DNA of 64,000 nucleotides. It comes from Bilabrum cf. latius (taxonomy: Eukaryota). How positions within the stretch are numbered: position 1 is the stretch's first letter; each line of letters starts with the position of its first letter. Below the pieces are notes generated by a model, which was not told where the DNA came from, did no database searches, and saw only the letters and a list, made by a program, of their open reading frames with translations. The stretch is taken from contig OZ237750.1 in the NCBI GenBank assembly GCA_965178125.1, positions 248,001-312,000 of the forward strand, written 5' to 3'. Of this stretch, positions 1 to 64,000 are shown in pieces. The position numbers and the translations under genes are program-made.

Positions 1-456
1 TCCAGCTATACGAGCAAGGTACTCGAAGAAGGTGTAAGAGGTTAGGAATACGATCACCAGTACTCCAATGAAAAATAAGACTAGAGCAATCCTCATAAGT
101 CCTATCAGTAAGTCCCCGCCACGATACCACAACCACCAGAGATGAGCCTTGATCGTGTTGCCTTTCGTGGACTTTATCTCGTGCTCGGTCCTCCGCATCT
201 CTTCTTTCGCCTTCTTCGCATAGCTCTGTTTAATACGATTGATCCGGTACTTCATCTCGTCCACATCGTCTGCTTGGTCAAGAATCAGTTTCTCACATTC
301 CTCCGTCGTCAGTTCATCATCCCGTTTATCTTTAACAGGGGCATTCTGTTGATTCTCAGCAGTTCCACCAGAACCATCGTCATATGACCCAATTATTTTC
401 CTTCTCCTAGATTGAGACGGTTGACGGGTTCGTGAATTGGACCGGCCAGAGGACAT
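1..456 (-). CDS. Hypothetical membrane protein, partial (runs off window start)
   Basis: Own translation: ATG at 456, 152 open codons MSSGRSNSRTRQPSQ...KAHLWWLWYRGGDLLIGLMRIALVLFFIGVLVIVFLTSYTFFEYLARIAG; charged helical region then a hydrophobic helix; absent from the ORF track because no stop lies inside the window. Confidence 0.6.
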   Translation of the reverse strand, partial: MSSGRSNSRTRQPSQSRRRKIIGSYDDGSGGTAENQQNAPVKDKRDDELTTEECEKLILDQADDVDEMKYRINRIKQSYAKKAKEEMRRTEHEIKSTKGNTIKAHLWWLWYRGGDLLIGLMRIALVLFFIGVLVIVFLTSYTFFEYLARIAG

Positions 457-640
457 TTTGACCCTATTTTGTGTGAATGGTGGCTAATCAATCCGATCGC
501 AATAAATAAGATTTTTTCAAATATCACATAACTCAATACACCTACGCGCCCAGAATTGCGGAAATATATCTTAAATAGCTATAATATTACCGCAATTTGG
601 GGCATTAGACAAGACTTATTTTCTTGATAAATGTTATAGA

Positions 641-1567
641 ATGGTAGAGATTCAAGAACCAGATATCTTTTATATTAACTCATAGGATACTATAACATCT
701 ATTAATACTAATAGACCAGTATCAATACATGAACAGCGTCAAGGTAATATCTTGACAAATTCACAAAACTACTTATTATCACTTGACCGATGGACTCTTA
801 AATGTCGTATTCCTTTATTTGTAGCAAGTAAAGAAGTAAAGAATAGCGATAATTAGTCAATTTATAAGATGTCGTTTGTGAAGAAGAGTGATGGAACTAC
901 TTACACTCGTAATATTGTCTTAACCAAGTCGTTATATTATAGTCTTAAGACCTTATCTAATGAATTTAATAATACTCTTAGTGATTTATGTGGAGATGCT
1001 AGTATTCCAACTGATAGTATAGTATTTGAATATCACGGTAAGACTAAAACTTTTAGTTTCACCCGTTTAGCGGCTTTTACAAGTGCGTGGACTTTAAGTT
1101 TTAACTTTCCTTTATTCTCTATATTTGAGACATTTGAATATGATGATGAAGGTAAAGACATTAAAAGTGATACTTATATAAATCTTTTAGATGGATACAA
1201 TGAATAGAGTGCTTCTACCTTAGATTAGTTTCCTACTATGGAGTATATTCAAATTATTAGTCCATCTCTTCCAATACTTCCAGAATTTACACCATCATAT
1301 AAAAGTACATCTAGTACAGAGATACAAAGTGAAAATATCTTAAGTGATTTCAAGATAGACAATACAACAGGAACAAGTTTTATTAAAATAAACTTTAGTA
1401 GTGGAGGAAATCATAGATGGCAATAGTTCTATAGATCAGCATTTAATAGTTATAGTATAGTACCGTATTTTAGAGATACTTTTGGAAACTTATACGAAAT
1501 ACCCTTTACTTTTGGACAAGGACTTAATATAAAAGCTCTATTTAAAAGTAAAAAGTTAATAACTTAA
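641..1567 (+). CDS. Virophage minor capsid (penton) protein, 308 aa with TAG=Gln
   Basis: Track ORFs 869 and 1238 share one frame joined by TAGs; N-terminal YLLSLDRWTLKCRIPLF and C-terminal YFRDTFGNLYEIPFTFGQGLNIKALF resemble virophage penton ends; directly upstream of the MCP; ends TAA. Confidence 0.75.
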
Positions 1568-1609
1568 AGTTAAAAATAAATAAATATCTTTAGTCTTAAT
1601 ATATTTATA

Positions 1610-3496
1610 ATGTCTGATATGGATAATGTACCTGTAGCAGCACAAAGCAAAGTCGTAGATGACGTCTCAGAACTACCAGTAACTCAAATAGCTGACGAAA
1701 AACTCAACTTTGTGGGTGATAGTCAAGCTATTACTCTCGGAACTACCCTTGGATACTCTTCCAAGTTTCAAAACCACTACGAACCAGATGGTGGTAACTC
1801 TAGCGCAACTAATGCATTTAGAAGTAATTATACTTTCGTAGTGCCATCAAATCAAGGAATGACTGACAGTAATCCCCGTCTAAGAGTTTCATTTGACGTA
1901 TACATCTATGATAGTTAGAACAATGGAGCAGTAGCTCAAACTGATATCGTCAATAAGGTAGCCCCTTCTACATTTATGGTAAATTCAATGATCACAAGTT
2001 CCACAGTTAAAATGGGAGACTTATCTCGTAGTTCATCACCTTATCAATTAGTCAATTTAATAGCTAGAAGTCTTGACCGTGCCACTCTAGCACAAATAAG
2101 TCCTGTCTTTTAGGCTGATAACACTTGGGAATTTAATACTGCCGCAAATGGTCTTGCTAAGTCTGTCCTTCAATGGGGTGTAAATGATGATAGTATTATG
2201 GAAGCTCGCGGTCCTGGTAAGAATTACCGCGCAACACTTGAAAAAGTGGATGCTAATACTCCAATACCTAATAATAATGTAACACCAACTCAAGACTATG
2301 TCAAATTACATATTGAAATCTCTGAAGCACTTCTTGCACGTCCTTTCCAATATATGATGGGTGGTAATGCTAGACCTTTTGTTGATCATCCACAATTAAA
2401 TGTTAATTTACAAATGAGAAATAACTTAATTGATAAGATGTTTAATACTTCAAGTGATTGGAATGGAGACTATGCTTTTGCTTTATCCGATTGCTAGATC
2501 CATTTTGATGTCTTTACTTATAATACTCATCTTAACTTCTTGAAGAAAGTACCTAAACAAATATTCTACAACTCTGTTGACTTTGAACTACATGAAGAGC
2601 CTAAACTTGATAATCCTATCACTACTAAAGGTGTCCATACTTTTAATAATTATCAACTTTAGACTTGCCCTTCTTGGTTTGCTGTGTGCTTAGTTGATTC
2701 TCAATATGGAGAAGCTAGTGGTACACCTCATAGAACACTTGCCATTAACAATATTAAAGTACAACTTAGGTCTTAGGGTTCTATTTTAGGAGAACTTACA
2801 CAAGACGATATCTTTAGACTTAGTGAAAGAAATGGATCAAATAGTGAGTATGCTTCTTTTACTAACTTAGATGTAACTGTAGGAGGTGCTTCTAAAGTAT
2901 ACGGATCTAATGGCTGGCTCTTATTTAGACTTAGTGATTTAAATACTCCTGAAACTATTCAAAGCAACAGTGCTGACCCTATTAGTATTCGTGTTCAAGT
3001 AGCCTATGACGAACCCCCAACCGCTGCTATGTCTCAAGGATATAAAGCTCAATTATTCTGTGCCTATGACAAGATTATCGTGAATACTAGAGGTGCCGCT
3101 ATTGAATGGCGTGAAGATAGTGCTTCTGTTGACCCTGAGAAAGTGGCTAAACCTTCTAATTATACATTTTCTAATATGAACTACTCTAAGAACGTATTAG
3201 GTGGAAGACGTCGTAAAGTGATGCAATTCTTTAAGAGAGCCTTTAACAAAGCTAAAGACTTAGGACGTAAAGTGGTAGACTTTGGAAAGAAAGCTAAAGC
3301 TAAATTTGATAAAGTGAAACCAGCTCTTCGTAAAGCAAGGCAAGCAGTAAGTGAATACTTACCCGATGAAGTGAATGACTTAGCTGAACGTGTTGGAGCA
3401 GGTCTTTTAACTAGTGGTGGAAGTCTTTTGACCAGTGGAGGTAAGAAATTAACTAAGGCTCAACTTATGAAACTTAGAAAGTAGCTCAATATGTGA
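1610..3496 (+). CDS. Virophage major capsid protein, 628 aa with TAG=Gln
   Basis: Track ORFs 1610, 2198 and 3029 share one frame; beta-rich body, then a GG-preceded basic C-terminal tail (LGGRRRK...TSGGSLLTSGGKKLTKAQL) like the protease-cleaved tail of virophage MCPs; ends TGA. Confidence 0.8.
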
Positions 3497-3683
3497 GTCG
3501 TAAATTATTAATTAATATTTAAAAGTTATAAATATTGACTAAATTTAAAAACTCAATACGGGTACGCGCCCAGAATTGCGAAAATATATCTTGAATAGCT
3601 ATAATATTACCGCAATTTCGGGCGTTCATATCTTAAGACTAGTTTAAATATTACGCCATTAAATATCCACTATATATATAGTT

Positions 3684-4106
3684 ATGGCAGCAGTATCACC
3701 GTGTGAAGACTTACTTTATATGGAGTATTCATTCTTATTCTTACCACATAGAGAAGACCCAACACTTAAATCTCAAAAGGTTTACTTAGATGATGAATTT
3801 GAAGGAGACCCAGAAGAAATAGTAATAGATAAAGACTAGATACAAGTAAATAATAGAGGTCATATAAAGACATATGTAAGTGAAGGAGGCTTTACAAAGT
3901 TAAAGGTAGGATAGATAATTGAAGAGATGGAGCAAGAGGTGCGTAATTAGAATGGTATTCATTATGATTGTATTTTTTATCATAAAGTTGAACACGACAC
4001 GAGCACAGATATTTATAAAGTAGTATGGGGGTGGTATCCAGCAGACTTTCCAACAAATGGATGCGACCCTGCTATCTTGTATAAGAAACCCCCTAATATG
4101 GATTAA
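3684..4106 (+). CDS. Hypothetical acidic protein, 140 aa (3 in-frame TAG), cassette 1
   Basis: ATG follows the shared leader; MAAVSPCEDLLYMEY...KKPPNMD, TAA; missed by the ORF track. Confidence 0.7.
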
Positions 4107-4248
4107 TTATTAAAAACTCAATACGGGTACGCGCCCAGAATTGCGGAAATATATCTTGAATAGCTATAATATTACCGCAATTTCGGGCGGTCATATCTAA
4201 AGACTAGTTTAAATATTACGCCGAAAAATATCCACTATATATATAGTA

Positions 4249-4638
4249 ATGTCAGATAAAGTAGATTTAAAAATATCGTTTTCTCAAAGTCTTGTATCAA
4301 GTGTAAACCTTGATTGGGATGGAATAGGTAAGATGTTATGTGGAAAAATCACAAGTAAGATAGAAGGAAATGAGATAGTGTTAAGACAAATAGGTCAACC
4401 GACTCCAAAAGATGGAATGATGGAGTTCTCATATACGACCGACTATAAAGCAAATCAAGTTTTTGAATTACTTAAAGACTTAACTGATGAAAGACAAGAC
4501 GCGATTATGGGATACGTTCAGTGTAAGTTAAGTGATAGCAACAGGAAAAGAAGACCATTAACTGAAGAAGATCACAGACAAATGATTCTGGATGCTATGG
4601 ATAGGAGTGTTAAAGAATATAAAAAACATATGTCATAA
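4249..4638 (+). CDS. Hypothetical protein, 129 aa, cassette 2
   Basis: Track ORF following the shared ~135-bp leader; ends TAA. Confidence 0.75.
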   Translation: MSDKVDLKISFSQSLVSSVNLDWDGIGKMLCGKITSKIEGNEIVLRQIGQPTPKDGMMEFSYTTDYKANQVFELLKDLTDERQDAIMGYVQCKLSDSNRKRRPLTEEDHRQMILDAMDRSVKEYKKHMS

Positions 4639-4941
4639 TTAAGTCTTAATAATAAAGTCTTAATATTAAAGTTATTAATATTAAGTCATATCTATGTAAT
4701 AAAAAAAAATTTCTTTGAGCTAGTAATTATACCGATGGTTTGACTACTTGGCGAAGTCATTCGTAAGTCATTGTTGTAGCGGAGATGCGAATGTCAACCA
4801 TGGACCGCTATCCCTATTAAGTCTTACGACTAAGTCTGCTACAACCACTTACGACTACTTCTACAGTATCCAAACTCCCTTCAAAGACTTGCAAGACGTG
4901 TGCTTTGTCATGAAAATGACTTACAGAACGACTTACGGCGA

Positions 4942-5016
4942 TGTCAGTGGTGGGAATCGAACCCACGACCTTGACTTTGTGAAACAATCACGATATCACT
5001 AGACCAAGACCACAAC
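4942..5016 (-). ncRNA. tRNA-like element (degenerate, positional anticodon CAC) with Pol III A and B boxes
   Basis: Minus strand TGGTCTAGTG (A box) and a perfect T-arm GTGGG-TTCGATT-CCCAC preceded by AGGTC; acceptor and anticodon stems pair poorly. Confidence 0.6.
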
Positions 5017-5191
5017 GCACCAAGAGGTAAAAAATATTATATTCAAATAAATTTAAAAATTCAATACACCTACGCGCCCAGAATTGCGGAAATATATCTT
5101 AAATAGCTATAATATTACCGCAATTTCGGGCGGTCATATCTTAAGACTAGTTTATTACTTTCGCCAAAAAATATCCACTATATATATAGTA

Positions 5192-5542
5192 ATGTCAGAT
5201 AAAGAAGATATCAAAATTGAACTATCTCAAAATTTTATAGATGAATGTCTTGTTAAAGGTGTAGGTGTCGATGATGTAGTCAGTAGTATAGGTAAAAGTA
5301 TTGAGAATCACTTTGATAAATATGTATGGATGAAACCAAAAGACAAAGGTGATGGTTATCGTTAGAATGTCTTTAGTTTTAAATTCGACAATATTATCAA
5401 GAAACTCGAAAGTACATTGGAACAGTTAGAATATGAAGAGCAAGTGAAACACGTCTAGGAGCTGATGTATCGTGTTGAAAGAAGTGAATGTGAAAGGAAG
5501 AAGAGAGAAGAAAAAATTAAAAAGACAAAAAGAGACCACTAA
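5192..5542 (+). CDS. Hypothetical protein, 116 aa (2 in-frame TAG), cassette 3
   Basis: MSDKEDIKIELSQ N-terminus resembles cassette 2 (MSDKVDLKISFSQ); ends TAA. Confidence 0.7.
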
Positions 5543-5604
5543 GTCATTTTATATAAGGTATGTATTATTAAGTCTTATTAAGTTTTTTATTAATAAGTCA
5601 TAAT

Positions 5605-8403
5605 TTAATTTTGTTGTTCTAGTGGATCATTATCCTCATCAACAAATAAAGCGGGGTCCAAGTCAACCTCTATCTCTTCATCGGGTAATTGAACCTCTTC
5701 ATCATCAACAAATATATCTACTTCACGAGTCTTTTTCTTGTTAGACCAGATATATTCCATCTCATCAATAATATCCTAATTAAATTCTACATCATAGTTA
5801 ATTTTCTTTTTCTTACAAGTCATAAATATGTCTTTCCCAAACATTGATTTATATACTTTAAGTATTTCGTAATAGAGACCTTTATCAGTGGATAGGTCAA
5901 CTTTACTTCTTCTTTGGCAGTCATACACTGTCCTATATTCATCTGTTAAGTCTTGATCTAATACTTTCTTTTTGATATTATAATCAAGATTAGTTCTTTT
6001 AAGACCCAAAGTATCAATCATCTTATTAAGTAAGACTAATTTTCTAGAACTAGACTTAGCATTGATAATATCAAACTCGCCTTTATTAATTGCTTTCACA
6101 AGTAAGTGTTTATCATCTTGTCTAAAGAATTTATTGAAATTAAATAAATTAGATAACTTACCTTTATTAATAAAGTACTCTTTGTATTTGTCAATATCAC
6201 CTTCATCTAAGTCTAAGTATTTATTGATCTTCTTGACATTAAGACAATTAATATCAAAATTTTCAAGTTGTTTTTCTTTAATGGTATCTTTGATTTCTTT
6301 ATCCTTACATCTGGTGATCTTAACAGATAAATCATAAGACACGTCATAACCGGTATCAATTAACTACTTGATCATATGTAATTTAGGGTTTGTCTTATAA
6401 CAATCTACCTTGTAAAGATAATTACGATATAGTTTCTTGAATATGATTTTAACTTTGCTCATTTCTTCTTCTACTTTGTCTTCTACTTCTACCTCGTTGA
6501 AGTCGGGATATGTATCACTGACAAATTTAACTAATTCTTCGTAGTCTTTTAAAGAGGTAGCCATAAAAGATTTAACTTGTGAAAGACTTTCATATGTGCT
6601 AGATCGTCCTTTCTAGTAATCAAAAAATATAGTGATATGTGATGGGTTTCTACATCTGTTAAGCTATTGAACCATTTGGGGAGGTGTGATAGTATGACCT
6701 TTGAAATAACCAAAGACTGGTCTAGTCATAGTGCTATCTATCCCGTAAATGACTTTAGGTGAGAAGATAATGATATCAAACATATCCATATCATAGTCTT
6801 TGTCTTCGCTTTCTGCTGTAAGTATTAAGATTTTATTTAATTTCTTATCTTTCTCGTTATCTATAATTTTAAGACTAATTAACTCATTGATTATATCAGC
6901 TTTTGTCTTACTATCACTAGCAAGCATAAATTTCTTGTGTTTCATTAACTCATCTCTAAAAGTCTGTTCGTCATTAACAAATACAGTTTTGGTGCCCTTG
7001 AACCTGTTTCTGTCATTCCTAATATATTGATAATCTAATTTTAATAATTCTAAGAAATATAGAGCATCTTGAGATAAGTCAGCATCTGCTACTATGAACT
7101 ACTTACAAGTGGTAAGAGCACGAATAAGAGTAATGAAACTCATTGGTCGCCTACCATATAAAGTCGTAGAACTTAAACAGTGTTCTAAGATACTATTAAA
7201 CTCATCTAAAAAGACAATATAATCCTTAAAGTTATAATTGCTAAGACTAACAATACTTTCAGGAGTAATAACAATACTATCACCCTATTTGTATTTATGG
7301 TCTTGATAGAATTTAGTTGATTTTGGAAGACTACGCATCTATTGCTTACCTAATAAAATACGACTTACAACTGATAAAAAGCTGTCATCTACTCTATTAA
7401 ATAAATCATTAGCAGCAGTTGTCTTTCCAGAACCAGCCCCCGACTTAACGGCATAGTTGATACCTTTCTTAAAGAATTTAATATAACGACCTTTGTCGTC
7501 AGCAGTCAAATATCTACGGTCAATCTTCTAATTGACTTTCTTGACTACTTTATTCTTGAATATCTTGTATCGATAATATAGGCTAAGTCGTTTCTTTTCA
7601 CTATCTAACTAATTAAAGAACCATTCAACACATTGAAAAGTGGAATTTTCTAATAATCGAGTAAAAATTATCTTGTTCTTAGTCGACTAATAGCTTTCTA
7701 CGTCTTGTTTGCTCCATTCATCAAACATATCATATACCTTATTACCATCTACTGGATTTAAGTATTTAGCGATATAACTTGTAGCTCTACAAACTAGATG
7801 CCAGTTATATGAATTAGAATAATACTCTTTACCTAATTGATATAAGTATTGTTTGTATTCTTCGGGTTTAATCATATAACGGTAGTCTTCAGCTGTAAGT
7901 TGTGGTGAATAGATATTTTGTAGTATGAACATCTTGACGTCAGTTGGTATTCTTTTCACGGATGTCTTTTGTATTAGTTCGTATTTCTTACCGTTGATAG
8001 AGCTAGGAGGACACATGATAAAGCTATCATTTGTGATCACATCTATATGTTCTTTTCTATTTACTGACCTCTTACTAAACTCTTCTTCATACTTAAAATA
8101 CAAATGATATCCATTGGGAGACTTGACAGTGTAAGTATTCATCTCTTGAATAAACTTATCAACACTACCATATTCCGCAATAAACTTACCATTTTGAAAT
8201 TCAGTTTTATTTTTCTCTTTTTCACAATCTAAGTCAAGGACAAAGAAACCTGCACGTCTTCCAGTTAGTAATCCAACATTAAGATTTGACTTTCTGGTGA
8301 TAAGTTTAGTAGATTCCAAATTCTACCAAGACTTAATAAGTGGTTGTTTAGAGTTGTGAGCTATTGAGAAATAAACAGGGTTAGATATGTGTTCGGTCGT
8401 CAT
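5605..8403 (-). CDS. Bifunctional primase-polymerase fused to SF2 origin-binding-protein-like helicase, 932 aa with TAG=Gln
   Basis: Four track ORFs in one frame; prim-pol motifs KQPLIKSW, NVGLLTG..FFVLDLD, KSPNGYHLYF; PriCT-like FDEWSK; helicase motifs KSGAGSGKTT, VFLDEFNS, DADLS, QQLNRCR; ends TAA. Confidence 0.8.
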
Positions 8404-8433
8404 TCTAGTATATACTATACTAAAGATAATTTT

Positions 8434-8646
8434 TTAAGTCATTTTCTAGACGCACTATTTTGGCTTAAAGGATTGAGATGGATTTTCGCGCACAACTAGA
8501 GTATTTTTAAATTTTTCAATTTCTGCTGGGGATTTCCCGATTAGTAAATAACTTATAGTCTCTTGAAACTCTATTGGTAAGTCTTGTAATTGATGTATTG
8601 GTTTATTGATAACTTGATTATTTGATTTGGTATCTATTAAATCCAT
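8434..8646 (-). CDS. Small hypothetical protein, 70 aa
   Basis: Track ORF extended through TAGs to TAA; AT-rich CTTAA...TATAGTA leader. Confidence 0.45.
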
Positions 8647-8678
8647 TATTAATAATACTATAATAATAGAATATATTT

Positions 8679-8888
8679 TTAAGTCTTATTTAATCCTTCT
8701 GTATCTGGTTCATCCTTAACCTGTTTTCTCTTCTAATAGTACCCCTTCCATTTCTCTTGATTCTTTTGGTAATATTTCTATTTAGCTTTTTTAATAGCTT
8801 CTTTCTTTTTGGTCTCCTATTCCTTGAGTCTTTGATAATCTTCCATAATGTCTTGAACCTATTTTAATACATCTTTAATATCTGGCAT
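8679..8888 (-). CDS. Small basic helical viral protein, 69 aa (4 TAG)
   Basis: MPDIKDVLKQVQD...KKAKQKYYQKNQEKWKGYYQKRK; KYYxKNxEK-type motif is common in small proteins of large DNA viruses. Confidence 0.6.
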
Positions 8889-10352
8889 TACTATAGTAAT
8901 ATACTAGATAAATCTTTAAGTTTTTTAAACTAGAAAATGACTTAAAATAAGTGGTATGACTTAGTGAATATGTAAAATTGAATACGGGTGAGCGCCCAGA
9001 ATTGCAAACATAATTTTCTTGATACTTATATATTTCCGCAATTTGGGGCGGTCATATCTGGAGATACAATTTGGGGCGGTCATATTTATTATTAGTTATT
9101 TTAAAATATCTCGTCAAGTGGTTAAGTCTTTTTGTGATATCCCGTTAAGTGGTCAATAAAATGAACGGTAAGTCAAAAAAATTAATCAAAATAAAGAAGT
9201 AGTTGATTATTGATTATTGAAGACACCTACGCGCCCAGAATTGCGACAATATCTCTTAATATCCTAATATATTTCCGCAATTTCGGGCCGTCATTTCTGG
9301 ACATTTAATATAGCACATACTAGAAATATCTTTATTACAAAATTACACCTCTATAAGATAACTATGTCAAAATTAACAAAATATAAAACTCAATACACCT
9401 ACGCGCCCAGAATTGCGACAATATATCTTAATATCCTAATATATTACCGCAATTTCGGGCGCTAGTATTATACTATACCATATTTTATTATCCTATATTT
9501 TCCATTTAATCTAGTGATTAATCATTTCAAAGTAATACACTTGACATAAACCAGTTCATTGAGTCATTTTAAAGTCATCGTCAAAACATTTATCATTTTT
9601 AAGTTATCCCGCTTTGTATTCCTTTATATCATATACTCAAACAAAGGACTTTAACATATTTAAAGAATTATGAAAAATAAAAATCAATACACCTACGCGC
9701 CCAGAATTGCAGAAATATATCTTGAATAGCTATAATATTACCGCAATTTCGGGCGATAGATAAAAGAATGTATTTTTAAGGGGATACCCTTATATTTGAA
9801 GTTTTGAAGAGATGACATATAAAAGACTTTATAAAGTGATTAATATCTCCTTCTAGTTATATTTAAATATTCAATTATTTAAGTATAGATTGACAAGTAA
9901 TAAAAAAAGAGATAAATTAAGTTGATATATTAGTTTAGTTTTATTTATTAATTTAAATTTTTCATTGGAAGTATTAAAAAGACTTTAATACTTCTGTCAA
10001 TCTCTTTAAGTATTTATTTAGTTATTTTCTAAAGTGGTAAATGTCAATTGATACTTAAAACCAAATCATAATATAAAACTCAATACACCTACGCGCCCAG
10101 AATTGCGAACATATATTCTTAAATGACTATATATTTCCGCAATTTCGGGCGGGCATATCCTAAGACTTAGGCTAGGGATTCACTCAACAGATTAAGTAAA
10201 GTAAAGGTCTAACAGATAGACATTAACGGCGCGAAGGTATTAAATTAGGTAGATATATGAATAAATAGCTATTAAATTATTATGTTCAAGTGAAGGACAT
10301 TATGAAGGACTACGGCTTAAGATGTTGTGAAGTGGTTAATATTGACCTCTTA

Positions 10353-10453
10353 TGTTATCCGCCAAAATGTGGAGTTATGATAACTCTATTTCTACTATAT
10401 AGTAGAAATAGAGTTTACTTATATAAAAACTACACACATTTTGGCGGATAACA
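10353..10453. repeat. Nested palindrome at the terminus of element 1
   Basis: 19-bp perfect inverted repeat TGTTATCCGCCAAAATGTG (10353-10371 / 10435-10453) enclosing a 34-bp perfect palindrome at 10382-10415. Confidence 0.95.
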
Positions 10454-11397
10454 GATGAGGCATTTGGGCGCTGGTTTAGGCCCAGCAAGCCGCGTGCTGC
10501 GTCGCTTCCCGAATTCGGCGCCTGTTCTGCAGAGGGTTCTTTTTCCTCTGCCCCTGCCTTGGCTGGGGCCGAATCTTGCGACCAACTCGGATGCTGCTCC
10601 CTTACGGAACGAGCAAGTAGCTGCTCGTCGGTCGGCGTCGGCCCGAGAGGGCCAAGATCGTCTGGACCTGCGTGTTCGCTGCGTCGTATCTCGGCTGATT
10701 GTTTCGGTGAAATGTCTATGCTGCCATTTTTCTTCTCTTCAACTTGGACGGAATCGTCAGGAGCAGGCGGGGCCAACACACGTCGGCCCCAGCGGCCACT
10801 CCCTGAGCTCGGCGAGGGGTGCCCAGCTGGAAGAGAATTCCTATCGAGTGCAGTCCCCGACTAGGAAAAGCAGTTCTATGTGGATGCGGCTTCGCTGCCG
10901 CTCCGTACCGACCCCGCTTCAGACTGAGGTAGTGACGGGGGCATGAGCCCAGAGCCGAGCTCGTCTGCAGGACCGGCTCCTTCATCTACCGAAGGCCGAT
11001 CGTTGCGCTCGGCCGTATCCGACTACTGGAAAGATTTTCCTACTCTAGTGCTAATGCTACCAGTGCTATCGAGTCGTACCCTGTCGCCGGTTAATTCTTT
11101 CCTTGTTTTATGAGGGCTGGCGCTTACTCGGTGCGCCGTTGAAGCCGTGGCTACTGAATGTGCCCCGCTTGGTGGCAGCGACGGTGCGTTCCATGGCATA
11201 TTCAAATCAGAATCGACGCTACCAGATCGTGTCTTGCCTCTTCCAATTTGCATCTCCTTGCCTACAATGCTATCTCTGTGAGCTGAAACAACATTTGGCG
11301 CGTCAAAAACTTTCTCTTCCAACTTTTGGAGTCGTTCCTGTATAGAAGATAACATTGATAGCACTTGATTCTCGAAACCGGACATGCTCGGCTCCAT
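10454..11397 (-). pseudogene. Host ORF of unknown function, truncated by element 1
   Basis: Track ORFs 11023-11424 and 10375-10779 join in one frame through 3 TAGs; the frame runs straight into AT-rich viral sequence at ~10453. Confidence 0.55.
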
Positions 11398-11523
11398 GTC
11401 CAGAAAATAGCTTGCTGCAACCAACGACTACGAATCATCAGGTTCCGCAGTCCAGAGTGCAATGCGCGGCAAGCTCGGCGAAAGGCGACCAAGTGGATTC
11501 GCCAAAGTCCAGATCAGTCCAAA

Positions 11524-13316
11524 ATGAGCGGCGGTAAACCTGCAGTAATGACATACGAAGATGCCATCGCTAACCTGCGAGCCATGTTCCCAGGTTTCGA
11601 TGACGAAATTCTCATTGCTGCGCTCTAGAACAATGGTGAGTAGCATCCAAGCAAGAATATCAAGCTATACCCTGCTGATGGAGCACAATGGCACTTCCAT
11701 GCAGCATGGCACATGATTTAGGCATCCTTGCAATCTGTTTAAAGTATCAGGACGCGCCATTGATATATTTCCCGTGCCCGCAGAAATGAAATTACAGCGT
11801 ACGATATCCTCTCTTTCGGAGATGTACACGTGAGTTTTTCAATCAGCTTGCTCCACTCTTAATCTGAGTGGATACTTCTCGCAGCTCCATCGAGTGGCAC
11901 TGGCGTGCAGTCCGACGACGTTGCCTTGCTTGATTGACCGCCTGCTTTTGGACACGTCGCCTGCTGGCACCAAGACACCCAACCCGGCCGAAAGCCTATA
12001 TCCTTGAGCCGCAGTGGAAACCCTGCTGTTGAAACTACAGCAGTCCAGGCCCCATCGCCGGCCGGTGCCTCAGGAGAGTCTTTGAGGGCTTCCGCAGCTG
12101 GAAGTACGGCAGCGGGAGCATCTGCTCGCGCCGGAGGAGCACCCTCTGGAGACGGGAGCGGCTCGCATCCTGTTGGCGGCACTTCGGAAGCCTCCGAAGC
12201 TGGCATGAAACCGTCTGAGTTGCCCGTTCGCTACCCGATCCCGGACGATTTCCTGAGGGTGCCGGGCGAGCAGGCACTTGCTCCGCCTGGCCGGCCCGAG
12301 CGGCAGCCATCGGCGGCCGAGCAGGACCAGATGGACCAGGATGAGATGATTGCAAGGGTGAGGTCGAGTATGGTTGTTTTTGCGCGCTGCGGTGCAATGC
12401 AGTGCAGTCAAGGCGCCCTCACATCTGGATCTCATTATCGACTTGCTGCTTGCCCCATGCCCCATGCCCTATGCCCCATGGCTCACATGTCACCTCGATC
12501 CCTGAGCAGATTTTGGCGGATCCAGACCTACTGATGACGTATGCATCTGATCCGATCGTTGGTCAGCTGATCAAGGACCTGGGCGGTGTCGAGGCCCTGC
12601 TCAGTCTCCAAGATGGGGACGGGGGCAGGGGGGGTCTCCCCAGGGGTATCCCCCGGGATGCGAGGCCCGGCGGGGGCGGCCGCGGGGGTAGGCCGGGCGC
12701 TGGAGCAGGGGCCCCCCGGGACCAGGCAGCTGCTCCAGAGAACAACGGGCCTTCCATGTTCGAAAGGATAGGGACGTTCTTCGCAAATGGGGGCCGGGAG
12801 GCGCGCGATCGGTTCAATAAGCTCTTCAACCGATAGGGGGGTGGCAGTGGTGGGGGTTAGGCAGGGGGGGCTGCGTCTGGCGGCAGCGGCGGCGGGTCAT
12901 CGTCCTCTTCTTCGGCGGTTGCCCCAACGGACGGGGGTGCATCGCCTGGCGGTGCAGGTGCATCGCTGCTCGGCGCAAGCAGTGGCCGAGCCGGGGATGC
13001 AGCTGATGCGCACCAGTCGCTGTCGGGGACTGGCGGCGGTGGTGGCGATGCTGGCGCTTTCGGAGACGGTGAGGATCTGGGTGCCGGGCTAGATTTACAG
13101 ATTGGGGACGATGATGACGATGATGATGACTTTGGGTCGTCTGTGAGGCCGGGCAGATCCGGGGCAGGAAGTGCAGCCGGGGCCCCTGTCCCTGTCGTGG
13201 GCCCCGATGGCAGCGGGGACATCACTCTTGGGGAAGACGATGACGATGAGGAAGAGGATGACGATGACATCTTCGGTGTGCAGCCTGACCGAGAATCTTC
13301 AGAGCCCAAGCTCTGA
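11524..13316 (+). CDS. CUE-domain (ubiquitin-binding) protein, spliced
   Basis: AIANLRAMFPGFDDEILIAAL(Q)NN/EMKLQRTISSL CUE signature across GT..AG intron 11636-11783; later intron ~12358-12508; Gly/Asp-rich tail ends TGA; middle exon structure not resolved. Confidence 0.65.
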
Positions 13317-13723
13317 GCTGTGCAACATCGGTCAATGGCGGCAATAGGATTAACCTTTGTGTTGTGCAGTTTTGGATTCCTTGATCCCATTTCGACGGCT
13401 TTAGCCACACGAGAAGTTGTTCTTCAAACGATGAATCGATGATTTAATTGATCGCAACTCAGTACACCACGGGCTACCGCTTGATTCAATCAGATCTCCA
13501 TGCCTACCAGCGCCCCGCCCAGGCAGGCGTGCTCCCCTGCCAGTGTAAGGAAGCGAGCACATCAGCCGGTCAGCTTACTGGGACAAGTAAATCTGCTGCC
13601 ATCGAGCATGAGTCAGCTCACCCGATGCGGTATAACAAATACAAACAAACTCAAACATGCACGCCCGGCCACGGCGGGCCGAGCACCGGAGCAGCTGCTC
13701 CGGAGGTGACCCTCGGTCGCAGC

Positions 13724-16383
13724 TCACTGCTGGGCGGCCATGTGGTTCACGTAGGCGCGCACCAGCTGGTTGATGTCCTTGCCCAGAGGAGTCTGGAAGT
13801 ACAGCTTGGTCTGGCGCATGAGCGTGCCGACGTGCAGGACGAAGGAGCTGCCCGAGTGGCCCCAAGTCGGGATCTTGTCGTACGTGTACTCCTCCAGCAC
13901 GGCCTTGGTCTCGGGGTTGATGCACAGGATGCCCTTCTGCGACGATAATAAGGCAAGAAAACGAACGAAAGTGGAAAGTGTAGGTCGCGAACGGCCGTGG
14001 CACGTGCTGCAAGTACCAAGCAGGAGACAAACCATCATCCAGTGCACAGGGCAGTAACAAAGAAACAAATATACAACTATCTCACGGGGTTGACGGCCAG
14101 GAATACTTCCTCGGGCAGCGTGGCAGACATCTGGGTGCGGCACCAGAAGAAGGAGGACCCGTAGACCTTCCATTTGCGGACGTGGTCCATGTAGTCGGAG
14201 CGGCACTGGGAGGGAGCCTTGCTCTTGTGAGCGGCCAGGCGCTTGTTCAGCTCGGCCGTAAGTTCAGCGGACCGTGTTCCACCGATCAGCTTGGCGTTGA
14301 TGTACCGGTGCAGCTCATTGGGGGTCACGTTGGTGTTGGGCTTCTCGCACTGCCTCTGGAGTGCACCCAGGGAGAGCTGGTCGTCCTCGGAACAGGGGTA
14401 CCTCGCCGATACCACATCGTACACTGCCTGAGTGTACATGAGCTTCTCGGCGGCCTTATCGGGCTCGCCCTTCTTGTTGGGGGTGGGGTCGATGTACACA
14501 TGCACCTTGAGGGCGATCCGGAAGGTCTGCGCATCCGCGTCACGAGCGTCCCTGCTCTTCTGCTCGTCGTACAGGCGCTGCCAGTAGGCGACCAGATCGG
14601 CGATACGCTCGTCATCGTCCAGGCAACGCTCCTCGTTCTCTGGCGTCAGCTCGTAGATCTTGAACGCCTGCCTGTTCTCCTCGTACACGCCCAGGAGCTC
14701 AAGCACCTGGTTGGCCAGGTCGCTGGGGGTCATCCAGCTCTGCACCGGCATCATCTCGTACGTGCCGTCGACCTGCGACCAGAAACATAAGCGCATAGAA
14801 TCAACGGCAAGAATGTAACACATGACCGGAATAGATTAGCATCAGCCACATGCTGCCGAGCAGCGCACACACAATCACCGAGCCAGCGCGCACGCAAAGA
14901 GGAATCATCACACAAGACAAGACAACACGCATTCAAACATATCTCGAGCCAACCAACTTACGAAGTAGACGCGCACCAGGAAAGGCAGCATGTACTTGGA
15001 CGCCTCGATCTCGAGAGAGGTGGGGATCTCGGCCCTGACACCGAACTGGGTGATCTTCATGAGTCGGCCCAAGGAGTACTCGGCGTACTCGTGGATGCCG
15101 GGGACGCCCGTGGTCGTGGGCGGGTGGGTGTCCTTGGCGGTGTTGAAGTGGGAGGCCAGGTACGGCTCCAGCGTCTTTGAAGGGGCCACGCCCCCGGTGA
15201 CCACGCCGAACAGCTGCCAGGCCTTCAGGAGGCTCTGGGGGTTCGAGTTGTTCGTGGACTGCTTGATGATCTGCAGGTACACCTCATCACGGAGGTCCTC
15301 TGGCCCACTCAGGCAGTTCTTCAGCAGCTTCTCAGCGTGGCCCTCGTCACCCTTACCAGAGGACCTGTCTCCCATGAAACCGGTTGCATTGCGGAAGCAC
15401 TGGATCGCCATGGCGCTCATCTCACCGGAGCTCAGAGACTTCAGCAGAGGCATCTTGATGACCTCCGGCTTGTGGGACAGGAGTTTTGCCACCGTTGTGT
15501 TCGTCTTGAACATGCCCTTCCTGGCCAGCAGGCAGTACTCGGTGGCGTAGTCCTCCAGAGACTTGCGCTCGGGCGCCTCGCCCAGCGTGATGGCCTGCAT
15601 GTCCATCACCGAGAGCTTCTCGCGCCTAAGGCGCTCCTCTTTCTCGGCAGCGAGTTCCATCTCCTGTTCCTTGGCCTCCTCGGCGCGGGCCTTTTCTTCC
15701 TCCCTCTTCTTCTTCATCCGGATCTTGTTGAAGGCCTTGAGGCGCTAGAAGGTGGCATTTCTCGTGCTGATCTTCTCCTGGGCCCGATCCACGCAGTACT
15801 GCAGGATCTTGGACCAGCAGGACTTGGTGACCGGGGTCAGCCCGCGGGTGAAGGCCACGGGCTTCGCCTCATCGGCCTCGGCGGCCCCACCCTCGCCTGC
15901 TCCGGAGGCCATGGCTTTCTCGGCGGCTTCGGCGGCAGCAGCCAGCGCGGCTGCGTCGGCTCCACCTGCGGCTGCGGGCGCCGCTGCGGGCTCGGCTGCG
16001 GCGGGTTCCGCCGCTGCGGCTGCCGCGGGCTCTGCTGCCGCGGGCTCTGCTGCGGCAGGGGCTGCCTGGGCGGCGGCAGCAGCGGCATACTTTCCGATGG
16101 CATCCTGGATGACCGGGTCCGGCACCTCCCACTGCGTGCTCTAGTCGGGGCCGACGTAATAAATGTTGCCAGAGCTGGGGTCCTTGGCACCGGTCCAGCC
16201 AGCGATCTCTCCCTCGGGCTTGGGGCTGCGAGGACGGACGAAGCGAAAAGTGGAGGTGCGGGATCTTTCGTTAGGGAGGAGCTTGCGGATGCATTGAAGC
16301 TGTGACTGACTGATACGGTCGAGCGTTGCGTCAATCACCAACTGTTTAACCAATAGTACTGAAACATCCGCAAGAGCGTTCAT
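13724..16383 (-). CDS. WW - coiled coil - MyTH4 - FERM domain protein, spliced
   Basis: WW: GWTGAKDPSSGNIYYVGPD(Q)STQWEVP; MyTH4: FMGDR, LRDEVYLQIIKQ, AWQL, RAEIPTSLEIEA; FERM lobes downstream; introns ~14773-14960 and ~13937-14085; start codon uncertain. Confidence 0.85.
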
Positions 16384-17020
16384 CGCAGTTTGCGAGATAG
16401 GCGATAGCGAAGTGCGGACCCCGCCAAGGGCTGCTTAGGAGCCAAACACCATCCTGAAGCATTGAAACACCATCAATGCAGGGCCAATATACTTAAATAC
16501 AAAATCATGGTCAATGCACGATCTATTGAACGCGTTTTTGGAACACACACCGAATGGACGCCAGTCACGAATGTCCGGTGGGCTGTACTGAACTCTCACA
16601 CCTCATCAGGCCACTCCCAGGTGGTGCTCTGGTCTTCGTTGTTCACAAAGTAGTAGCGAGAATGCTCTTCGGCCCATGCAGCGGTAAACTTTGGCGAAAT
16701 TAATCCAGAGGCCATTTTCTTTCGAAGACTCTTATGGGAGAGGCGGAGCGACAAATTGATCTATTGTTTATCGCACAATTGGTTGCGACCGCTCGCTTAC
16801 ATCGGGTGGTCGCAAGTCGCGCAGGAGGAATACCACCAGAGGCCCCTCCAGTAGTTGCTTGTTGAGTTCTTGCTGTACCTTACTTTTGTTCTATCGAGTT
16901 TGACTGCTATTGGAGGCCGAGTTTTACATAAGGGTTGAGCCGGATTGGGACAAACCGGCAAAACGTATATTCTTCGCATTCTTGCTCAGTAGGACTTCTT
17001 CCGTCCGCTTCTTGGCCTAC

Positions 17021-20000
17021 ATGTGGCGACTTTTAGCAGCATGTTGTATCTTTCTGCCTGTACTTGCGGTTGAAACTTAGCGCGGTCCGATTCATGAGGA
17101 CGGGCAAGGGCCTGCACGGACAGGCAGTTTCGCCACAGAGTTGTTCAGCCTGCGTCAACGCCGACGCACTACGATAGCAGCGGCAGGACATGTGATAAAT
17201 TCGACCATTGGACTGAATACTCACAGTTTCAATCAAGGGGGCAATCCTGGACTGTCTACACCAGTATTCTCGCTTGAGGTAGCCAGCGGAGCGCCTCCGC
17301 AGAGCACAGGCACAACCTCTTTGATGAACAACGCAACCGAAAAAGTGAGCTTTGAAATCGAATGACTTTTGACATGGCCCTCTTTATGGCAGGCACCGCC
17401 ATGTACTTCAAACTCAACCGTTGACCCACTCGTGCCTCAGGCATACATCGATCTGGCGCCTGGCTTCACGAAACTAGGTACAGGATTAACTGGACGAATG
17501 ACAACTATCCGCGACATTTCGGTGAGAACGAAAGAATTTGTCGCGCGGGCAGTGAACTCGGTTGTGATGGGTTACTGGATATGCTGAATTGCCACAAGAG
17601 CCGAATTTCAGCTAACGATACCATTTCACAGTATGTTCGGTTCAGCACCAGCCGCACTCCACTGGATTCCGGCGATCCTGACTGGTACATCAGCGTGTAC
17701 ACTGCGTTGGAAGGCGTCGATGATACGGGGTCCTGGTACAACACGCTGCTGAATGGCGAGTCCATCTATGCAAGAGGGCATGCAGAGTACGTGGATGGCA
17801 AGGCAGGAGAGTGGCTCCTGTGGGACACGCGGGCCGAAGACGAGGACGCGCCGAGCACTGTTCCGGCCGGCAGCGGCCTCTCCTTCTACGACTTCAACCG
17901 GCTGGGCGGCGTGCGCGGGATCGCTCGCGGGCCATCGCTGCAGGATCTGCAAGACCCCGCTTTCAACTGGAGCTCTGTGCGGAACATCCCGCGGGGCACC
18001 CAGTTCAGCAACCCCGTGACGCCGTACTGCGACAAGCCCGTGCTGAACCTGCGGCTGTCCACCGCCGTGGACGAGGGCAACTGGAAGGACTTCCACGGCA
18101 AGCTGGGCTGGGTGCAGGTGGGCATCACCTACTCCAGCATGAAGAACGACACATACGTGCTGAACTACGACATCGTGGGCAACGCGCCCACCCCGACACC
18201 CCAGCCGAGCCCCACCCCGCCCGCACCCTCCCCCTCGCCCGTGCCCCCAGTGCCGCCGTCCACGTCCAACGGGTGGCCCAGCGGCAGAGGCGCGCAGAAC
18301 ACGGGCTTCTTCCGCGGCAACGTGACCGACTTCGCCACGGCAGCGCAGTCGTTCCTGCTCCCCGCACAGCAAGGCAGCCGGGCGTCCAGGAGCGTGGACT
18401 CCGGGACGGTGGTGTCTGCCAACGGCACGGTGAGCTTCGTGCTGACGGCGGGCGGGCTGATGTACGCTCTCCGACACACGGCAACTGAGGTGGAGCCGGC
18501 GTGGGTGCGGAACCTGGGGGCCGGGGCCCCGCGCGGCATCGCCCCCGTGCTGTCCCCTGACGGCAGCGTGCTGCTGGCGGCCACGGGCGGGTCCCAGCGG
18601 CTGCTGCTGGCCATGGACCCGTCCTCTGCGGGGTCTCTGTGGAACTACCGCAGCAGCAGTGGGGCCACGGGCAGCCCGGTGTTCTTCGACTTTGACGCCG
18701 CACAGGAGAAGATGAGGACCGGCCAGCTGAAGCAGCCCTCTGCGACCCCGGGCCCGTCACCGTCTGCCCCTGCACCGTCCTCGTCCTCATCCTCGGCTGC
18801 GGCCGAGCCAAGCGGCACGTCGATCTTCGCTTCGTTCGGGTCGACCCTGGTGGCGCTGGACGCAGCCACGGGCCAGCCGCAGTGGCGGTGCATATCCGAC
18901 TCCGGGTCCCCATTCGTGGGCCGGGTGGCGGTGGAGCACGACGGTAGCGCCGTGTACGCAGCCACGTCTGCAGGGGCGGTGTATGCGATGCGCGCGTTCC
19001 AGTCTGCGAGCAGCGCGTGCGTGCAGGGTGCCACTGGCAGCGAGCCGCCCAAGTGCGGGCAGGGGCCAGTGGGGTCATGCAACCTGTGGGTCAGCAGCAC
19101 GAGCCCGAGTCACCCGTCGGTAGCTGCTCCCGTGGTGGCCGGCCCGGTGTTGGACGAGCTGTATGGGCGGCTGCTGGTCGCAACCAGCGCGTGGGCGGGG
19201 CGCGGCGGGCTGGTGCTGAGCTACGATCTCGGGGAGCACGCGCCGGCGCCGCGCGATCTGTTCGAGGTTCCGCACGAGGACATCACGGGTGCATTTGTGT
19301 CCGTGCAGGGGGCCCCCGGTCTGGCCTTGTTCCCTGGCAGCATGGAGCAGACGATCCTGGTGGGCGACTCGATCGGGCGGCAGTTCGCGCTTCAGTCGGG
19401 GCCCAGCTCGGAAGCCCCCTTGGTGCCCCGTTGGGTGGAGGTGGTGGGCCAGACGGATGGAGGTTAGAGCAACTTGGTGTCCACTGCGTCCACGCCGGTG
19501 AGCAACGGGCAGGTGGTGCTGCTGAACACGCAGCAGGAGGCAATCGCACTGGACCTGCTGTCGGGGCAGCCCGTGTGGTCTAGATTGCACCCGAGAACGT
19601 CGGTTCCCGATCCAAAGCAGCCCGCCCCCCCTCTGTCAGTGGCTCCGAACGGGCAAGTGAGGTATGCCACGAGAGGGGCGCAGTTCGTGTCCGTGGCTTC
19701 CGGATGCCCCGCCCTGTCCCGGCCAGTGAACGGCTCCATCATGTGCGCCTACAACGAGGATGGGCTGCCATCGTGCCAGTACTCGTGCGATGCCGAGCAC
19801 CTGCCGCAGCCAGAGGGCCACCCACTGGTGACGTCGTGCCAGCTGGGCGGCAGCTGGTCCGAGGACCCGGTGCGGTGCCAGCTGGTGACGTGCCAGTACT
19901 CTGCGTGGTCGGCGTACGACGCATGCGATGTGCCGTGTGGCGGGGGCGTGCAGACTCGCCGTCGAAACGCCACAGGCGCGTCTCCATCGGCTGGTCTGGA

Positions 20001-22734
20001 CTTCTGCACTCGTGTATCGGAGGATCGCGCGTGCAATGTGGCTGAGTGCGCGGCTCCCAGCGCTGAGTCAGACCCGTTCATCCAGTACTCGGTGTCGCTC
20101 AACGTGACGTCAGCGGAGGACTTTGGCTCTGAGGAGCGTCGCGGCTTCAGGGAGAACGTGGCCCAGGCAGCGGGGGTGTCCGAGTCGCAGGTGTTCATCA
20201 CGTCAGTGGAGCTGGTGTCGGGGAACAACACGAGGAGGAGGAGGCGAGCACTGGGTGCATCTGGGGCCTGGGTGCAAGAGGGCCTGGGGTCGGCTGCGAG
20301 GGGCGCCATGGCGTGGATGGGGCTGGTGTCCAGCCGTGCGCTGCAGGTGCAGCAGCAGCAGCAGCAGGAGCTGAAGGTGAACTTCCGGATCGAGGTGGCT
20401 GGGGGCACGGCTACCGAGCTGTCTGCCATCGCGGCTCGCATCGTGGGTGCTTGCCAGTCTGGCACAGTGCAAGGTCAGTGCGCGCCCGTGTCTGACCTGG
20501 AGATCGTGGACGATCCTAAGAAGCAGTTCGGGGGTGACCCCAAGGATGATCCGCTGTCTGACGGACTGATCGGCACGATTGTGCTGGGGTCTGTGATGGC
20601 GGTGGCTCTGGTGGGTGGGGCGGGATTCTTCGCGTACAAGTACACTCGCCCGGCCGATGAGTCCGCACGGGTTGCTCCCGACGGCACAATGGAGGAGGGT
20701 GGCAGCAAGCAGCATCCAGATAGTATCGGGCCCCGGTCCGATGACCCGCTGATCGACGCGGCACTCCGCAAGGCAGGTCCTACTGCCGGGCTGGCTGCAT
20801 CGGGCGGACAGCAGGGTGGGGCTGCGGACAGGGGTGACCAGGACGTGGGCGAGTTCAGTGGCGTGGCCCCTGGCCAGGATCAGGGAACAACGGGGGGACG
20901 AGGCGGACGCCGTAACTCCTGGAATTAGACTGCGGCCGCAGCATCCGGCCAAGGGGGCTACGTCCCTCCTGACGCAGGCTCTGCTGGCCAGCGCCGGGAC
21001 AGGGAGACCACGATGGACCCGGTGAGACAGGCGTTCAGCGGCACGATGCAAGGTGACGGGATGATGCTGGCGCCTGGATCTGCATCGTGGCGGTTTGAAG
21101 ACGGCTCCAAGGAAAGCCCAGGGAACAGTGGACGTGGGTTCGGAGCCGATGCCGGCAAGGGAGGCTCCGAAATCCGAGGCGCTGCACAGCAGGAGCAGCA
21201 GGAGCAGTGGTAGGAGCAGGGCGGTGGTATCCCGGCCCATCAGCCTGCAGTGGTCCGTGTCAGCCTTCTGGACTCAATCGCGCCTCGCAGTGGTCAGCAA
21301 TCCAGCCGCGCACCCATGGAGGGCGGCAGGACCACAGAGCCGCAACCACCTGCAAGCCAGGGTATCGCGCTGGCTGGTGACTCCGTGCATTCTCGATACC
21401 ACCGCAGGAGTCGTGGGGGGTCACGAGGATCGGATCCGGTCGGGAATGACGTGGGGCCTGAGTCAGAAGCACGACCCGCTGACGCAACCCACCCACCCTC
21501 TGCAGAAACACAAAGCCATGGGGCACACGATGACGCGGGGTTCCGTGCCCATGCAAGTCCCATTAGTCCCAGGCAGGCTCTACCGCTGCACCATGATGCG
21601 CCCATGCAGAGCCCTGGCCAGCCCATGGAGGAGCACCATCACGGACCGGGGCTCAACACCACGACACCACCGCCGCCGCCGAGGCAGCAACAGACGCTTG
21701 CACCCACTGCATCCTCCCATGGCGGGCCCAGGCTGACGGGCAACTACGGCGCCCCGATCGCCACCCCTCGGCGCAGGCTCGGGGAACAAGCCGGGGAACA
21801 CGCTATCCGTGAGCCCCAGAGCGCCGCACTGCGCGCCACCCGGGCTGCTCTGCAGTCCGCGCCCACCAGAGACCAGCATCATCCGGAATCAGAACCCGCC
21901 CCCAGGGCGCGCGGCCGGCTGCCTGTTTCGCCCAGTGACGAGGCCGTCGGCCGGCTCTTCGGGGCTGGCGAGCCGGGAGCACCTGCCTGGGGCGAGCAGG
22001 GGGGCGGGTTCAGCGCGGGTCCGAGTGTGCCAGGGCAGGGGGGTGTGGCCACGGGAGATGGCAGGGGGAGGGCCCGGGGCGGCGAGAAGAGGAGGTCTGG
22101 GTCGGTGTTCGCTGCGCTGCCCAGCGGGCAAGGCAGCGGCGGGATGTACGTGCATCCGGGTGCATCGCATGGTGGTGCAAGCAGGGGGTAGCCGCCCCGG
22201 GAGCGAGTGCGACTGGGCGACCTGGACCGTGATACTACCACGGGCATGGGCATGGGCATGGGCATGGGCGGCAGCAGGGGTAGGGGTGATGCTAGCGGCG
22301 CCGCGCATTCCAGCGGAACAGGAGTTGTCCCCAGGGAGCAGCTCTGGGGCGAGCCTTCACACGCAGGCGGTGATGAGTGGAATCGGAGCCGGAATGACGG
22401 CGCGGGAGACGGTCGTCGTCGTCGCGGGGAGCGTCGCAACAGCGGAGCATTCGCCAGCGCTGCGCAGCAGTCCTTGGGTGCATCGCATGGTGGTGCGACT
22501 GGCCGCGGCGGGGGAAATGCCTGGGGATCATCCCGTGGCGGAGGCAGCCAAGAGCGCAGCGGCGGGTCTGGTACAAGCGGTGGAAGGAACCGGCGCAGGA
22601 GCAGCGGCGCTCTTGGAGACGCGGTCGCTGCGGTGTGGGGCTCTGGCGTGGAGGCGCAGACCGGTGACCCTGCGCCCAGGGCAACAGCTTCGCAGCCGAG
22701 ATACCAGGCGCAGCTTTGGGAGGGAGAGAACTGA
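17021..22734 (+). CDS. Large type I membrane protein, copy 1 (signal peptide, PQQ-like beta-propeller, sushi, TSP1, SEA-like, TM, low-complexity tail)
   Basis: MWRLLAACCIFLPVLA signal; introns ~17345-17440 and ~17522-17631; LVALDAATGQPQW repeats; CPALSRPVNG..CQYSC..SW..DPVRC; WSAYDACDVPCGGGVQTRRR; RRRRRAL; TM GLIGTIVLGSVMAVALVGGAGFFAY; one frame through TAGs to TGA. Confidence 0.8.
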
Positions 22735-23023
22735 GTTATTGATAAATTTGTGATGAGTACAACTTGCGATTTGCGTACACTTGTGTGTTTCGCTGTCTAT
22801 AGTCACTATTCTCAGTTCCGCCCTGTGGTGCTGACCTTCAAGATTCATATGAATTGCGATCTGAGAGTTATGGATCATTCTACTGGTTGAATCCTTTGTA
22901 TTTCACGAATGTACATAAGCTAAAGCAAAAGCAAGCCAAGCGAATCGCGCCCTCGCATAGAATCTCCTCCAAGCTCCGAGGGAACTGACACATGAAGCAC
23001 CAAATTGCTTCTCTCCACCATGC

Positions 23024-23646
23024 TCAGGTCTACGGACCGCTGGCGCCACCTTGCGAGCCACTGGCATCACCAGGACGTCGTCCTGGCGATGAAATATCAT
23101 CGAGAGACCGCGCAACGCGACCGCCCCCGCTGCTGCGATCAGCCCCCCACTCCCAGTCGCTGCCGAAGCTCGTACGGGGCGCAAGGCCAGCACCACCATC
23201 TCCAGCGCCAGGGCCCGCGCTCCCAGTTCCGTGCCGGACGGTGCTGGCACCCATCGGACTCCTCGCCAGGGTGCGCGGCGCCGCGCCTGCGGAACCAGGA
23301 AGTCCCTGGAAGGCGGCGCTGTTGCGACCCTCCGTAGTAGCCCGCCGCACGTCGCTCAGCCGGATTCGAACCCGCGGGATTGAACTGGGCGACGTGGGAG
23401 ACGGACCTGAGTCAGGCCCGAGCCCAACAGCCCGCCGCATGTCGCCCAGCCGGATTCGAACCCGCGGGATTGAACTGGGCGGTGTGCGAGACGAACCTGA
23501 GTCAGGCCCAAGCCCAACAGCCCGCCGCATGTCGCTCAGCCGGATTCGAACCTCCGGGACTGACCTGGGCGATGTGGGAGATGCACCTGAGTCAGGCACA
23601 GGCCCCGACCCCTGGCCCTGTGCCTGTGCCTGTGCCTGTGCCCGTG

Positions 23647-23698
<52 letters not shown>

Positions 23699-23836
23699 GC
23701 CCAAATCAGCCCCCGGAATGGGCACGGGCATCGACCCGCCCTCTGCCCCAGCGAGGGACTGGGAGCCCCCGGGGAGGGGCGGGTTGCGACGAGGCAGCAT
23801 CGCCCTCGTAACGCGAAGGTGAGGCCGCTCATCGGC

Positions 23837-23869
<33 letters not shown>

Positions 23870-26800
23870 CGGTGATCCCATGCCGGGGGCAGGGGCGGTC
23901 TAGCCAGCATTCGGCGATGACAGAGGCGTCCCGCGCTGCTGCTGCTGCTGCTGGGCCAGCGAGGGCATTTCATCGAGTGCTGGGTCGGTCTCGGGGTCAT
24001 GGATGGCCACCTCATCCGACCCATCTTCTTCTTCACCGATCGAGCCGAGGCCTCGTTGACGAGTGGCTGGGCTGTGGGCAGCGGCACCGAGCCCGACAGA
24101 ATGCGCGGAATCGCCCGACAGCGACGTCTGATGAACTCCGGCTGGCGGCTCTGTCGTCTGCCCAGCAATCGATGCTCCCCCCCTCGATGCCGCCCGGTGG
24201 AGACTGACACGGGGCGCAGCGGCAAGAGGCCTCGGCTGGGTGCGTCCGGGACTCGCAATGGCACCGATTCCCTGACTGCCGCTCCCTGGGCCCCCATGGG
24301 AGGGGTGCTCGAGGTCGAAGCGGGAGACGCTTCCAGAGGCCATTGACACTGACCCGCCCTGGTACGTGCCACTCGTCACATTCTGCACCGGGTCCATCGC
24401 TTCGTGCCGCACCATCACCGGTGGCTGGTAGCCTGCCCGACCATCCGCAGCTGCTGCTGCACCGCCATCATCGTCGTGCGCGTTGCCGGCAGCGGCCTCA
24501 ATGCGGGCCGCGCGCGCCTGCGCCCACGCCGACCATCCATCGCCTCGTACACGCCCATCGCCTCGTACACGCCCATCGCCTCGTACACGCCCATCGCCTC
24601 GTACACGCCCAACGCCTCGTACACGCCCAACGCCTCGTACACGCCCAACGCCTCGTACACGCCCAACGCCTCGTACACGCCCAACGCCTCGTACACGCCC
24701 AACGCCTCGTACACGCCCAACGCCTCGTACAGGCCCAACGCCTCGCACACGCCCATCGCTTCGAACACGTCCATCACCGAGTGCACGTCCATCACCGAGT
24801 GCACGTCCATCACCGAGTGCACGTCCATCACCACGCCATCCAGCTCTGCCACGGCCATCACCATGCCACCCAGCTCTGAGACGGTCAGCACCACTCCCTC
24901 CTGCTCTGCCACGACCATTGCGTCGTCCACCCCTTGTTCTCTGATCCTGGCCAGAGGCCACACCATAGAAAGCACGGAAGCCCTGGCCACCCCTGTCCGC
25001 CGCCCCACCCTGCTGTCCGCCAAATGCAGCCAGCCCGGCAGTAGGACCTGCCTTGCGGAGTGCCGCGTCGATCAGCGGGTCATCGGACCGGGGACCCAGA
25101 GCCTGCGTCGCGTCCGCCTCCCAACGCTTCAATCGGCCCCCTGATGTCGCAATCTCGGACTCATCGGCCGGGCGAGTCTACTTGTACGCGAAGAATCCCG
25201 CCCCGGCCACCAGAGCCACCGCCATCACAGACCCCAGCACAATCGTGCTGATCAGTCCGTCTGGCAGCGGATCATCCTTGGGGTCACCCCCGAACTGCTT
25301 CTTAGGGTCGTCCACGATCTCCAGGTCAGACACGGGCGCGCACTGACCTTGCACTGTGCCAGACTGGCAAGCACCCACGATGCGAGCCGCGATGGCAGAC
25401 AGCTCGGCAGCCGTGCCCCCAGCCACCTCGATCCGGAAGTTCACCTTCAGCTCCTGCTGCTGCTGCTGCTGCACCTGCAGCGCATGGCCGGACACCAGCC
25501 CCATCCACGCCATGGCGCCCCTCGCAGCCGACCCCAGGCCCTCTTGCACCCAGGCCCCAGATGTACCCAGTGCTCGCCTCCTCCTCCTCGTGTTGTTCCC
25601 CGACACCAGCTCCACTGACGTGATGAACACCTGCGACTCGGACACCCCCGCTGCCTGGGCCACGTTCTCCCTGAAGCCGCGACGCTCCTCAGAGCCGAAG
25701 TCCTCCACTGACGTCACGTTGAGCGACACCGAGTACTGGATGAACGGGTCTGACTCAGCGCTGGGAGCCGCGCACTCAGCCACATTGCACGCGCGATCCT
25801 CCGATACACGAGTGCAGAAGTCCAGACCAGCCGATGGAGACGCGCCTGTGGCGTTTCGACGGCGAGTCTGCACGCCCCCGCCACACGGCACATCGCATGC
25901 GTCGTACGCCGACCACGCAGAGTACTGGCACGTCACCAGCTGGCACCGCACCGGGTCCTCGGACCAGCTGCCGCCCAGCTGGCACGACGTCACCAGTGGG
26001 TGGCCCTCTGGCTGCGGCAGGTGCTCGGCATCGCACGAATACTGGCATGATGGTAGCCCATCCTCGTTGTAGGCGCACATGATGGAGCCGTTCACTGGCC
26101 GGGACAGGGCGGGGCATCCGGAAGCCACGGACACGAACTGCGCCCCTCTCGTGGCATACCTCACTTGCCCGTTCGGAGCCACTGACAGAGGGGGGGCGGG
26201 CTGCTTTGGATCGGGAACGGGGGTATTTGGGTGTGGCCTTCTCCACACGGGCTGCCCCGACAGCAGGTCCAGTGCGATTGCCTCCTGCTGCGTGTTCAGC
26301 AGCACCACCTGCCCGTTGCTCACCGGCGTGGACGCAGTGGACACCAAGTTGCTCTAACCGCCCTCCGTCTGGCCCACCACCTCCACCCAACGGGGCACCA
26401 AGGGGGCTTCCGAGCTGGGCCCCGACTGAAGCGCGAACTGCCGCCCGATCGAGTCGCCCACCAGGATTGTCTGCTCCATGCTGCCAGGGAACAAGGCCAG
26501 GCCGGGCGCCCCCTGCACTGACACAAACGCGCCTGTGATATCCTCGCGCGGAACCTCGAACAGATCGCGCGGCGCCGGCGCGTGCTCCCCGAGATCGTAG
26601 CTCAGCACCAGCCCGCCGCGCTCCGCCCACGCGCTGGTTGCGACCAGCAGCCGCCCGTACAGCTCGTCCAACACGGGGCCGGCCACCACAGGAGCAGCTA
26701 CCGACGGGTGGCTCGGGCTCGTGCTGCTGACCCACAGGTTGCATGACCCCACTGGCCCCTGCCCGCACTTGGGCGGCTCGCTGCCAGTGGCACCCTGCAC

Positions 26801-28860
26801 GCACGCGCTGCTCGCAGACTGGAACGCGCGCATCGCATACACCGCCCCTGCAGACGTGGCTGCGTACACGGCGCTACCGTCGTGCTCCACCGCCACCCGG
26901 CCCACGAATGGGGACCCGGAGTCGGATATGCACCGCCACTGCGGCTGGCCCGTGGCTGCGTCCAGCGCCACCAGGGTCGACCCGAACGAAGCGAAGATCG
27001 ACGTGCCGCTGGGCTCGGCCGCAGCCGAGGATGAGGACGAGGACGGTGCAGGGGCAGACGGTGACGGGCCCGGGGTCGCAGAGGGCTGCTTCAGTTGGCC
27101 GGTCCTCATCTCCTCCTGTGCGGCGTCAAAGTCGAAGAACACCGGGCTGCCCGTGGCCCCACTGCTGCTGCGGTAGTTCCACAGAGACCCCGCAGAGGAC
27201 GGGTCCATGGCCAGCAGCAGCCGCTGGGACCCGCCCGTGGCCGCCAGCAGCACGCTGCCGTCAGGGGACAGCACGGGGGCGATGCCGCGCGGCGCCCCGG
27301 CCCCCAGGTTCCGCACCCACGCCGGCTCCACCTCAGTTGCCGTGTGTCGGAGAGCGTACATCAGCCCGCCCGCCGTCAGCACGAAGCTCACCGTGCCGTT
27401 GGCAGACACCACCGTCCCGGAGTCCACGCTCCTGGACGCCCGGCTGCCTTGCTGTGCGGGGAGCAGGAACGACTGCGCTGCAGTGGCGAAGTCGGTCACG
27501 TTGCCGCGGAAGAAGCCCGTGTTCTGCGCGTCTCTGCCGCTGGGCCACCCGTTGGACGTGGACGGCGGCACTGGGGGCACGGGCGAGGGGGAGGGGGCGG
27601 GCGGGGTGGGGCTCGGCTGGGGTGTCGGGGTGGGCGCGTTGCCCACGATGTCGTAGTTCAGCACGTACGTGTCGTTCTTCAAGCTGGAGTAAGCGATGCC
27701 CACCTGCACCCAGCCCAGCTTGCCGTGGAAGTCCTTCCAGTTGCCCTCGTCCACGGCGGTGGACAGCCGCAGGTTCAGCACGGGCTTGTCGCAGTACGGC
27801 GTCACGGGGTTGCTGAACTGGGTGCCCGGCGGGATGTTCCGCACAGAGCTCCAGTTGAAAGCGGGGTCTTGCAGATCCTGCAGCGATGGCCCGCGATTGA
27901 TTCCGCGCACGCCGCCCAACCGGTTGAAGTCGAAGAAGGAGAGGCCGCTGCCGGCCGGAACAGTGCTCGGCGCGTCCTCATCTTCGGCCCGCGTGTCCCA
28001 CAGGAGCCACTCTCCTGCCTTGCCATCCACGTACTCTGCATGCCCTCTTGCATAGATGGACTCGCCATTCAGCAGCGTGTTGTACCAGGACCCCGTATCA
28101 TCGGCGCCTTCCAACGCCGTGTACACGCTGATGTACCAGTCAGGATCGCCGGAATCCAGTGGAGTGCGGCTGGTGCTGAACCGAACATACTGCAATTTTC
28201 AATTGTATTTCAAAAGGACGAGGAAAGATGCATGGTTGATCCATTCTACTTGGAGCAGCGCGAGGTGACAGCCTGGAAACCACGAGTCCCACCGCCAACC
28301 TGAATCGGATCCCATAGCCTCATGCAGATGCGTTTGATTCTCACCTAGATGTCACGTACCGTTGTGAATCGACCAGTTAGACCTGTACCAAGCTTTGTCA
28401 GCCCGGGCGCCAGGTCAATGTAGGCCTGCAATGTTGGAATGCACGTTGATTGGTTCAGATTTCTAGTTCGCGCTATCGCTATCCAGCGCGCCACGTCCCC
28501 CCTGAATGAGGCCACACATTAAGCAAAGATGCTATCGCATATTCTCACTTTCTCGGTTGCATTGTTGATAAGGGAAGTGCTTCCGGAGCTCTGCGGGGGC
28601 GCGCCATCAGCCACCTCCAGCGAGTATGGCACTGTGGACAGCCCGGGACTTCCACCCTGGTTGAAGCTTGCAACATTCAAACCAATAGTAAAATTGACGA
28701 CGTGCCCGACTTCGGCTTCAGCCACTCTCTCGGTGAAAACAGGGCTGCCAATTTGTTCACCCAACCCGAATCGTTCTGCACGTTCTGCAGCTCCCGGCTT
28801 GCAAAAGGCCGTAGCGGCAAGTCCAGCCAGAAGAGTGACTACTTGAGCCACACACTTCAT
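23024..28860 (-). CDS. Large type I membrane protein, copy 2
   Basis: Near-identical core to copy 1, inverted; start MKCVAQVVTLLAGLAATAFC; track ORFs 26354, 25178, 23900 and 23030 share one frame; ends TGA. Confidence 0.8.
23619..23696. repeat. (TGTGCC)n microsatellite encoding poly-QA in copy 2
   Basis: About 13 units. Confidence 0.95.
24535..24830. repeat. 18-bp coding tandem repeat (GVGRVR / GDGRVR / GDGRAL)
   Basis: (CGCCTCGTACACGCCCAA)n and variants, more than a dozen units. Confidence 0.95.
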
Positions 28861-29984
28861 TGCATGGACCAATTTCGAACTCCAAGCAGTGAAGTATATC
28901 CTGTGAGGGGTAGAGCTTGAGCATAAATCACGGATGCTCGTACCAGTGCTTGCGGGGAAAGTAAACAATACAATTTCACCCAACAAGATGGCTGTAATTG
29001 AGGTCCAGTAGTGTCGCTGAAATTAAACTTGAGGTTTATTGCAGAATCGGATCTTACAATATGCTCAAAAGCCTTGTATACAGTGGAGAGCTGAGGCTTT
29101 GCCCGTCCTGGAAAGGTCTTTGGGTGAGGATCTTAAACCGACACTCCGAGTCGTCTACACAGCACCCTAATCTCGCAGACAGTCACAGATGGTTGCAGTT
29201 GGTTCCCTTCGAGAGCCCATCTTCAAAGTTTTGGAAAGAAAACTGGCGAGCGTTACCCCTTGATTGCCGCTCAAGTCTGATTGTGACCTCCCAACTTCCT
29301 CATCCGCATGTTGTCGGGTGATCCGATCCCTTGATCCGAGTGGCTGGTACCAACGCGTGTACGTCCACCTGCCCGGCCTGTGCCTCTCCCTTTCAATCCG
29401 CCGTATCAACCAAATGACCCCACCAATCATCATCTCGGGCAGGGTCAGCTGTTCTTTCGCGAACGTTCAGCTGATACTGAACGCCGAGCAAGCATTACAA
29501 GATCTGCCTGGGGATGTAGTGATTGAGTCAATTGATTGAGCCGGTTGCAGGGAGCCGTTCCCCTGAGACGATGGGGCGCACCGGCCGTGCCGACAAGGGT
29601 CGCGGGAGGCTCTGCTGGCCGTATCCGTGATAGAGAGCATATCGTTTATTCCAGGGTGCTTCGGTCTCGACGTATTGTCGTATTCTTCGATTTGTGTTGC
29701 CTAGAGTGTTGCGAATCATACGGTTGCGCTGCTAATTGTCGGAATCATCACAGTTAGCACAGGTCAACCCAGTAGACCAGGTGACTCCAGAACGGCGGGA
29801 GTCTTCCCCAGGTCCTGTGCCCCATCGCTCTCTTTCTCAGCACCATCAATTGGTGGGTCTACACATTCGTTACTGAACTCCAAGCAAGCATTACAAGATC
29901 GCTCCACTACTCCATCACCCGCTTGGTGAACCGTCACCCCTCTCTACTCCGCACGAGGCTCGGGAGCGGCTGGAGGTCGGCCTG

Positions 29985-30620
29985 CACACTCTTCAAAAAA
30001 GCTCGCACGGAGTTGGGGCTGTCCCAGCCACCACACTATTACAGATCCAGGATCCCAACACCCTAGGCATGCAGAGCCGAGGCCGCCGACCACGAAGAAA
30101 GTGACCAGTGACAGAGGGATGTCCCGTGGCAGCCTGCATCTCCCGCGCCACCCGCGCCGCAGACAGCCCCGAGAGCATATGGGAGTCGCCGGAACCCCCC
30201 GCCGGGCCGGATGTCAACCATGCGTCGAGCGCTGCCGCCGAGGACGCCCCGGTGTGGCACCTGAGCCAATCGAGGAAGACCCGACGATCCCATGCTTGCC
30301 CCAAACCAATGGGAGGGCCGCCGCGACGGAGACGATCCGACTCTTCCGGCTCTTGGTTGGTGCAGAGCTGTGCAGGGAAGCTGAGGATCCGACCGGCCGC
30401 GTCACACGTGAGCTGGCAGGACCCCCTGCAGATACCCCGGCTGGCATCGGACGGGTCGACGGGAACAAGCTCGCCCAGCTGGAAGCCCCCCACAAAGCAG
30501 AGACCAGCTGCGGCCCATGCCGCGCTCCAGGTGTCGACGGCGAACCAGGCGCCAAGGGACCGGAGTGGGATGAGCGCCTTGGAGACGATCTCGGAGAACA
30601 CCGCCCGCAGTACCAAGGAG
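29985..30620 (-). pseudogene. Degenerate DIRS/Ngaro tyrosine recombinase fragment
   Basis: AAWAAAGLCFVGGFQLGELV and VTGHFLR parallel AARAAVCLCFCGGLRLGELV and VHGHSIR in the intact recombinase at 52 kb; catalytic Arg lost. Confidence 0.6.
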
Positions 30621-31213
30621 ATCCGCAGCAGTCATATGAATTGCGATCTGAGAGTGATGGATCATTCTACTGGCTGGATCCTTTGTATTTCACGAATGTA
30701 CATAAGCTAAAGCAATACCAAAAGCAAAAGCAAAAGCAAACCAAGCGAATTGCGCCCTCGCATCCCCAGATCCGGATAGAACATCATCCAAGCTCCAAGG
30801 GAACTGACACGTGAAGCACCAAATTGCTTCTCTCCGCCATGCTCAGGTCTACGGACCGCTGCCGCCACCTTGCGGGCCACTGGCATCGCCAAGACGTCGT
30901 CCTGGCGAGCTGCCGGGCCCACGGCGCCCCTCGATTGCAACCCGAGCACCGAGCACCGCCGCAACAGTATCATCGAGAGATCGCGCAACGCGACCGCCCC
31001 CGCTGCTGCGATCAGCTCCCCACTCCCAGTCGCTGCCGAAGCTCGTTGTACGGGGCGCCAGGCCAGCACCACCACCTCCAGCGCCAGGGCCCGCGCTCCC
31101 AGTTCCGCGCCGAACGGTGCTGGCACCCATCGGACTCCTCGTAAGGGTGCGCGGCGCCGCGCCTGCGGAACCAGGAAGTCCTCGGAAGGCGGCGCTGTTG
31201 CGACCCTCCGTAG

Positions 31214-36404
<5,191 letters not shown>

Positions 36405-36883
36405 TGCATGGACCAATTTCGAACTCCAAGCAGTGAAGTATATCCTGTGAGGGGTAGAGCTTGAGCATAAATCACGGATGCTCGTACCAGTGCATGCGGG
36501 GAAAGTAAACAATACAATTTCACGAAAGAAGATGGCTGTAATTGAGGTCCAGTAGTGTCGCTGAAATTAAACTTGAGGTTTATTGCAGAATCGGATCTTA
36601 CAATATGCTCAAAAGCCTTGTATACAGTGGAGAGCTGAGGCTTTGCCCGTCCTGGCAAAGTTCTTGGGTGAGGATCTTCAAGTTAAACCGGCACTTCGAG
36701 TCGTCTACACAGCACCCTAATCTCGCAGACAGTCACAGATGGTTGCAGTTGGTTCCCTTCGAGAGCCCATCCTCAAAGTTACCAAGTTCTTCCACTTACT
36801 TGGTTCATATTGAGCAGTTTAGTATAGCCGCCAGAACTGGGTTGAGCGGGTCCATGCAGGGATCGGGAGCGGCTGGAGGTTGG

Positions 36884-37480
36884 GGGGGGGACAACGGTGG
36901 TGGTAGGTACACCAAGCGTTGAGGACGAGGGCTACGCTACGCTCGCCCCTCCTTTAAAGGCATATTTAGCAACTCAAGTGTTTTCCCTATAAACCTAGAT
37001 GATTTCCCAAGGGGTTCCCCAAGAACCCCTATAGAACCCCTCTATGTACCCATTTTCAGATATAAAATTTACTCCTACGAAGTAGGGGTAAATTGAAGAA
37101 TTCTAATCTTTATCCCCCTTATAAACTCTAACAGCAAAGACAGAGATGTTTTAGTAAAGTAGGAAAAAATGAAGAAATTAACCAAGTGTCAAAAACCTCT
37201 CTGTGTTTGCTGTAGGAACGAAAGGATGAATTCCCAAGAGACCAAGAGACCAACCGAGGATTTTCCCAAGAGAACAAGGTATTTTATCAAGAGAACAAGG
37301 TAGTTACACCAAGCGACAAACCGATGAACCGACCGATGAACCGACCGATGAACCGACCAAGGATTTCCCAAGGATTTCCCAAGGATTTCCCAAGGATTTC
37401 CCAAGCGACTAAATTGTTCTCCGAAGCAACCAAACCGATTACCCAAGAGATGATACATTATAAGGAAAACGAAAACATAT
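36884..37480 (+). repeat. Left terminal inverted repeat of element 2
   Basis: Reverse complement of ~59366-59957; shuffled shared blocks extend to ~37780. Confidence 0.95.
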
Positions 37481-37966
37481 TTTAAGTCCCTTTGGAAAAG
37501 TCCCCCAAAAATTGAGAGATTTTACAGGTCAATTATAAGAGACTTAGAAAAAATAAATTAAGTTCCCAATTAAAATTAAATGTTGTAATTCCTATGATGC
37601 CACCATAAAAATTAAAAGGAAAATAAAAAACAAATTATAATTGTTTTCCAATTAAAAACACAAAAATTGATTGAAAAATTTTGACAATATAGGATACAAA
37701 GAAATATTAAAATTTATTTTCCAAGATGCTCGGGCTTTGCCCTCCGCTCTTTTGATATCTTTTTCAAAGATTGGATTTCCCAAGAGATGATAATTTAAGC
37801 CATTCTATATCACTATAGTAAATGAACCCATTTTTAAAGGAGTTGATGATAGAGCATATTGTCAAGCAAATTAATCCACGTATTTGGAAAAAATTACACG
37901 AAAAACTAAAGGAATACAAGAAGCTCGGGCTTTGATATAAGTAGAAGACTATACTATAAAGTACTT

Positions 37967-38251
37967 ATGAAGCCACATACCTACGATTTTGAAAAGGTTG
38001 TTGAAAATTTTCAATTTAAAGCACCCTCAAGACGCAAGAATAAGAAGTATGATGTTTTTGACGAAAATGATGAATATATTACATCGTTTGGTGATAGGCG
38101 GTATTAGCAATTTTACGATAGAATAGGGTATTACAGCCATTTAAATCATTTAGATACGGACCGCCAATTTAGATACTTCAAACGACACGATATCGAAGTA
38201 AAACCAAGAACCCCAAAGTTCTTCTCACATTTTTACCTTTGGAGTTCATAA
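37967..38251 (+). CDS. Conserved small viral protein, 94 aa
   Basis: SRRKNKKYDV..FGDRRY(Q)QFYD..HLD..RYFKRH..FSHFYLW, a motif pattern I recognise from giant viruses and virophages. Confidence 0.7.
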
Positions 38252-38782
38252 ATGACACGTCAATAAATACACTAATTCATCAGGATTTAATGTATGTTTC
38301 TTACAAACCTTATCCACCCACTTTTTATACTAATTAGCGTTTTTCGCTCTATTCCAAAGACGAACTATACAATGTCTCCCGCAGGTTGCTATATCCATTC
38401 CATCCGCCTAAAACTAATATGGGTTATAGTCAATCTTATACGGAGAATGATACATTAAATAAATTAACTCAGGGTCTTCATAAAAACGTTTCCGCACGCT
38501 TTCACTCATCGTACTCTATTGCCTATCAGGACGAATTCCGTAACTGTCAAAGAAGTATACAGTACCCTTACGCTTAAATAAGCACACCCAGTGTCCAGAA
38601 TTTATTTCTTCTTGGTATAGAATGATACAACAATTACAACGACTAAATAATCCATCAATACTATTGTACTATCCTAATTCTGTATATGGAACGATGTTTA
38701 CCGACGTAGGAAGAAACCCCTTAATATTTGGTGGATTTTGGAGGAGAACACGAATATCACTATCGCTAAGAGCATAATCCAT
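38246..38782 (-). CDS. Adenain-like maturation cysteine protease, 178 aa with TAG=Gln
   Basis: GHWVCL (His), FFDSYG (Asp), YNPY(Q)F(Q)ADGMDIATCGRHC (Gln, Cys); ends TGA; missed by the ORF track. Confidence 0.9.
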
Positions 38783-38972
38783 ATATTTATTATATACATA
38801 TATATTGGGGGAGATAAAAACATCTCTTAACCATTATTTATGCGTAGAAGTATTTCTACAAAATCCGTTTTGGAATTTGTGGACAATATGAAAGACAATC
38901 ATTCAAAACAAGTTTTCAACAAAAAGATTAAACACTTTAGAAAAAATAAAAACATATAGTAAATACACTAAA

Positions 38973-39875
38973 ATGGCACATTTTTCTTGGAAGGAAACTA
39001 CAAAATCAACACCCATCGCATACGATACACACGGAAAACGTATTTTATACACAGCGGAAAACACAGACAACCAATTTGGAGATGATAGTGTTACATTCTA
39101 GGATTTTCAAGTATCATCACTTACAGGGAAAAGATTTCCGCAGAGGAAAATGGATTTATTAGCACGACACTTAATCAAACAGGTCGAACCCCTAGACGAA
39201 GACATCAAATACTTGTATGAAAAAGCATAGGAAAAGAAACATAAAGAGATTACATTAAAATAGGGTGAATTCCAATCATTACCAAATCCAAACGGAAGAG
39301 AGGTAATATATATCACCGCACCATCAGGTGCTGGGAAGTCTACTTGGGTTTCCAAGTATGCTAAGAATTATCATAGAATGTTTCCAAACAGGAGAATTAT
39401 TTTATTTTCACGAGTATAGTAGGATAAAGTCTTAGATGAAGTGAAAGGACTGAAAAGGATTATTTTAAATGAGGAACTGGTGGAGAACCCGATTGATATT
39501 CATTAGGAATTAAGGGACGCCTTAGTAATCTTGGATGATATTGATACAATCAAAGATAAAAAATTAAGGGAAGCCCTCAATCATTTACAGGATGAAATAT
39601 TATAGGTTGGTCGCCACTCAAATACTTCAGTATTAATCACAAGTCATTTATCCACCAACTATAAAAGTACCCGTATTATTCTTGCGGAAAGTCATAAGTT
39701 CGTTATATTCCCTTAGTGTTCTTCCGCACATTCTCTAAGGTATTTACTAAAAAATTATATTGGACTTGAGAAACAAGAAATCTCTAAAGTCCTAAAAATG
39801 CCTTCTCGGTGGGTTTGTGTTCATAGGAATTACCCGAGGTATTTAATTGGAGAAAGGTAGGCTTACCTTCTATAA
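38973..39875 (+). CDS. FtsK-HerA family DNA packaging ATPase, 300 aa with TAG=Gln
   Basis: YITAPSGAGKST (Walker A), LVILDDID (Walker B), IL(Q)VGRH, ITSH, ESH, SRWV; ends TAA; missed by the ORF track. Confidence 0.92.
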
Positions 39876-39904
39876 TTTTGGTCAAACTTGTTATAAAAGT
39901 TTCT

Positions 39905-40144
39905 TTAAATAATATTCTATTCTCTTATATACCGACTTGCTTGAGGTAAACTCATACCAGTCTACTACATCACCATTTTTACAAGTTTATTGCGGCGTTT
40001 CATTTTGGCGCTCACTTTCCGCTTAGGCTTACTACGGCCTTTCCCAACTTTAATATGATGGTTTTTAACTCTATTTAAAGCGTCTTGTTCTTTCTATAGC
40101 GCGAGTTGTTTGGTTCTCTATATAATCCACTTATCAATATCCAT
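39905..40144 (-). CDS. Small basic protein, 79 aa, putative virion core protein
   Basis: VGKG..RRNKLVKMVM(QQ)TGMSLPQASRYIR; ends TAA. Confidence 0.6.
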
Positions 40145-40207
40145 TATACTATACACAAACACTTTTTTTTATTTTTTGGTCAAGCTTTTTATAAAAGCTT
40201 ATAGTAA

Positions 40208-41470
40208 ATGAAAACTGCTAAAGTGAATGCTCTTATTCAGCAAGCCCTAGAGAGGGAACTGGACAATGCTAAAATGTTAGATTTACAGGCAAGGGACGAC
40301 GTAGATTTAGAAACAGAATATAGTGATTTTATAAGGAAAAGGGCAAAAATTGAACGATTAAAAGAAAGTGGAAGGTATGGAACTCCAGCGTAGAGAAAAT
40401 AGGCAGACCAAAGCAACGAGGAAATCATATCTAAATCAATATCTGGTATAATGAAAGGTATTATTGAGGGAAAGAACGTGTAGCCAGCCGTGAAAGCGTT
40501 AAAGGATTTTGTTGGTAATATCAATATGTCTCCACAAATGAAGCAACAACTCGCCCGTCAATACGTTAACATAGAGAGGTTTCAAAGGAAAGGATACGAA
40601 GGACTGCAGAGAGTTCCAGCTGAGGATAGAAAACAACTCTTAGAATTAGGAAAAGTTATTTAGGACGCATCCGGAAAAAGAATACCGTAGGGAATGTTGG
40701 GAATTGATTTCCAGCAAACACCTATGAGAACACCAACAACTAACACATTTCAAGAAGATTTTGGAGAATTAGAAAATTCTACAGAGAGTTTAAACAGGAG
40801 ATAGAGAGGTCAAATTTTACGACGAGCACGCGAAAGGATTTCCAAAGGACAACCACTTTCATAGCAACAAAGTAGGATATTGGAAGAAGAATAGGGACAA
40901 TAGTTCTCACGGAGAACTGATGGACAACAATCTTTACTTCAACATTTTCCAGAACAGAGTGGGTCATCCAAAAGTAAAACTAGCGAAGTGGATGATTTAT
41001 TAAGGAGCATACAAGGAGAAGAAAGGGGGCAAGCTATTGACGACGACGACACAACAACAGAAAAAGTCACCTCAGTTGCTTGGAAAAGTCCCGCAAGACC
41101 ACCCGGGTTTTGGGAAGGTTCGCCGATGTTTAAAAAAAGAGAGGGAAAACGATACAGACCCGAGGGAGGTCCAACGGAAAGGCCGAAAATGGACTTGGGA
41201 AAACGGGCAAGCAAACCTGTAGAACGTTTTACCGGATTTTCTCCACCGCACGGAATAGCACAACCTGGTTCTATGTCTGTAAAAGAAAGTAGAATACCGA
41301 TAGGAAAACCAAGAGGGAAAAAGAAGAAGAAGACCGGAAAAGGATTACGAGGTGGAAAAAGGATTATCTATGATACAGCAATGAATGTAGCCAAGAAAGT
41401 AAAAGGAACCACTAAAGATATTCATCATTAGGTTGCTATGGAAATATTACATCTTTTAGGAAAAGATTGA
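40208..41470 (+). CDS. Hypothetical protein, 420 aa, putative core protein
   Basis: One frame through TAGs linking track ORFs 40208 and 40988; basic KKKKTGKGLRGGK segment; ends TGA. Confidence 0.7.
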
Positions 41471-41510
41471 CGCAACCTGATAAAAATTATTTCTGTGGAT
41501 ATACTATAAA

Positions 41511-42002
41511 ATGTCAGTTTCCAATCTTCTATCTAAGAACAGCCTAGACCTGATGTCTCAAACTATTACGTGTAATGTTGTGAGTAGCGACGCAATTAAA
41601 GTGTCCGCAATTACTAACTCTACGGGAGCAGTCATAGGCAATCCAAGTATTGAGTTCACGGACGGAGAACCATATATGGCGTGGGGTGAAACTGTTCTAC
41701 GGTTTGGAAAAAACGGAGCGTCTGCTGGTTGTCAGTTCAGTATGAGCGAAGAAGGAGAAAGATGCGATATTTCACTAGTTGGTTCATTCAAGACTTCTCA
41801 AGAGGGTGTCGTTGGGCTGAGTGAGGTTGCTGGAGCTACTTTGGCTGACGCTTCTACCCCTATAAATACATCAGCAGAGAGAAAGTTTAAGGGGGCTTTA
41901 GTGTATAATGGAAGCGACAACGATGTCTATGTGGCAATTGGCAGTTCTTCTACATCTAGTTGGAAATCCTTAGTGTCAGGTTCACTTATTACACCATCTT
42001 AA
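41511..42002 (+). CDS. Hypothetical beta-rich protein, 163 aa (possible fibre/spike)
   Basis: Track ORF, Ser/Gly-rich, directly upstream of the penton; function is a guess. Confidence 0.65.
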   Translation: MSVSNLLSKNSLDLMSQTITCNVVSSDAIKVSAITNSTGAVIGNPSIEFTDGEPYMAWGETVLRFGKNGASAGCQFSMSEEGERCDISLVGSFKTSQEGVVGLSEVAGATLADASTPINTSAERKFKGALVYNGSDNDVYVAIGSSSTSSWKSLVSGSLITPS

Positions 42003-42053
42003 TTATACCTTAGAACAGTAACCAAATCATCTTAAATATAAGCTTATAGTAAA

Positions 42054-43163
42054 ATGAGTTCTCCAGACCGATTTTACATTACCGCAAACATACGAAATAA
42101 CGAAGATACTTTTTAGCCAGCAACCTATAGCGAAACCCGCAAGTAGCCATTATTAGATAAAGATGTTGGTGATTATACGATGTCAGTATTCCGGTTTTCC
42201 ATAAGCACCAATTCAATACCTTTATGGGTTCCACACATAGAAACCGATAAAGTGAAAAATCCATCTTCAAATCCTAATCAAACGGTGTATAGAATAAGCA
42301 TTACAGATGAAGACGGAGTAAGTTTGTGGACCTCAAGCATTCAGTGGAGACCCTAGTTAACAGGGGAAAACCAACCATCTTTTTCCAATCCTATGTAGTT
42401 TGTTCCTTATTATTATATGTATTCCGTGTAGCATTTTGTTGATTTATTCAACGAAACCATATAGAATGCTTTATCAGCGGATATTACATCAGTTCCGGTT
42501 TTACTCTTTAAAGATGGAAAGTTCAGTTTAGTAGCAAATCCCGATTACGACGAGGAAAACTCAGGACAAAAATTTAAATTAGTGTTGAATGAAGCCCTTA
42601 ACGAACTGATGACGGGTTTTCCTATGGAACGAATGGATATCCAAGATGACGACTTATACGCCAGTATTCTATTCAAAACCCTAGGAACCAATGTTTTATT
42701 CGATGATGGCTCTTCTGTTGGAAAATATGAACCTTAGGCATACTTCGAGGGAAACCCAACGGGAGACTACAGATTAATGATGACCTAGGAACGAGGGAGT
42801 TTAGTGTAGTTTTAGATTTTTCGCGGAATAGTTTTCACATCTTCAAGTCTTCCAGTGAGGAGTGAGGCAATATCCTAGAAATCCGCCTATGGACAATCCA
42901 CAAATACAGATTAGAATTCAGGTTCAGGGACCGAGAGTTTATTAGTGGATATGGACTGTGTATTAGATGACACTGAAACAGTTAATTAGTAGGTTCTTCA
43001 ATACCAGCCCCATATTCTCCACGAAATTGATTTTTTAGATACACATTCAGTAGATAGGATTTAGTTTAATCTTTATTGGAAAGATAATTATTCAAATCTA
43101 AGACCTCTTTATTTACGCCACGGAAGTGTGAGTGTGAAGTTTTTAATTTAGAAACGGAAGTGA
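42054..43163 (+). CDS. Virophage minor capsid (penton) protein, 369 aa with TAG=Gln
   Basis: DYTMSVFRFSISTNSIPLW and LYWKDNYSNLRPLYL..SVSVKFLI motifs; ends TGA. Confidence 0.85.
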
Positions 43164-43268
43164 AATTAGTTTTGTATTACTTTTATGAAGAAACGAGTTT
43201 GCGTTCTTTTCTAAAGAACTGAGTGATAGAATTTTATTCGTTGTATATAATATACAAGGAAAACAAAA

Positions 43269-45035
43269 ATGTCATTGAATACCTTTGCCCTTCAGCCAGT
43301 CAAAGTATCACCCGCAACACTAGATGTACAACCGAAGCCGTATGAAGTTCAAGAAGGTTATGAGAACCGGACTTTCCGTAAATATAACCCCTCCGGGTCT
43401 GCCGGAAACTACAACAGCGGGGTCAACTGGAATATTAGTATGCCTTCAGGTGTAGGTTTGTGCCGTCGTGCCTATGTCTCGTGCCGATTTTCTATCACCT
43501 TTTCCGTGAATAATCAAACCGCAGGTGGTCTAGCACCCTTTAGACCAGATTACGATGCTCCACGCTCCTATCCACTTAATCGCTCCATCGCAACATAGAC
43601 AGTTGGCATTAATAACCTTCGCTATACCCAGAACAACGGCGAACTAATGGACGCTCTGTCCCATTTACTAGATGATGATGTCCACCGTGTGAATTGCCTT
43701 GATAGTGTGTATAGACGCGATAATGTGCCTTCATACGCGATGATGAGTTAGTCTACGAATAACGCTCTTGCTTCGTATGAGGACGTGCTTTAGGACCAAC
43801 CAGCCCGAGGAAGTGGATTTTACAATTTGTATCAAATGGATAATACTGATGTACCCGCAGGTCAAACTCAAAATCGTGTTCTTGTTTTTGAATGCACTGA
43901 GGCGGTATTATGTCCACCTTTCCACTACGAAAGTAAATAGGAACAAACGGCTATATACGGAATTCAAACACTCTCCTTAAATATTAATTGGTCTCAACTG
44001 AGTAGAACCGTGTGGTCTCGTATTCCACAATAGGGCTTAACTGCTACCATTTAGTCGGTAGATGTCCAAGAACCAGTCCTATACCTTGAATAGATTACAC
44101 CTAAAACAGGATTTGTGCTTCCTAAATAGGTCTCGTATGATATTTTTGAGATGACTTCGTATACCCAAAGTCATAGTCCAACAATTGCCGCAGGTACTAC
44201 AGCAACTCTTTACAATAACAATATTAAGCTTAGTAATTCAGTTCCAAGTCGTTTATTTGTGTTTGCCCGTCGCTCACCTACAACCCTTTCAGTAGATTAG
44301 GGAAACACATTCATGGCAATTGATGGAATTAGTATAGAGATGAATAACCATAGTGGATTACTCGCCGACGCATCGCCACAGCAGTTATGGGACTTATCCA
44401 GAAGCAACGGACTTGAATAGCAATATAATGAATGGGCTATGCGTAAATTCGGGGATAGGGTGCTATCAGGTGGTCTGTTATGTATTGACCCCGCCAAGGA
44501 CTTAAGCTTAGATGTGGATTAGACAAATGGTAGCAACGGGTCTAACCAACTGTCTATAACCCTACGAGTGAAGAATAATGATGATGTGGGCTACGATAAT
44601 GTGTAGTGTGTTGTGATTGGATTATACGAAGGAGTATTAAATTTGATTGATGGGTCTAAGTTCGAGTATTAGCAGGGTGTCATCTCACGGGCAGATGTTC
44701 TTTCCGCCTCTAAATTACCCGTAGTATATGAAAGTCAATTAAGCGGACTACACGGTAGGGGTCTTGGTAAAAAGATTAGACACGCCTTAAAAAAGTTCGC
44801 ACACAAAACCGCTGATTGGGTAAAGAAAGGCAATCTCAAAAAAGTATTAAAGGATGGTAAGTAGGTATTTGACACCGCTAAAATGGTGGGTGAAATGGCT
44901 GGAATGGGTCGCCAAAGGAAACCCCGAAAAACTACCAAGAAAGGCAAGGGCTTAACAGGTGCCAAGTTAGGCTCGGGCTTAACAGGTGGGAAATCTTTAT
45001 CTCGTAACCAACTACTCGCAATGTTGTAGCAGTGA
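43269..45035 (+). CDS. Virophage major capsid protein, 588 aa with TAG=Gln
   Basis: DAPRSYPLNRSI, VPSRLFVF, LWDLSRSNGL, CIDPAKDLSL; Gly-motif basic C-terminal tail; ends TGA. Confidence 0.9.
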
Positions 45036-45090
45036 ATATGAAAAGGGTAAACCAATAAATATTTGTCTTGGTATATAGTATATCAAAACA

Positions 45091-45708
45091 ATGTCAGTAT
45101 CAACTGCTGTAATGGTTGCTGGGACTTTAGCCCCTTTAGCTTATACAGGAAGCAAGTGTCTGTATTCTTGGTGGACGAAAGACGGAACTTAGAAACAGAA
45201 ATCGTGCGTGGTTGTTCCAAAAGGAAGCGGTAAAACTACGTTATGTCGTTCCCTAGAAGCGGTGGATAAGGATACGCTAATTATTGATTTAGACGAGTGT
45301 GTAAATGCTCAAATTTCAGGACAGGAAAAGCAAAAGATGGAGAAAATGTTGGTTGACGGTGATGAAAGTACCCACCGCCTCTTTTATTATTCCCAATCAA
45401 GATTAGTGTATGAAAAAATTAAAGCGGATTGGCTCACGAAGAAATCCAGACGTTTAATTGTTATGGTTGGTTCGTTGGAATTAGCGAAAGATTTATTTAA
45501 GGAAAGTTCAATTTTTGTGTGTGTGCCTTCTCACAGTCTTTTTGAGGAAATCCGTGAAGGGAAAAAATCGGGGGACTTATTGTCTGTGGAACGCTCAAGA
45601 ACGAATTTAATCGCTGGATTACATTAGAGTTAGTACTGTGTCTATTCATCCTTTTAGCAACTGGAGGAATTCGTCCGGAAAACCTTCGGTCTTGGAAGTC
45701 GTCTATGA
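45091..45708 (+). CDS. Small P-loop NTPase/kinase-like protein, 205 aa
   Basis: Hydrophobic N-terminus, VVVPKGSGKTTL, LIIDLDE; ends TGA. Confidence 0.7.
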
Positions 45709-46956
45709 GTTTTTTAATACAAGCCTATACTAAATGGATAGTTTTTATACACTTAGTGGCGGAAAAATGAATTCTGGTTTTGTTAAGACGTACATTAGTG
45801 TGAAAGAACCAAAGAGTAAAACAACAAGGACTTGGAGAAGTGAATATCCTTATTCTAAAGAAGCTCTTGAAAAAGCAATTAAGTTTGAAGATGGTCTGGG
45901 AACAAAAGGAAAACCCAAAAAGAAATCCAAGAAGAAATCCACACAATCCAACACACTTCATAAATATTTAAAAGATGGTTTGCGAAGCACCCCCTCTCGG
46001 CGCAGTTAGCTGGCGCAACAGCTTAAAGGTGGAGTAGTGTATGGAAATACAAACGAAGTCCAGAGAAATCTTCAACAATACGGGGATAGAACAATCATTG
46101 CTATGAAAGTAATTAGAACCCCTATTAGTGGTGCGATTAATCGGTTACTCAACTGGATAACCTTGGGAAAAATGAAAAAACTAAAAAATAAACACGGATA
46201 TAATGATTTCTTCCATTTAGCCTTAGAATTGAACCTTGGAGGTGGAAAAAAGATTTATCTTGAGAAGAATGAGAGGGTTAATTTGTCCCCACGATTTTCC
46301 ACCAACAAGAAAACTCAAACTATGGAAGTAAATATTAATGGAAAACCTCAGAAAACAGTAAGGGAATTATTTGAGACCACTTTACAGAAAATTGGAGAAT
46401 ACAACTTTTATCAGTACCGTGCTTTTAGTCTGAACTGCCAAAAATTTATCCAAGATGTTCTGCGCACAAATGGGTTTTTGACACCACCCTTAAACCAATT
46501 TATTATGTAGGACGTAGAGAGTATTGCTAAGAGTGTATCGGGATTTACTAAGAGAGTTGCTAATGCTGCTACTGACGTCGCTGGGTATTTTTCCAAATGG
46601 TTCGGGAGAGGTTTAGATGATTTACCGGAAGATGTCAGAAACGCCTTAATGAAAAATTAGAAAAAGCATAAGTAGAACACAGAAAGGGATTTTGGAACAG
46701 ACTTTAAGGAAGGTTGGGATTTAGCAACTAAAACAGTTGGAAAACCAATTATTGATCCTAACGCCGGATGGGGTTCGGTGTTGATGCCAGAGTGGGAGCG
46801 CGTGAACGTCTCGTTGCGTTCCGATGGCGGTTGCGACCGGGAAGGTGCGACCAAGCCAACGGATTGCTTGCGATGACGCGCATACCCTCTCTGTGTTCAG
46901 GAGAGGGGCGGAGATTGGGTAATTTTTGAAGAAAGTTCCTGCTCCGTTCATTTAAC

Positions 46957-49900
46957 ATGAACGGCGCCGGTAGCCATCGGATCGACCCGGCGGCGCGGGC
47001 ACCTGGAAGCGCCAGGGTGATCGCCGCAGCTGCAGTGTTCGCTCGCGCGGTAGGCCAACCTGCGGTCACGTTGGCCGATTTAGCTACTCGATATGGTATG
47101 AATGATGCTGTGTTCTCGGATTTCATTGCTCGTCTCAACGTGCAGCGCGACACCATGGCGCCTCGAGATCTTGATCTTCAACGTGCACACGATGCGGGGT
47201 TCCTGTGCTATTTGCTCGACAGGTACTCATCAAAGCAGTCCTTCACGGCATCACGGTCCATTAATGCTGTCAAGAGCACCGCTCTCGCCAAGTTCGTGTC
47301 AAATGGGACGCTAACGACTCTCGGTGCACGGCTGCTTCTGCCGGCATCGCCGAGCTCCCCTCGACGGCAACAGCCTGAGCGACTCGCAGGACAAGTACGT
47401 CTTCATCATGTTCAGCAATCTCCAGAGGCTCCTTCTTCAATCGAGTCTCCATGGTCCCTGAGTTCACTACCGACGGGCCGGCGGACAGCTCCTCTTAGCG
47501 GACGGCATCGGCCACCAGGACGCCTCGACTTCGGCGCCGCCATCCATGCTTCACCTGGACGCGACCGAACGGCGTAGAGTGCCACCAGGACAGGCCGCGG
47601 AATTTCGCCCTTGCGGGCGCGGCCAGGCTCTTCGACGACGCGGCAGGCCCCGCTCGCGCGCGGCGGGCGGGCCCACCTGCACGCGTCCCCGAACCGCGGG
47701 CCCCCGGGGACAGCAGCAGATACCCAGCGCAGCGCCCAGCCCAACTTCTCAACGTCTTCACCCCCGCGGCACCAACCTCCACCTGCCTCGAGCATGATCC
47801 CCGGTAGACCAGGCACTCGGGACTTCGGCGATCCGACAGTGCTCGCGGAGGCGCTCAGCAGTGCAGCATCACGGTCAACGGGCCCGGCAGGCCCTCAGCT
47901 TCTTCTTCCTCGTGTGTCTCCGGCTTACGACTCCCCCGGCGTGACTCCGGGCACCAGCCGCTAGCTTGACGCGGTCTGGGGCCGCCTTCCTGGGGATCTC
48001 CAACGGGCAGTGTTGCACTCCACGACGCTGCGGGGAACGGCCGACCCAGCGACAATTCTGCATCTACGCCTGTTTGCGCTGTGGCACAGCATTCCGACTC
48101 TGCGCCAGGAAGAGCTGCTGTCGCGCCTCTCCGCCCACGTGGAATTACAATGGTACTTCTCGCACCGACTGGCAGCCTCGATGCACTCATCCCCGCCACC
48201 GGTCGACGCTACACCCGCTCCTCAGCCACCCCGTGAACCTCCTGTGTCATCTTCTGCCTCACCGCAGCCTGCGTCTTCAATTGACCCAGTTTCACCGGGC
48301 GCAGGCACGGCAGTGGACTCCGCGGCCGTTCGCTCGCAACCAGTGGAGATTTTGTAGCGTGAGGCCTCTGCACCTTCAATCGCTGCAATTCGAATGCAGA
48401 ATTGGTTTTCTGATGATTTCTTGGCAACGTTGACCTCGATCTTTCGCCAATCCGCGTTCATGCCGCGGTTTTGCTAGGCTGACGCGCTTCATTTGGACGC
48501 TAGCGGCCGCGATTTCGCTGCAGAACTGGCCCGTGCTCTGTTTGGTCAGGCCGTGACGAGAGCCAAGATTGAATCGGCTATTTTCTCGTTCACGAGCCGG
48601 CTTCATGCAGCTCTGCCGATGAGCAATGCTAGTTTTGGGAAGTTCGATGCGTCCAACTCGGAGTCGTCTGCTGCAGGCGGACGAGAAAAGTAGGTGCCAT
48701 CTAGCGAGTTACTATGCACTATTTACTCGGCTATTTCCTTTGCTTTAGGCTGTGTGCTCGTGCGCGCTGCTTGCGTGCATTCGGCGGCGTCCTTGCCGTC
48801 CTGGTTGCCGCAGGGCAGCAGCTCGTGGTCGTGTCCAGCATCACTAGTGCCCGATTGGAAAACCCTGGGGCAGGTTCGCAATGATTTTCTTCGTTTGGTT
48901 AGTGCTTCCGGGGCATCATCTGCATCGGCGTCCCGACTAGAGGTGGTGTTTGCCGCTGTGTGTGTGATACCACGCGGAAGTTCAGCCTTTGAGATGCTCT
49001 CCTCCCATGCTTGGCGCCATACAGGCGAACGCTGTGACGTTGAGATTCGTGACCTTGTTGGGAATGAGATTCCTTCGTGCTCTTCTGGCGACTGCATGCG
49101 TCTCCTACAATTGCTGCATCCGTGGGCCACTGAGGCATGCAGATCAGGCGAACCTGGCCTCGTGCGCGGACTGCTACAGGGAGTCCAGGCTGACATGCAG
49201 GCGCCGTCCCGTCGAGCAGCACTGTCCCGTCACTTCGACCCCCGCGGGGGCAGTGGAGGCCGGGGCAGTGGAGGCGGGGGCAGTGGAGGCTCCAGGCGCA
49301 GTGGGGGCGACAGCGACCAGCCCAGTACCGATCGTGGCGGAGGTCGACACCGTCGAGGCCGTGGACGTGGCGGTGCAGGCCAGCAAGGTGGCCAGCACCA
49401 GCGTGCGGACCGGCAGGACGGGGGTTCCACCAGGAAGTCCAAGGAGCCTTCACCTGACCCTCCCCCACGAGGTACGTCACGTCAGAGCCAGCCCAGCACT
49501 CCAACACCAACACTGCCGCAGGGGCGTACGCAGACTACCACCACATCGGACGCGTGTGCTGCTTCCACACCACCTGTCACGTCAACGCCCGCGCTTCACC
49601 CAGTCCTGGTGGCCCTAGCGCGCCCTAAGCGACCGCAGCGGCCGCCCACGGCGTCATCCACGAGGCTGCCAGGTAGGACGGACATCTCTCCAGCATTCGT
49701 TGACTGGGCATATCCAGCTCCGGATCCAAGCCATGAGTGGGCAGGGACGACAGCACCCTCCGTAGAGGACTTCATCCAGCGAAAGGACGATCACCAGCGT
49801 ACCAGAGACTGTCCCGGCGAATTCGTGGAGGCTCCAGCTGCGACGTGGGACCGTGAGCGGATCCACCTGAAGGTTCACGAAGACCCGCTGGCATTCACGC

Positions 49901-52716
49901 CACGCAAGTACTTCGACAAGGTGCCTCGCTAGACTGCAACACTGCGGACTCGGCGGGAGGTTCTGTTTGGCGGCCGCACACCGAGGAAGGCCCCGTCCCT
50001 TGCCGAGTTCAAAGCCCTCCCACGAGTCGAGCGTGTACTGGCAGCACTGAACTATGGTTGCCCCCTAGCCATCGTGGACGAGGTGCCCAAAGAGCACGAT
50101 CTAGACTACAAGGACCGTAAGCTGTCTCCGGAAGAAAAGTGGGAGATCGCCTGCGAGATCGGGCGCTCCATGCGGGCTGGCGAGCGTGACTTCGTGTCAC
50201 CCAAAGATTTCGACACAGCCCGGGCCCGGCCGCTGGTGATCCCCAAGAAGGACTCGACAAAGCTACGGTTCCTTCAGGACTCCTCACTCAAGGTGAACGG
50301 CCAGCGTACCGGTCTGAACAAGGCCATCGACTACAGTGCAGCCACGCCTGTGCAGCAGACGAGCAGCATGGACGTGCTGCGCTCGGCAGCCGCAGCAGTT
50401 CGATCCTGCCCCAAGCGTGCCAGCGGATACGTCGTCGACATTTCCTCGTACTTTCGGGTCCTGCCGGTGGCAGTGGAGGATCTCCAATACAACCTGATCA
50501 AGCTGCCCGACGGGCGCATCGTGCAAGACTTCAGGCTCTCTATGGGCAGCTCATCATCTCCCGCGTTCGCAACTACGATCAGTTCGGCTTTGGCCCAAGC
50601 CCTCGAGGAGCAGTCCATTGGCAGGGCCATGCGACCCGGACGGAGACACAAGCAGAAGCAACGACGCCGGCAGCAGCAGCACGCCAACGCCCAATCCAGC
50701 ACGACGGACCAGGCGCCCCAGGCGAACTCGTCAGCAACGTCCACCCCGCCTGCCGCTAGCACGACAACGGGACAGGTCAAGACGGCCCAAGACTAGTCCC
50801 GCCATTGGTAGGTCGAAAATGAGGTGTTTGTAGATGACTTTGCCTGCCTCGGCGGAGATCACGAAGTCGATGCATGGGCAATTCGAGCCATGGGGCAGCT
50901 GGACTCCACAAACTTCCCCGTCAGCATCTCGAAAGCATTGAAGCAAGGGGCCCCAGCCCCGGTGTTCGAGTACTTGGGCCTCACCTACGACTTGATCAAA
51001 CACGAGGTGCGGTGCCCTAAGGACAAGGCCACCGACGTCCTGCGCAGACTGCACGAGGCACTCACGACGAAGGGGATGCTGCTGTCTAGCTTTGAGACCT
51101 TGGTCGGCAAGTTGTCCTTCCTGTCGGGCGCACTTTATGGTATGCGCGGTGCTCTACGTCCCCTGTATGACGCCAAGGGCTGGGCCCTTCACAAGTAGGC
51201 CAGCCGGTCACGACCAGGTGAGGTGTGGGTCCCCACCTCCTTCGTGTCCAAGGGTGGCTTCACAGTTGGGGAAATCCTCGAGGGATTCCAGGTGGCTATC
51301 CAGCGCAAAGGCGGGCGCAGTTTTCCGATGCGGGGCACCATTGACTGTCCCATCATTCGCACTGATGCGTCGGTGACAGGCTACGGCGCCGAGCTACTTC
51401 TCCACGACACGGACGGAAACATCACATCGCACACCGGCATCCACGGCACTTGGCCGCATCGCCTAGAGGCGAAGGATGTAGCGGCGGCAGAACTTGCAAC
51501 ATGTTTGTTGGCACTGGCGCATTGGCGACAGCACCTGCGTGGACGTGTGGTGCGTTTGTGGTGTGATAATGATGCTTCCGTGTAGCTGATACGCTACGGC
51601 AGACCCAAGAGCCACATCATGGCAGCCTTACTTCGCCCTATCTTCGTACTGCAGACAACGCAAGATGTGCAGATTCACGTGAAACACATTCCTGGCGAGG
51701 ACAACATCGTTGCGGACGCTTTGAGCCGCGGCTCACAGGAGGCATACACGCACCTGGACGCGGTGTATCAGGTCGACTGTCCCACGCCGATCTGGAGGAC
51801 CTTGTACAAGCACGACCATTTCACGCTGGTGGCCACTCTGGACTCAGTGGGTTGCGCACGGCGTGGGGGCACTTCGACAACTTCCTCACGTGGTACGACA
51901 TCGACCGCAGCTTCATGGACGGGCATCTTCCAGCAGCTCGCAGACTCTTCGCGTTCAGGCTCAATGCAGCGCTCTCGAGATTTGCAGTCTTCTTAGGGGA
52001 ATGTTCGCCTCTCAGTGGCGGCACCATCGCTACATACACCAGAAATGCCTAGCGAGTCGTCATCGAGTCCACAGGAGCGTGCGGCGTCCCACGGTCAAGC
52101 TAGCTCGACAGCATCCTCCGGTACTACCACAAAGCATCGCCATCGGCGCACCCGTTGCGTCGATCTTCAGCCCCACTCCGCGCAATCCGACGGTGTTTCT
52201 CGACAGCCGGTTGCAGCACAACAGAGTAGGCTGCTCGGGCAGCTGTCTGTCTCTGCTTCTGTGGGGGCCTCCGGCTGGGAGAGCTCGTCGGTGCGTCCAG
52301 ACGACAAGCCGGCCTCCAATGGCAGCAAGTGCAGTTCATCACGCGAGACGGACGCATCCATGGTGTTGCCATCCGCCTGGGCCTCCACAAAGCCGACGGT
52401 CCAGCCAAGTTCTCCATCCAAGCCGCAGAGCCCATCGCAGTCCATTGCAGAGCCGGACGATGGGCAGTCACAGGCAGCAGGTTCTGCGGCGTGCGAGCCT
52501 TCGTGGCGTGGGCAGCAGCGAGCCACGCCCCAACTGCAGGCGCAGACGAAGACTACGCCCGGTAGCTGGCGCTCAGCTGCCCCACGTCAGGGCCAGTCTT
52601 CGTGGCGAACACGAAGCCGATCGTCAAGGCGCAGGTCGTACGGGCGCTCCGCAGCTTCTGCTCACGAGAAGTTGCAGGAGCGGTGCACGGACATTCCATC
52701 CGCATCGCGGCAGTGA
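46957..52716 (+). CDS. Ngaro gag-like + reverse transcriptase + RNase H polyprotein, 1919 aa with TAG=Gln
   Basis: Ten track ORFs in one frame separated only by 11 TAGs; IPKKDSTKLRFLQD, VDISSYF, LSMGSSSSP, FVDD, YLGL, RTDAS, AELAT, CDN, HIPGEDNIVADALSR; ends TGA. Confidence 0.85.
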
Positions 52717-52910
52717 TGTGTTTGGACCGTGCTGGGGTCGCCTTCGAGGTCATTAGGCGATTCGGCAGATGGAAGTCGGCATCTGCATGCGAGGTGTACT
52801 TGCGGGGCGTCAGGGAAGGCTTGCCTCCTCTGGAGCTCGGCGGCAGGAGCCTCGATTTGAACAGGCCAGTGTGGGTGCTGGCCAGCGCGCTGCGGCTGAA
52901 CTTGGAGTGA
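51573..52910 (+). CDS. Ngaro tyrosine recombinase (overlapping frame, no ATG before the catalytic domain)
   Basis: GLRLGEL (R), GLHKAD (K), HSIR (HxxR), GRWKS (W), EVYLR (Y); frame open from 51573 with TAG=Gln; ends TGA. Confidence 0.85.
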
Positions 52911-53635
52911 GCCACACAGCCGCAGCGTACAAGACATGGCGGTAAGATTTGGCGGAGTAGTGCACGTGCTCTTCCCAGCCCCGGTCAGTCCGGTCAAGGG
53001 TAGCGCACAGGCACAGCTTTGTCAGGTCTTGCCATGTCTGATTGTTAACGAGACTAGGTTGCGCGTACACTCTGGCATCATGATCCTAACGCCGGATGGG
53101 GTTCGGTGTTGATGCCAGAGTGGGAGCGCGTGAACGTCTCGTTGCGTTCCGATGGCGGTTGCGACCGGGAAGGTGCGACCAAGCCAACGGATTGCTTGCG
53201 ATGACGCGCATACCCTCTCTGTGTTCAGGAGAGGGGCGGAGATTGGGTAATTTTTGCCCACCCTCCCAACCCCCTCCTCCTCGGCGGAGTAGTGCACGTG
53301 CTCTTCCCAGCCCCGGTCAGTCCGGTCAAGGGTAGCGCACAGGCACAGCTTTGTCAGGTCTTGCCATGTCTGATTGTTAACGAGACTAGGTTGCGCGTAC
53401 ACTCTGGCATCAGAAAGAAATCCATTCGCATACGAATGACCCAGTATCGGGTATGTATCTGGAATTATTTGGAGGTCAATGTCAGTGTGAAACCAAACGT
53501 TCAAGAGTTATGAAAATGGCGTCCATTTTAAGAGGAAAAGGAATATCCAAGAAGAATGCCCTAAAACAGGCTTGGAAAATATTTGCCTACGATACTTAAA
53601 TCTAACTCTATAGTATAATACTATAGAATACAAAA

Positions 53636-53908
53636 ATGACACTCAGTCATTCAGAAAGAAAAGAACAGGATAAGCTGTATGCCCGTGAATACTACCGGAA
53701 AAACAAGGAAAAACTTGGCGAGTAGATACAATGCTCGTGTGGTGGCGTATATAAGAAGTACAATAAATCACATCATTGTAGAACAAAAAAACACCTTGAT
53801 TGGCTTAAAAAAGAGGAAGACACAAAAAGGGAACAAATTAACATAATGGATGAACTTGATAGTTTGCGACAGGAAATTGAGAAGCTTAAGGAAAAACAGA
53901 CTATTTAA
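53636..53908 (+). CDS. Small C2H2 zinc-finger protein, 90 aa
   Basis: EYYRKNKEK..CSCGG..KSHHCRTKKH, coiled-coil tail; ends TAA. Confidence 0.75.
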
Positions 53909-53909
53909 T

Positions 53910-55751
53910 TCAATCTTTTCTAAAAAGTTTCTTCTTACTGTGAATAATTTGACATTCACCTGATTGCTCCAACTTCATACCCCCAAGGTTCGTTGACAAC
54001 TTTAGAGGTAATTCTTTCTCACTAATGAAACCATCCGTATTGACATAGTGAATGTTTTCAAGATATGGCTCAATCATTTTGGACAATTTACTTCGTCCAA
54101 GTCCAGTCAGAAAGGGACCTATTCTTGCGTAGGCTGTTTTGTAATCGTACTCTTCGTCATAGAGTGTACCCGATACAAGTCGTCCAGATGCTTTAGGATA
54201 CGCGTTCTTTAATTGTCTAAAATTCATACAATCACCATCTCGGAGTGTTTTTGTGATTGTGTTTTTCTAACATAGAGAACCCCAGATGTTGTTCAGTATC
54301 TCTTTCGCACACTTCAATCCCTATTTTTTATAACCGTACAATCGCTCAATCATCGTTTTGAACAGTCCATTTGCCTTCACCCTTGTTGTCTCATCGTAAA
54401 GTAAAGCGTTGGCTTCTCCGTCTTCAATAAGTGACACCTAAGCGCCCGTCTCAATCGCTCGGTTGATGTCATATTGAGTATAATAATTGTTTTTTCTTTT
54501 TTGTACCAATTTAGAATTGATATTTTCAATATGTACCCTAAAAATGCCGTACGGATAGAAACCACTTGAAGGTACTTCAAATTTTACGAACTTACCCCTT
54601 CTAACCGGAAATGTAAATGTACCCTTCATAATACTTGGATAAAATGAGTTAATATCGTACTGGTATGCGTTTTTTAATGTAGTATTCTTGTTTGCCCAAT
54701 TCAATCCACCACCCGAGGCTTTAGAAATCCATAGTGCTTCAACTTGGTCAATCGGGTCGGCAGGGTAAAGTTTGGAAAACTTACTGAAATACGACTTTAC
54801 AAATAGGGATGTTCTAAACATAAATCGTGATAAATCCATATATCCACCCGTCTCCTTTGATAAAGCCCTTACATTTTTCATCCGTTCTTCGTGTTTTGTT
54901 CGTAGTTCTTCCTTGGATTTAACGTCAAGGATGAAATTCTCCTTAAAAACCGATGTAATGCCTTCTGATTGATATTCACGGTCTCCATCAAATAGTAAAT
55001 AAGAATTCTCGGATTGATACAAGCGGGTTATTAGTCTACACGGTTCTTTAGACGGCGGTGTAAATAATTCTTTCTAACTAATGGGGGGAACATACTTGTA
55101 ATGCCCATTTGTTAATGAAACAGTTAGAAGACGGTCAAAATGAGTTTTTCCAGATGTGTATTCAAAGTCGCCTACAACATGAATGCGTAATTCAAGTTCG
55201 TCTTCTATCTCTGGTATTCTTCTGTAATCGATTGGGTCATCACGCCCAATTTTCAAGAGTTCTTTGAGGTCGGACTTCGACAATCTTTTAATAGTAGTTT
55301 TCCATTTGCCTTTTGCGTTCTTTACATTTACCTTACGACCAACTGAAAAAGGAAAAGCCTATTTTATAGCGTTATATAAACAATCGTTATGTTCGTCAGC
55401 ACCGCCTTCTGGTTCTGGCTTTCTAATAAGCAGTAGTTCAAAAGAATTCAATTTTCTATATTCGTCGTCATCGTCGTCTTCGTAACCCGCCCATAAACTA
55501 TCTTGATTTTCTAAATCATCTGTAGTAATCCAAGTGCTTCTTGTTCGCCAACCTGTATCTTGAAAATTGATATTCACCTTAAATTTAAAGTCATCAAACG
55601 GATTTTCACCACCATCGTCGTAATCACGAATAAATTCCAAGACATCTTTTACGGTGATAAGGTCCTCGCTCTCAAATCGCATACTCCATATTGGTTTCCC
55701 ATTAAGACGCAATTTGGTTCTTTGGGGTTCCATAAAATCGATTTCGGGCAT
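53910..55751 (-). CDS. polB: Protein-primed-type family B DNA polymerase, 613 aa with TAG=Gln
   Basis: YQYDINSFYPS, AKEILNNIWG, YVNTDGF; four track ORFs in one frame; ends TGA. Confidence 0.9.
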
Positions 55752-55808
55752 TCTATAGTATCTAATATATTATAGAATACGATAATTATTCTTAAGGTAT
55801 GAACTCAC

Positions 55809-57470
55809 TCACTTCTCAATTTTACAGAGGAATTTAGAAAGTTTCCCTTTTTTGTTCTTTGGTGGGTTCTCTTTTATCCATTTTTGAATAGCGATGCTAT
55901 TCTCAACACTCAGCTGTTTCTGGATTTTCTTATGGACTTTTTCCGTCGGTGTAATCTCCTTTTCTAATTCCAACTATTCAATCGTTTCCTACTGCTATGC
56001 GACTTGTTTCTGTAGTTCTCTTATCTACTCTCGAAGAACATCTACCTCGGATTTTGCTTTTTCCATCTCAGCAGAATGACGAAGTGCCTAAAATTTAGAT
56101 TGGAAGCCTTTTAGTAAGTCTGCGTGTTTCACATTAAATTCTTGTTTTCTCTATTTGTTCATCGTTGAATGAACACCCACCTCTGACAATAGTGTTTTAA
56201 TCATAGGTGTACCAAGGTTCTTCACTCTACCGTTCAGTTCCTACTTTAGATAATTGCGGAATTCCAAGACTGTCATTTTAAAATCTCTGCCTTCGTCCAG
56301 CCACTCTTCTTTTAGAATTTTTAAAACCGGATGTGCGCCATCAAGAATTCCTTTGTAAAAATTCTTTGATTTTGGTGCGAATTGTCCTGTAAAGTCTGGT
56401 GATGTATCATAGATTTCAACCAATAACATATAAAATGCCTTAGCCACTTCTGGATTTTCTGTAAAACGTTTTAGTGTTGTAAAGTATTCTTTGTCTCCTT
56501 TCTTAGATGTATTCACATCCAAAACACAATATCTACGGATTTCCTCGGTGATTTTGATTGGACTATCATTCGTATCAATAATTAAATTGAATGTATTGGG
56601 ACGACTTTCGGATTTGACAAACTTCTCATTACATGAAAAGTGTTTTTCCGTAATAAGATTTCTTAGCGTTGCCTACATGGCGTCCCAAATAGTTTGCGAG
56701 GCTTTTGGAATTTCATTAAAATTGACTAATAGTTTCCCGTCCAGAATTGAGTTGAAGGCGTCGGGTTGAAGCATCTTGTGTGTAAGCGTCTATAGTGTAA
56801 GGGTATATCCGAGTAGTTTTCTCATAAGGAAGGTAATAATCATCGATTTACCAGTTCCTTGTGGAGATTTCAAATATAGTGCTGTACCCAACTTCTTTCC
56901 GCCCACAATAACGTGAGCCAACCATTTCATCACAAAATCACACTATTCTTTGTCTTCTGAAGTCCACACCTTCTGGATATGTTCATAAATCATAGTCGCG
57001 CCTGCTTTTGCGTCTTCGGATAAATCCTCTATGTTTCCACAGTTTTCCCGTGTAAGTATAGGTGAACCCATAACGTTAATTGTTTGATTGTCGTAATCCA
57101 CGGTAGGTGAATTGAATTTTCTTACAATCGTAAATACGTCGGTATTCTCATTTAAGAACCAGTCTCGTGCTGACCAAGTCTTTACTCTTTTGTTGCCCAC
57201 AATCGCGTATATACAGTGTCCCCCAATCAGGTAATTTTCAGTAATATTTTTATTCGTAAGGAACTACCAGACTGGTTTCTGGGGTTCGTCATCACTTATG
57301 TTATTCCGATTTAATTCAGATGCTATTAGAAAATACACCCCGCCACCTTGCTCGTGGGTGCGGTAGAAGTATTGTTTAAGGTATTGAATACATTCCTCTT
57401 GTTTTCCGGCATTACATAGGTCCATAAGGCTTTTTGACGAATACGCTTTAGTCGGCAGAGTGAATGACAT
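55809..57470 (-). CDS. Superfamily 3 (D5-like) helicase, 553 aa with TAG=Gln
   Basis: LYLKSPQGTGKS, LLVNFNE, FNLIIDTN, IRRY; C-terminal coiled coil; ends TGA. Confidence 0.85.
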
Positions 57471-57480
57471 TTTTGTTGTT

Positions 57481-57514
57481 GTACTATAGAATACGAAAAT
57501 AATCCTTAAGGTAC
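57481..57514 (-). promoter_or_regulatory. Conserved upstream motif TACCTTAAG-N9-CGTA(T/G)TCTATA
   Basis: Also at ~55772-55800 and ~58899-58933, each just upstream of an ATG. Confidence 0.7.
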
Positions 57515-57527
57515 GATACGGGGCATC

Positions 57528-58583
57528 TCAATTTTCTATATCCCACTCCAAAATTAAATTAGGAGCAATTTCTTGGATTTTATTCTTTGGTTCCCACGTC
57601 CAATGTTCTGGTTCTGGAAAATCTTTCCATTCTATTTGATATTCTGTTTCGTTCTCGGATTTTATCTTTTTTGGGATAAAAATTGTCTGAGCATCTCGAT
57701 TATTGTCCTCATTATCAAAGTCGATAATCTGTAATTCCTCTTTTGGATAAGCCACTAAATCATCCTAATCCACAACATATAAGGGTGGTTGTCCGGGTCT
57801 TAATAACACTTTTGTAACCGTTTTGATTTCTGGATTATAGCGTAAATCGGAAGCACGAAAATTTCCGGATAATTTTTGCTGTAAATTTGTAGCCTTTCTG
57901 GGTTCTTCTAAAGGTATTCTTACGCGTGTCCCTTCTTCCAATACATTACAAGCGTCTCCTTTGCACTACGTAAAGTCGAAGTGTTCTGGGGGTAAAGGTG
58001 GTTCTTCCATATATTTTTCCAGTTGATATTCATTATAGTTTTCGATGATGTTTGGGAGCATATCCACCCATTCTACGCTTTCATTACCTGTATTTAACTC
58101 ATTTACGTTCTGTAGGGTAAATATGGCTTTTCCCAACGTTTTATTTAAGTTTTCCACTAATGCCTGTTGACGATGGCGACCTGGTTTATTTCTTCGTACA
58201 AATACGTCGGTCTCTTCTAAATATCTTTGTAAAGCATTGAATTCTTTTCCATTATCTATTTCCAAACGGTACTGCGGTTTCTGGACATTTCCACGATTGA
58301 AAATCTTTTTTGATGCCTTTAATACTTCGTTCTAACGCTTGGTTTTGAGCGGTTCAGCATCGGCCTACTTTGTGTGTAAATCAATAGCGGTTAATGCGTA
58401 TTTATAATTCTTGTCGTGGGGTAATGATAATAAATCCATTTGTACCACTTGGTGAGGTTCTGGTACATTTACGTGGGGTCTATTTACTCCTTTGGGTCGT
58501 TTTGGTCGTTTCATTAAATTTACAATACGACTGTTGGGATAAATGTTTAGGGATTGTAATATTCTTTCAAAGGCGCTACTCAT
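57528..58583 (-). CDS. rve retroviral-type integrase with C-terminal chromodomain, 351 aa with TAG=Gln
   Basis: VQMDLL, LTAID, IDNGKEF, QALVENLNKTL (DDE); YQIEWKDF..WTWEP; same architecture as the mavirus integrase. Confidence 0.92.
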
Positions 58584-58648
58584 TTGCTATATAGTTGTAT
58601 CATTCTCCTTACTTTTGTAAAGTAGGGAAAATAATTCTTGGGAAAAAA

Positions 58649-58888
58649 TCATTTGGTTTTGGTACTTTCGTGCCATTCAACTACAATTTGACTTAAATCT
58701 GTAGCCTCCTCAAAGTCAGCAAGCAGGTCATCGTCATCATCATAATTAATCCAAATAATAGTCTTTGTAAATTCAAGGTACTTTTTGGCCATATCGTATG
58801 CTTCTCGTGTTGTAATAAACGGGACTGATTTAAGACATTCTTTGGTCGCCAAGATGTAATTCTCGAGTTCCTTTTGTGATTTTGCCAT
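58649..58888 (-). CDS. Hypothetical protein, 79 aa
   Basis: MAKSQKELENY..., preceded by the same leader motif as the helicase gene. Confidence 0.6.
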   Translation of the reverse strand: MAKSQKELENYILATKECLKSVPFITTREAYDMAKKYLEFTKTIIWINYDDDDDLLADFEEATDLSQIVVEWHESTKTK

Positions 58889-59365
58889 TTTTGTGGTTGT
58901 ACTATAGACTACGTAAGTTATGCTTAAGGTACGACATTTCCACTTTAGGCCATCAATTTTTGCGTTTTTAATTAGGGAGTTGGAAAACATTTATAATTTG
59001 TTTTTTATTTTCCTTTTGATTTTTATGGTGGCATCATAGGAGTTACAACATTTAATTTTAATCTTTGAAAAAGATATCAAAAGAGCGGAGGGCAAAGCCC
59101 GAGCATCTTGGGAACTTAATTTATTCTTTCTAAGTCTCTTATAATTGACCTGTAAAATTGACAAGTTTTTTGGGGACTTTTCGAAAGGGACTTAAAATAC
59201 GTTTTCGTTTTCCTTTTAATTTTAATGGTGGCATCATTGGAATTATAACATTTAATTTTAATTGGAAAATATATTTATTCTTTCTAAGTCTCTTATAATT
59301 GACCTGTCAAATCTCTCAATTTTTGGGGGACTTTTCCAAAGGGACTTAAAATACAATTATAATTT

Positions 59366-59957
59366 GTTTTCGTTTTCCTTATAATGTATCATCTCTTGGG
59401 TAATCGGTTTGGTTGCTTCGGAGAACAATTTAGTCGCTTGGGAAATCCTTGGGAAATCCTTGGGAAATCCTTGGGAAATCCTTGGGAAATCCTTGGTCGG
59501 TTCATCGGTCGGTTCATCGGTTTGTCGCTTGGTGTAACTACCTTGTTCTCTTGATAAAATACCTTGTTCTCTTGGGAAAATCCTCGGTTGGTCTCTTGGT
59601 CTCTTGGGAATTCATCCTTTCGTTCCTACAGCAAACACAGAGAGGTTTTTGACACTTGGTTAATTTCTTCATTTTTTCCTACTTTACTAAAACATCTCTG
59701 TCTTTGCTGTTAGAGTTTATAAGGGGGATAAAGATTAGAATTCTTCAATTTACCCCTACTTCGTAGGAGTAAATTTTATATCTGAAAATGGGTACATAGA
59801 GGGGTTCTATAGGGGTTCTTGGGGAACCCCTTGGGAAATCATCTAGGTTTATAGGGAAAACACTTGAGTTGCTAAATATGCCTTTAAAGGAGGGGCGAGC
59901 GTAGCGTAGCCCTCGTCCTCAACGCTTGGTGTACCTACCACCACCGTTGTCCCCCCC
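59366..59957 (-). repeat. Right terminal inverted repeat of element 2
   Basis: Reverse complement of 36884-37480; shuffled shared blocks extend to ~58980. Confidence 0.95.
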
Positions 59958-59971
59958 GTTGGCCTAGGCCT

Positions 59972-60620
59972 ACACACTCTTCAAAAAAGCTCGCACGGAG
60001 TTGGGACTGTCCCAGCCACCACACTGCTACAGATCCAGGATCTCAACACCCTAGGCATTCAGAGCCGAGGCCGCCGTACCAAGAAGAGAGTGACCAGTGA
60101 CAGAGGGATGGGATGTCCTGTGGCAGCCTGCATCTCCCGCGCCGCCCGCGCCGCCGACAGCCCCGAGAGCACATGGGAGTCGCCGGAACCCCCCACCGGG
60201 CCGGATGTCAACCACGCGTCGAGCGTCACCGCCGCGGACGCCCCGGTGTGGCGCCTGAGCCAATCGAGGAAGACCCGGAGGCCGCACGTGCGGGCCAATG
60301 GGAGGGCCGCTGCGACGGAGACGATCCGACTCTTCCGGCTCTTGGTTGGTGCAGAGCTGTGCAGGGAAGCTGAGGATCCGACCGGCGTCGTCACACGTGA
60401 GCTGGCAAAACCCCCATGCAGATACCCCGGCTGGCATCGGACGGGTCGACAGGAACAAGCTCGCCCAGCTGGAAGCCCCCCACAAAGCAGAGACCAGCTG
60501 CGGCCCATGCCGCGCTCCAGGTGTCGCCGGCGAACCAGGCGCCAACGGACCGGAGTGGGATGAGCGCCTTGGAGACGATCTCGGAGAACACCGCCCGCAG
60601 TACCAAGGAGATCCGCAGCA
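59972..60620 (-). pseudogene. Degenerate tyrosine recombinase fragment, second copy
   Basis: Paralogous to 29985-30620, with frameshifts. Confidence 0.6.
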
Positions 60621-60826
60621 GTCATGTGAATTGCGATCTGAGAGTGATGGATCATTCTACTGGCTGGATCCTTTGTATTCTACGAATGTACATAAGCTAA
60701 AGCAATAGCAAAAGCAAAAGCAAGCCAAGCGAATCGCGCCCTCGCATCCCCAGATCCGGATAGAACATCATCCAAGCTCCAAGGGAACTGACACATGAAG
60801 CACCAAATTGCTTCTCTCCGCCATGC

Positions 60827-63800
60827 TCAGGTCTACGGACCGCTGGCGCCACCTTGCGAGCCACTGGCATCGCCAAGACGTCGTCCTGGCGAGCTGCCGG
60901 GCCCACGGCGCCCCTCGATTGCAACCCGAGCACCGAGCACCGCAGCGACAGTATCATCGAGAGACCGCGCAACGCGACCGCCCCCGCTGCTGCGATCAGC
61001 CCCCCACTCCCAGTCGCTGCCGAAGCTCGTTGTACGGGGCGCCAGGCCAGCACCACCACCTCCAGCGCCAGGGCCCGCGCTCCCAGTTCCGCGCCGAACG
61101 GTGCTGGCACCCATCGGGCTCCTCGCCAGGGTGCGCGGCGCCGCGCCTGCGGAACCAGGAAGTCCTCGGAAGGCGGCGCTGTTGCGACCCTCCGTAGCAG
61201 CCCGCCGCATGTCGCCCAGCCGGATTCGAACCCGCGGGACTGACCTGGGCGATGTGGGAGACGAACCAGAGTCAGGCACAGGCCCCGACCCCTGGCCCTG
61301 TGCCTGGCCCAAATCAGCCCCTGGAATGGGCACGGGCATCGACCCGCCCTCTGCCCCAGCGAGGGGCGGGTTGCGACGAGGCAGCATCGTCCTCGTGACG
61401 CGAAGGCGAGGCCGCTTATCGGCTCCACCAGCAGCAGCAGACGGCGATCCCATGCCGGGGGCAGGGGCGGTCTAGCCAGCATTCGGCGATGCCAGAGGCG
61501 TCGCGCGCTGGCGCTGCTGGGCCAGCGAGGGCATTTCATCGAGTGCTGGGTCGGTCTCGGGGTCATAGATGGCCACCTCATCCGACCCATCTTCTTCTTC
61601 ACCGATCGAGCCGAGGCCTCGTTGACGAGTGGCTGGGCTGTGGGCAGCGGCGCCGAGGCCGACAGAATGCGCGGAATCGCCCGACAGCGACGTCTGATGA
61701 ACTCCGGCTGGCGGCTCTGTCGTCTGCCCAGCGATCGATGCTCCCCCCCTCGATGCCGCCCGGTGGAGACTGACACGGGGCGCAGCGGCAAGAGGCCGCG
61801 GCTGGGTGCGTCCGGGACTTGCAATGGCACCGATTCCCTGACTGCCGTTCCCTGGGCCCCCATGGGAGGGGTGCTCGAGGTCGAAGCGGGAGACGCTTCC
61901 AGAGGCCATTGACACTGACCCGCCCTGGTACGTCCCACTCGTCACATTCTGCACCGGGTTCATTGTCTCGTGCCGCACCATGCCTGGTGGCTGGTAGCCT
62001 GCCCGACCATCTGCTGCTGCTGCTGCTGCTGCTGCACCGCCAACATCGTCGTGCACGTTGCCGGCAGCGGCCTCGATGCGGGCCGCGCGCGCCTGCGCCC
62101 ACGCCGACCGTCCATCGCCTCGTCCCCCCGTTGTTCCCTGATCCTGGCCAGGAACCGCGCCATCGAAAGCACCGTAGCCCTGGCTACCCCTGTCCGTAGA
62201 CCGTTCTTCCTTCTGTCCGCTGGATGCAGCCAGCCCGGCAGTAGGACCTGCCTTGCGGAGTGCCGCGTCGATCAATGGGTCATCGGACCGGGGACCCAGA
62301 GCCTGCGTCGCGTCCGCCTCTCCACTCTTTGAATTGCCCCCTGATGTCGCAATCTCGGACTCATCGGCCGGGCGAGTGTACTTGTACGCGAAGAATCCCG
62401 CCCCGCCCACCAGGGCCACCGCCATCACAGACCCCAGCACAATCGTGCCGATCAGTCCGTCAGACAGCCGATCATCCTTGGGGTCACCCCCGAACTGCTT
62501 CTTAGGATCGTCCACGATCTCCAGGTCAGACACGGGCGCGCACTGACCCTGCACTGTGCCAGACTGGCAAGCACCCACGATGCGAGCTGCGATGGCAGAC
62601 AGCTCGGTAGCCGTGCCCCCAGCCACCTCGATCCGGAAGTTCACCTTCAGCTCCTGCTGCTGCTGCTGCTGCACCTGCAGCGCACGGCCGGACACCAGCC
62701 CCATCCACGCCATGGCGCCCCTCGCAGCCGACCCCAGGCCCTCTTGCACCCAGGCCCCAGATGTACCCAGTGCTCGCCTCCTCCTTCTCGTGTTGTTCCC
62801 CGACACCAGCTCCACTGACGTGATGAACACCTGCGACTCGGACACCCCCGCTGCCTGGGCCACGTTCTCCCTGAAGCCGCGACGCTCCTCAGAGCCAAAG
62901 TCCTCCACTGACGTCACGTTGATCGACACCGAGTACTGGATGAACGGGTCTGACTCAGCGCTGGGAGCCGCGCACTCAGCCACATTGCACGCGCGATCCT
63001 CCGATACACGAGTGCAGAAGTCCAGACCAGCCGATGGAGACGCGCCCGTGGCGTTGCGACGGCGAGTCTGCACGCCCCCGCCACACGGCACATCGCATGC
63101 GTCGTACGCCGACCACGCAGAGTACTGGCACGTCACCAGCTGGCACCGCACCGGGTCCTCGGACCAGCTGCCGCCCAGCTGGCACGACGTCACCAGTGGG
63201 TGGCCCTCTGGCTGCGGCAGGTGCTCGGCATCGCACGAGTACTGGCATGATGGCAGCCCATCCTCGTTGTAGGCGCACATGATGGAGCCGTTCACCGGCC
63301 GGGACAGGGCGGGGCATCCGGAAGCCACGGACACGAACTGCGCCCCTCTCGTGGCATACCTCACTTGCCCGTTCGGAGCCACTGACAGAGGGGGGGCGGG
63401 CTGCTTTGGATCGGGAACGGGGGTATTTGGGTGTGGCCTTCTCCACACGGGCTGCCCCGACAGCAGGTCCAGTGCGATTGCCTCCTGCTGCGTGTTCAGC
63501 AGCACCACCTGCCCGTTGCTCACCGGCGTGGACGCAGTGGACACCAAGTTGCTCTAACCGCCCTCCGTCTGGCCCACCACCTCCACCCAACGGGGCACCA
63601 AGGGGGCTTCCGAGCTGGGCCCCGACTGAAGCGCGAACTGCCGCCCGATCGAGTCGCCCACCAGGATTGTCTGCTCCATGCTGCCAGGGAACAAGGCCAG
63701 GCCGGGCGCCCCCTGCACGGACACGGACGCGCCCGTGATGTCCTCGTGCGGAACCTCGAACAGATCGCGCGGCGCCGGCGCGTGCTCCCCGAGATCGTAG

Positions 63801-64000
63801 CTCAGCACCAGCCCGCCGCGCTCCGCCCACGCGCTGGTTGCGACCAGCAGCCGCCCGTACAGCTCGTCCAACACCGGGCCGGCCACCACGGGAGCAGCTA
63901 CCGACGGGTGACTCGGGCTCGTGCTGCTGACCCACAGGTTGCATGACCCCACTGGCCCCTGCCCGCACTTGGGCGGCTCGCTGCCAGTGGCACCCTGCAC
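60827..64000 (-). CDS. Large type I membrane protein, copy 4 (5' part beyond window)
   Basis: Track ORFs 63554, 61472 and 60833 share one frame; ends TGA. Confidence 0.8.

What the first reader, a model, noticed from the sequence alone, without database searches (positions are those of the whole stretch)
641..63556. UAG reassigned to Gln (UAA and UGA remain stops) across host, two virophages and a retrotransposon
Seen: almost every gene is broken only by in-frame TAG and ends in TAA or TGA. Host paralogs swap CAG and TAG at two independent sites: GG(TAG)SN at 19465, 26354 and 63554 versus GG(CAG)SN at ~33897 in copy 3; and GY(TAG)PP at 32190 versus GY(CAG)PP in copies 2 and 4. Known: a nuclear code that splits UAG from UAA (NCBI table 15 type, reported for Iotanema spirale) is rare in eukaryotes. 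Inference: this host uses that code and its whole mobilome has adopted it. Standard-code annotation would mistake these elements for decayed pseudogenes.
Basis: partly seen in the sequence, partly recalled or inferred. Interest (0 to 1): 0.95.

Follow-up and report, generated by a model that had tools for sequence, protein, structure and literature searches.

The report
UAG-as-glutamine protist with recoded virophages
This stretch of a GC-rich protist genome, together with two integrated virophages and a retrotransposon inside it, uses the stop codon UAG as an ordinary amino-acid codon (most likely glutamine), a rare code type that had not turned up for virophages in the literature searched.

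Summary
In 20 ORFs (13,601 codons) there are 135 in-frame TAG, 0 TAA and 0 TGA. Only TAG read-through opens the AT-rich blocks. The opened frames are full-length virophage genes, a retrotransposon RT/RNase H frame and host genes.

Artefact, editing and pseudogene rivals fail. Spliced transcript contigs from two separate studies carry both TAGs of a host MyTH4-FERM gene unchanged. The element repeats are 100% identical.

Gln is the best-supported meaning but is not proven. Against verified standard-code virophages, TAG columns behave like CAA/CAG columns: Q is best, E is 1.5 bits behind, bootstrap 63% against 29%. The protease's conserved Gln (47 of 48 homologues) is TAG. Amino-acid budgets fit Gln in three of four genes.

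TAA and TGA terminate where the family C-termini fall. The decoding tRNA and eRF1 are not in the window.

The code type is already published for Iotanema and two ciliates, so this is a new member of a known kind. What looks new is the recoded virophages and retrotransposon.

Unexplained: TAG is enriched in the last five codons, V2 prefers TGA stops, and one TAG sits where a retrotransposon stop is expected.

The parts
1..10400 (.). V1: partial AT-rich virophage/polinton-like element (runs off the window start). Holds a penton-like ORF 641-1567 (+, 5 TAG), a major capsid protein 1610-3496 (+, 6 TAG), small ORFs at 3684-4106, 4249-4638 and 5192-5542, and a primase-polymerase/helicase 5605-8403 (-, 11 TAG).
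   Evidence: GC 0.21-0.39 up to about 10.4 kb. Pfam MCP_V20_C 3.2e-07 and Prim-Pol 8.9e-14. The penton-like ORF hits 9 and the MCP 3 standard-code virophage ORFs. TAG counts.
14086..16724 (-). Host MyTH4-RA/FERM gene. Three exons seen in transcripts: 16724-16600, 16225-14960, 14770-14086. In-frame TAGs at 16143-16141 and 15747-15745.
   Evidence: Pfam MyTH4 2.7e-25, FERM_M 2.7e-16, RA_2 1.2e-09; myosin VII/MyTH4 structures 7.8e-10. Spliced contigs X5 record 9 and X6 record 15 show 0 other letters. The spliced frame has 0 TAA/TGA and 2 TAG; the other frames have 15 and 18 stops.
17581..22734 (+). Host paralog copy 1 (TSP1-domain surface-type protein, 1717 codons, 4 TAG, including GG-TAG-SN at 19465).
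   Evidence: Pfam TSP_1 1.5e-07.
23024..27361 (-). Host paralog copy 2 (1445 codons, 4 TAG, including 26354).
   Evidence: Pfam TSP_1 9.9e-08.
31242..34904 (-). Host paralog copy 3 (1220 codons, 3 TAG). It has CAG at 33897 where the other three copies have TAG, and TAG at 32190 where copies 2 and 4 have CAG.
60827..63679 (-). Host paralog copy 4 (950 codons, 3 TAG, including 63554).
36884..59957 (.). V2: complete mavirus-like endogenous virophage bounded by terminal inverted repeats (outer arms 36884-37351 and 59490-59957) and split by the retrotransposon.
   Evidence: The 468-nt arms are 100% complementary, with further arms at 90-98%. GC 0.37-0.47.
38246..38782 (-). V2 cysteine protease (178 aa, 5 TAG). 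The conserved Gln nine residues before the catalytic Cys is the TAG at 38410-38408.
   Evidence: 48 standard-code homologues: His64 48/48, Asp86 46/48, Gln125 47/48, Cys134 48/48. Codon verified. Pfam gave no family.
38973..39875 (+). V2 packaging ATPase (300 aa, 9 TAG).
   Evidence: Pfam AAA_22 9.7e-06, just under its cut-off. 2982 relatives at E<=0.001 in the exhaustive search.
42054..43163 (+). V2 penton / minor capsid protein (369 aa, 16 TAG against 2 CAG and 6 CAA).
   Evidence: Pfam V18-19 2.5e-09; Sputnik minor virion protein 1.2e-12; codon counts.
43269..45035 (+). V2 major capsid protein (588 aa, 15 TAG).
   Evidence: Pfam MCP_V20_C 1.6e-27 and Sputnik_MCP_1st 8.1e-25; Sputnik V20 2.7e-31 and mavirus MCP 3.2e-08.
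53910..58676 (-). V2 replication and integration block: protein-primed-type PolB 53910-55751 (5 TAG), DUF5906/VapE-like helicase 55809-57470 (11 TAG), rve integrase with chromodomain 57528-58676 (5 TAG).
   Evidence: Pfam DNA_pol_B_2 2.3e-06, DUF5906 2.4e-15, rve 6.8e-10, Chromo 5.8e-06.
46753..53412 (+). GC-rich tyrosine-recombinase (Ngaro/DIRS-like) retrotransposon inserted in V2. Split direct repeats: A at 46753-46928 and 53081-53256; B at 52951-53080 and 53283-53412. Long gag-RT-RNase H frame 46957-52716 (11 TAG) and recombinase ORF 51915-52910 (4 TAG).
   Evidence: Both repeat pairs are 100% identical. Pfam RVT_3 3.2e-05 and Phage_integrase 6.2e-05, 23.3 bits, below its 27.1 cut-off. TAG places. 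The layout matches the description in PMC8547959 (passages read).

Best explanation
The window is nuclear DNA of a GC-rich (60-68% GC) unicellular eukaryote whose cytoplasmic translation reads UAG as an amino acid, most likely glutamine. UAA and UGA remain the terminators. Everything translated in that cytoplasm shares the code:
- Host genes: TAG is 4-7% of TAG+CAG+CAA codons.
- A tyrosine-recombinase retrotransposon: 15%.
- Two integrated virophages: 27% and 37%. In V2, TAG outnumbers CAG by 84 to 38.

Shown: UAG is in frame in real genes, stands in mature spliced mRNA, and is not selected against. UAA and UGA are excluded from frames and close them at the expected places.

Inferred: decoding is by a tRNA with anticodon CUA charged with Gln, plus a release factor that no longer recognises UAG. 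Neither gene lies in the window. The heavy TAG use of the AT-rich virophages is read as long adaptation to this code, with CAG drifting to TAG under AT pressure. That would make them untranslatable in a standard-code host.
For: 1. Frames: 135 in-frame TAG against 0 TAA and 0 TGA in 13,601 codons. Only TAG read-through opens the AT-rich blocks.
2. The opened frames are full-length genes: both Sputnik MCP domains, penton, ATPase, PolB, helicase, rve integrase, Prim-Pol, MyTH4, FERM.
3. Host mRNA: contigs of X5 and X6 (two studies) are spliced at canonical GT..AG introns. They cover exon 14960-16225, which holds both TAGs, with 0 differing letters. The DNA-like run X2 keeps the introns. The spliced frame is open except for the 2 TAGs.
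4. Not decay: the V2 terminal repeats (468 nt) and both retrotransposon repeat pairs are 100% identical.
5. Meaning, tested against ORFs from 80 IMG/VR contigs that are open under the standard code:
   - 62 of 71 TAG columns were usable.
   - Homologue Q/E content is 0.120/0.104 at TAG columns, 0.131/0.077 at CAA/CAG columns and 0.060/0.196 at GAA/GAG columns.
   - Best call Q, then E -1.5 bits, then K -6.6 bits. Bootstrap: Q 1258, E 582, K 108 of 2000.
   - Family-consensus-Gln columns: TAG 5/62, CAR 7/87, GAR 4/140. Consensus-Glu columns: TAG 3/62, CAR 3/87, GAR 20/140.
6. The protease Gln conserved in 47 of 48 homologues is TAG in the window.
7. Amino-acid budgets: TAG=Gln moves penton, MCP and protease from z -2.6/-1.1/-1.4 to +1.5/+1.7/+1.1. 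TAG=Glu gives +4.8 and +4.2 in the capsid genes.
8. Stops: window ORF ends against projected family C-termini are 178/178, 300/304, 369/377, 588/588 and 308/311.
Against: 1. Gln against Glu is not settled.
   - With 150 diverse ATPase homologues the log-odds are Q 5.8 against E 5.4 bits. The pooled TAG columns hold more E (22%) than Q (6%).
   - The per-gene calls are E for the ATPase and the helicase, and D for the MCP.
   - The hold-out control miscalls CAA and CAG themselves (52 of 58 codons right). This method is weak for Gln at this divergence.
   - Some strongly conserved TAG columns are Leu (9/9, 40/48), Tyr (44/66), Glu (68/79) or Asp.
   - The ATPase Gln budget overshoots (z +3.7).
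2. One host paralog column pairs TAG with TAC (Tyr).
3. The near-identical database proteins with Q at TAG columns (P0001, P0010, P0020) are read-through gene calls and so not independent. The status of P0002, P0008, P0009, P0011 and P0012 is unknown, because their DNA could not be fetched.
4. Possible residual stop function. TAG lies in the last five codons of 5 of 15 genes against 1.23 expected. A TAG at 51994 sits where the RT/RNase H frame would be expected to stop.
5. No tRNA, no eRF1 and no whole genome were available. Host evidence rests on one gene with transcripts plus four paralogs.
Confidence: 0.8

Rival explanations
1. UAG is a sense codon but stands for glutamate (or another residue such as Lys, Leu or Tyr) rather than glutamine.
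For: - ATPase family: Q 5.8 against E 5.4 bits. Pooled TAG columns hold E 22% and Q 6%.
- ATPase column 211 is Glu in 68 of 79 homologues and MCP column 446 is Glu in 38 of 62.
- Bootstrap gives E in 582 of 2000 resamples.
- UAG=Glu and UAG=Leu codes exist elsewhere (for the abstracts; for UAG=Leu).
Against: - Over all 62 usable columns Q is best.
- TAG matches CAA/CAG and not GAA/GAG in its rate at consensus-Gln and consensus-Glu columns.
- The protease Gln conserved in 47 of 48 homologues is TAG.
- TAG=Glu, Lys, Asp or Leu pushes penton and MCP composition beyond every homologue, with z from +3.8 to +6.3.
Confidence: 0.12
2. UAG has two meanings: Gln inside genes, but still a terminator (or a leaky one) at some gene ends.
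For: - TAG is in the last five codons in 5 of 15 independent genes against 1.23 expected, P=0.004, and in none of the first five.
- In the retrotransposon, the first stop-like codon after RNase H is the TAG at 51994. The 239 codons after it overlap the recombinase ORF and have position-2 GC of 0.67 against 0.46 in the body.
Against: - The same pattern is expected from relic TAG stops that are now read through to a nearby back-up stop.
- 48 of 79 ATPase alignments continue 3 or more residues past the TAG at codon 296.
- No gene in the window needs a TAG stop to match its family length.
- The sample is small.
Confidence: 0.2
3. The host uses the standard code, and only the viruses are recoded. 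They would rely on a suppressor tRNA supplied by a virus, as in TAG-recoded bacteriophages.
For: TAG density is about 7 times higher in V2 than in host genes. TAG-recoded phages in standard-code hosts are documented (search listing and abstracts only).
Against: - A host MyTH4-FERM gene carries two in-frame TAGs in spliced mRNA.
- Four host paralogs carry 14 in-frame TAGs in 5,332 codons, with 0 TAA/TGA in frame against 191 in their other frames.
- No tRNA gene lies in either virophage.
Confidence: 0.02
4. The TAGs are not translated: decayed pseudogenes, assembly errors, or sites corrected by RNA editing.
For: Standard-code reading gives only fragments. C-to-T change of CAG is the commonest kind of mutation.
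Against: - Decay would also create TAA and TGA: 0 of either in 13,601 codons.
- The element repeats are 100% identical.
- The same letters stand in contigs of runs from three studies, and in spliced transcripts.
- Contigs can hide rare variants, so low-level editing is not excluded.
Confidence: 0.01

Closest known systems
Nuclear code of Iotanema spirale (Fornicata): UAG=Gln, with UAA and UGA as stops (PMC5304391, abstract read)
   Same: UAG alone is reassigned, most likely to Gln. UAA is kept as a terminator.
   Different: In Iotanema UAA is the primary terminator. Here 15 of the 20 ORFs, and 8 of 10 V2 genes, end in TGA. The host here is GC-rich and carries virophages and retrotransposons that share the code. 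Its taxon was not determined.
Hartmannula sinica and Trochilia petrani (phyllopharyngean ciliates): UAG putatively Gln (PMC11687900, abstract read)
   Same: A UAG-only reassignment inferred from genome data.
   Different: Those are ciliates in which UAA is the firmly preferred stop. Nothing here was tested for ciliate affinity.
Cafeteria burkhardae endogenous mavirus-like elements (EMALEs) with Ngaro retrotransposons (PMC8547959, passages read)
   Same: AT-rich virophage genomes with terminal inverted repeats sit in a GC-rich host, and one is interrupted by a roughly 6-7 kb GC-rich tyrosine-recombinase retrotransposon with split direct repeats. The gene set includes MCP, penton, ATPase, protease, rve integrase, PolB and helicase.
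   Different: That paper has 0 occurrences of 'genetic code', 'UAG' or 'TAG' and describes its ORFs as mostly intact. Here every virophage gene but one (V2 41511-42002) needs TAG read-through. Direct sequence relationship to EMALEs was not tested, because none was reachable with the tools.
TAG-recoded bacteriophages ('code 15') (search listing and abstracts only)
   Same: TAG is read as Gln in viral genes, and TAG-rich viral genes look broken under the standard code.
   Different: Those phages infect standard-code hosts and bring their own suppressor tRNA. Here the host genes themselves carry in-frame TAG, and no tRNA lies in the elements.
Rhizarian from Lygus hesperus: UAG=Leu (PMC5304391, abstract read)
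   Same: UAG is decoupled from UAA.
   Different: Leu ranks outside the top eight residues in the column test. It gives composition z of +3.9 and +4.0 in the capsid genes.

Membership tests
NCBI table 15-type nuclear code (UAG=Gln; UAA and UGA stop) | UAG occurs in frame inside conserved protein-coding genes | tested here: met
   135 in-frame TAG in 20 ORFs with Pfam-supported domains on both sides of the TAGs.
NCBI table 15-type nuclear code (UAG=Gln; UAA and UGA stop) | UAG is present in mature mRNA (not removed by splicing or editing) | tested here: met
   Spliced contigs of two studies cover both TAGs of the MyTH4-FERM gene with 0 differences. These are contigs only, so minor edited fractions are not excluded.
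NCBI table 15-type nuclear code (UAG=Gln; UAA and UGA stop) | UAG positions correspond to Gln in homologues | tested here: inconclusive
   Q is best but only 1.5 bits over E, with bootstrap 63% against 29%. The conserved-column rates equal those of CAA/CAG. The protease Gln conserved in 47 of 48 homologues is TAG. The ATPase family alone is tied between Q and E.
NCBI table 15-type nuclear code (UAG=Gln; UAA and UGA stop) | UAA and UGA still terminate | tested here: met
   0 in-frame TAA/TGA. ORF ends fall within 0-8 residues of projected family C-termini in 5 of 5 genes tested.
NCBI table 15-type nuclear code (UAG=Gln; UAA and UGA stop) | A tRNA-Gln with anticodon CUA, and an eRF1 that does not recognise UAG | not testable with these tools
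   No tRNA and no Rfam family in the window. No whole genome is held.
Virophage (mavirus-like, integrated) | Double jelly-roll MCP, penton, packaging ATPase and cysteine protease morphogenesis module | tested here: met
   V2: Pfam and PDB matches for MCP and penton; ATPase with 2982 relatives; protease His/Asp/Gln/Cys columns. V1: MCP and a penton-like ORF only, and the element is cut by the window start.
Virophage (mavirus-like, integrated) | rve integrase, protein-primed-type PolB and terminal inverted repeats | tested here: met
   V2: rve 6.8e-10, DNA_pol_B_2 2.3e-06; 468-nt arms at 100%. V1 could not be tested because it is incomplete.
Ngaro/DIRS tyrosine-recombinase retrotransposon | RT and RNase H plus a tyrosine recombinase instead of an integrase | tested here: inconclusive
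   The RNase H-type RVT_3 match passes its cut-off (24.3 against 21.6 bits). The recombinase match is below its cut-off (23.3 against 27.1 bits). No RT-domain Pfam hit was reported, and no relatives were found.
Ngaro/DIRS tyrosine-recombinase retrotransposon | Split direct repeats (A1 ... B1-A2-B2) rather than LTRs | tested here: met
   A at 46753-46928 and 53081-53256; B at 52951-53080 and 53283-53412; both 100% identical.
Virus-borne suppressor system (phage code-15 style) | A suppressor tRNA carried by the element, in a standard-code host | tested here: not met
   No tRNA in the window. Host genes carry in-frame TAG in mRNA.

The most novel reading that the evidence does not exclude
The window catches a stop-codon reassignment with its footprints still visible, in a three-layer parasite system. 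Virophages that now use TAG for a quarter to a third of their Gln codons have evolved for a long time inside a UAG=Gln lineage. Their helper giant virus must therefore be compatible with that code, and the code would act as a translation firewall that ties this virus-virophage-retrotransposon community to its host lineage. The excess of TAG just before the final stop, the TAG at the expected end of the retrotransposon's RT/RNase H frame, and V2's shift to TGA terminators would be either relics of former TAG stops or signs that termination at UAG and UAA is still context-dependent in this organism.
Probability: 0.3. Interest if true: 0.88.

Novelty: new member of a known kind. Interest (0 to 1): 0.76.

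Why it matters
UAG-only reassignments are among the rarest nuclear code changes. The abstracts read here name Iotanema (Gln), a rhizarian (Leu) and a few phyllopharyngean ciliates. They show that the ribosome can tell UAG from UAA.

A further lineage would be useful for three reasons.
1. It adds an independent case for asking how eRF1 and tRNA change.
2. It is a natural test of whether a code change isolates a host from foreign viruses. These virophages carry up to 16 TAGs per gene, so they could not be expressed in a standard-code cell. Conversely, standard-code relatives that end 15% of their long ORFs in TAG would be read through here.
3. It is a practical warning. Virus- and transposon-mining pipelines run under the standard code would score these apparently young, intact elements as decayed.

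None of the six searches aimed at this question turned up a TAG-recoded virophage or retrotransposon. The 2019 global virophage survey mentions only an ochre tRNA as a hint of host recoding (passage read).

Tried and rejected
- **Whole genome:** none is held, so no genome-wide codon inference, tRNA or eRF1 search was possible.
- **DNA of the closest database homologues:** could not be fetched.
  - Alignment A1 had no conserved stretch.
  - P0002, P0009 and P0012 gave no locus in viral contigs.
  - P0009 and the retrotransposon RT/RNase H region gave none in metagenome contigs.
  - So I cannot say whether P0002, P0008, P0009, P0011 and P0012 are standard-code proteins. Their Q counts at TAG columns (7/15, 7/16, 6/16, 3/11, 3/11) were not used as evidence.
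- **'phages' collection:** no match to the MCP.
- **Solved structures:** Sputnik, mavirus and MyTH4 entries are too distant, or do not cover the TAG positions. The FERM exon had no PDB match.
- **Halocafeteria preprint:** no mention of a variant code, and it states that Ngaro elements are absent there, so it does not describe this locus.
- **RNA runs:** no RNA holder is listed on record. X5 and X6 are treated as transcript contigs only because they are spliced.
- **Run X8:** held 0.22 of the sampled words and was not interpreted.
- **TAG at 19465 in the X5/X6 contigs:** not listed as different, but 84 rows of that table were not shown, so this is not claimed.
- **Host taxon:** I did not pursue it, so the host taxon is undetermined.
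- **WW motifs in the MyTH4 gene:** recognised by eye only. Pfam reported no WW domain at E<=0.01.
- **Supplementary files of the papers:** not consulted. They might list code predictions that bear on priority.

Full report
**What the window is.** It alternates between GC-rich DNA (0.60-0.68 GC) and AT-rich blocks (0.31-0.47 GC) at about 1-10.4 kb, 36.9-46.7 kb and 53.4-60 kb. A GC-rich 6.7-kb piece lies between the last two. No tRNA gene and no Rfam family lie in it. No whole genome is held for it.

**The observation.**
- Under the standard code, none of the 35 ATG-ORFs of 200 aa or more lies in the AT-rich blocks.
- With TAG read through there are 52 such ORFs, including frames of 932, 628, 613, 588 and 553 aa in those blocks.
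- Reading through TAA or TGA instead does not do this. The longest frames in the three blocks are 942/594/619 codons with TAG sense, 239/272/232 with TAA sense and 235/235/211 with TGA sense.
- In 20 ORFs (13,601 codons) there are 135 in-frame TAG, 0 TAA and 0 TGA. The other two frames of the same ORFs hold 447 TAA and 582 TGA.
- In the host paralogs, in-frame TAG (14 in 5,332 codons) is about as common as out of frame (4 and 12). TGA is 0 in frame against 78 and 106 out of frame.

**What the frames encode.**
- *V2 (36884-59957)* is a complete mavirus-like virophage bounded by terminal inverted repeats whose outer 468 nt are 100% complementary. It encodes:
  - a cysteine protease and a packaging ATPase;
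  - a penton (Sputnik V18/19 family) and a major capsid protein with both Sputnik MCP domains;
  - a B-family polymerase, a DUF5906 helicase and an rve integrase with a chromodomain.
- *V1 (1 to about 10.4 kb)* is a second, different element cut by the window start. It has a V20-type capsid protein, a penton-like ORF and a primase-polymerase/helicase.
- *The retrotransposon.* V2 is interrupted at 46753-53412 by a GC-rich element.
  - It has split direct repeats A1...B1-A2-B2, both pairs 100% identical.
  - It has an RNase H-type match and a weak tyrosine-recombinase match.
  - The insertion cuts the V2 ORF 45734-46876.
  - The layout matches what Hackl et al. describe for Cafeteria burkhardae EMALEs and Ngaro elements (PMC8547959, passages read). 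That paper never mentions a variant code, and its ORFs are described as mostly intact.
- *Host genes:* four paralogs of a TSP1-domain protein and a MyTH4-RA/FERM gene on the minus strand.

**Rivals that fail.**
- *Artefact, editing or introns.*
  - Contigs of runs X5 and X6, from two studies other than the best DNA holder, join 14770 to 14960. X5 also joins 16225 to 16600. Both are canonical GT..AG introns of the minus-strand gene.
  - The DNA-like run X2 runs through the same introns.
  - The spliced contigs cover exon 14960-16225 with 0 differing letters.
  - Both TAGs (16143-16141 and 15747-15745) lie in that exon. The spliced frame has 0 TAA/TGA, against 15 and 18 stops in the other two frames.
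  - So UAG stands in mature mRNA of a real host gene, upstream of its MyTH4 and FERM domains.
- *Decay.* It would also create TAA and TGA, and none is seen. The perfect repeats indicate young insertions.
- *A virus-supplied suppressor in a standard-code host.* This is contradicted by the host genes and by the lack of any tRNA in the elements.

1. *Paralog swaps do not decide it.* Of 8 aligned columns with TAG, 3 pair it with CAG, one with TAC, and others with GAA, GTC, CCG or GAG.
2. *Near-identical database proteins are not independent.* P0001, P0010 and P0020 carry Q at TAG columns, but they are evidently read-through gene calls of the same kind of DNA. I set them aside, along with the 51-62% identical proteins whose DNA I could not fetch.
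3. *ATPase family alone is tied.* An exhaustive search gave 150 diverse ATPase homologues.
   - A Codetta-like log-odds over the 9 TAG columns gives Q 5.8 and E 5.4 bits.
   - The control called 22 of 23 ordinary codons correctly.
   - The pooled columns hold more E than Q.
4. *Broader test against verified standard-code DNA.*
   - I fetched 80 IMG/VR virophage contigs. They are open under the standard code and have no in-frame stop in any ATPase, MCP, penton or protease match: 0 of 80, 56, 50 and 49 loci.
   - I aligned their ORFs to the window's genes with X at TAG. Eight of the 14 genes found homologues, and 62 of 71 TAG columns were usable.
   - Classified against the substitution pattern of each amino acid in the same alignments, TAG is called Q, with E 1.5 bits and K 6.6 bits behind.
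   - Bootstrap over columns gives Q 63%, E 29%, K 5%.
   - The hold-out control gets 52 of 58 codons right but fails on CAA and CAG themselves. The method is intrinsically weak for Gln.
5. *Conserved columns are cleaner.* TAG falls on family-consensus-Gln columns at the same rate as CAA/CAG (5/62 against 7/87; GAA/GAG 4/140). It falls on consensus-Glu columns at the CAA/CAG rate too (3/62 and 3/87 against 20/140).
6. *A functional site.* In the protease, His64 (48/48), Asp86 (46/48) and Cys134 (48/48) are conserved. The Gln nine residues before the Cys (47/48) is TAG in the window. Naming this signature as adenain/Ulp1-like is from recall.
7. *Amino-acid budgets.*
   - Without TAG, the penton, MCP and protease are Gln-poor relative to homologues (z -2.6, -1.1, -1.4).
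   - With TAG=Gln they are normal (+1.5, +1.7, +1.1).
   - TAG=Glu, Lys, Asp or Leu takes both capsid proteins beyond every homologue.
   - The ATPase is the exception, with Gln +3.7 and Glu +2.9.

Taken together I put Gln at about 0.8, Glu at about 0.1 and others at about 0.1 or less.

**Terminators.** ORF ends set by TAA or TGA coincide with projected family C-termini: 178/178, 300/304, 369/377, 588/588 and 308/311. UAA and UGA therefore still terminate.

**Codon usage.** TAG as a share of TAG+CAG+CAA, and per 100 codons:
- Host paralogs: 4.3% (0.26).
- MyTH4 exons: 7.4% (0.31).
- Retrotransposon: 14.7% (0.70).
- V1: 27.5% (1.18).
- V2: 37.2% (2.04).

In V2, TAG (84) outnumbers CAG (38). I read this as long residence of these AT-rich viruses in a UAG=Gln lineage. 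This is inference.

**Unexplained.**
- TAG lies in the last five codons of 5 of 15 independent genes, against 1.23 expected (P=0.004), and in none of the first five.
- In the retrotransposon, the first stop-like codon after the RNase H domain is the TAG at 51994, just past the recombinase ORF's ATG. The following 239 codons lose the coding signature.
- V2 ends 8 of 10 genes in TGA, although GC-matched standard-code relatives use TGA for only 10% of their TAA+TGA stops. For V1 and V2 together it is 9 of 16, P=8e-6; V1 alone is 1 of 6.
- These may be relic TAG stops with nearby back-up stops, or signs of context-dependent termination. The data here cannot tell which.

**Comparison with what is known.**
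- UAG=Gln with UAA kept as a stop is published for Iotanema spirale (PMC5304391, abstract) and for two phyllopharyngean ciliates (PMC11687900, abstract). The code type is therefore not new.
- Searches aimed at virophages, bicosoecids, stramenopiles and flagellates found no report of it in a virophage-bearing flagellate, and no TAG-recoded virophage or retrotransposon. A search for recent genome-wide code screens in protists listed none either.
- The 2019 global virophage survey only notes an ochre tRNA as a hint of host recoding (PMC6905037, passage).
- The library is limited and supplements were closed, so priority cannot be excluded. The host's taxon was not determined.

**Verdict.** This is a new member of a known kind of code change, in an unusually informative setting.

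Noticed in passing
window 38246-58676 (V2 genes) and 641-8403 (V1 genes): V2 ends 8 of its 10 native genes in TGA and V1 ends 1 of 6. GC-matched standard-code virophage contigs use TAA 425, TAG 74, TGA 49. A shift to TGA in 36-43% GC genes may mean that UAA is a weaker stop in this host, or simply that V2 follows the host's preference.
   Followed up: partly
last five codons of ORFs 1610-3496, 23024-27361, 60827-63679, 38973-39875, 42054-43163, 43269-45035: TAG sits 1-4 codons before the final TAA/TGA in 5 of 15 independent genes, against 1.23 expected, P=0.004. This could be a relic of former TAG stops or residual stop function.
   Followed up: partly
window 51994-52716: The retrotransposon's RT/RNase H frame runs 239 codons past a TAG at 51994 and overlaps the recombinase ORF (ATG at 51915) by about 800 nt. 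That tail has position-2 GC of 0.67 against 0.46 in the body.
   Followed up: partly
window 45734-46876 and 46753: The V2 ORF of 380 aa runs into repeat A of the retrotransposon, so its 3' end is replaced by the insertion. Its continuation beyond 53412 was not sought.
   Followed up: no
window 17581-34904 and 60827-63679; also 30119-30814 and 60298-60798: There are four copies of the TSP1-domain gene. Copies 2, 3 and 4 share 87-91% identical codons and copy 1 shares 57-71%. Copies 1 and 2 are head to head, which points to recent segmental duplication. The flanking ORFs at 30119-30814 and 60298-60798 translate to closely similar proteins, so the flank seems duplicated as well, right beside the V2 insertion.
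   Followed up: partly
proteins P0001, P0010, P0020 (public protein collection): Database proteins 100%, 92% and 84% identical to V2's MCP, helicase and ATPase carry Q at 12 of 12, 10 of 11 and 3 of 3 of the TAG columns they cover. Some public gene calls on this kind of DNA were therefore already made with TAG read through. P0020 also diverges in a frameshift-like way.
   Followed up: partly
window 14000-23000 in runs X1-X7: The same host stretch (0.69-0.91 of sampled words) is held by runs filed under three different coded organism labels from three studies. The organism may travel as a co-cultured or contaminating flagellate. Origins were deliberately not traced.
   Followed up: no
window 16629-16631 and 16141-16143: Two WW-like motifs, recognised by eye and not reported by Pfam, lie in the MyTH4-FERM gene. 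The first reads D-Q-S-T-T-W-E with CAG and the second D-TAG-S-T-Q-W-E. This is a small internal Gln/TAG correspondence.
   Followed up: yes

What the first reader, a model, noticed from the sequence alone, without database searches (positions are those of the whole stretch)
4700..5020. tRNA-headed structured non-coding RNA inside a virophage
Seen on the minus strand: an A box, a perfect T-arm/B box, broken acceptor and anticodon stems, then ~240 nt that are less AT-rich than the flanks. The tail has complementary segments (4763-4772 with 4915-4924; 4773-4780 with 4838-4845) and ends in a long T run at ~4701-4709; a weaker T4 lies at 4913-4916. Known: adenovirus VA RNAs and gammaherpesvirus TMERs are Pol III RNAs with such internal promoters. 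Inference: a ~100 or ~310 nt host Pol III transcript that could be made from the silent provirus without a helper virus. A tRNA-derived SINE is the alternative.
Basis: partly seen in the sequence, partly recalled or inferred. Interest (0 to 1): 0.72.

Follow-up and report, generated by a model that had tools for sequence, protein, structure and literature searches.

The report
Virophage tRNA-headed non-coding RNA gene
A small virus that sits integrated in a protist genome carries, in every copy, a roughly 310-base RNA gene built from a host valine tRNA plus a folded tail, which the host could read while the viral protein genes are off; it would be a latency RNA in a virus group where none has been described.

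Summary
The unit (about 5021/5016 to 4706, minus strand) is a fixed part of one ~24 kb mavirus-related endogenous virophage: 14 copies for 14 capsid genes of this type, no dispersed host copies. The head comes from host tRNA-Val(CAC): 31 of 42 3' bases are identical, and 0 of 1000 shuffles score as well. It keeps the A and B boxes at tRNA spacing, the T arm and an imperfect acceptor helix, but not the D arm or an in-register anticodon stem. The tail folds better than shuffles (z -3.2). The internal T4 is lost in 3 copies, so ~310 nt, not ~100. Two public runs each hold one identical contig crossing the head/tail junction; one runs on into a non-genomic A-rich end after four U's. That only hints at transcription: neither run is on record as RNA. 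No Piwi gene was found in the host, so a microRNA route is unlikely. Best reading: a host Pol III latency RNA acting whole as a protein decoy or scaffold; the function is inferred. In passing: host and virophages read TAG as sense, probably Gln.

The parts
1..10453 (.). Right-hand 10.5 kb of a ~24.4 kb AT-rich endogenous virophage (terminal inverted repeats); the rest lies left of the window
   Evidence: GC about 30% against 55-70% host; MCP, ATPase, protease-like, rve-chromo integrase and primase-helicase genes; inverted end repeats
4706..5021 (-). Predicted Pol III transcription unit, about 311-316 nt
   Evidence: Conserved block in 14 of 14 copies; flanks vary or are replaced just outside it; contigs of runs X8 (4814-5016) and X7 (4706-4964) match with no differences
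5017..5021 (-). Probable 5' leader; G5021 is 15 nt upstream of the A box; pairs with trailer 4937-4940
   Evidence: Pair probabilities 0.83-0.86; the start site is inference
4942..5016 (-). tRNA-Val(CAC)-derived head; 5' half rearranged, no D stem, no in-register anticodon stem
   Evidence: 31 of 42 identical without gaps over 4983-4942 to host tRNA-Val(CAC); 0 of 1000 shuffles; 25/30 against at most 21/30 for 15 other host tRNA genes
4996..5006 (-). A box
   Evidence: Sequence; 44 nt from T8 to G53 against 45 in the host tRNA-Val (counted)
4977..4983 (-). Remnant anticodon loop with CAC at 4981-4979
   Evidence: 6 of 7 identical to the host tRNA-Val(CAC) loop, in register with the T arm
4950..4966 (-). 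T arm with B box (4963-4953)
   Evidence: Pair probabilities 0.78-0.96; its one variant (4951, 4 of 14 copies) turns U-A into U-G
4942..4949 (-). 3' acceptor strand and discriminator A
   Evidence: 7 of 8 identical to host tRNA-Val(CAC)
4891..4936 (-). Tail domain 1: interrupted hairpin; the T4 is in its terminal loop
   Evidence: Folds; one A-U to G-U change and three loop changes among copies
4712..4887 (-). Tail domain 2: long interrupted helix closed just before the U run, ending in a three-way junction
   Evidence: Tail z -3.24, 0 of 200 shuffles; stems invariant in 14 copies
4820..4831 (-). 4-bp hairpin with GUAA (GNRA) loop
   Evidence: Predicted in the MFE folds of the four alleles; invariant, so no covariation
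4782..4814 (-). Variable apical hairpin, four alleles in two classes (9 and 5 copies)
   Evidence: 15 of 33 sites variable against 6 of 283 in the rest of the RNA; pair retention depends on gap placement
4701..4709 (-). T run, Pol III terminator
   Evidence: At least 7 T in all 14 copies; the deletion 4117-4702 in three copies stops at it; the X7 contig leaves the genomic sequence after four T
5075..5132 (+). Neighbour, not part of the RNA: one of 22 oriented hairpin repeats of the element; faces the + strand ORF 5192-5542, away from the RNA
   Evidence: Repeat list; promoter role is inference

Best explanation
The virophage captured a host tRNA-Val(CAC) gene and kept it as an internal RNA polymerase III promoter and folded 5' cap for a ~235 nt structured tail. 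Steps: (1) Shown: single-copy, fixed cargo of this virophage type, with A/B boxes at tRNA spacing and a conserved U run. (2) Inferred from eukaryotic Pol III biology: host TFIIIC/Pol III reads it from about G5021 to the U run on the integrated provirus, with no need for the giant-virus factors that drive virophage protein genes. (3) Hinted by public contigs: molecules exist that run through the head/tail junction and stop after four U's with an added A-rich end, so the RNA is not obligatorily cut at the discriminator; a trim to the acceptor base at 5016 is possible. (4) Inferred: it does not decode and does not feed an Argonaute. It most likely acts whole, as a ribonucleoprotein decoy or scaffold like VA, EBER or the microRNA-independent role of TMERs: the tRNA-like elbow and long imperfect helix bind a host or giant-virus RNA-binding or translation factor, which helps the provirus persist or prepares the cell for co-infection. 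The partner is not identified.
For: 14 RNA copies for 14 capsid genes of this type, none elsewhere. Flanking small ORFs are dispensable (4249-4638 missing in 6 of 13 other copies, 5192-5542 in 2) while the RNA is kept in 13 of 13. Origin from tRNA-Val(CAC). Tail z -3.24. All 6 variable sites outside the apical hairpin are wobble-compatible, in a loop, or lengthen the U run. One C-G/G-C swap between fixed anchors in the apical hairpin. Runs X7 and X8, from two different studies, each give a contig identical to the window allele that crosses position 4942; X7 ends in a 21-nt A-rich loose end found in none of the 14 genomic flanks, and X8 leaves the sequence at 5016. The adjacent virophage hairpin repeat faces away. 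The host has three large-subunit RNA polymerase loci.
Against: No binding partner or phenotype. X7 is only guessed to be RNA, X8 is flagged probably DNA, and contigs cannot prove an RNA's ends or strand. X8's 23-nt loose end is unexplained and absent from the genome at up to 2 mismatches. Copies are about 99% identical, so most pairs never vary: only 3 of 97 predicted pairs show a double change, all from one allele split. Apical pair retention runs from p about 0.01 to 0.37 with gap placement, and apical allele energies are no better than random substitution. The allele in three copies has a different minimum-energy fold. The RNA outside the apex (2.1% variable) is no more invariant than the neighbouring helicase (0.9%) or ORF 5192-5542 (0%). 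The head alone is not unusually stable (z -0.05). No relative was found outside this virophage type.
Confidence: 0.5

Rival explanations
1. DNA-level role: the A/B boxes recruit TFIIIC/Pol III as a tRNA-gene-type barrier or anchor that keeps the provirus from being fully silenced; the RNA is a by-product.
For: The best kept features are the B box, A-B spacing and terminator; the B box is closer to consensus than in the host tRNA-Val, which has A54. Barrier activity of tRNA genes is recalled. An earlier AI note on Polinton ends proposed the same (e1-8072744, not checked).
Against: It needs no 235-nt folded tail, yet the tail is kept whole in 14 of 14 copies with z -3.2.
Confidence: 0.18
2. A tRNA-derived SINE from an earlier host inserted once in the ancestor of this virophage and is a transcribed passenger.
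For: tRNA head plus unrelated body plus short A-rich end is the SINE layout (recalled). The loose ends in X7 and X8 could also be a retro-copy in DNA. Copies are too young to show strong constraint.
Against: No copy outside the virophage and no match of the tail to any other host sequence at E 0.001; no convincing target-site duplication by eye; kept while neighbours are deleted, one deletion ending at the terminator.
Confidence: 0.17
3. Dicistronic precursor: RNase P and RNase Z cut out the tRNA-like head and release the tail as a separate guide or small RNA; the variable hairpin gives target specificity.
For: Acceptor, T arm and discriminator A can form. tRNA-led processing is known for TMERs (PMC4337559, passages). 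Variation is concentrated in one hairpin.
Against: No Piwi match and a single RNase III domain in the host. Both public contigs cross the cut site. No C/D or H/ACA boxes by eye and no Rfam match. Similar divergent patches occur in protein genes, and no distant site is linked to the apical allele.
Confidence: 0.1
4. A working or suppressor tRNA that supplements translation, for example of the many in-frame TAG codons.
For: 75 in-frame TAG in 19 ORFs of this copy; tRNA genes are known in virophages (PMC6905037, passages).
Against: No cloverleaf. The loop remnant is CAC (Val), not CUA. The host has its own CUA-anticodon tRNA and TAG inside conserved genes.
Confidence: 0.03

Closest known systems
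Murine gammaherpesvirus 68 TMERs (PMC4337559, passages read)
   Same: Viral Pol III RNA with a non-decoding tRNA-like head followed by hairpins; some function lies in the tRNA-like part without microRNAs
   Different: Protist virophage; one gene; head traceable to a named host tRNA; long branched tail; no Argonaute found in the host; no sequence homology claimed
Adenovirus VA RNAs and EBV EBERs (recalled; EBER/TMER parallels seen in search listing)
   Same: Internal A/B-box Pol III promoter, U-run end, imperfect helices, probably acts whole as a decoy
   Different: About twice as long, with a real tRNA remnant; the known targets (PKR, Dicer) are not expected in this host
tRNA genes of virophages and polinton-like viruses (PMC6905037, PMC12220804, passages read)
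   Same: tRNA-derived cargo in a small integrating DNA virus
   Different: Those were found as intact tRNAs by ARAGORN or Rfam; this is invisible to both and carries a 235-nt tail
tRNA-derived SINEs (recalled)
   Same: tRNA head, unrelated body
   Different: Not dispersed; one fixed position in one virus type; no LINE-like tail match
EMALEs of Cafeteria burkhardae (PMC8547959, PMC10945749, passages read)
   Same: AT-rich mavirus-like elements with terminal repeats and rve integrase in a GC-rich host, some interrupted by retrotransposons
   Different: Those have intact ORFs and are described as silent; the eLife text has 0 occurrences of 'tRNA', 'non-coding' or 'genetic code'. This element reads TAG as sense and has the RNA gene

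Membership tests
Type-2 Pol III gene | A and B boxes at tRNA spacing | tested here: met
   44 nt against 45 in host tRNA-Val; perfect B box
Type-2 Pol III gene | Oligo-T terminator | tested here: met
   At least 7 T in 14 of 14 copies
Type-2 Pol III gene | Transcript made by Pol III | tested here: inconclusive
   Contigs in two runs not on record as RNA; polymerase identity cannot be tested here
tRNA | Cloverleaf with D and anticodon stems | tested here: not met
   ARAGORN and Rfam negative; stems do not pair in register
TMER (tRNA-miRNA-encoded RNA) | tRNA-like head followed by hairpins | tested here: met
TMER (tRNA-miRNA-encoded RNA) | RNase Z cut, then Dicer/Argonaute microRNAs | tested here: not met
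   No Piwi match, one RNase III domain (the assembly may be incomplete); contigs cross the cut site
VA/EBER-type decoy RNA | Binds and inhibits a host antiviral protein | not testable with these tools
   No partner known
tRNA-derived SINE | Dispersed copies with target-site duplications | tested here: not met
   14 of 14 copies at the same place in one virophage type
tRNA-derived SINE | 3' end shared with a partner LINE | tested here: not met
   No other genomic match of the 341-nt query at E 0.001; a former host cannot be tested
SRP (7SL) RNA or derivative | Similarity to host SRP RNA / Rfam SRP models | tested here: not met
   Host SRP RNA found; alignment score reached by 344 of 500 shuffles; no SRP hit to E 10
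Virophage (mavirus-like) | MCP, penton, packaging ATPase, protease | tested here: met
   MCP matches 6g45 at E 1.5e-15; ATPase and C57-like protease only weak Pfam hits below cut-off; penton by position only

The most novel reading that the evidence does not exclude
The RNA is a constitutive latency factor of a provirophage: a host-transcribed tRNA mimic that acts before any virophage protein is made, for example by tying up a giant-virus or host translation factor or by excluding related virophages through its allele-specific apical hairpin. It would be an RNA arm of virophage-based defence or persistence in a host without RNA interference.
Probability: 0.2. Interest if true: 0.85.

Novelty: new variant of a known kind. 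Interest (0 to 1): 0.62.

Why it matters
Integrated virophages are described as silent until a giant virus switches them on (PMC10945749, bioRxiv 10.1101/068312, passages), but the RT-qPCR test I read assayed five protein genes. A host-read RNA gene would give the dormant virus a way to act on the cell or on an incoming giant virus, and would show an independent origin of the herpes/adenovirus Pol III RNA strategy in a protist virus. It is directly testable with a northern blot. Standard tRNA and Rfam scans miss it, so such genes may be undercounted. The TAG reassignment shared by host and viruses is a separate lead and a host-range marker.

Tried and rejected
Suppressor tRNA for TAG: rejected. 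SRP derivative: rejected. Coding role: no ATG-led frame kept across alleles; the 91-codon + strand frame is broken in the other allele class. Relatives elsewhere: none. IMG/VR gave one phage match to the T arm only, 0 for a tail pattern, no MCP relative and six unrelated matches for the hairpin repeat. JGI metagenomes gave nothing for the MCP (weak: only two peptides, both with Gln) or the head pattern. Other virophage types of this genome (6 regions fetched of 23 further MCP loci, plus the window's second element) had no perfect T arm, no nhmmer hit and no covariance-model hit. Seven near-matches to the B box/acceptor pattern are not tRNAs. Public runs: no RNA holder listed. X7 and X8 cover nothing else in window 1500-7500, but a hole proves nothing: X5 also lacks the capsid gene. 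Linkage search for a co-varying partner: none. The pair-count tool gave no result; pair retention was computed in scripts. A genome-wide search with the RNA model was not available. Literature: eight full-text searches showed no such RNA in a virophage and no report of UAG=Gln in a bicosoecid; subscription papers and supplements were not seen.

Full report
Observation. The T arm is the only perfect one in the 24 kb element; 7 of 200 third-order Markov simulations had one. GC is 41-48% against 29-30% in the flanks. Both complementary pairs are exact, but only 4838-4845/4773-4780 is likely to form (0.60-0.99); 4915-4924/4763-4772 has probability 0.01. ARAGORN and Rfam at gathering score are blank.

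Context. Window 1-10453 is the right part of a ~24.4 kb AT-rich element with inverted ends. Its capsid gene matches the PDB chain 6g45 (recalled as the mavirus capsid) over residues 68-540, E 1.5e-15. It also has an rve-chromo integrase, a primase-helicase, and weak ATPase and protease hits. The host was not identified. A GC-rich genome with such elements and nested retrotransposons resembles Cafeteria (PMC8547959, passages), which is a resemblance only.

Copies. The 341-nt query has 14 matches in the 48.6 Mb genome, 94-100% identical. The T-arm pattern at up to 2 mismatches has the same 14, and there are 14 capsid genes of this type next to them, plus 23 distant ones. All 14 lie in the same viral context. 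Neighbouring small ORFs are lost in some copies (4249-4638 in 6 of 13 other copies, 5192-5542 in 2 of 13), the RNA in none. One deletion, in three copies, stops at the T run. So it is not a dispersed SINE of this host.

Origin of the head. The last 42 bases (4983-4942) are 31/42 identical without gaps to host tRNA-Val(CAC), including the CAC loop, T stem, 3' acceptor strand and discriminator; 0 of 1000 shuffles reach the alignment score. Against 17 host tRNA genes the two Val genes score 25/30 and the next best 21/30. The tRNA list is incomplete (63 of 780 candidates scored). A genome-wide pattern gives the two Val genes and one chance site as the nearest non-viral matches. The 5' half is rearranged: the A box keeps tRNA spacing to the B box, the acceptor strand pairs best with 5016-5011, and no D stem or in-register anticodon stem forms. 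The head alone is not more stable than shuffles.

Tail. It folds into a hairpin (4936-4891) and a long interrupted helix (4887-4712) ending in a GNRA hairpin and a second hairpin; z -3.24, 0 of 200 shuffles. The whole 321 nt gives only z -1.52. The six variable sites outside the apex are all compatible with this fold, and three of them remove the internal T4. The apical hairpin 4814-4782 holds 15 of 33 variable sites in four alleles. One C-G/G-C swap is unambiguous; overall pair retention has p from about 0.01 to 0.37 depending on gap placement, and allele energies are not better than random change. Similar divergent patches occur in the protease, integrase and other ORFs, so recombination with a diverged relative explains the patch without selection. 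No distant site is linked to it. One allele has a different minimum-energy fold, and the RNA is no more invariant than its closest neighbours. Evidence for selection on the fold is therefore suggestive only. The tail is unrelated to host SRP RNA.

Public runs. Eleven runs were listed, none on record as RNA; I laid 4 of them on 1500-7500. X7 (guessed RNA) has one contig, 4964-4706, with no differences, that continues after four U's into a 21-letter A-rich end seen in none of the 14 genomic flanks. X8 (guessed RNA, flagged probably DNA; another study) has one contig, 5016-4814, with no differences, that leaves the sequence at the base of the acceptor-like helix into 23 letters not found in the genome. 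Both cross the head/tail junction and the T4. Contigs cannot show ends or strand, so this is a hint. It fits a 311-nt RNA with an added tail, and also a retro-copy. X9 and X5 show the 4111-4704 joint, the arrangement of three genomic copies.

How it most likely works. Shown: fixed viral cargo, tRNA-Val origin, promoter and terminator signals, a folded tail. Inferred: host Pol III reads it from the integrated virus. The virus's own 22 oriented hairpin repeats, probably the helper-dependent gene signals, include one next door that faces away. It is not the TAG decoder, since the host has a CUA tRNA. It is unlikely to yield microRNAs, since no Piwi domain and only one RNase III domain were found (absence is not proof). 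That leaves action as a whole RNA-protein decoy or scaffold (0.5), ahead of a DNA-level TFIIIC barrier (0.18), a passenger SINE (0.17), a processed guide (0.10) and a working tRNA (0.03).

Comparison. It works like TMERs, VA RNAs and EBERs in layout but is a member of none. TMER passages were read in PMC4337559; VA and EBER are recalled. Intact tRNAs are known in virophages and polinton-like viruses (PMC6905037, PMC12220804, passages), found by tools that miss this unit. The EMALE papers do not mention such an RNA; PMC9952930 had 0 hits for the terms and PMC10690425 had none relevant. All papers were seen as keyword passages or listings; no supplements were read, and they may bear on novelty. 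Eight searches found no description. No relative was found in IMG/VR, JGI metagenomes or the other virophage types sampled. Two earlier AI notes on Polintons supplied a rival and two references and are not support.

Genetic code, in passing. Six copies tile with long ORFs only if TAG is open, not TGA or TAA. This copy has 75 in-frame TAG in 19 ORFs. Across copies TAG alternates with CAA at 4 sites, CAG at 1, AAG at 2 and TAA at 1. Host HSP70-family genes contain TAG (2 of 7 matches flagged) and the four complete ones end in TGA or TAA; a nuclear CUA tRNA exists. Gln is the likely meaning. UAG=Gln with UAA as stop is listed for Iotanema and some ciliates, not for a stramenopile, in PMC11687900 (passages).

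Verdict. A real, apparently undescribed Pol III-type RNA gene of a virophage; a new variant of a known kind; interest 0.62. Transcription is hinted and function is inferred.

Noticed in passing
window 641-8403, 38246-58676; L037 (G000:C23:907607-907679); L067, L070: TAG is a sense codon, probably Gln, in the host nucleus and in the virophage types examined: long ORFs only with TAG open, TAG/CAA/CAG switches between copies, a nuclear CUA-anticodon tRNA. I found no report of this code in a bicosoecid or of an endogenous virophage using it. Worth its own follow-up.
   Followed up: partly
window 547, 3567, 4132, 5075, 8993-10094: An oriented ~60-110 bp hairpin repeat occurs 22 times in the element, upstream of genes and five times in each terminal repeat; deletions between copies often end in or near it.
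   Followed up: partly
window ~37000-60000: A second, unrelated virophage (Sputnik-like capsid 43269-45035, pPolB, rve-chromo integrase), also TAG-recoded, interrupted by a GC-rich retrotransposon at about 46950-53000 with a 1919-codon frame containing 11 TAG.
   Followed up: partly
G000 whole genome: No Piwi domain and a single RNase III domain: the host may lack RNA interference despite at least 37 capsid loci.
   Followed up: partly
window element, 1-10453 and leftwards: AAGAC/GTCTT and AAGTC/GACTT are 3 to 3.6 times over-represented and palindromes such as TCGA, CATG, GGCC and CCGG strongly depleted; the AAGTC word is about four times denser still in the RNA. Possibly a restriction or methylation signature of the helper virus.
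   Followed up: no
window 5016 (run X8): The 23-letter loose end is nearly complementary to the RNA's own T arm and acceptor strand but not exactly, and is absent from the genome. Unexplained; may be a library chimera.
   Followed up: partly
14 copies, e.g. protease, integrase, window 4023-4091: Copies are mosaics with short patches of high divergence shared in different combinations, pointing to recombination with diverged relatives; the window copy has a ~760 bp segment ending near position 530 that 11 of 13 other copies lack.
   Followed up: partly
L107 (G000:C17, about 142030-142290): Host SRP RNA located, 73 bits against Protozoa_SRP.
   Followed up: yes

Follow-up and report, generated by a model that had tools for sequence, protein, structure and literature searches.

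An integrated virophage readable only with TAG as glutamine, in a protist chromosome that also reads TAG as sense

Sputnik carries a tyrosine integrase and a primase-helicase, not an rve integrase with pPolB, and mavirus, an integrating virophage of CroV and Cafeteria, uses the standard genetic code. The EMALEs of Cafeteria burkhardae are low-GC virophages with TIRs and short TSDs in a high-GC protist genome; they encode an rve integrase and pPolB, show promoter-like motifs upstream of ORFs, can harbour a GC-rich Ngaro (about 6 kb; repeat layout A1-[ORFs]-B1A2B2), and match mavirus best, none being Sputnik-like (PMC8547959). The main text of that report, in which ORFs were called by a standard tool, does not contain the terms 'genetic code', 'TAG', 'UAG' or 'translation table'; it quotes a TSD of 5-6 bp for mavirus. 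Endogenous Polinton-like viruses of Streblomastix strix use table 6 of their host, in which TAA and TAG are reassigned, and this was read by the authors as long-term virus-host association; these viruses form the Metamonada Polinton-like MCP group and are not Sputnik/mavirus-type virophages (PMC10120064). Code-15 phages (crAss-like, Lak) carry many in-frame TAG codons for Gln, have standard-code hosts and often encode their own suppressor tRNAs. All confirmed giant-virus isolates come from standard-code hosts, and the existence of giant viruses of recoded hosts is suggested by metagenome genomes whose genes are called best with a non-standard code; for one member of the Imitervirales, code 6 lifts the coding density from 13% to 93%, and code 15 was tallied as well (PMC13524828). 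Virophages are not mentioned in the main text of that study. We found no described recoded virophage in the literature, in line with what the sequence-only reading had supposed, the S. strix viruses (PMC10120064) being the precedent.

The virophage described here occupies positions 36884-59957 of the window, the whole stretch of 64,000 nt that was analysed. It resembles the EMALEs in its low GC, TIRs, short TSD (5 bp), rve integrase, pPolB, promoter-like motifs and Ngaro with the same repeat arrangement, and in its high-GC surroundings (GC about 0.66 in the host flank and 0.34-0.43 inside the virophage). Unlike the EMALEs, all of its sizeable genes but one need TAG to be read as Gln. With mavirus it has in common an rve integrase with a chromodomain, pPolB, a helicase, TIRs, a TSD of similar length (5 bp here, 5-6 bp in mavirus) and a short AT-rich promoter-type motif before genes. 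As an integrated double jelly-roll virus that shares the stop-codon reassignment of its host it parallels the S. strix viruses, but its code reassigns TAG alone, with TAA still a stop codon. Like the code-15 phages, it has many in-frame TAG codons and is missed or fragmented by standard gene callers, whereas its host is recoded and it carries no tRNA.

Skipping the Ngaro leaves a unit of 16,414 nt with perfect TIRs (Table 1), which bears out the earlier description of an element of about 16.4 kb with matching TIRs and a TSD. The TIRs continue imperfectly to about 37772 on the left and 58980 on the right. An uninterrupted paralogous intergenic copy of the insertion site lies near 29957-29985, with a single GTCGG at that point. 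The virophage's own rve/chromodomain integrase would have inserted a linear TIR genome between two paralogous host genes, on a protist chromosome of roughly 66% GC, duplicating 5 bp. The integration is young, as the sequence-only reading had proposed: the TIRs are perfect, the TSD is intact, the genes are full-length and the differences to variant copies are mostly synonymous (26 of 30 codons, among the rows listed, the other 4 being non-synonymous). This tally covers 39 of 40 listed rows (7 intergenic; 32 positions in 30 codons), omitting row 46817 inside the Ngaro, and 340 further rows exist. Clearly, the virophage genes are under purifying selection. Near the left TIR, around 37357-37405, there are 11-nt tandem units.

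Table 1. Features of the virophage and its Ngaro insertion (window positions).
Feature	Position	Strand	Basis or remark
Left TSD copy, GTTGG	36879..36883	.	pentamer directly outside left TIR
Left TIR, perfect part	36884..37351	+	468 nt, 100% complementary to 59490-59957
Putative protease, cysteine, Ulp1/adenain type, 178 aa, 5 TAG	38246..38782	-	conserved residues and weak Foldseek matches
Putative packaging-type P-loop ATPase, 300 aa, 9 TAG	38973..39875	+	sub-cut-off AAA Pfam matches and homologues
ORF, 420 aa, Lys/Gly-rich C-terminus, 10 TAG	40208..41470	+	function unassigned
ORF, 163 aa, no TAG	41511..42002	+	differences to variant contigs mostly synonymous
Penton (minor capsid), 369 aa, 16 TAG	42054..43163	+	PF21507 (Sputnik V18/19) 2.5e-9
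MCP, 588 aa, 15 TAG	43269..45035	+	PF22031 1.6e-27, PF21915 8.1e-25
ORF, 205 aa, P-loop GSGKTT, 4 TAG	45091..45708	+	homologues at same position
Split gene, 5' part (339 codons + 2 nt)	45734..46752	+	continues at 53413-53599
Ngaro (DIRS-order tyrosine-recombinase retrotransposon), 6,660 nt, GC about 0.6	46753..53412	+	split direct repeats
Split gene, 3' part	53413..53599	+	joined ORF 401 aa, ends in TAA
ORF, 90 aa	53636..53908	+	46-48% identical to 76-77-aa ORFs of L002, L003, L004
pPolB (protein-primed polymerase)	53910..55751	-	PF03175 2.3e-6; phrog_1907 DNA polymerase 2.1e-13
Helicase (DUF5906 / VapE-like P-loop domain), 553 aa, 11 TAG	55809..57470	-	PF19263 2.4e-15, PF05272 7.2e-6
Integrase, rve + C-terminal chromodomain, 382 aa, 5 TAG	57528..58676	-	rve 6.8e-10, Chromo 5.8e-6
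Small ORF, 79 aa	58649..58888	-	behind 52-nt promoter-like repeat copy (family D3)
Right TIR	59490..59957	-	468 nt, 100% complementary to left arm
Right TSD copy, GTTGG	59958..59962	.	matches 36879-36883; directly outside right TIR

Protease, ATPase, penton, MCP, pPolB, helicase and integrase are all encoded at lengths equal to those of their homologues, and no frameshift was detected in the 10 genes with homologues in relatives, all of matching length. The seven hallmark genes named beforehand were thus recovered without frameshifts, the ATPase and the protease as tentative assignments from sub-threshold or weak matches. For the candidate ATPase, AAA-type Pfam matches fell just below their cut-offs (AAA_22, 26.4 vs 27 bits); it is 52-61% identical to ORFs of the relatives L003 and L004 and 38% identical to an ATPase-like ORF of a standard-code virophage contig (L006). 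The candidate protease had no Pfam match; among the Foldseek matches listed for its structure model (pLDDT 61.5), most are Ulp1/adenain-type proteases, which we take to belong to the CE clan, and deubiquitinases, all weak and none at E <= 1e-3. All 4 aligned sequences share its residues H64, D79, Q125 and C134. The pPolB and the helicase are 61% and 57% identical to ORFs of 613 and 547 aa, respectively, in L004. The integrase has 250 homologues, and the 120 listed are of 281-409 aa, most with both domains. The 205-aa P-loop ORF has counterparts of 206 aa (56-59% identity) in the corresponding place of L001-L004, and the N- and C-terminal parts of the 420-aa ORF are conserved in L002, L003 and L004. 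The 163-aa ORF has no homologue among the compared relative loci; the 79-aa ORF overlaps the integrase start by 28 nt, and a search gave no longer homologue of it.

The element had been called mavirus-like; this holds for the integrase and pPolB module but not for the MCP and penton, which are closer to Sputnik. The best named match is Sputnik (PDB 3j26), with the V20 and V18/19 families matched in Pfam: E values for the MCP were 2.7e-31 with Sputnik V20 (3j26_A) and 3.2e-8, a weak similarity, with mavirus (6g45_A), and the penton matched Sputnik only (3j26_N, 1.2e-12). Sequence identity to Sputnik is low. The genes of the virophage fall into a Sputnik-like morphogenesis module (MCP of the double jelly-roll type, penton and the putative packaging ATPase and maturation protease) and a replication/integration module of Maverick/mavirus type (protein-primed PolB, helicase and integrase).

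In 13 ORFs with 4341 sense codons, we counted 85 in-frame TAG codons, 0 TAA and 0 TGA; TAG was present in 10 of the 11 virophage ORFs tallied. Coding density was 0.70/0.76 under table 15 vs 0.16/0.23 under table 11 (standard), and controls with TAA or TGA as sense codons reached only 0.29-0.44. Q was the residue opposite TAG in 27% of 147 aligned sites, the self-conservation of CAA/CAG being 0.28, and the log-likelihood of TAG identity was -379 for Q and -448 for E, the next best, in comparisons with L003 and L004 that are not independent of each other. The commonest partner codons at TAG sites of the window were CAA (16), TAG (15) and CAG (14), and codon 21 of the penton gene, TAG in this copy, reads CAA in variant contigs from three runs. 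Density, TAG counts and codon alignments agree that the virophage is readable only with TAG as glutamine, as the sequence-only reading had stated. About one glutamine codon in three is TAG in this AT-rich virophage, so that its genes would be truncated in any standard-code cell.

The code is not private to the virophage. Four host paralogues with TSP1 domains (1057-1717 codons) each contain 3-4 in-frame TAG codons and are free of internal TAA and TGA. One TAG is upstream of the Pfam TSP1 domain; in the alignment of the paralogues, TAG stands opposite CAG at 2 columns and opposite TAC (Tyr) at one. The Ngaro ORFs have 11 and 4 in-frame TAG codons. Since host genes and Ngaro carry in-frame TAG, the code of the virophage matches that of its host, and the earlier claim of recoding, upheld for the virophage, has to be extended to the host. 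The evidence that the host reads TAG as sense comes from a single family of paralogues, from the Ngaro and from another virophage, all inside these 64 kb. No tRNA or Rfam RNA was found anywhere in the window; therefore, the element brings no suppressor, and TAG would be decoded as Gln by the host's own translation apparatus.

A re-screen of metagenomes yielded five TAG-recoded relatives with MCPs 48-59% identical to that of the window. TAG-free relatives would have spoken against a recoded lineage, but in the part of the MCP that was matched, all five loci have 3-6 in-frame TAG codons and lack TAA and TGA. The four loci tested (L001-L004) had coding densities of 0.81-0.92 under table 15 vs 0.35-0.39 under table 11, and the standard-code contig L006 had 0.79 and 0.77, respectively. 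Because TAG is Gln in the virophage, its host and its relatives, standard gene finders fragment the capsid genes of these relatives. In the MCP tree, the window forms a clade with L003 and L004 (SH-aLRT 98-100), and a stem branch of 0.61 (SH-aLRT 99) joins this clade with P0003, a sequence without an assigned code. Very probably, the element is an endogenous virophage whose lineage has a long history in hosts that decode UAG as glutamine. Positions 1-10460 of the window hold a further recoded virophage, which is very different from this one.

Three other readings of the TAG codons were weighed against this one. If the host used the standard code and a suppressor tRNA supplied at infection by the virophage or a giant virus timed expression, the element would resemble known gut phages that recode TAG to Gln and encode the suppressor tRNAs themselves, and the far higher TAG density in the virophage than in host genes would fit. 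We consider this very improbable: in host paralogues and Ngaro, conserved protein and a Pfam domain follow downstream of in-frame TAG, neither element nor window has a tRNA gene, and the gap in TAG frequency is as expected from AT-rich vs GC-rich codon usage. Scarcely any credence can be given to TAG as damage, that is, nonsense mutations of CAG by C-to-T hypermutation as a dead insertion decays. CAG becomes TAG by a single transition and premature stops are frequent in endogenous viral elements (PMC10120064), but no internal TAA or TGA accompanies the 85 TAG although 109 CAA codons, which would become TAA, remain; moreover, TAG is shared at 15 aligned site-pairs with L003/L004 genes despite the low identity of these relatives, variant copies differ mostly synonymously, and host genes have TAG too. 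It is also unlikely that TAG is ambiguous (a context-dependent stop or sense codon, or one subject to efficient read-through) or stands for a different amino acid, for example Glu or Tyr. Ambiguous codes occur in some ciliates, the window has too few host gene ends to show termination at TAG, and the exclusive use of TAA and TGA at ORF ends follows from calling under table 15 and says nothing on whether TAG also terminates. For another residue, there are the one TAC column in the host paralogues and the second rank of E among non-TAG partners at window TAG sites (13 vs 30 for Q); however, Q is ahead of the next residue by 69 log units, the commonest partner codons are CAA, TAG and CAG, and one TAG of this copy is replaced by CAA in a variant copy.

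With TAG as glutamine, the remaining matter is whether this copy still works. It had been described as complete; the hallmark genes are indeed full-length, but a conserved 401-aa gene is split by the Ngaro. The latter has the layout A1-[ORFs]-B1A2B2, in which A1 (46753-46928) equals A2 (53081-53256; 176 nt, 100%) and B1 (52951-53080) equals B2 (53283-53412; 130 nt, 100%), with Pfam matches to RVT_3 (3.2e-5) and, below cut-off, Phage_integrase (6.2e-5). This host Ngaro would have inserted after integration of the virophage. Uninterrupted related copies exist: in Ngaro-free contigs, sought on the earlier suggestion and present in two public runs (X1 and X2), 46752 is joined to 53413, exactly 6660 nt being skipped. 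In the product of the joined gene, the stretch 315-395 aligns with the C-terminal ends of homologues of 306-367 aa, H161 and N234-C235 do not vary among aligned homologues, and Pfam gave only a weak PPPDE match (E 0.072). Because the Ngaro splits this gene, the copy is probably crippled and not fully competent. That it is nevertheless a working inducible provirus, its split gene dispensable or supplied in trans by sister copies, seems doubtful. All other genes are intact, sister copies at 90-99% identity, Ngaro-free ones among them, occur in the runs (among the listed runs with the element, none is recorded as RNA), and about one in four endogenous virophages of C. burkhardae has an Ngaro (PMC8547959). 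Against this, the split gene has conserved counterparts in all 4 relatives that cover the region, and a 23-kb genome would be about 40% above the 16.4-kb unit that such a capsid likely holds.

By analogy with mavirus, a motif upstream of the genes suggests transcription by a giant virus. A co-infecting giant virus would transcribe the virophage from this motif and would have to tolerate UAG as Gln; the genetic code might thus act as a host-range lock and the helper might be recoded or avoid TAG stops, as the sequence-only reading had predicted. No giant-virus sequence was found within the 64-kb window. That the virophage depends on a giant virus, that the motif acts as a promoter, that the code limits host range and that the element has any role in defence are inferred rather than observed. 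The motif, TATA[G/C]TA, differs from that of mavirus, TCTA being contained in only some copies. It is missing from the integrase gene and sits 8-27 nt upstream of most virophage start codons; 9 of its 23 matches lie at this distance before a start on the same strand vs 0.41 expected, for a motif derived from the same sequences.

The window has a GC content of 0.61-0.69 and contains two AT-rich blocks, at 1-10,400 and 36,900-60,000, the second of which encloses a GC-rich core (46,750-53,400). The element in the second block (the main element) is bounded by terminal inverted repeats (TIRs) that are 100% complementary over 468 nt and continue into imperfect extensions, and a 5-bp duplication, GTTGG, abuts them on the outside. 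The element is flanked by host sequence arranged in tandem repeats. Insertion with duplication of 5 bp is well supported, because a paralogous copy of the site in this region is uninterrupted and has GTCGG just once. The sequence-only reading was right in describing an integrated element of about 16.4 kb (16,414 nt without its Ngaro) with matching TIRs and a target-site duplication; TIRs and a short duplication within host DNA are what mavirus-type elements and EMALEs (endogenous mavirus-like elements of Cafeteria burkhardae) display. The insertion lies between two members of a family of four host genes, whose products are large, beta-propeller-like membrane proteins with TSP1 domains and highly repetitive Gly/Arg- and Gln/Ala-rich tails.

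Positions of features in the window
Feature	Position	Strand	Remark
Main element (integrated virophage)	36884-59957		interrupted by Ngaro
TIRs of main element	36884-37351 / 59490-59957		
GTTGG duplication	36879-36883 and 59958-59962		
Paralogous host site	near 29957-29985		
94-aa ORF, left arm	37967-38251	+	
Tail of 420-aa ORF	41300-41470		Lys/Gly-rich
Tail of MCP, main element	44850-45035		Lys/Gly-rich
401-aa gene	45734-46752, resuming at 53413-53599		broken by Ngaro
Ngaro	46753-53412		
Ngaro A1	46753-46928		
Ngaro A2	53081-53256		
Ngaro B1	52951-53080		
Ngaro B2	53283-53412		
52-nt direct repeats	55751-55802, 57465-57516, 58883-58934		
Host TSP1-domain gene 1	17581-22734	+	member of four-gene tandem paralogue family
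Host TSP1-domain gene 2	23024-27361	-	member of four-gene tandem paralogue family
Host TSP1-domain gene 3	31242-34904	-	member of four-gene tandem paralogue family
Host TSP1-domain gene 4	60827-64000	-	member of four-gene tandem paralogue family
Second virophage-like element	1-10460		truncated at window edge
Penton-like ORF	641-1567		second element
MCP	1610-3496		second element; PF22031 3.2e-7; 20% identical to main MCP
Primase-polymerase/helicase fusion	5605-8403	-	second element; Prim-Pol 8.9e-14
~103-nt intergenic repeats	501-603, 3521-3623, 4086-4188, 5029-5131, 9186-9288, 9358-9460, 9652-9754, 10048-10150		second element

The Ngaro shows the order A1-[ORFs]-B1A2B2, with its split direct repeats arranged as in Ngaro retrotransposons of the DIRS order; A1 and A2 (176 nt) are 100% identical, as are B1 and B2 (130 nt). 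An RNase H-like domain (RVT_3) was matched at 24.3 bits against a cut-off of 21.6, and Phage_integrase at 23.3 bits, under the cut-off of 27.1 (E 6.2e-5); no RT-domain Pfam match was found in the Ngaro at E <= 0.01. In contigs of X1 and X2, two public sequencing runs from different studies, nucleotide 46752 is followed by 53413 and the two sides of the joint share no letters, as expected of insertion without target-site duplication. Because these contigs skip exactly 6660 nt, relatives of the main element free of the Ngaro exist and the Ngaro boundaries are exact. Ngaro-free copies, which the sequence-only reading had proposed to look for, were thus seen in both runs. In a further run, X8, filed under another organism label and guessed to be RNA, nucleotides 46752-53309 of the Ngaro region were present at identities of at least 99% with different flanks, essentially without the virophage. 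Among the listed runs that contain the element, none is recorded as RNA.

The Ngaro breaks an ORF that resumes on its other side. The joined product is 401 aa long, and the stretch across the insertion point (residues 315-395) can be aligned with the C-terminal ends of homologues; the earlier description of the element as complete does not hold for this gene. The product showed only a weak match to PPPDE (E 0.072), and its structure model (pLDDT 37.1) was unusable.

Virophages are double jelly-roll MCP viruses whose morphogenesis module comprises MCP, penton, ATPase and protease. The capsid genes of the main element point to Sputnik. MCP matched PF22031 (96.4 bits, 1.6e-27) and PF21915 (87.8 bits, 8.1e-25; cut-off 27 for each), as do capsid proteins of the Sputnik/V20 type, and in PDB it was nearer to Sputnik (3j26_A, 2.7e-31) than to mavirus (3.2e-8). 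The penton gene, immediately upstream of the MCP gene, encodes a protein that matched PF21507 (36.9 bits, 2.5e-9; cut-off 27) and, among solved structures, Sputnik only (3j26_N, 1.2e-12). For the putative packaging ATPase (FtsK/HerA type), generic AAA matches stayed under the cut-offs (AAA_22, 26.4 vs 27 bits) and PHROG matches were weak; the protein contains a Walker A motif, and the ORF found at the corresponding place of L006, a contig of a distant standard-code virophage, shares 38% identity with it. The putative adenain-like cysteine protease, in which H, D, Q and C are invariant, gave no match in the Pfam search. The top Foldseek neighbours of its model (pLDDT 61.5), none at E <= 1e-3, were Ulp1, adenovirus and poxvirus core proteases and related deubiquitinases; proteases of this Ulp1/adenain type form the CE clan. 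PDB sequence matches of the protease to WD40-repeat proteins were rejected as spurious.

In the replication/integration module, pPolB matched PF03175 (27.2 bits, cut-off 25.8; 2.3e-6) and nothing in PDB, the helicase contains a DUF5906/VapE-like domain (2.4e-15), and the integrase contains rve (39.6 vs 32.6 bits, 6.8e-10) and Chromo (26.6 vs 25.1 bits) domains. An OTU-like motif suspected at the N-terminus of pPolB had no Pfam support and was discarded. An rve-family integrase together with a protein-primed PolB is the combination of mavirus-type elements and EMALEs. The term mavirus-like therefore suits this module but not the capsid genes, which, compared with solved structures rather than EMALE sequences, are nearer to Sputnik, whereas those of EMALEs are closest to mavirus.

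When the standard code was applied, ORFs of the two arms reached 163 and 147 aa at most. With TAG read as Gln (table 15), one arm yielded ORFs of 588, 420, 369 and 300 aa and the other ORFs of 613, 553 and 382 aa, and the coding density of the arms rose from 0.16/0.23 (table 11) to 0.70/0.76; in controls with TAA or TGA made sense it was 0.29-0.44. The 13 ORFs, with 4341 sense codons, contain 85 TAG, 43 CAG and 109 CAA, so that TAG makes up about 36% of Gln codons; neither TAA nor TGA occurs in frame, in the conserved genes or elsewhere in the set. Employing a codon-by-codon alignment of the window genes with their homologues in two metagenomic loci, L003 and L004, we found 147 sites at which TAG faces another codon. 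Gln stood opposite TAG at 27% of these sites, compared with a conservation of 0.28 at ordinary Gln codons, and Gln was the best fit, 69 log-likelihood units over Glu, the next residue; the margin is inflated because L003 and L004 are not independent, but the ranking of Gln is still clear. TAG stood on both sides at 15 further aligned site-pairs. In variant contigs that share about 97% identity with the window, codon 21 of the penton gene is CAA instead of TAG. Among the 40 differences listed for the variant copies (340 further ones exist), 39 were used and 46817, inside the Ngaro, was omitted; 7 were intergenic and 32 fell in 30 codons, 26 of them synonymous and 4 non-synonymous with TAG as Gln. 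The translation with table 15 that the sequence-only reading had called for thus yielded full-length genes in which Gln is favoured at TAG.

TAG codons could also accumulate in decaying genes by CAG-to-TAG mutation. The same process, however, would yield TAA from the abundant CAA, so that decay of this kind is ruled out. Heavy use of TAG as a Gln codon would reflect an AT-rich genome choosing an A/T-rich synonym. Decay through hidden frameshifts was not seen either when gene lengths were compared with those of homologues: lengths agreed for all 10 genes with homologues in the metagenomic relatives (pPolB 613/613, helicase 553/547, MCP 588/587, penton 369/373-375, main element/relatives), in line with the earlier statement that no frameshift was detected. 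A split integrase gene was suspected because a promoter-like repeat precedes a 79-aa ORF, not the integrase, whose start overlaps the end of that ORF by 28 nt. A single frameshifted gene was rejected: the 79-aa ORF has no longer homologues, and the length of the integrase is normal for its family (281-409 aa among the matches listed, mostly 340-390 aa).

No tRNA or Rfam RNA was found within the 64-kb window, so that the virophage supplies no suppressor. A code of the table 15 pattern would go with a host tRNA-Gln of CUA anticodon and an eRF1 blind to UAG. The four host TSP1-domain paralogues are open over 1057-1717 codons; each contains 3-4 TAG, and neither TAA nor TGA interrupts them. Within a conserved block upstream of the TSP1 domain there is one TAG, for which one paralogue has CAG; another column has TAG vs CAG, and a third TAG vs TAC. 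In-frame TAG is conserved among these paralogues. Judging from these reading frames, the host reads TAG as sense too. The Ngaro ORFs contain 11 and 4 in-frame TAG and, because they and the host genes carry such codons, the virophage appears to have the code of its host.

A word-based search returned 7 MCP homologues. One showed full identity across 81% of the query; identities of 59%, 42%, 45% and about 25% were seen in the others. A scan of metagenomes identified five loci with MCPs 48-59% identical to that of the main element, and in all five the matched stretch contains 3-6 in-frame TAG but no TAA or TGA. Coding densities of 0.81-0.92 in four of the loci (L001-L004) were reached under table 15 only; in L006, with an MCP identity of 26%, density was about equal under both tables. 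These contigs have 42-50% GC throughout, and the parts available include no GC-rich flanks; no TIRs were found at the ends of L001-L004, which are partial contigs.

An exhaustive search of 1.84 billion representative proteins gave 2273 MCP homologues at E <= 1e-3 and 142 at E <= 1e-30. The five hits with at least 55% identity (P0128, P0129, P0130, P0196 and P0208) were without exception fragments (133-270 aa); among full-length hits, identity was 32% at best. One fragment corresponds to the L003 MCP up to its first TAG (240/242 residues identical, then TAG), and two others stop where the window MCP has TAG at residue 384. That three of the five end at an in-frame TAG of a relative reveals a practical blind spot: the fragments are an artefact of gene calling, by which the lineage is hidden. 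Since these genomes are cut at each TAG by standard gene callers, this branch of virophages may have gone largely unnoticed. In IMG/VR, scans with MCP alone and with ATPase and pPolB alignments found no relative, and a scan with the MCP alignment found L006 only (26% identity); a promoter-like 29-mer was matched neither in IMG/VR nor in the six loci. Absence from IMG/VR is weak evidence because the scans used few back-translated patterns. MCP gave no match in the 'phages' collection. In a tree built from 53 MCP rows (the first 45 hits with a length of 540 aa or more, three hits obtained earlier and the five translated loci, leaving out fragments and remaining hits), the window, L004 and L003 formed a clade with SH-aLRT 98-100. 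A stem of 0.61 (SH-aLRT 99) unites them with P0003, a library protein that may come from a recoded or a standard-code source.

TATA[G/C]TA occurs 8-27 nt upstream of 9 of the 13 starts of the main element, where 0.41 would be expected. This motif is part of a 52-nt direct repeat, with copies 69-100% identical, that lies directly before the starts of pPolB, helicase and the 79-aa ORF and is absent before the integrase. The motif also stands 17 nt before the start of the 94-aa ORF, which may be a further gene.

Virophages are thought to be inducible defences of protists against giant viruses, with Cafeteria/CroV/mavirus as the main model. In virophages and Polintons, pPolB and helicase replicate the genome, and MCP, penton, ATPase and protease assemble particles. 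The main element integrated by means of its rve/chromodomain integrase, as the footprint shows; its pPolB and helicase would replicate it, and its MCP, penton, ATPase and protease would build the particle. According to PMC8547959, motifs of this kind in mavirus correspond to the promoter of late genes in its helper giant virus, and by analogy the main element may await a giant virus for its transcription. Because a giant virus shares the ribosomes of its host, the predicted helper would have to be independent of TAG termination. The barrier would be asymmetric: the virophage would be untranslatable in standard-code cells, and in this host the TAG-terminated genes of a standard-code virus would only be extended. 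The main element itself is real and well supported; helper and host-range barrier are the most interesting parts and would follow from it.

The closest system is that of EMALEs and Ngaros in Cafeteria burkhardae, which shows the same GC contrast, TIRs and short target-site duplications. Ngaros of about 6 kb occur there in about one in four EMALEs, and the main text mentions no code change (PMC8547959). The related Halocafeteria has a host genome of 47% GC and no Ngaro. A precedent for code sharing is Streblomastix strix, whose endogenous double jelly-roll viruses use table 6 of the host (PMC10120064). Neither a recoded virophage nor a recoded Cafeteria or bicosoecid nucleus, nor reassignment of UAG only in a Cafeteria-like host, was reported in the literature covered by our limited search, in agreement with the earlier remark that no described recoded virophage lineage was known. 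Relative to known systems, a recoded virophage with a UAG-only code would be new, and the EMALE/Ngaro architecture and code-sharing endogenous viruses were known already.

The main element combines an architecture of the Cafeteria type, including a Ngaro insertion, with a host whose rare nuclear code reassigns only UAG, and offers a natural test of the effect of the genetic code on the host range of viruses. Giant viruses compatible with UAG = Gln are predicted from it; no such virus has been isolated, and according to a 2026 catalogue (PMC13524828) some giant-virus metagenome genomes are best called under non-standard codes, with all isolates coming from standard-code hosts. Re-screening of metagenomes with table 15 should yield more virophages and perhaps helper viruses. 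At slightly below an even chance, we consider a community of protist, giant virus and virophage with UAG = Gln, comprising at least two deeply separate adapted lineages (the main clade and the 20%-identical second element), free relatives in natural waters, a giant virus that tolerates or uses TAG as sense and mobilises the virophages, and a one-way code barrier to exchange with standard-code hosts.

In the main element, the MCP and the 420-aa ORF each have a Lys/Gly-rich tail at the end, and a KKGKGL(T/R)G motif is similar in the two. Cleavage or DNA-binding tails occur in other virophage capsid proteins, and these may be tails of that kind.

The second element, also virophage-like, has 5, 6 and 11 in-frame TAG in its penton-like, MCP and primase-polymerase/helicase ORFs, and its coding density is 0.66 under table 15 vs 0.19 under table 11. 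In the tree, its MCP stands apart on a very long branch. Eight intergenic repeats of about 103 nt, each with a near-palindromic core of about 58 nt, are present in this element; copies lie just before several genes and may serve as a promoter or terminator cassette.

Follow-up and report, generated by a model that had tools for sequence, protein, structure and literature searches.

Can a TAG codon supply the near-invariant glutamine of a virophage protease, and is that glutamine the residue that forms the oxyanion hole? The question arises from an open reading frame on the minus strand, at positions 38246-38782 of the window, by which we mean the whole 64-kb stretch of DNA that was analysed. 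The frame begins with ATG, ends with TGA and, when TAG is translated as Gln, encodes a predicted maturation cysteine protease of 178 amino acids in which five of the eight Gln codons are TAG. Read with translation table 11, the frame is interrupted five times, each time by TAG. Part of this reading is ...YNPY*F*ADGMDIATCGRHC..., in which the two asterisks are the TAG codons at 38414-38416 and 38408-38410. A translation of the gene in the standard code ends after 37 residues.

We compared the gene with a variant copy of it, present in contigs from four public sequencing runs belonging to two studies. The two copies differ at 17 bases over 38257-38783, but all five TAG codons are the same in both. 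Since the codons are unchanged in contigs of four runs from two studies, we take them to be real and not the product of an assembly slip. The differences comprise 12 at non-synonymous sites versus five that are synonymous and, with counts this small, purifying selection is not clearly visible.

Identity of the protease

A HMMER scan of 1.84 billion representatives returned 2638 relatives of the predicted protein at E<=1e-3, the best at 4.5e-48. A profile search gave 442 matches, one of which is named by its source as a 'putative cysteine protease [Lake Baikal virophage 3]'. This Lake Baikal virophage protein is the nearest named relative; the protease sequences of mavirus and Sputnik appeared in the matches of none of the searches. 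Relatives are also carried by 13 IMG/VR virophage contigs. Membership in the virophage protease (PRO) family is supported both by this homology and by the co-occurrence of the gene with a virophage-type major capsid protein (MCP), a penton and an FtsK/HerA ATPase. The protein resembles mavirus MVP (C120) and the PRO proteins of virophages (Sputnik V9, OLV7 and MV16) in length, at around 170-190 amino acids, and in the order of its conserved His-Trp, Asp, Gln and Cys-Gly residues. The gene, like theirs, is found beside those for the packaging ATPase, penton and MCP. Thus, the identification of the product as a virophage maturation protease, made in the initial annotation, is borne out by the 2638 relatives, the Lake Baikal virophage 3 name and the Sputnik-type capsid genes.

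The protease has no match in Pfam (0 at E<=10) or in PHROGs, and a tblastn search of the phage collection with it gave no match either. The Pfam model of adenain, PF00770 (Peptidase_C5), matched in none of the five virophage records, and the best-scoring family member (P0103) reached 18.1 bits against this model, below the gathering cut-off of 21.3 bits. No related loci were found in viral contigs with the MCP and the ATPase as queries, or in metagenome contigs with P0262 and P0312 as queries. In the literature, virophage PRO proteins are termed adenain-like, C5-family or clan CE (PMC9952930, PMC3671162, PMC6048507), and the 'mavirus peptidase' forms MEROPS family C120, placed alongside C5, C57, C63 and C48 (PMC10318531). 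On homology and gene neighbourhood, we assign the protein to clan CE as an adenain-like enzyme of the MEROPS C120 type, belonging to an endogenous mavirus-type virophage and otherwise an ordinary member of its family.

Genomic setting

The protease gene lies within an element that has terminal inverted repeats at its left (36884-37772, inverted repeats I1-I7) and right (58980-59957) ends. The core of these repeats, 468 nt in length, is 100% complementary between the two ends. Divergent from the protease gene is that for the FtsK/HerA-type packaging ATPase (38973-39875, plus strand), recognized by P-loop Pfam matches, which has 48 homologues and nine in-frame TAG codons. Also on the plus strand are the genes for the penton, or minor capsid protein (42054-43163; PF21507, Sputnik V18/19, at 36.9 bits against a cut-off of 27), with 16 in-frame TAG codons, and for the MCP (43269-45035; PF21915 and PF22031, both above their cut-offs), with 15. 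In translation, the C-terminal tail of the MCP is basic and contains GxG/GG motifs, and this tail is a likely substrate of the protease. The minus strand encodes a protein-primed type B DNA polymerase (53910-55751; PF03175), a D5/VapE-like helicase (55809-57470; PF19263 and PF05272) and an rve integrase with a chromodomain (57528-58676; PF00665 and PF00385). The G+C content of the element is approximately 33-43%, and that of the enclosing DNA approximately 65-70%. Judged by its genes and repeats, 36884-59957 is an endogenous virophage of the mavirus type, with capsid genes of the Sputnik type, in a eukaryotic genome. A second virophage element lies within the window at 1-10000.

The virophage itself contains a GC-rich retroelement (approximately 46753-53412, plus strand) with 176-nt direct repeats, a PF13456 match and an ORF of 1919 amino acids that includes 11 in-frame TAG codons. 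Its insertion severs the 3' part of a virophage ORF at 45734-46876. The statement in the initial annotation that the virus needs UAG=Gln for a 'working' protease is, in that one word, overstated, as the retroelement interrupts one of the genes in the copy examined here.

Residue conservation and catalytic assignment

Conservation at the five TAG codons, all on the minus strand, was assessed in 258 homologues, a set that leaves out one sequence (P0155) which is considered below. The codon at 38408-38410 specifies residue 125, and column 125 contains Gln in 255 homologues, Glu in two and a gap in one. A first alignment, of 150 representatives, gave Gln 148, Glu 1 and one gap. Of the 178 positions of the protein, column 125 is the only one at which the conservation of Gln reaches 85%. 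Three of the other TAG codons fall in variable columns, namely those of residue 38 (38669-38671; K 82, N 70, D 29, Q 21), residue 123 (38414-38416; K 90, Q 68, P 28, R 18, D 15; n=258) and residue 151 (38330-38332; E 85, Q 57, K 45, D 31), and that of residue 89 (38516-38518) falls in a column that is chiefly Leu (L 155, K 35, F 23, I 12, Q 9; n=255). The initial annotation named both TAG codons of the YNPY*F* motif in its case for the conserved Gln; the case holds for 38408-38410 but not for 38414-38416, where the column is variable. The possibility that the key column would prove variable had also been raised. Column 125 is not variable, and in the DNA of relatives its codon is CAA (12) or CAG (1) in 13/13 IMG/VR virophage contigs, with no in-frame stop in the gene. 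The two homologues with Glu suggest that Glu is tolerated here at least occasionally. The chance that five randomly placed codons would strike column 125 is approximately 5/178 = 0.03; given that TAG encodes Gln, finding TAG at any particular Gln is unremarkable.

Other strongly conserved positions (n=258) are His64 (257), Trp65 (236), Asp79 (240), Asn120 (246), Thr133 (247), Cys134 (257), Gly135 (257), Arg141 (252) and Asp168 (253). The candidate catalytic histidine, His64, is encoded by CAC at 38591-38593 and followed by Trp65; Asp79 (GAC, 38546-38548) is the candidate third member of the triad, and Cys134 (TGC, 38381-38383), followed by Gly135, is the candidate nucleophile, all three codons being on the minus strand. 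Residue 125 sits nine residues N-terminal of the conserved Cys134-Gly135. The Gln-to-Cys spacing is nine in 227 of 255 family members and 6-8 in 17. Clan CE is defined by the catalytic order His, Asp/Glu/Asn, Gln, Cys, and the conserved order in this family is His64-Asp79-Gln125-Cys134 (257, 240, 255 and 257 of 258). In adenain, we take His54, Glu71 and Cys122 to be the triad and Gln115 to be the oxyanion-hole residue. The Gln of clan CE enzymes is described as making the oxyanion hole, and a Trp after the catalytic His as accompanying Gly-Gly specificity (PMC6759571).

Comparison with solved structures was made with a profile (A2) built from 16 of the 17 short-loop members, those with a spacing of 6-8, the 698-residue P0083 being omitted. 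This profile gave ten matches in the PDB at E<=10, all of them to adenovirus protease or to Chlamydia Dub1/Dub2, with E-values of only 0.2-2, including 0.2 for 5hag (ChlaDub1), 0.32 for 4piq and 0.99 for 1avp. In the alignment to 4piq, His64, Asp79, Gln125 and Cys134 fall on residues 54, 71, 115 and 122, and in that to 5hag the His, Asp, Gln and Cys-Gly likewise fall on the corresponding residues. Alignment with the adenovirus proteases, which had been suggested as a check, therefore puts the TAG column on Gln115 of these chains, at weak E-values. The full-family profile (A1) matched SdeA alone in the PDB, at E 0.11. One family member matched the SdeA DUB at E 0.066 in an alignment that spans the GHW motif to the Cys and leaves the Gln in a gap. 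Family His64 aligns with the GHW motif of SdeA, and chain 6wtg (SdeA) has Ala where the family Cys aligns. P0103 alone matched only an unrelated SSB in the PDB (E 1.4). A phmmer search of the PDB with the protease returned only summed WD40 matches, which we rejected as spurious. Taken individually, the matches to solved clan-CE chains are non-significant (E 0.066-2).

Sub-threshold Pfam matches of 116 family members include Peptidase_C57 (3), SidE_DUB (3), Peptidase_C5 (2), Peptidase_C48 (2) and RickCE (1). These clan-CE matches are mixed with unrelated chance matches.

From the conserved order and the sequence alignments to PDB chains, Gln125 is very probably the oxyanion-hole glutamine. We stop short of certainty since none of the E-values is strong and the adenain model of Pfam does not detect the family. 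The 'oxyanion hole' of the initial annotation is put too firmly: the column aligns with adenovirus Gln115, but the role derives from weak alignments (E 0.2-1) combined with knowledge of clan CE. The main alternative, which we consider improbable, is that Gln125 is conserved for substrate binding, loop packing or dimer contact, and that the hole is provided by Asn120 or by backbone amides. It would fit with the conservation of Asn120, with the usual Gln-to-Cys spacing of nine as against seven in the adenovirus chain, with the SdeA alignment, which pairs the conserved Asn but not the Gln, and with the high E-values of all the clan-CE alignments. However, the Gln is retained in the 17 short-loop members, and the short-loop profile places it on adenovirus Gln115 and on the ChlaDub1 Gln ahead of Cys-Gly, alongside the His, Asp and Cys; moreover, Gln125 is the sole strongly conserved Gln of the family. 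Were this alternative correct, TAG would still encode Gln and the label 'catalytic' would be wrong.

Meaning of TAG in the virophage and its host

The 20 virophage ORFs of the two elements in the window contain 118 in-frame TAG codons among 6767 codons, and no in-frame TAA or TGA. They terminate with TAA (9) or TGA (11) and never with TAG. In the off-frames of the same ORFs, TAA occurs 497 times, TGA 420 times and TAG 294 times. TAG accounts for 118 of the 341 Gln codons (~35%). It occurs in frame in 17 of the 20 ORFs, which a standard-code reading would cut short. The viral dependence on the code that was claimed in the initial annotation is therefore real, but it is not special to the protease site. 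Dependence on TAG is genome-wide, as expected of a resident virus, and the presence of TAG at the key protease Gln follows from the code of the host.

Evidence for the code of the host itself comes from three GC-rich paralogues with a TSP1 domain, of 1498-1723 codons, each of which has three or four in-frame TAG codons and a TGA stop. TGA is absent in frame from these genes versus 53-63 occurrences off-frame. TAG makes up 11 of their 292 Gln codons (~4%) and, at well-aligned sites, stands opposite CAG in two of three cases and opposite TAC in one. No tRNA genes were found in the 64-kb window.

To rank the possible meanings of TAG, we scored 28 TAG columns from the protease, ATPase and MCP by substitution-profile likelihood. 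Gln scored highest (-75.9), followed by Glu (-78.3) and Lys (-83.1), with Leu last (-111.5), and the order was the same without column 125. Gln leads Glu by a log-likelihood of only 2.4; the evidence from variable sites is modest, and outside column 125 the margin is small. Only column 125 is strongly conserved among the 28, and the claim that this codon is the strongest single-site evidence for the identity of the amino acid is a fair one: as judged by conservation, TAG 38408-38410 is the best single site in support of Gln.

In eight close homologues (42-59% identity), Gln is found opposite 24 of 75 TAG sites and 34 of 92 CAA/CAG sites, and opposite 12% of Glu sites and 4% of Lys sites. Some close database homologues may themselves be TAG-read proteins, and P0155 is one. 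This sequence is 96% identical to the protease and has Gln at all five TAG sites, and we rejected it as independent evidence for Gln. Its seven differences match the variant copy that keeps the five TAG codons, indicating that its Gln residues are the gene caller's reading of TAG.

Taken together, the codon counts, likelihoods and alignments indicate that TAG most probably encodes Gln, with TAA and TGA as stops, in the host and its resident elements alike. That TAG is instead read as Glu, or as a mixture of Gln and Glu, is very unlikely. By likelihood Glu comes next after Gln, some TAG columns are rich in Glu (ATPase 211, E 37/Q 10; ATPase 178, E 26; protease 151, E 85/Q 57), and column 125 is itself Glu in 2/257 homologues. 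Against this, column 125 has Gln in 255 homologues versus Glu in two, and TAG sites face Gln at a frequency (32%) near to that of CAA/CAG sites (37%) and far from that of Glu sites (12%). In the host paralogues, TAG lies opposite CAG twice and opposite GAG once, the GAG case being in an unaligned tail.

We give almost no credence to TAG as a true stop codon, with the element made up of decayed pseudogenes or generated by an assembly artefact. The element is endogenous and has one gene broken by the retroelement, and a survey of endogenous viral genes warns that many of the stops in them are assembly errors (PMC10120064). However, decay would have to explain 118 in-frame TAG codons and not one TAA or TGA in 6767 codons, although TAA and TGA are both more frequent than TAG off-frame. 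The protease TAG codons recur in four runs from two studies, the cores of the terminal inverted repeats are 100% identical, and the host genes are alike in excluding TGA from their frames while it abounds off-frame. Leu, the meaning of UAG in a nuclear code that retains UAA and UGA as stops (PMC5304391) and in the rhizarian exLh code, would suit the column of residue 89 (Leu 155/255) but scores worst of the 20 residues and occurs at column 125 in 0/257 homologues, and is hardly credible as a reading of TAG here.

Discussion

We consider it highly likely that three propositions hold jointly: the enzyme is a clan-CE virophage protease, UAG means Gln in the host, and the TAG-encoded Gln125 is the counterpart of adenain Gln115. 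On this basis we propose the following mechanism. Host ribosomes and a host tRNA-Gln(CUA) would translate the virophage genes, inserting Gln at UAG and stopping at UAA and UGA, and the TAG at 38408-38410 would thereby supply Gln125. The tetrahedral oxyanion would be stabilised jointly by the Gln125 side-chain amide and the Cys134 backbone NH, and the Cys134/His64/Asp79 triad would cleave the basic C-terminal tail of the MCP at GG|X or GX|G. Mavirus MVP cleaves the C-terminal domain of its MCP at sites of this form, and the MCP tail found here, basic and with GxG/GG motifs, resembles the sites cut by MVP (PMC6048507). We infer the oxyanion-hole role, the enzyme activity and the substrate each from the sequence.

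The likeness to adenain (C5; 1avp and 4piq) extends to the alignment of His, Asp/Glu, Gln and Cys, to the position of the Gln shortly before Cys-Gly and to the role in capsid maturation, which is assigned here from sequence. Unlike adenain, the family is missed by PF00770, which only two of 116 members match, both below threshold; its Gln-Cys loop is usually two residues longer, and its E-values to adenain chains are 0.3-1. The protease differs from the PRO proteins of mavirus and Sputnik in being written in a TAG-sense code, with TAG as its predominant Gln codon.

Endogenous viral elements of Streblomastix strix are reported to use the TAA/TAG=Gln code of their host (PMC10120064). The virophage described here is similar in that genes of an integrated small DNA virus carry the reassigned stop codon of the host. 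It differs in that TAG alone is reassigned, with TAA and TGA terminating genes, and in that the virus is a virophage of the Sputnik/mavirus type and not of the metamonad PLV-like group seen in Streblomastix. The code itself corresponds to that described for Iotanema spirale, in which UAG alone is reassigned to Gln and UAA and UGA are stops (PMC5304391; cf. NCBI table 15): here too UAG is sense and best read as Gln, and UAA and UGA are stops. A point of difference from Iotanema spirale is the G+C content of the host DNA here, ~65-70%.

The enzyme is ordinary, and the value of the locus lies in the single codon that it offers as an anchor. The meaning of TAG is tied, at a site verified in DNA, to a near-invariant Gln that is encoded by CAA or CAG in all 13 of the standard-code relatives. 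The locus also documents virophages of the Sputnik/mavirus type under a UAG-only reassignment. Full-text searches of the literature found no report of virophages under reassigned UAG in the text available to them, the nearest being the Streblomastix elements (PMC10120064). Annotation of the host genome and of its resident viruses requires a table in which TAG is Gln.

In a 2026 catalogue of giant viruses, the isolated giant viruses all come from standard-code hosts, and the part of the catalogue available makes no mention of virophages (PMC13524828). Since giant-virus isolates come from such hosts, a genome in which host and virophages share a reassigned code offers a useful lead. We raise, tentatively and without favouring it, the possibility that a protist host, a giant virus and at least two unrelated lineages of virophage all use UAG as Gln and UAA and UGA as stops, and that the code acts as a barrier to host range. 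On this view, the share of TAG among Gln codons, 35% in the virophage ORFs as against about 4% in the three host genes, would reflect deep adaptation of the virophages to the code. If this is true, the virophages at 1-10000 and 36884-59957 could no longer complete any of their core proteins in a cell that uses the standard code, and GC-rich protists of this kind would be candidate hosts for TAG-sense giant viruses.

Virophage proteins in a public protein collection

Products of near-identical copies of the virophage element are already present in the public protein collection, where they are represented by the proteins P0155 and P0309. P0155 is 96% identical to the maturation protease (38246-38782, minus strand), and P0309 is 100% identical to the major capsid protein (MCP; 43269-45035, plus strand) over 81% of the MCP length. 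Both entries carry Gln at the TAG positions. Therefore, a translation table with TAG as Gln has already been used by a gene caller or annotator on this or a sister assembly.

Protease, neighboring ORF and capsid protein C-terminus

Residue 89 of the protease is encoded by TAG (38516-38518). In the alignment of 255 homologues, 155 have Leu in this column, with Lys (35) and Gln (9) also found. If TAG is read as Gln, residue 89 would be polar in this lineage, whereas it is hydrophobic in most relatives. A small DUF5754 ORF (PF19058; 37967-38251, plus strand) lies beside the protease gene in convergent orientation, and the 3′ ends of the two overlap by 6 bases. DUF5754 and the protease form a single fused protein in several homologues (P0129, P0054, P0038, P0175 and P0190). 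Inspection of the MCP C-terminus (44700-45035) revealed that the last ~90 residues are strongly basic and contain several GxG and GG motifs. This tail is similar to a C-terminal domain that has been reported as cleavable in mavirus (PMC6048507).

Repeats and retroelement insertion

The terminal inverted repeats of the virophage contain short direct repeats of 61-93 nt that are 86-89% identical, located at 37457-37772 and 59002-59354. The virophage also carries a GC-rich retroelement insertion (46753-53412), within which a 1919-aa ORF has an RNase H-like domain. The retroelement has 176-nt direct repeats that are 100% identical (46753-46928 and 53081-53256) and an additional 130-nt repeat pair (52951-53080 and 53283-53412). 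The insertion breaks the 3′ part of a virophage ORF (45734-46876), the final codons and TGA stop of which are retroelement sequence.

Second virophage-like element and host paralogues

Another low-GC virophage-like element, unrelated to the one at 36884-59957, occupies positions 1-10000 and is truncated at the window start. It contains a penton-like ORF (641-1567), an MCP (PF22031; 1610-3496) and a primase-helicase (PF09250; 5605-8403, minus strand), with 5, 6 and 11 in-frame TAG codons, respectively, and all three end at TAA or TGA. The portion of this element that falls within the window showed no copy of the protease. Three host genes (17581-22734, plus strand; 23024-28195 and 31242-35738, minus strand) encode large thrombospondin type-1 domain proteins, are paralogues of each other and each contain 3-4 in-frame TAG codons. 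Comparison of these paralogues placed TAG opposite CAG twice, in near-identical context, and opposite TAC once.
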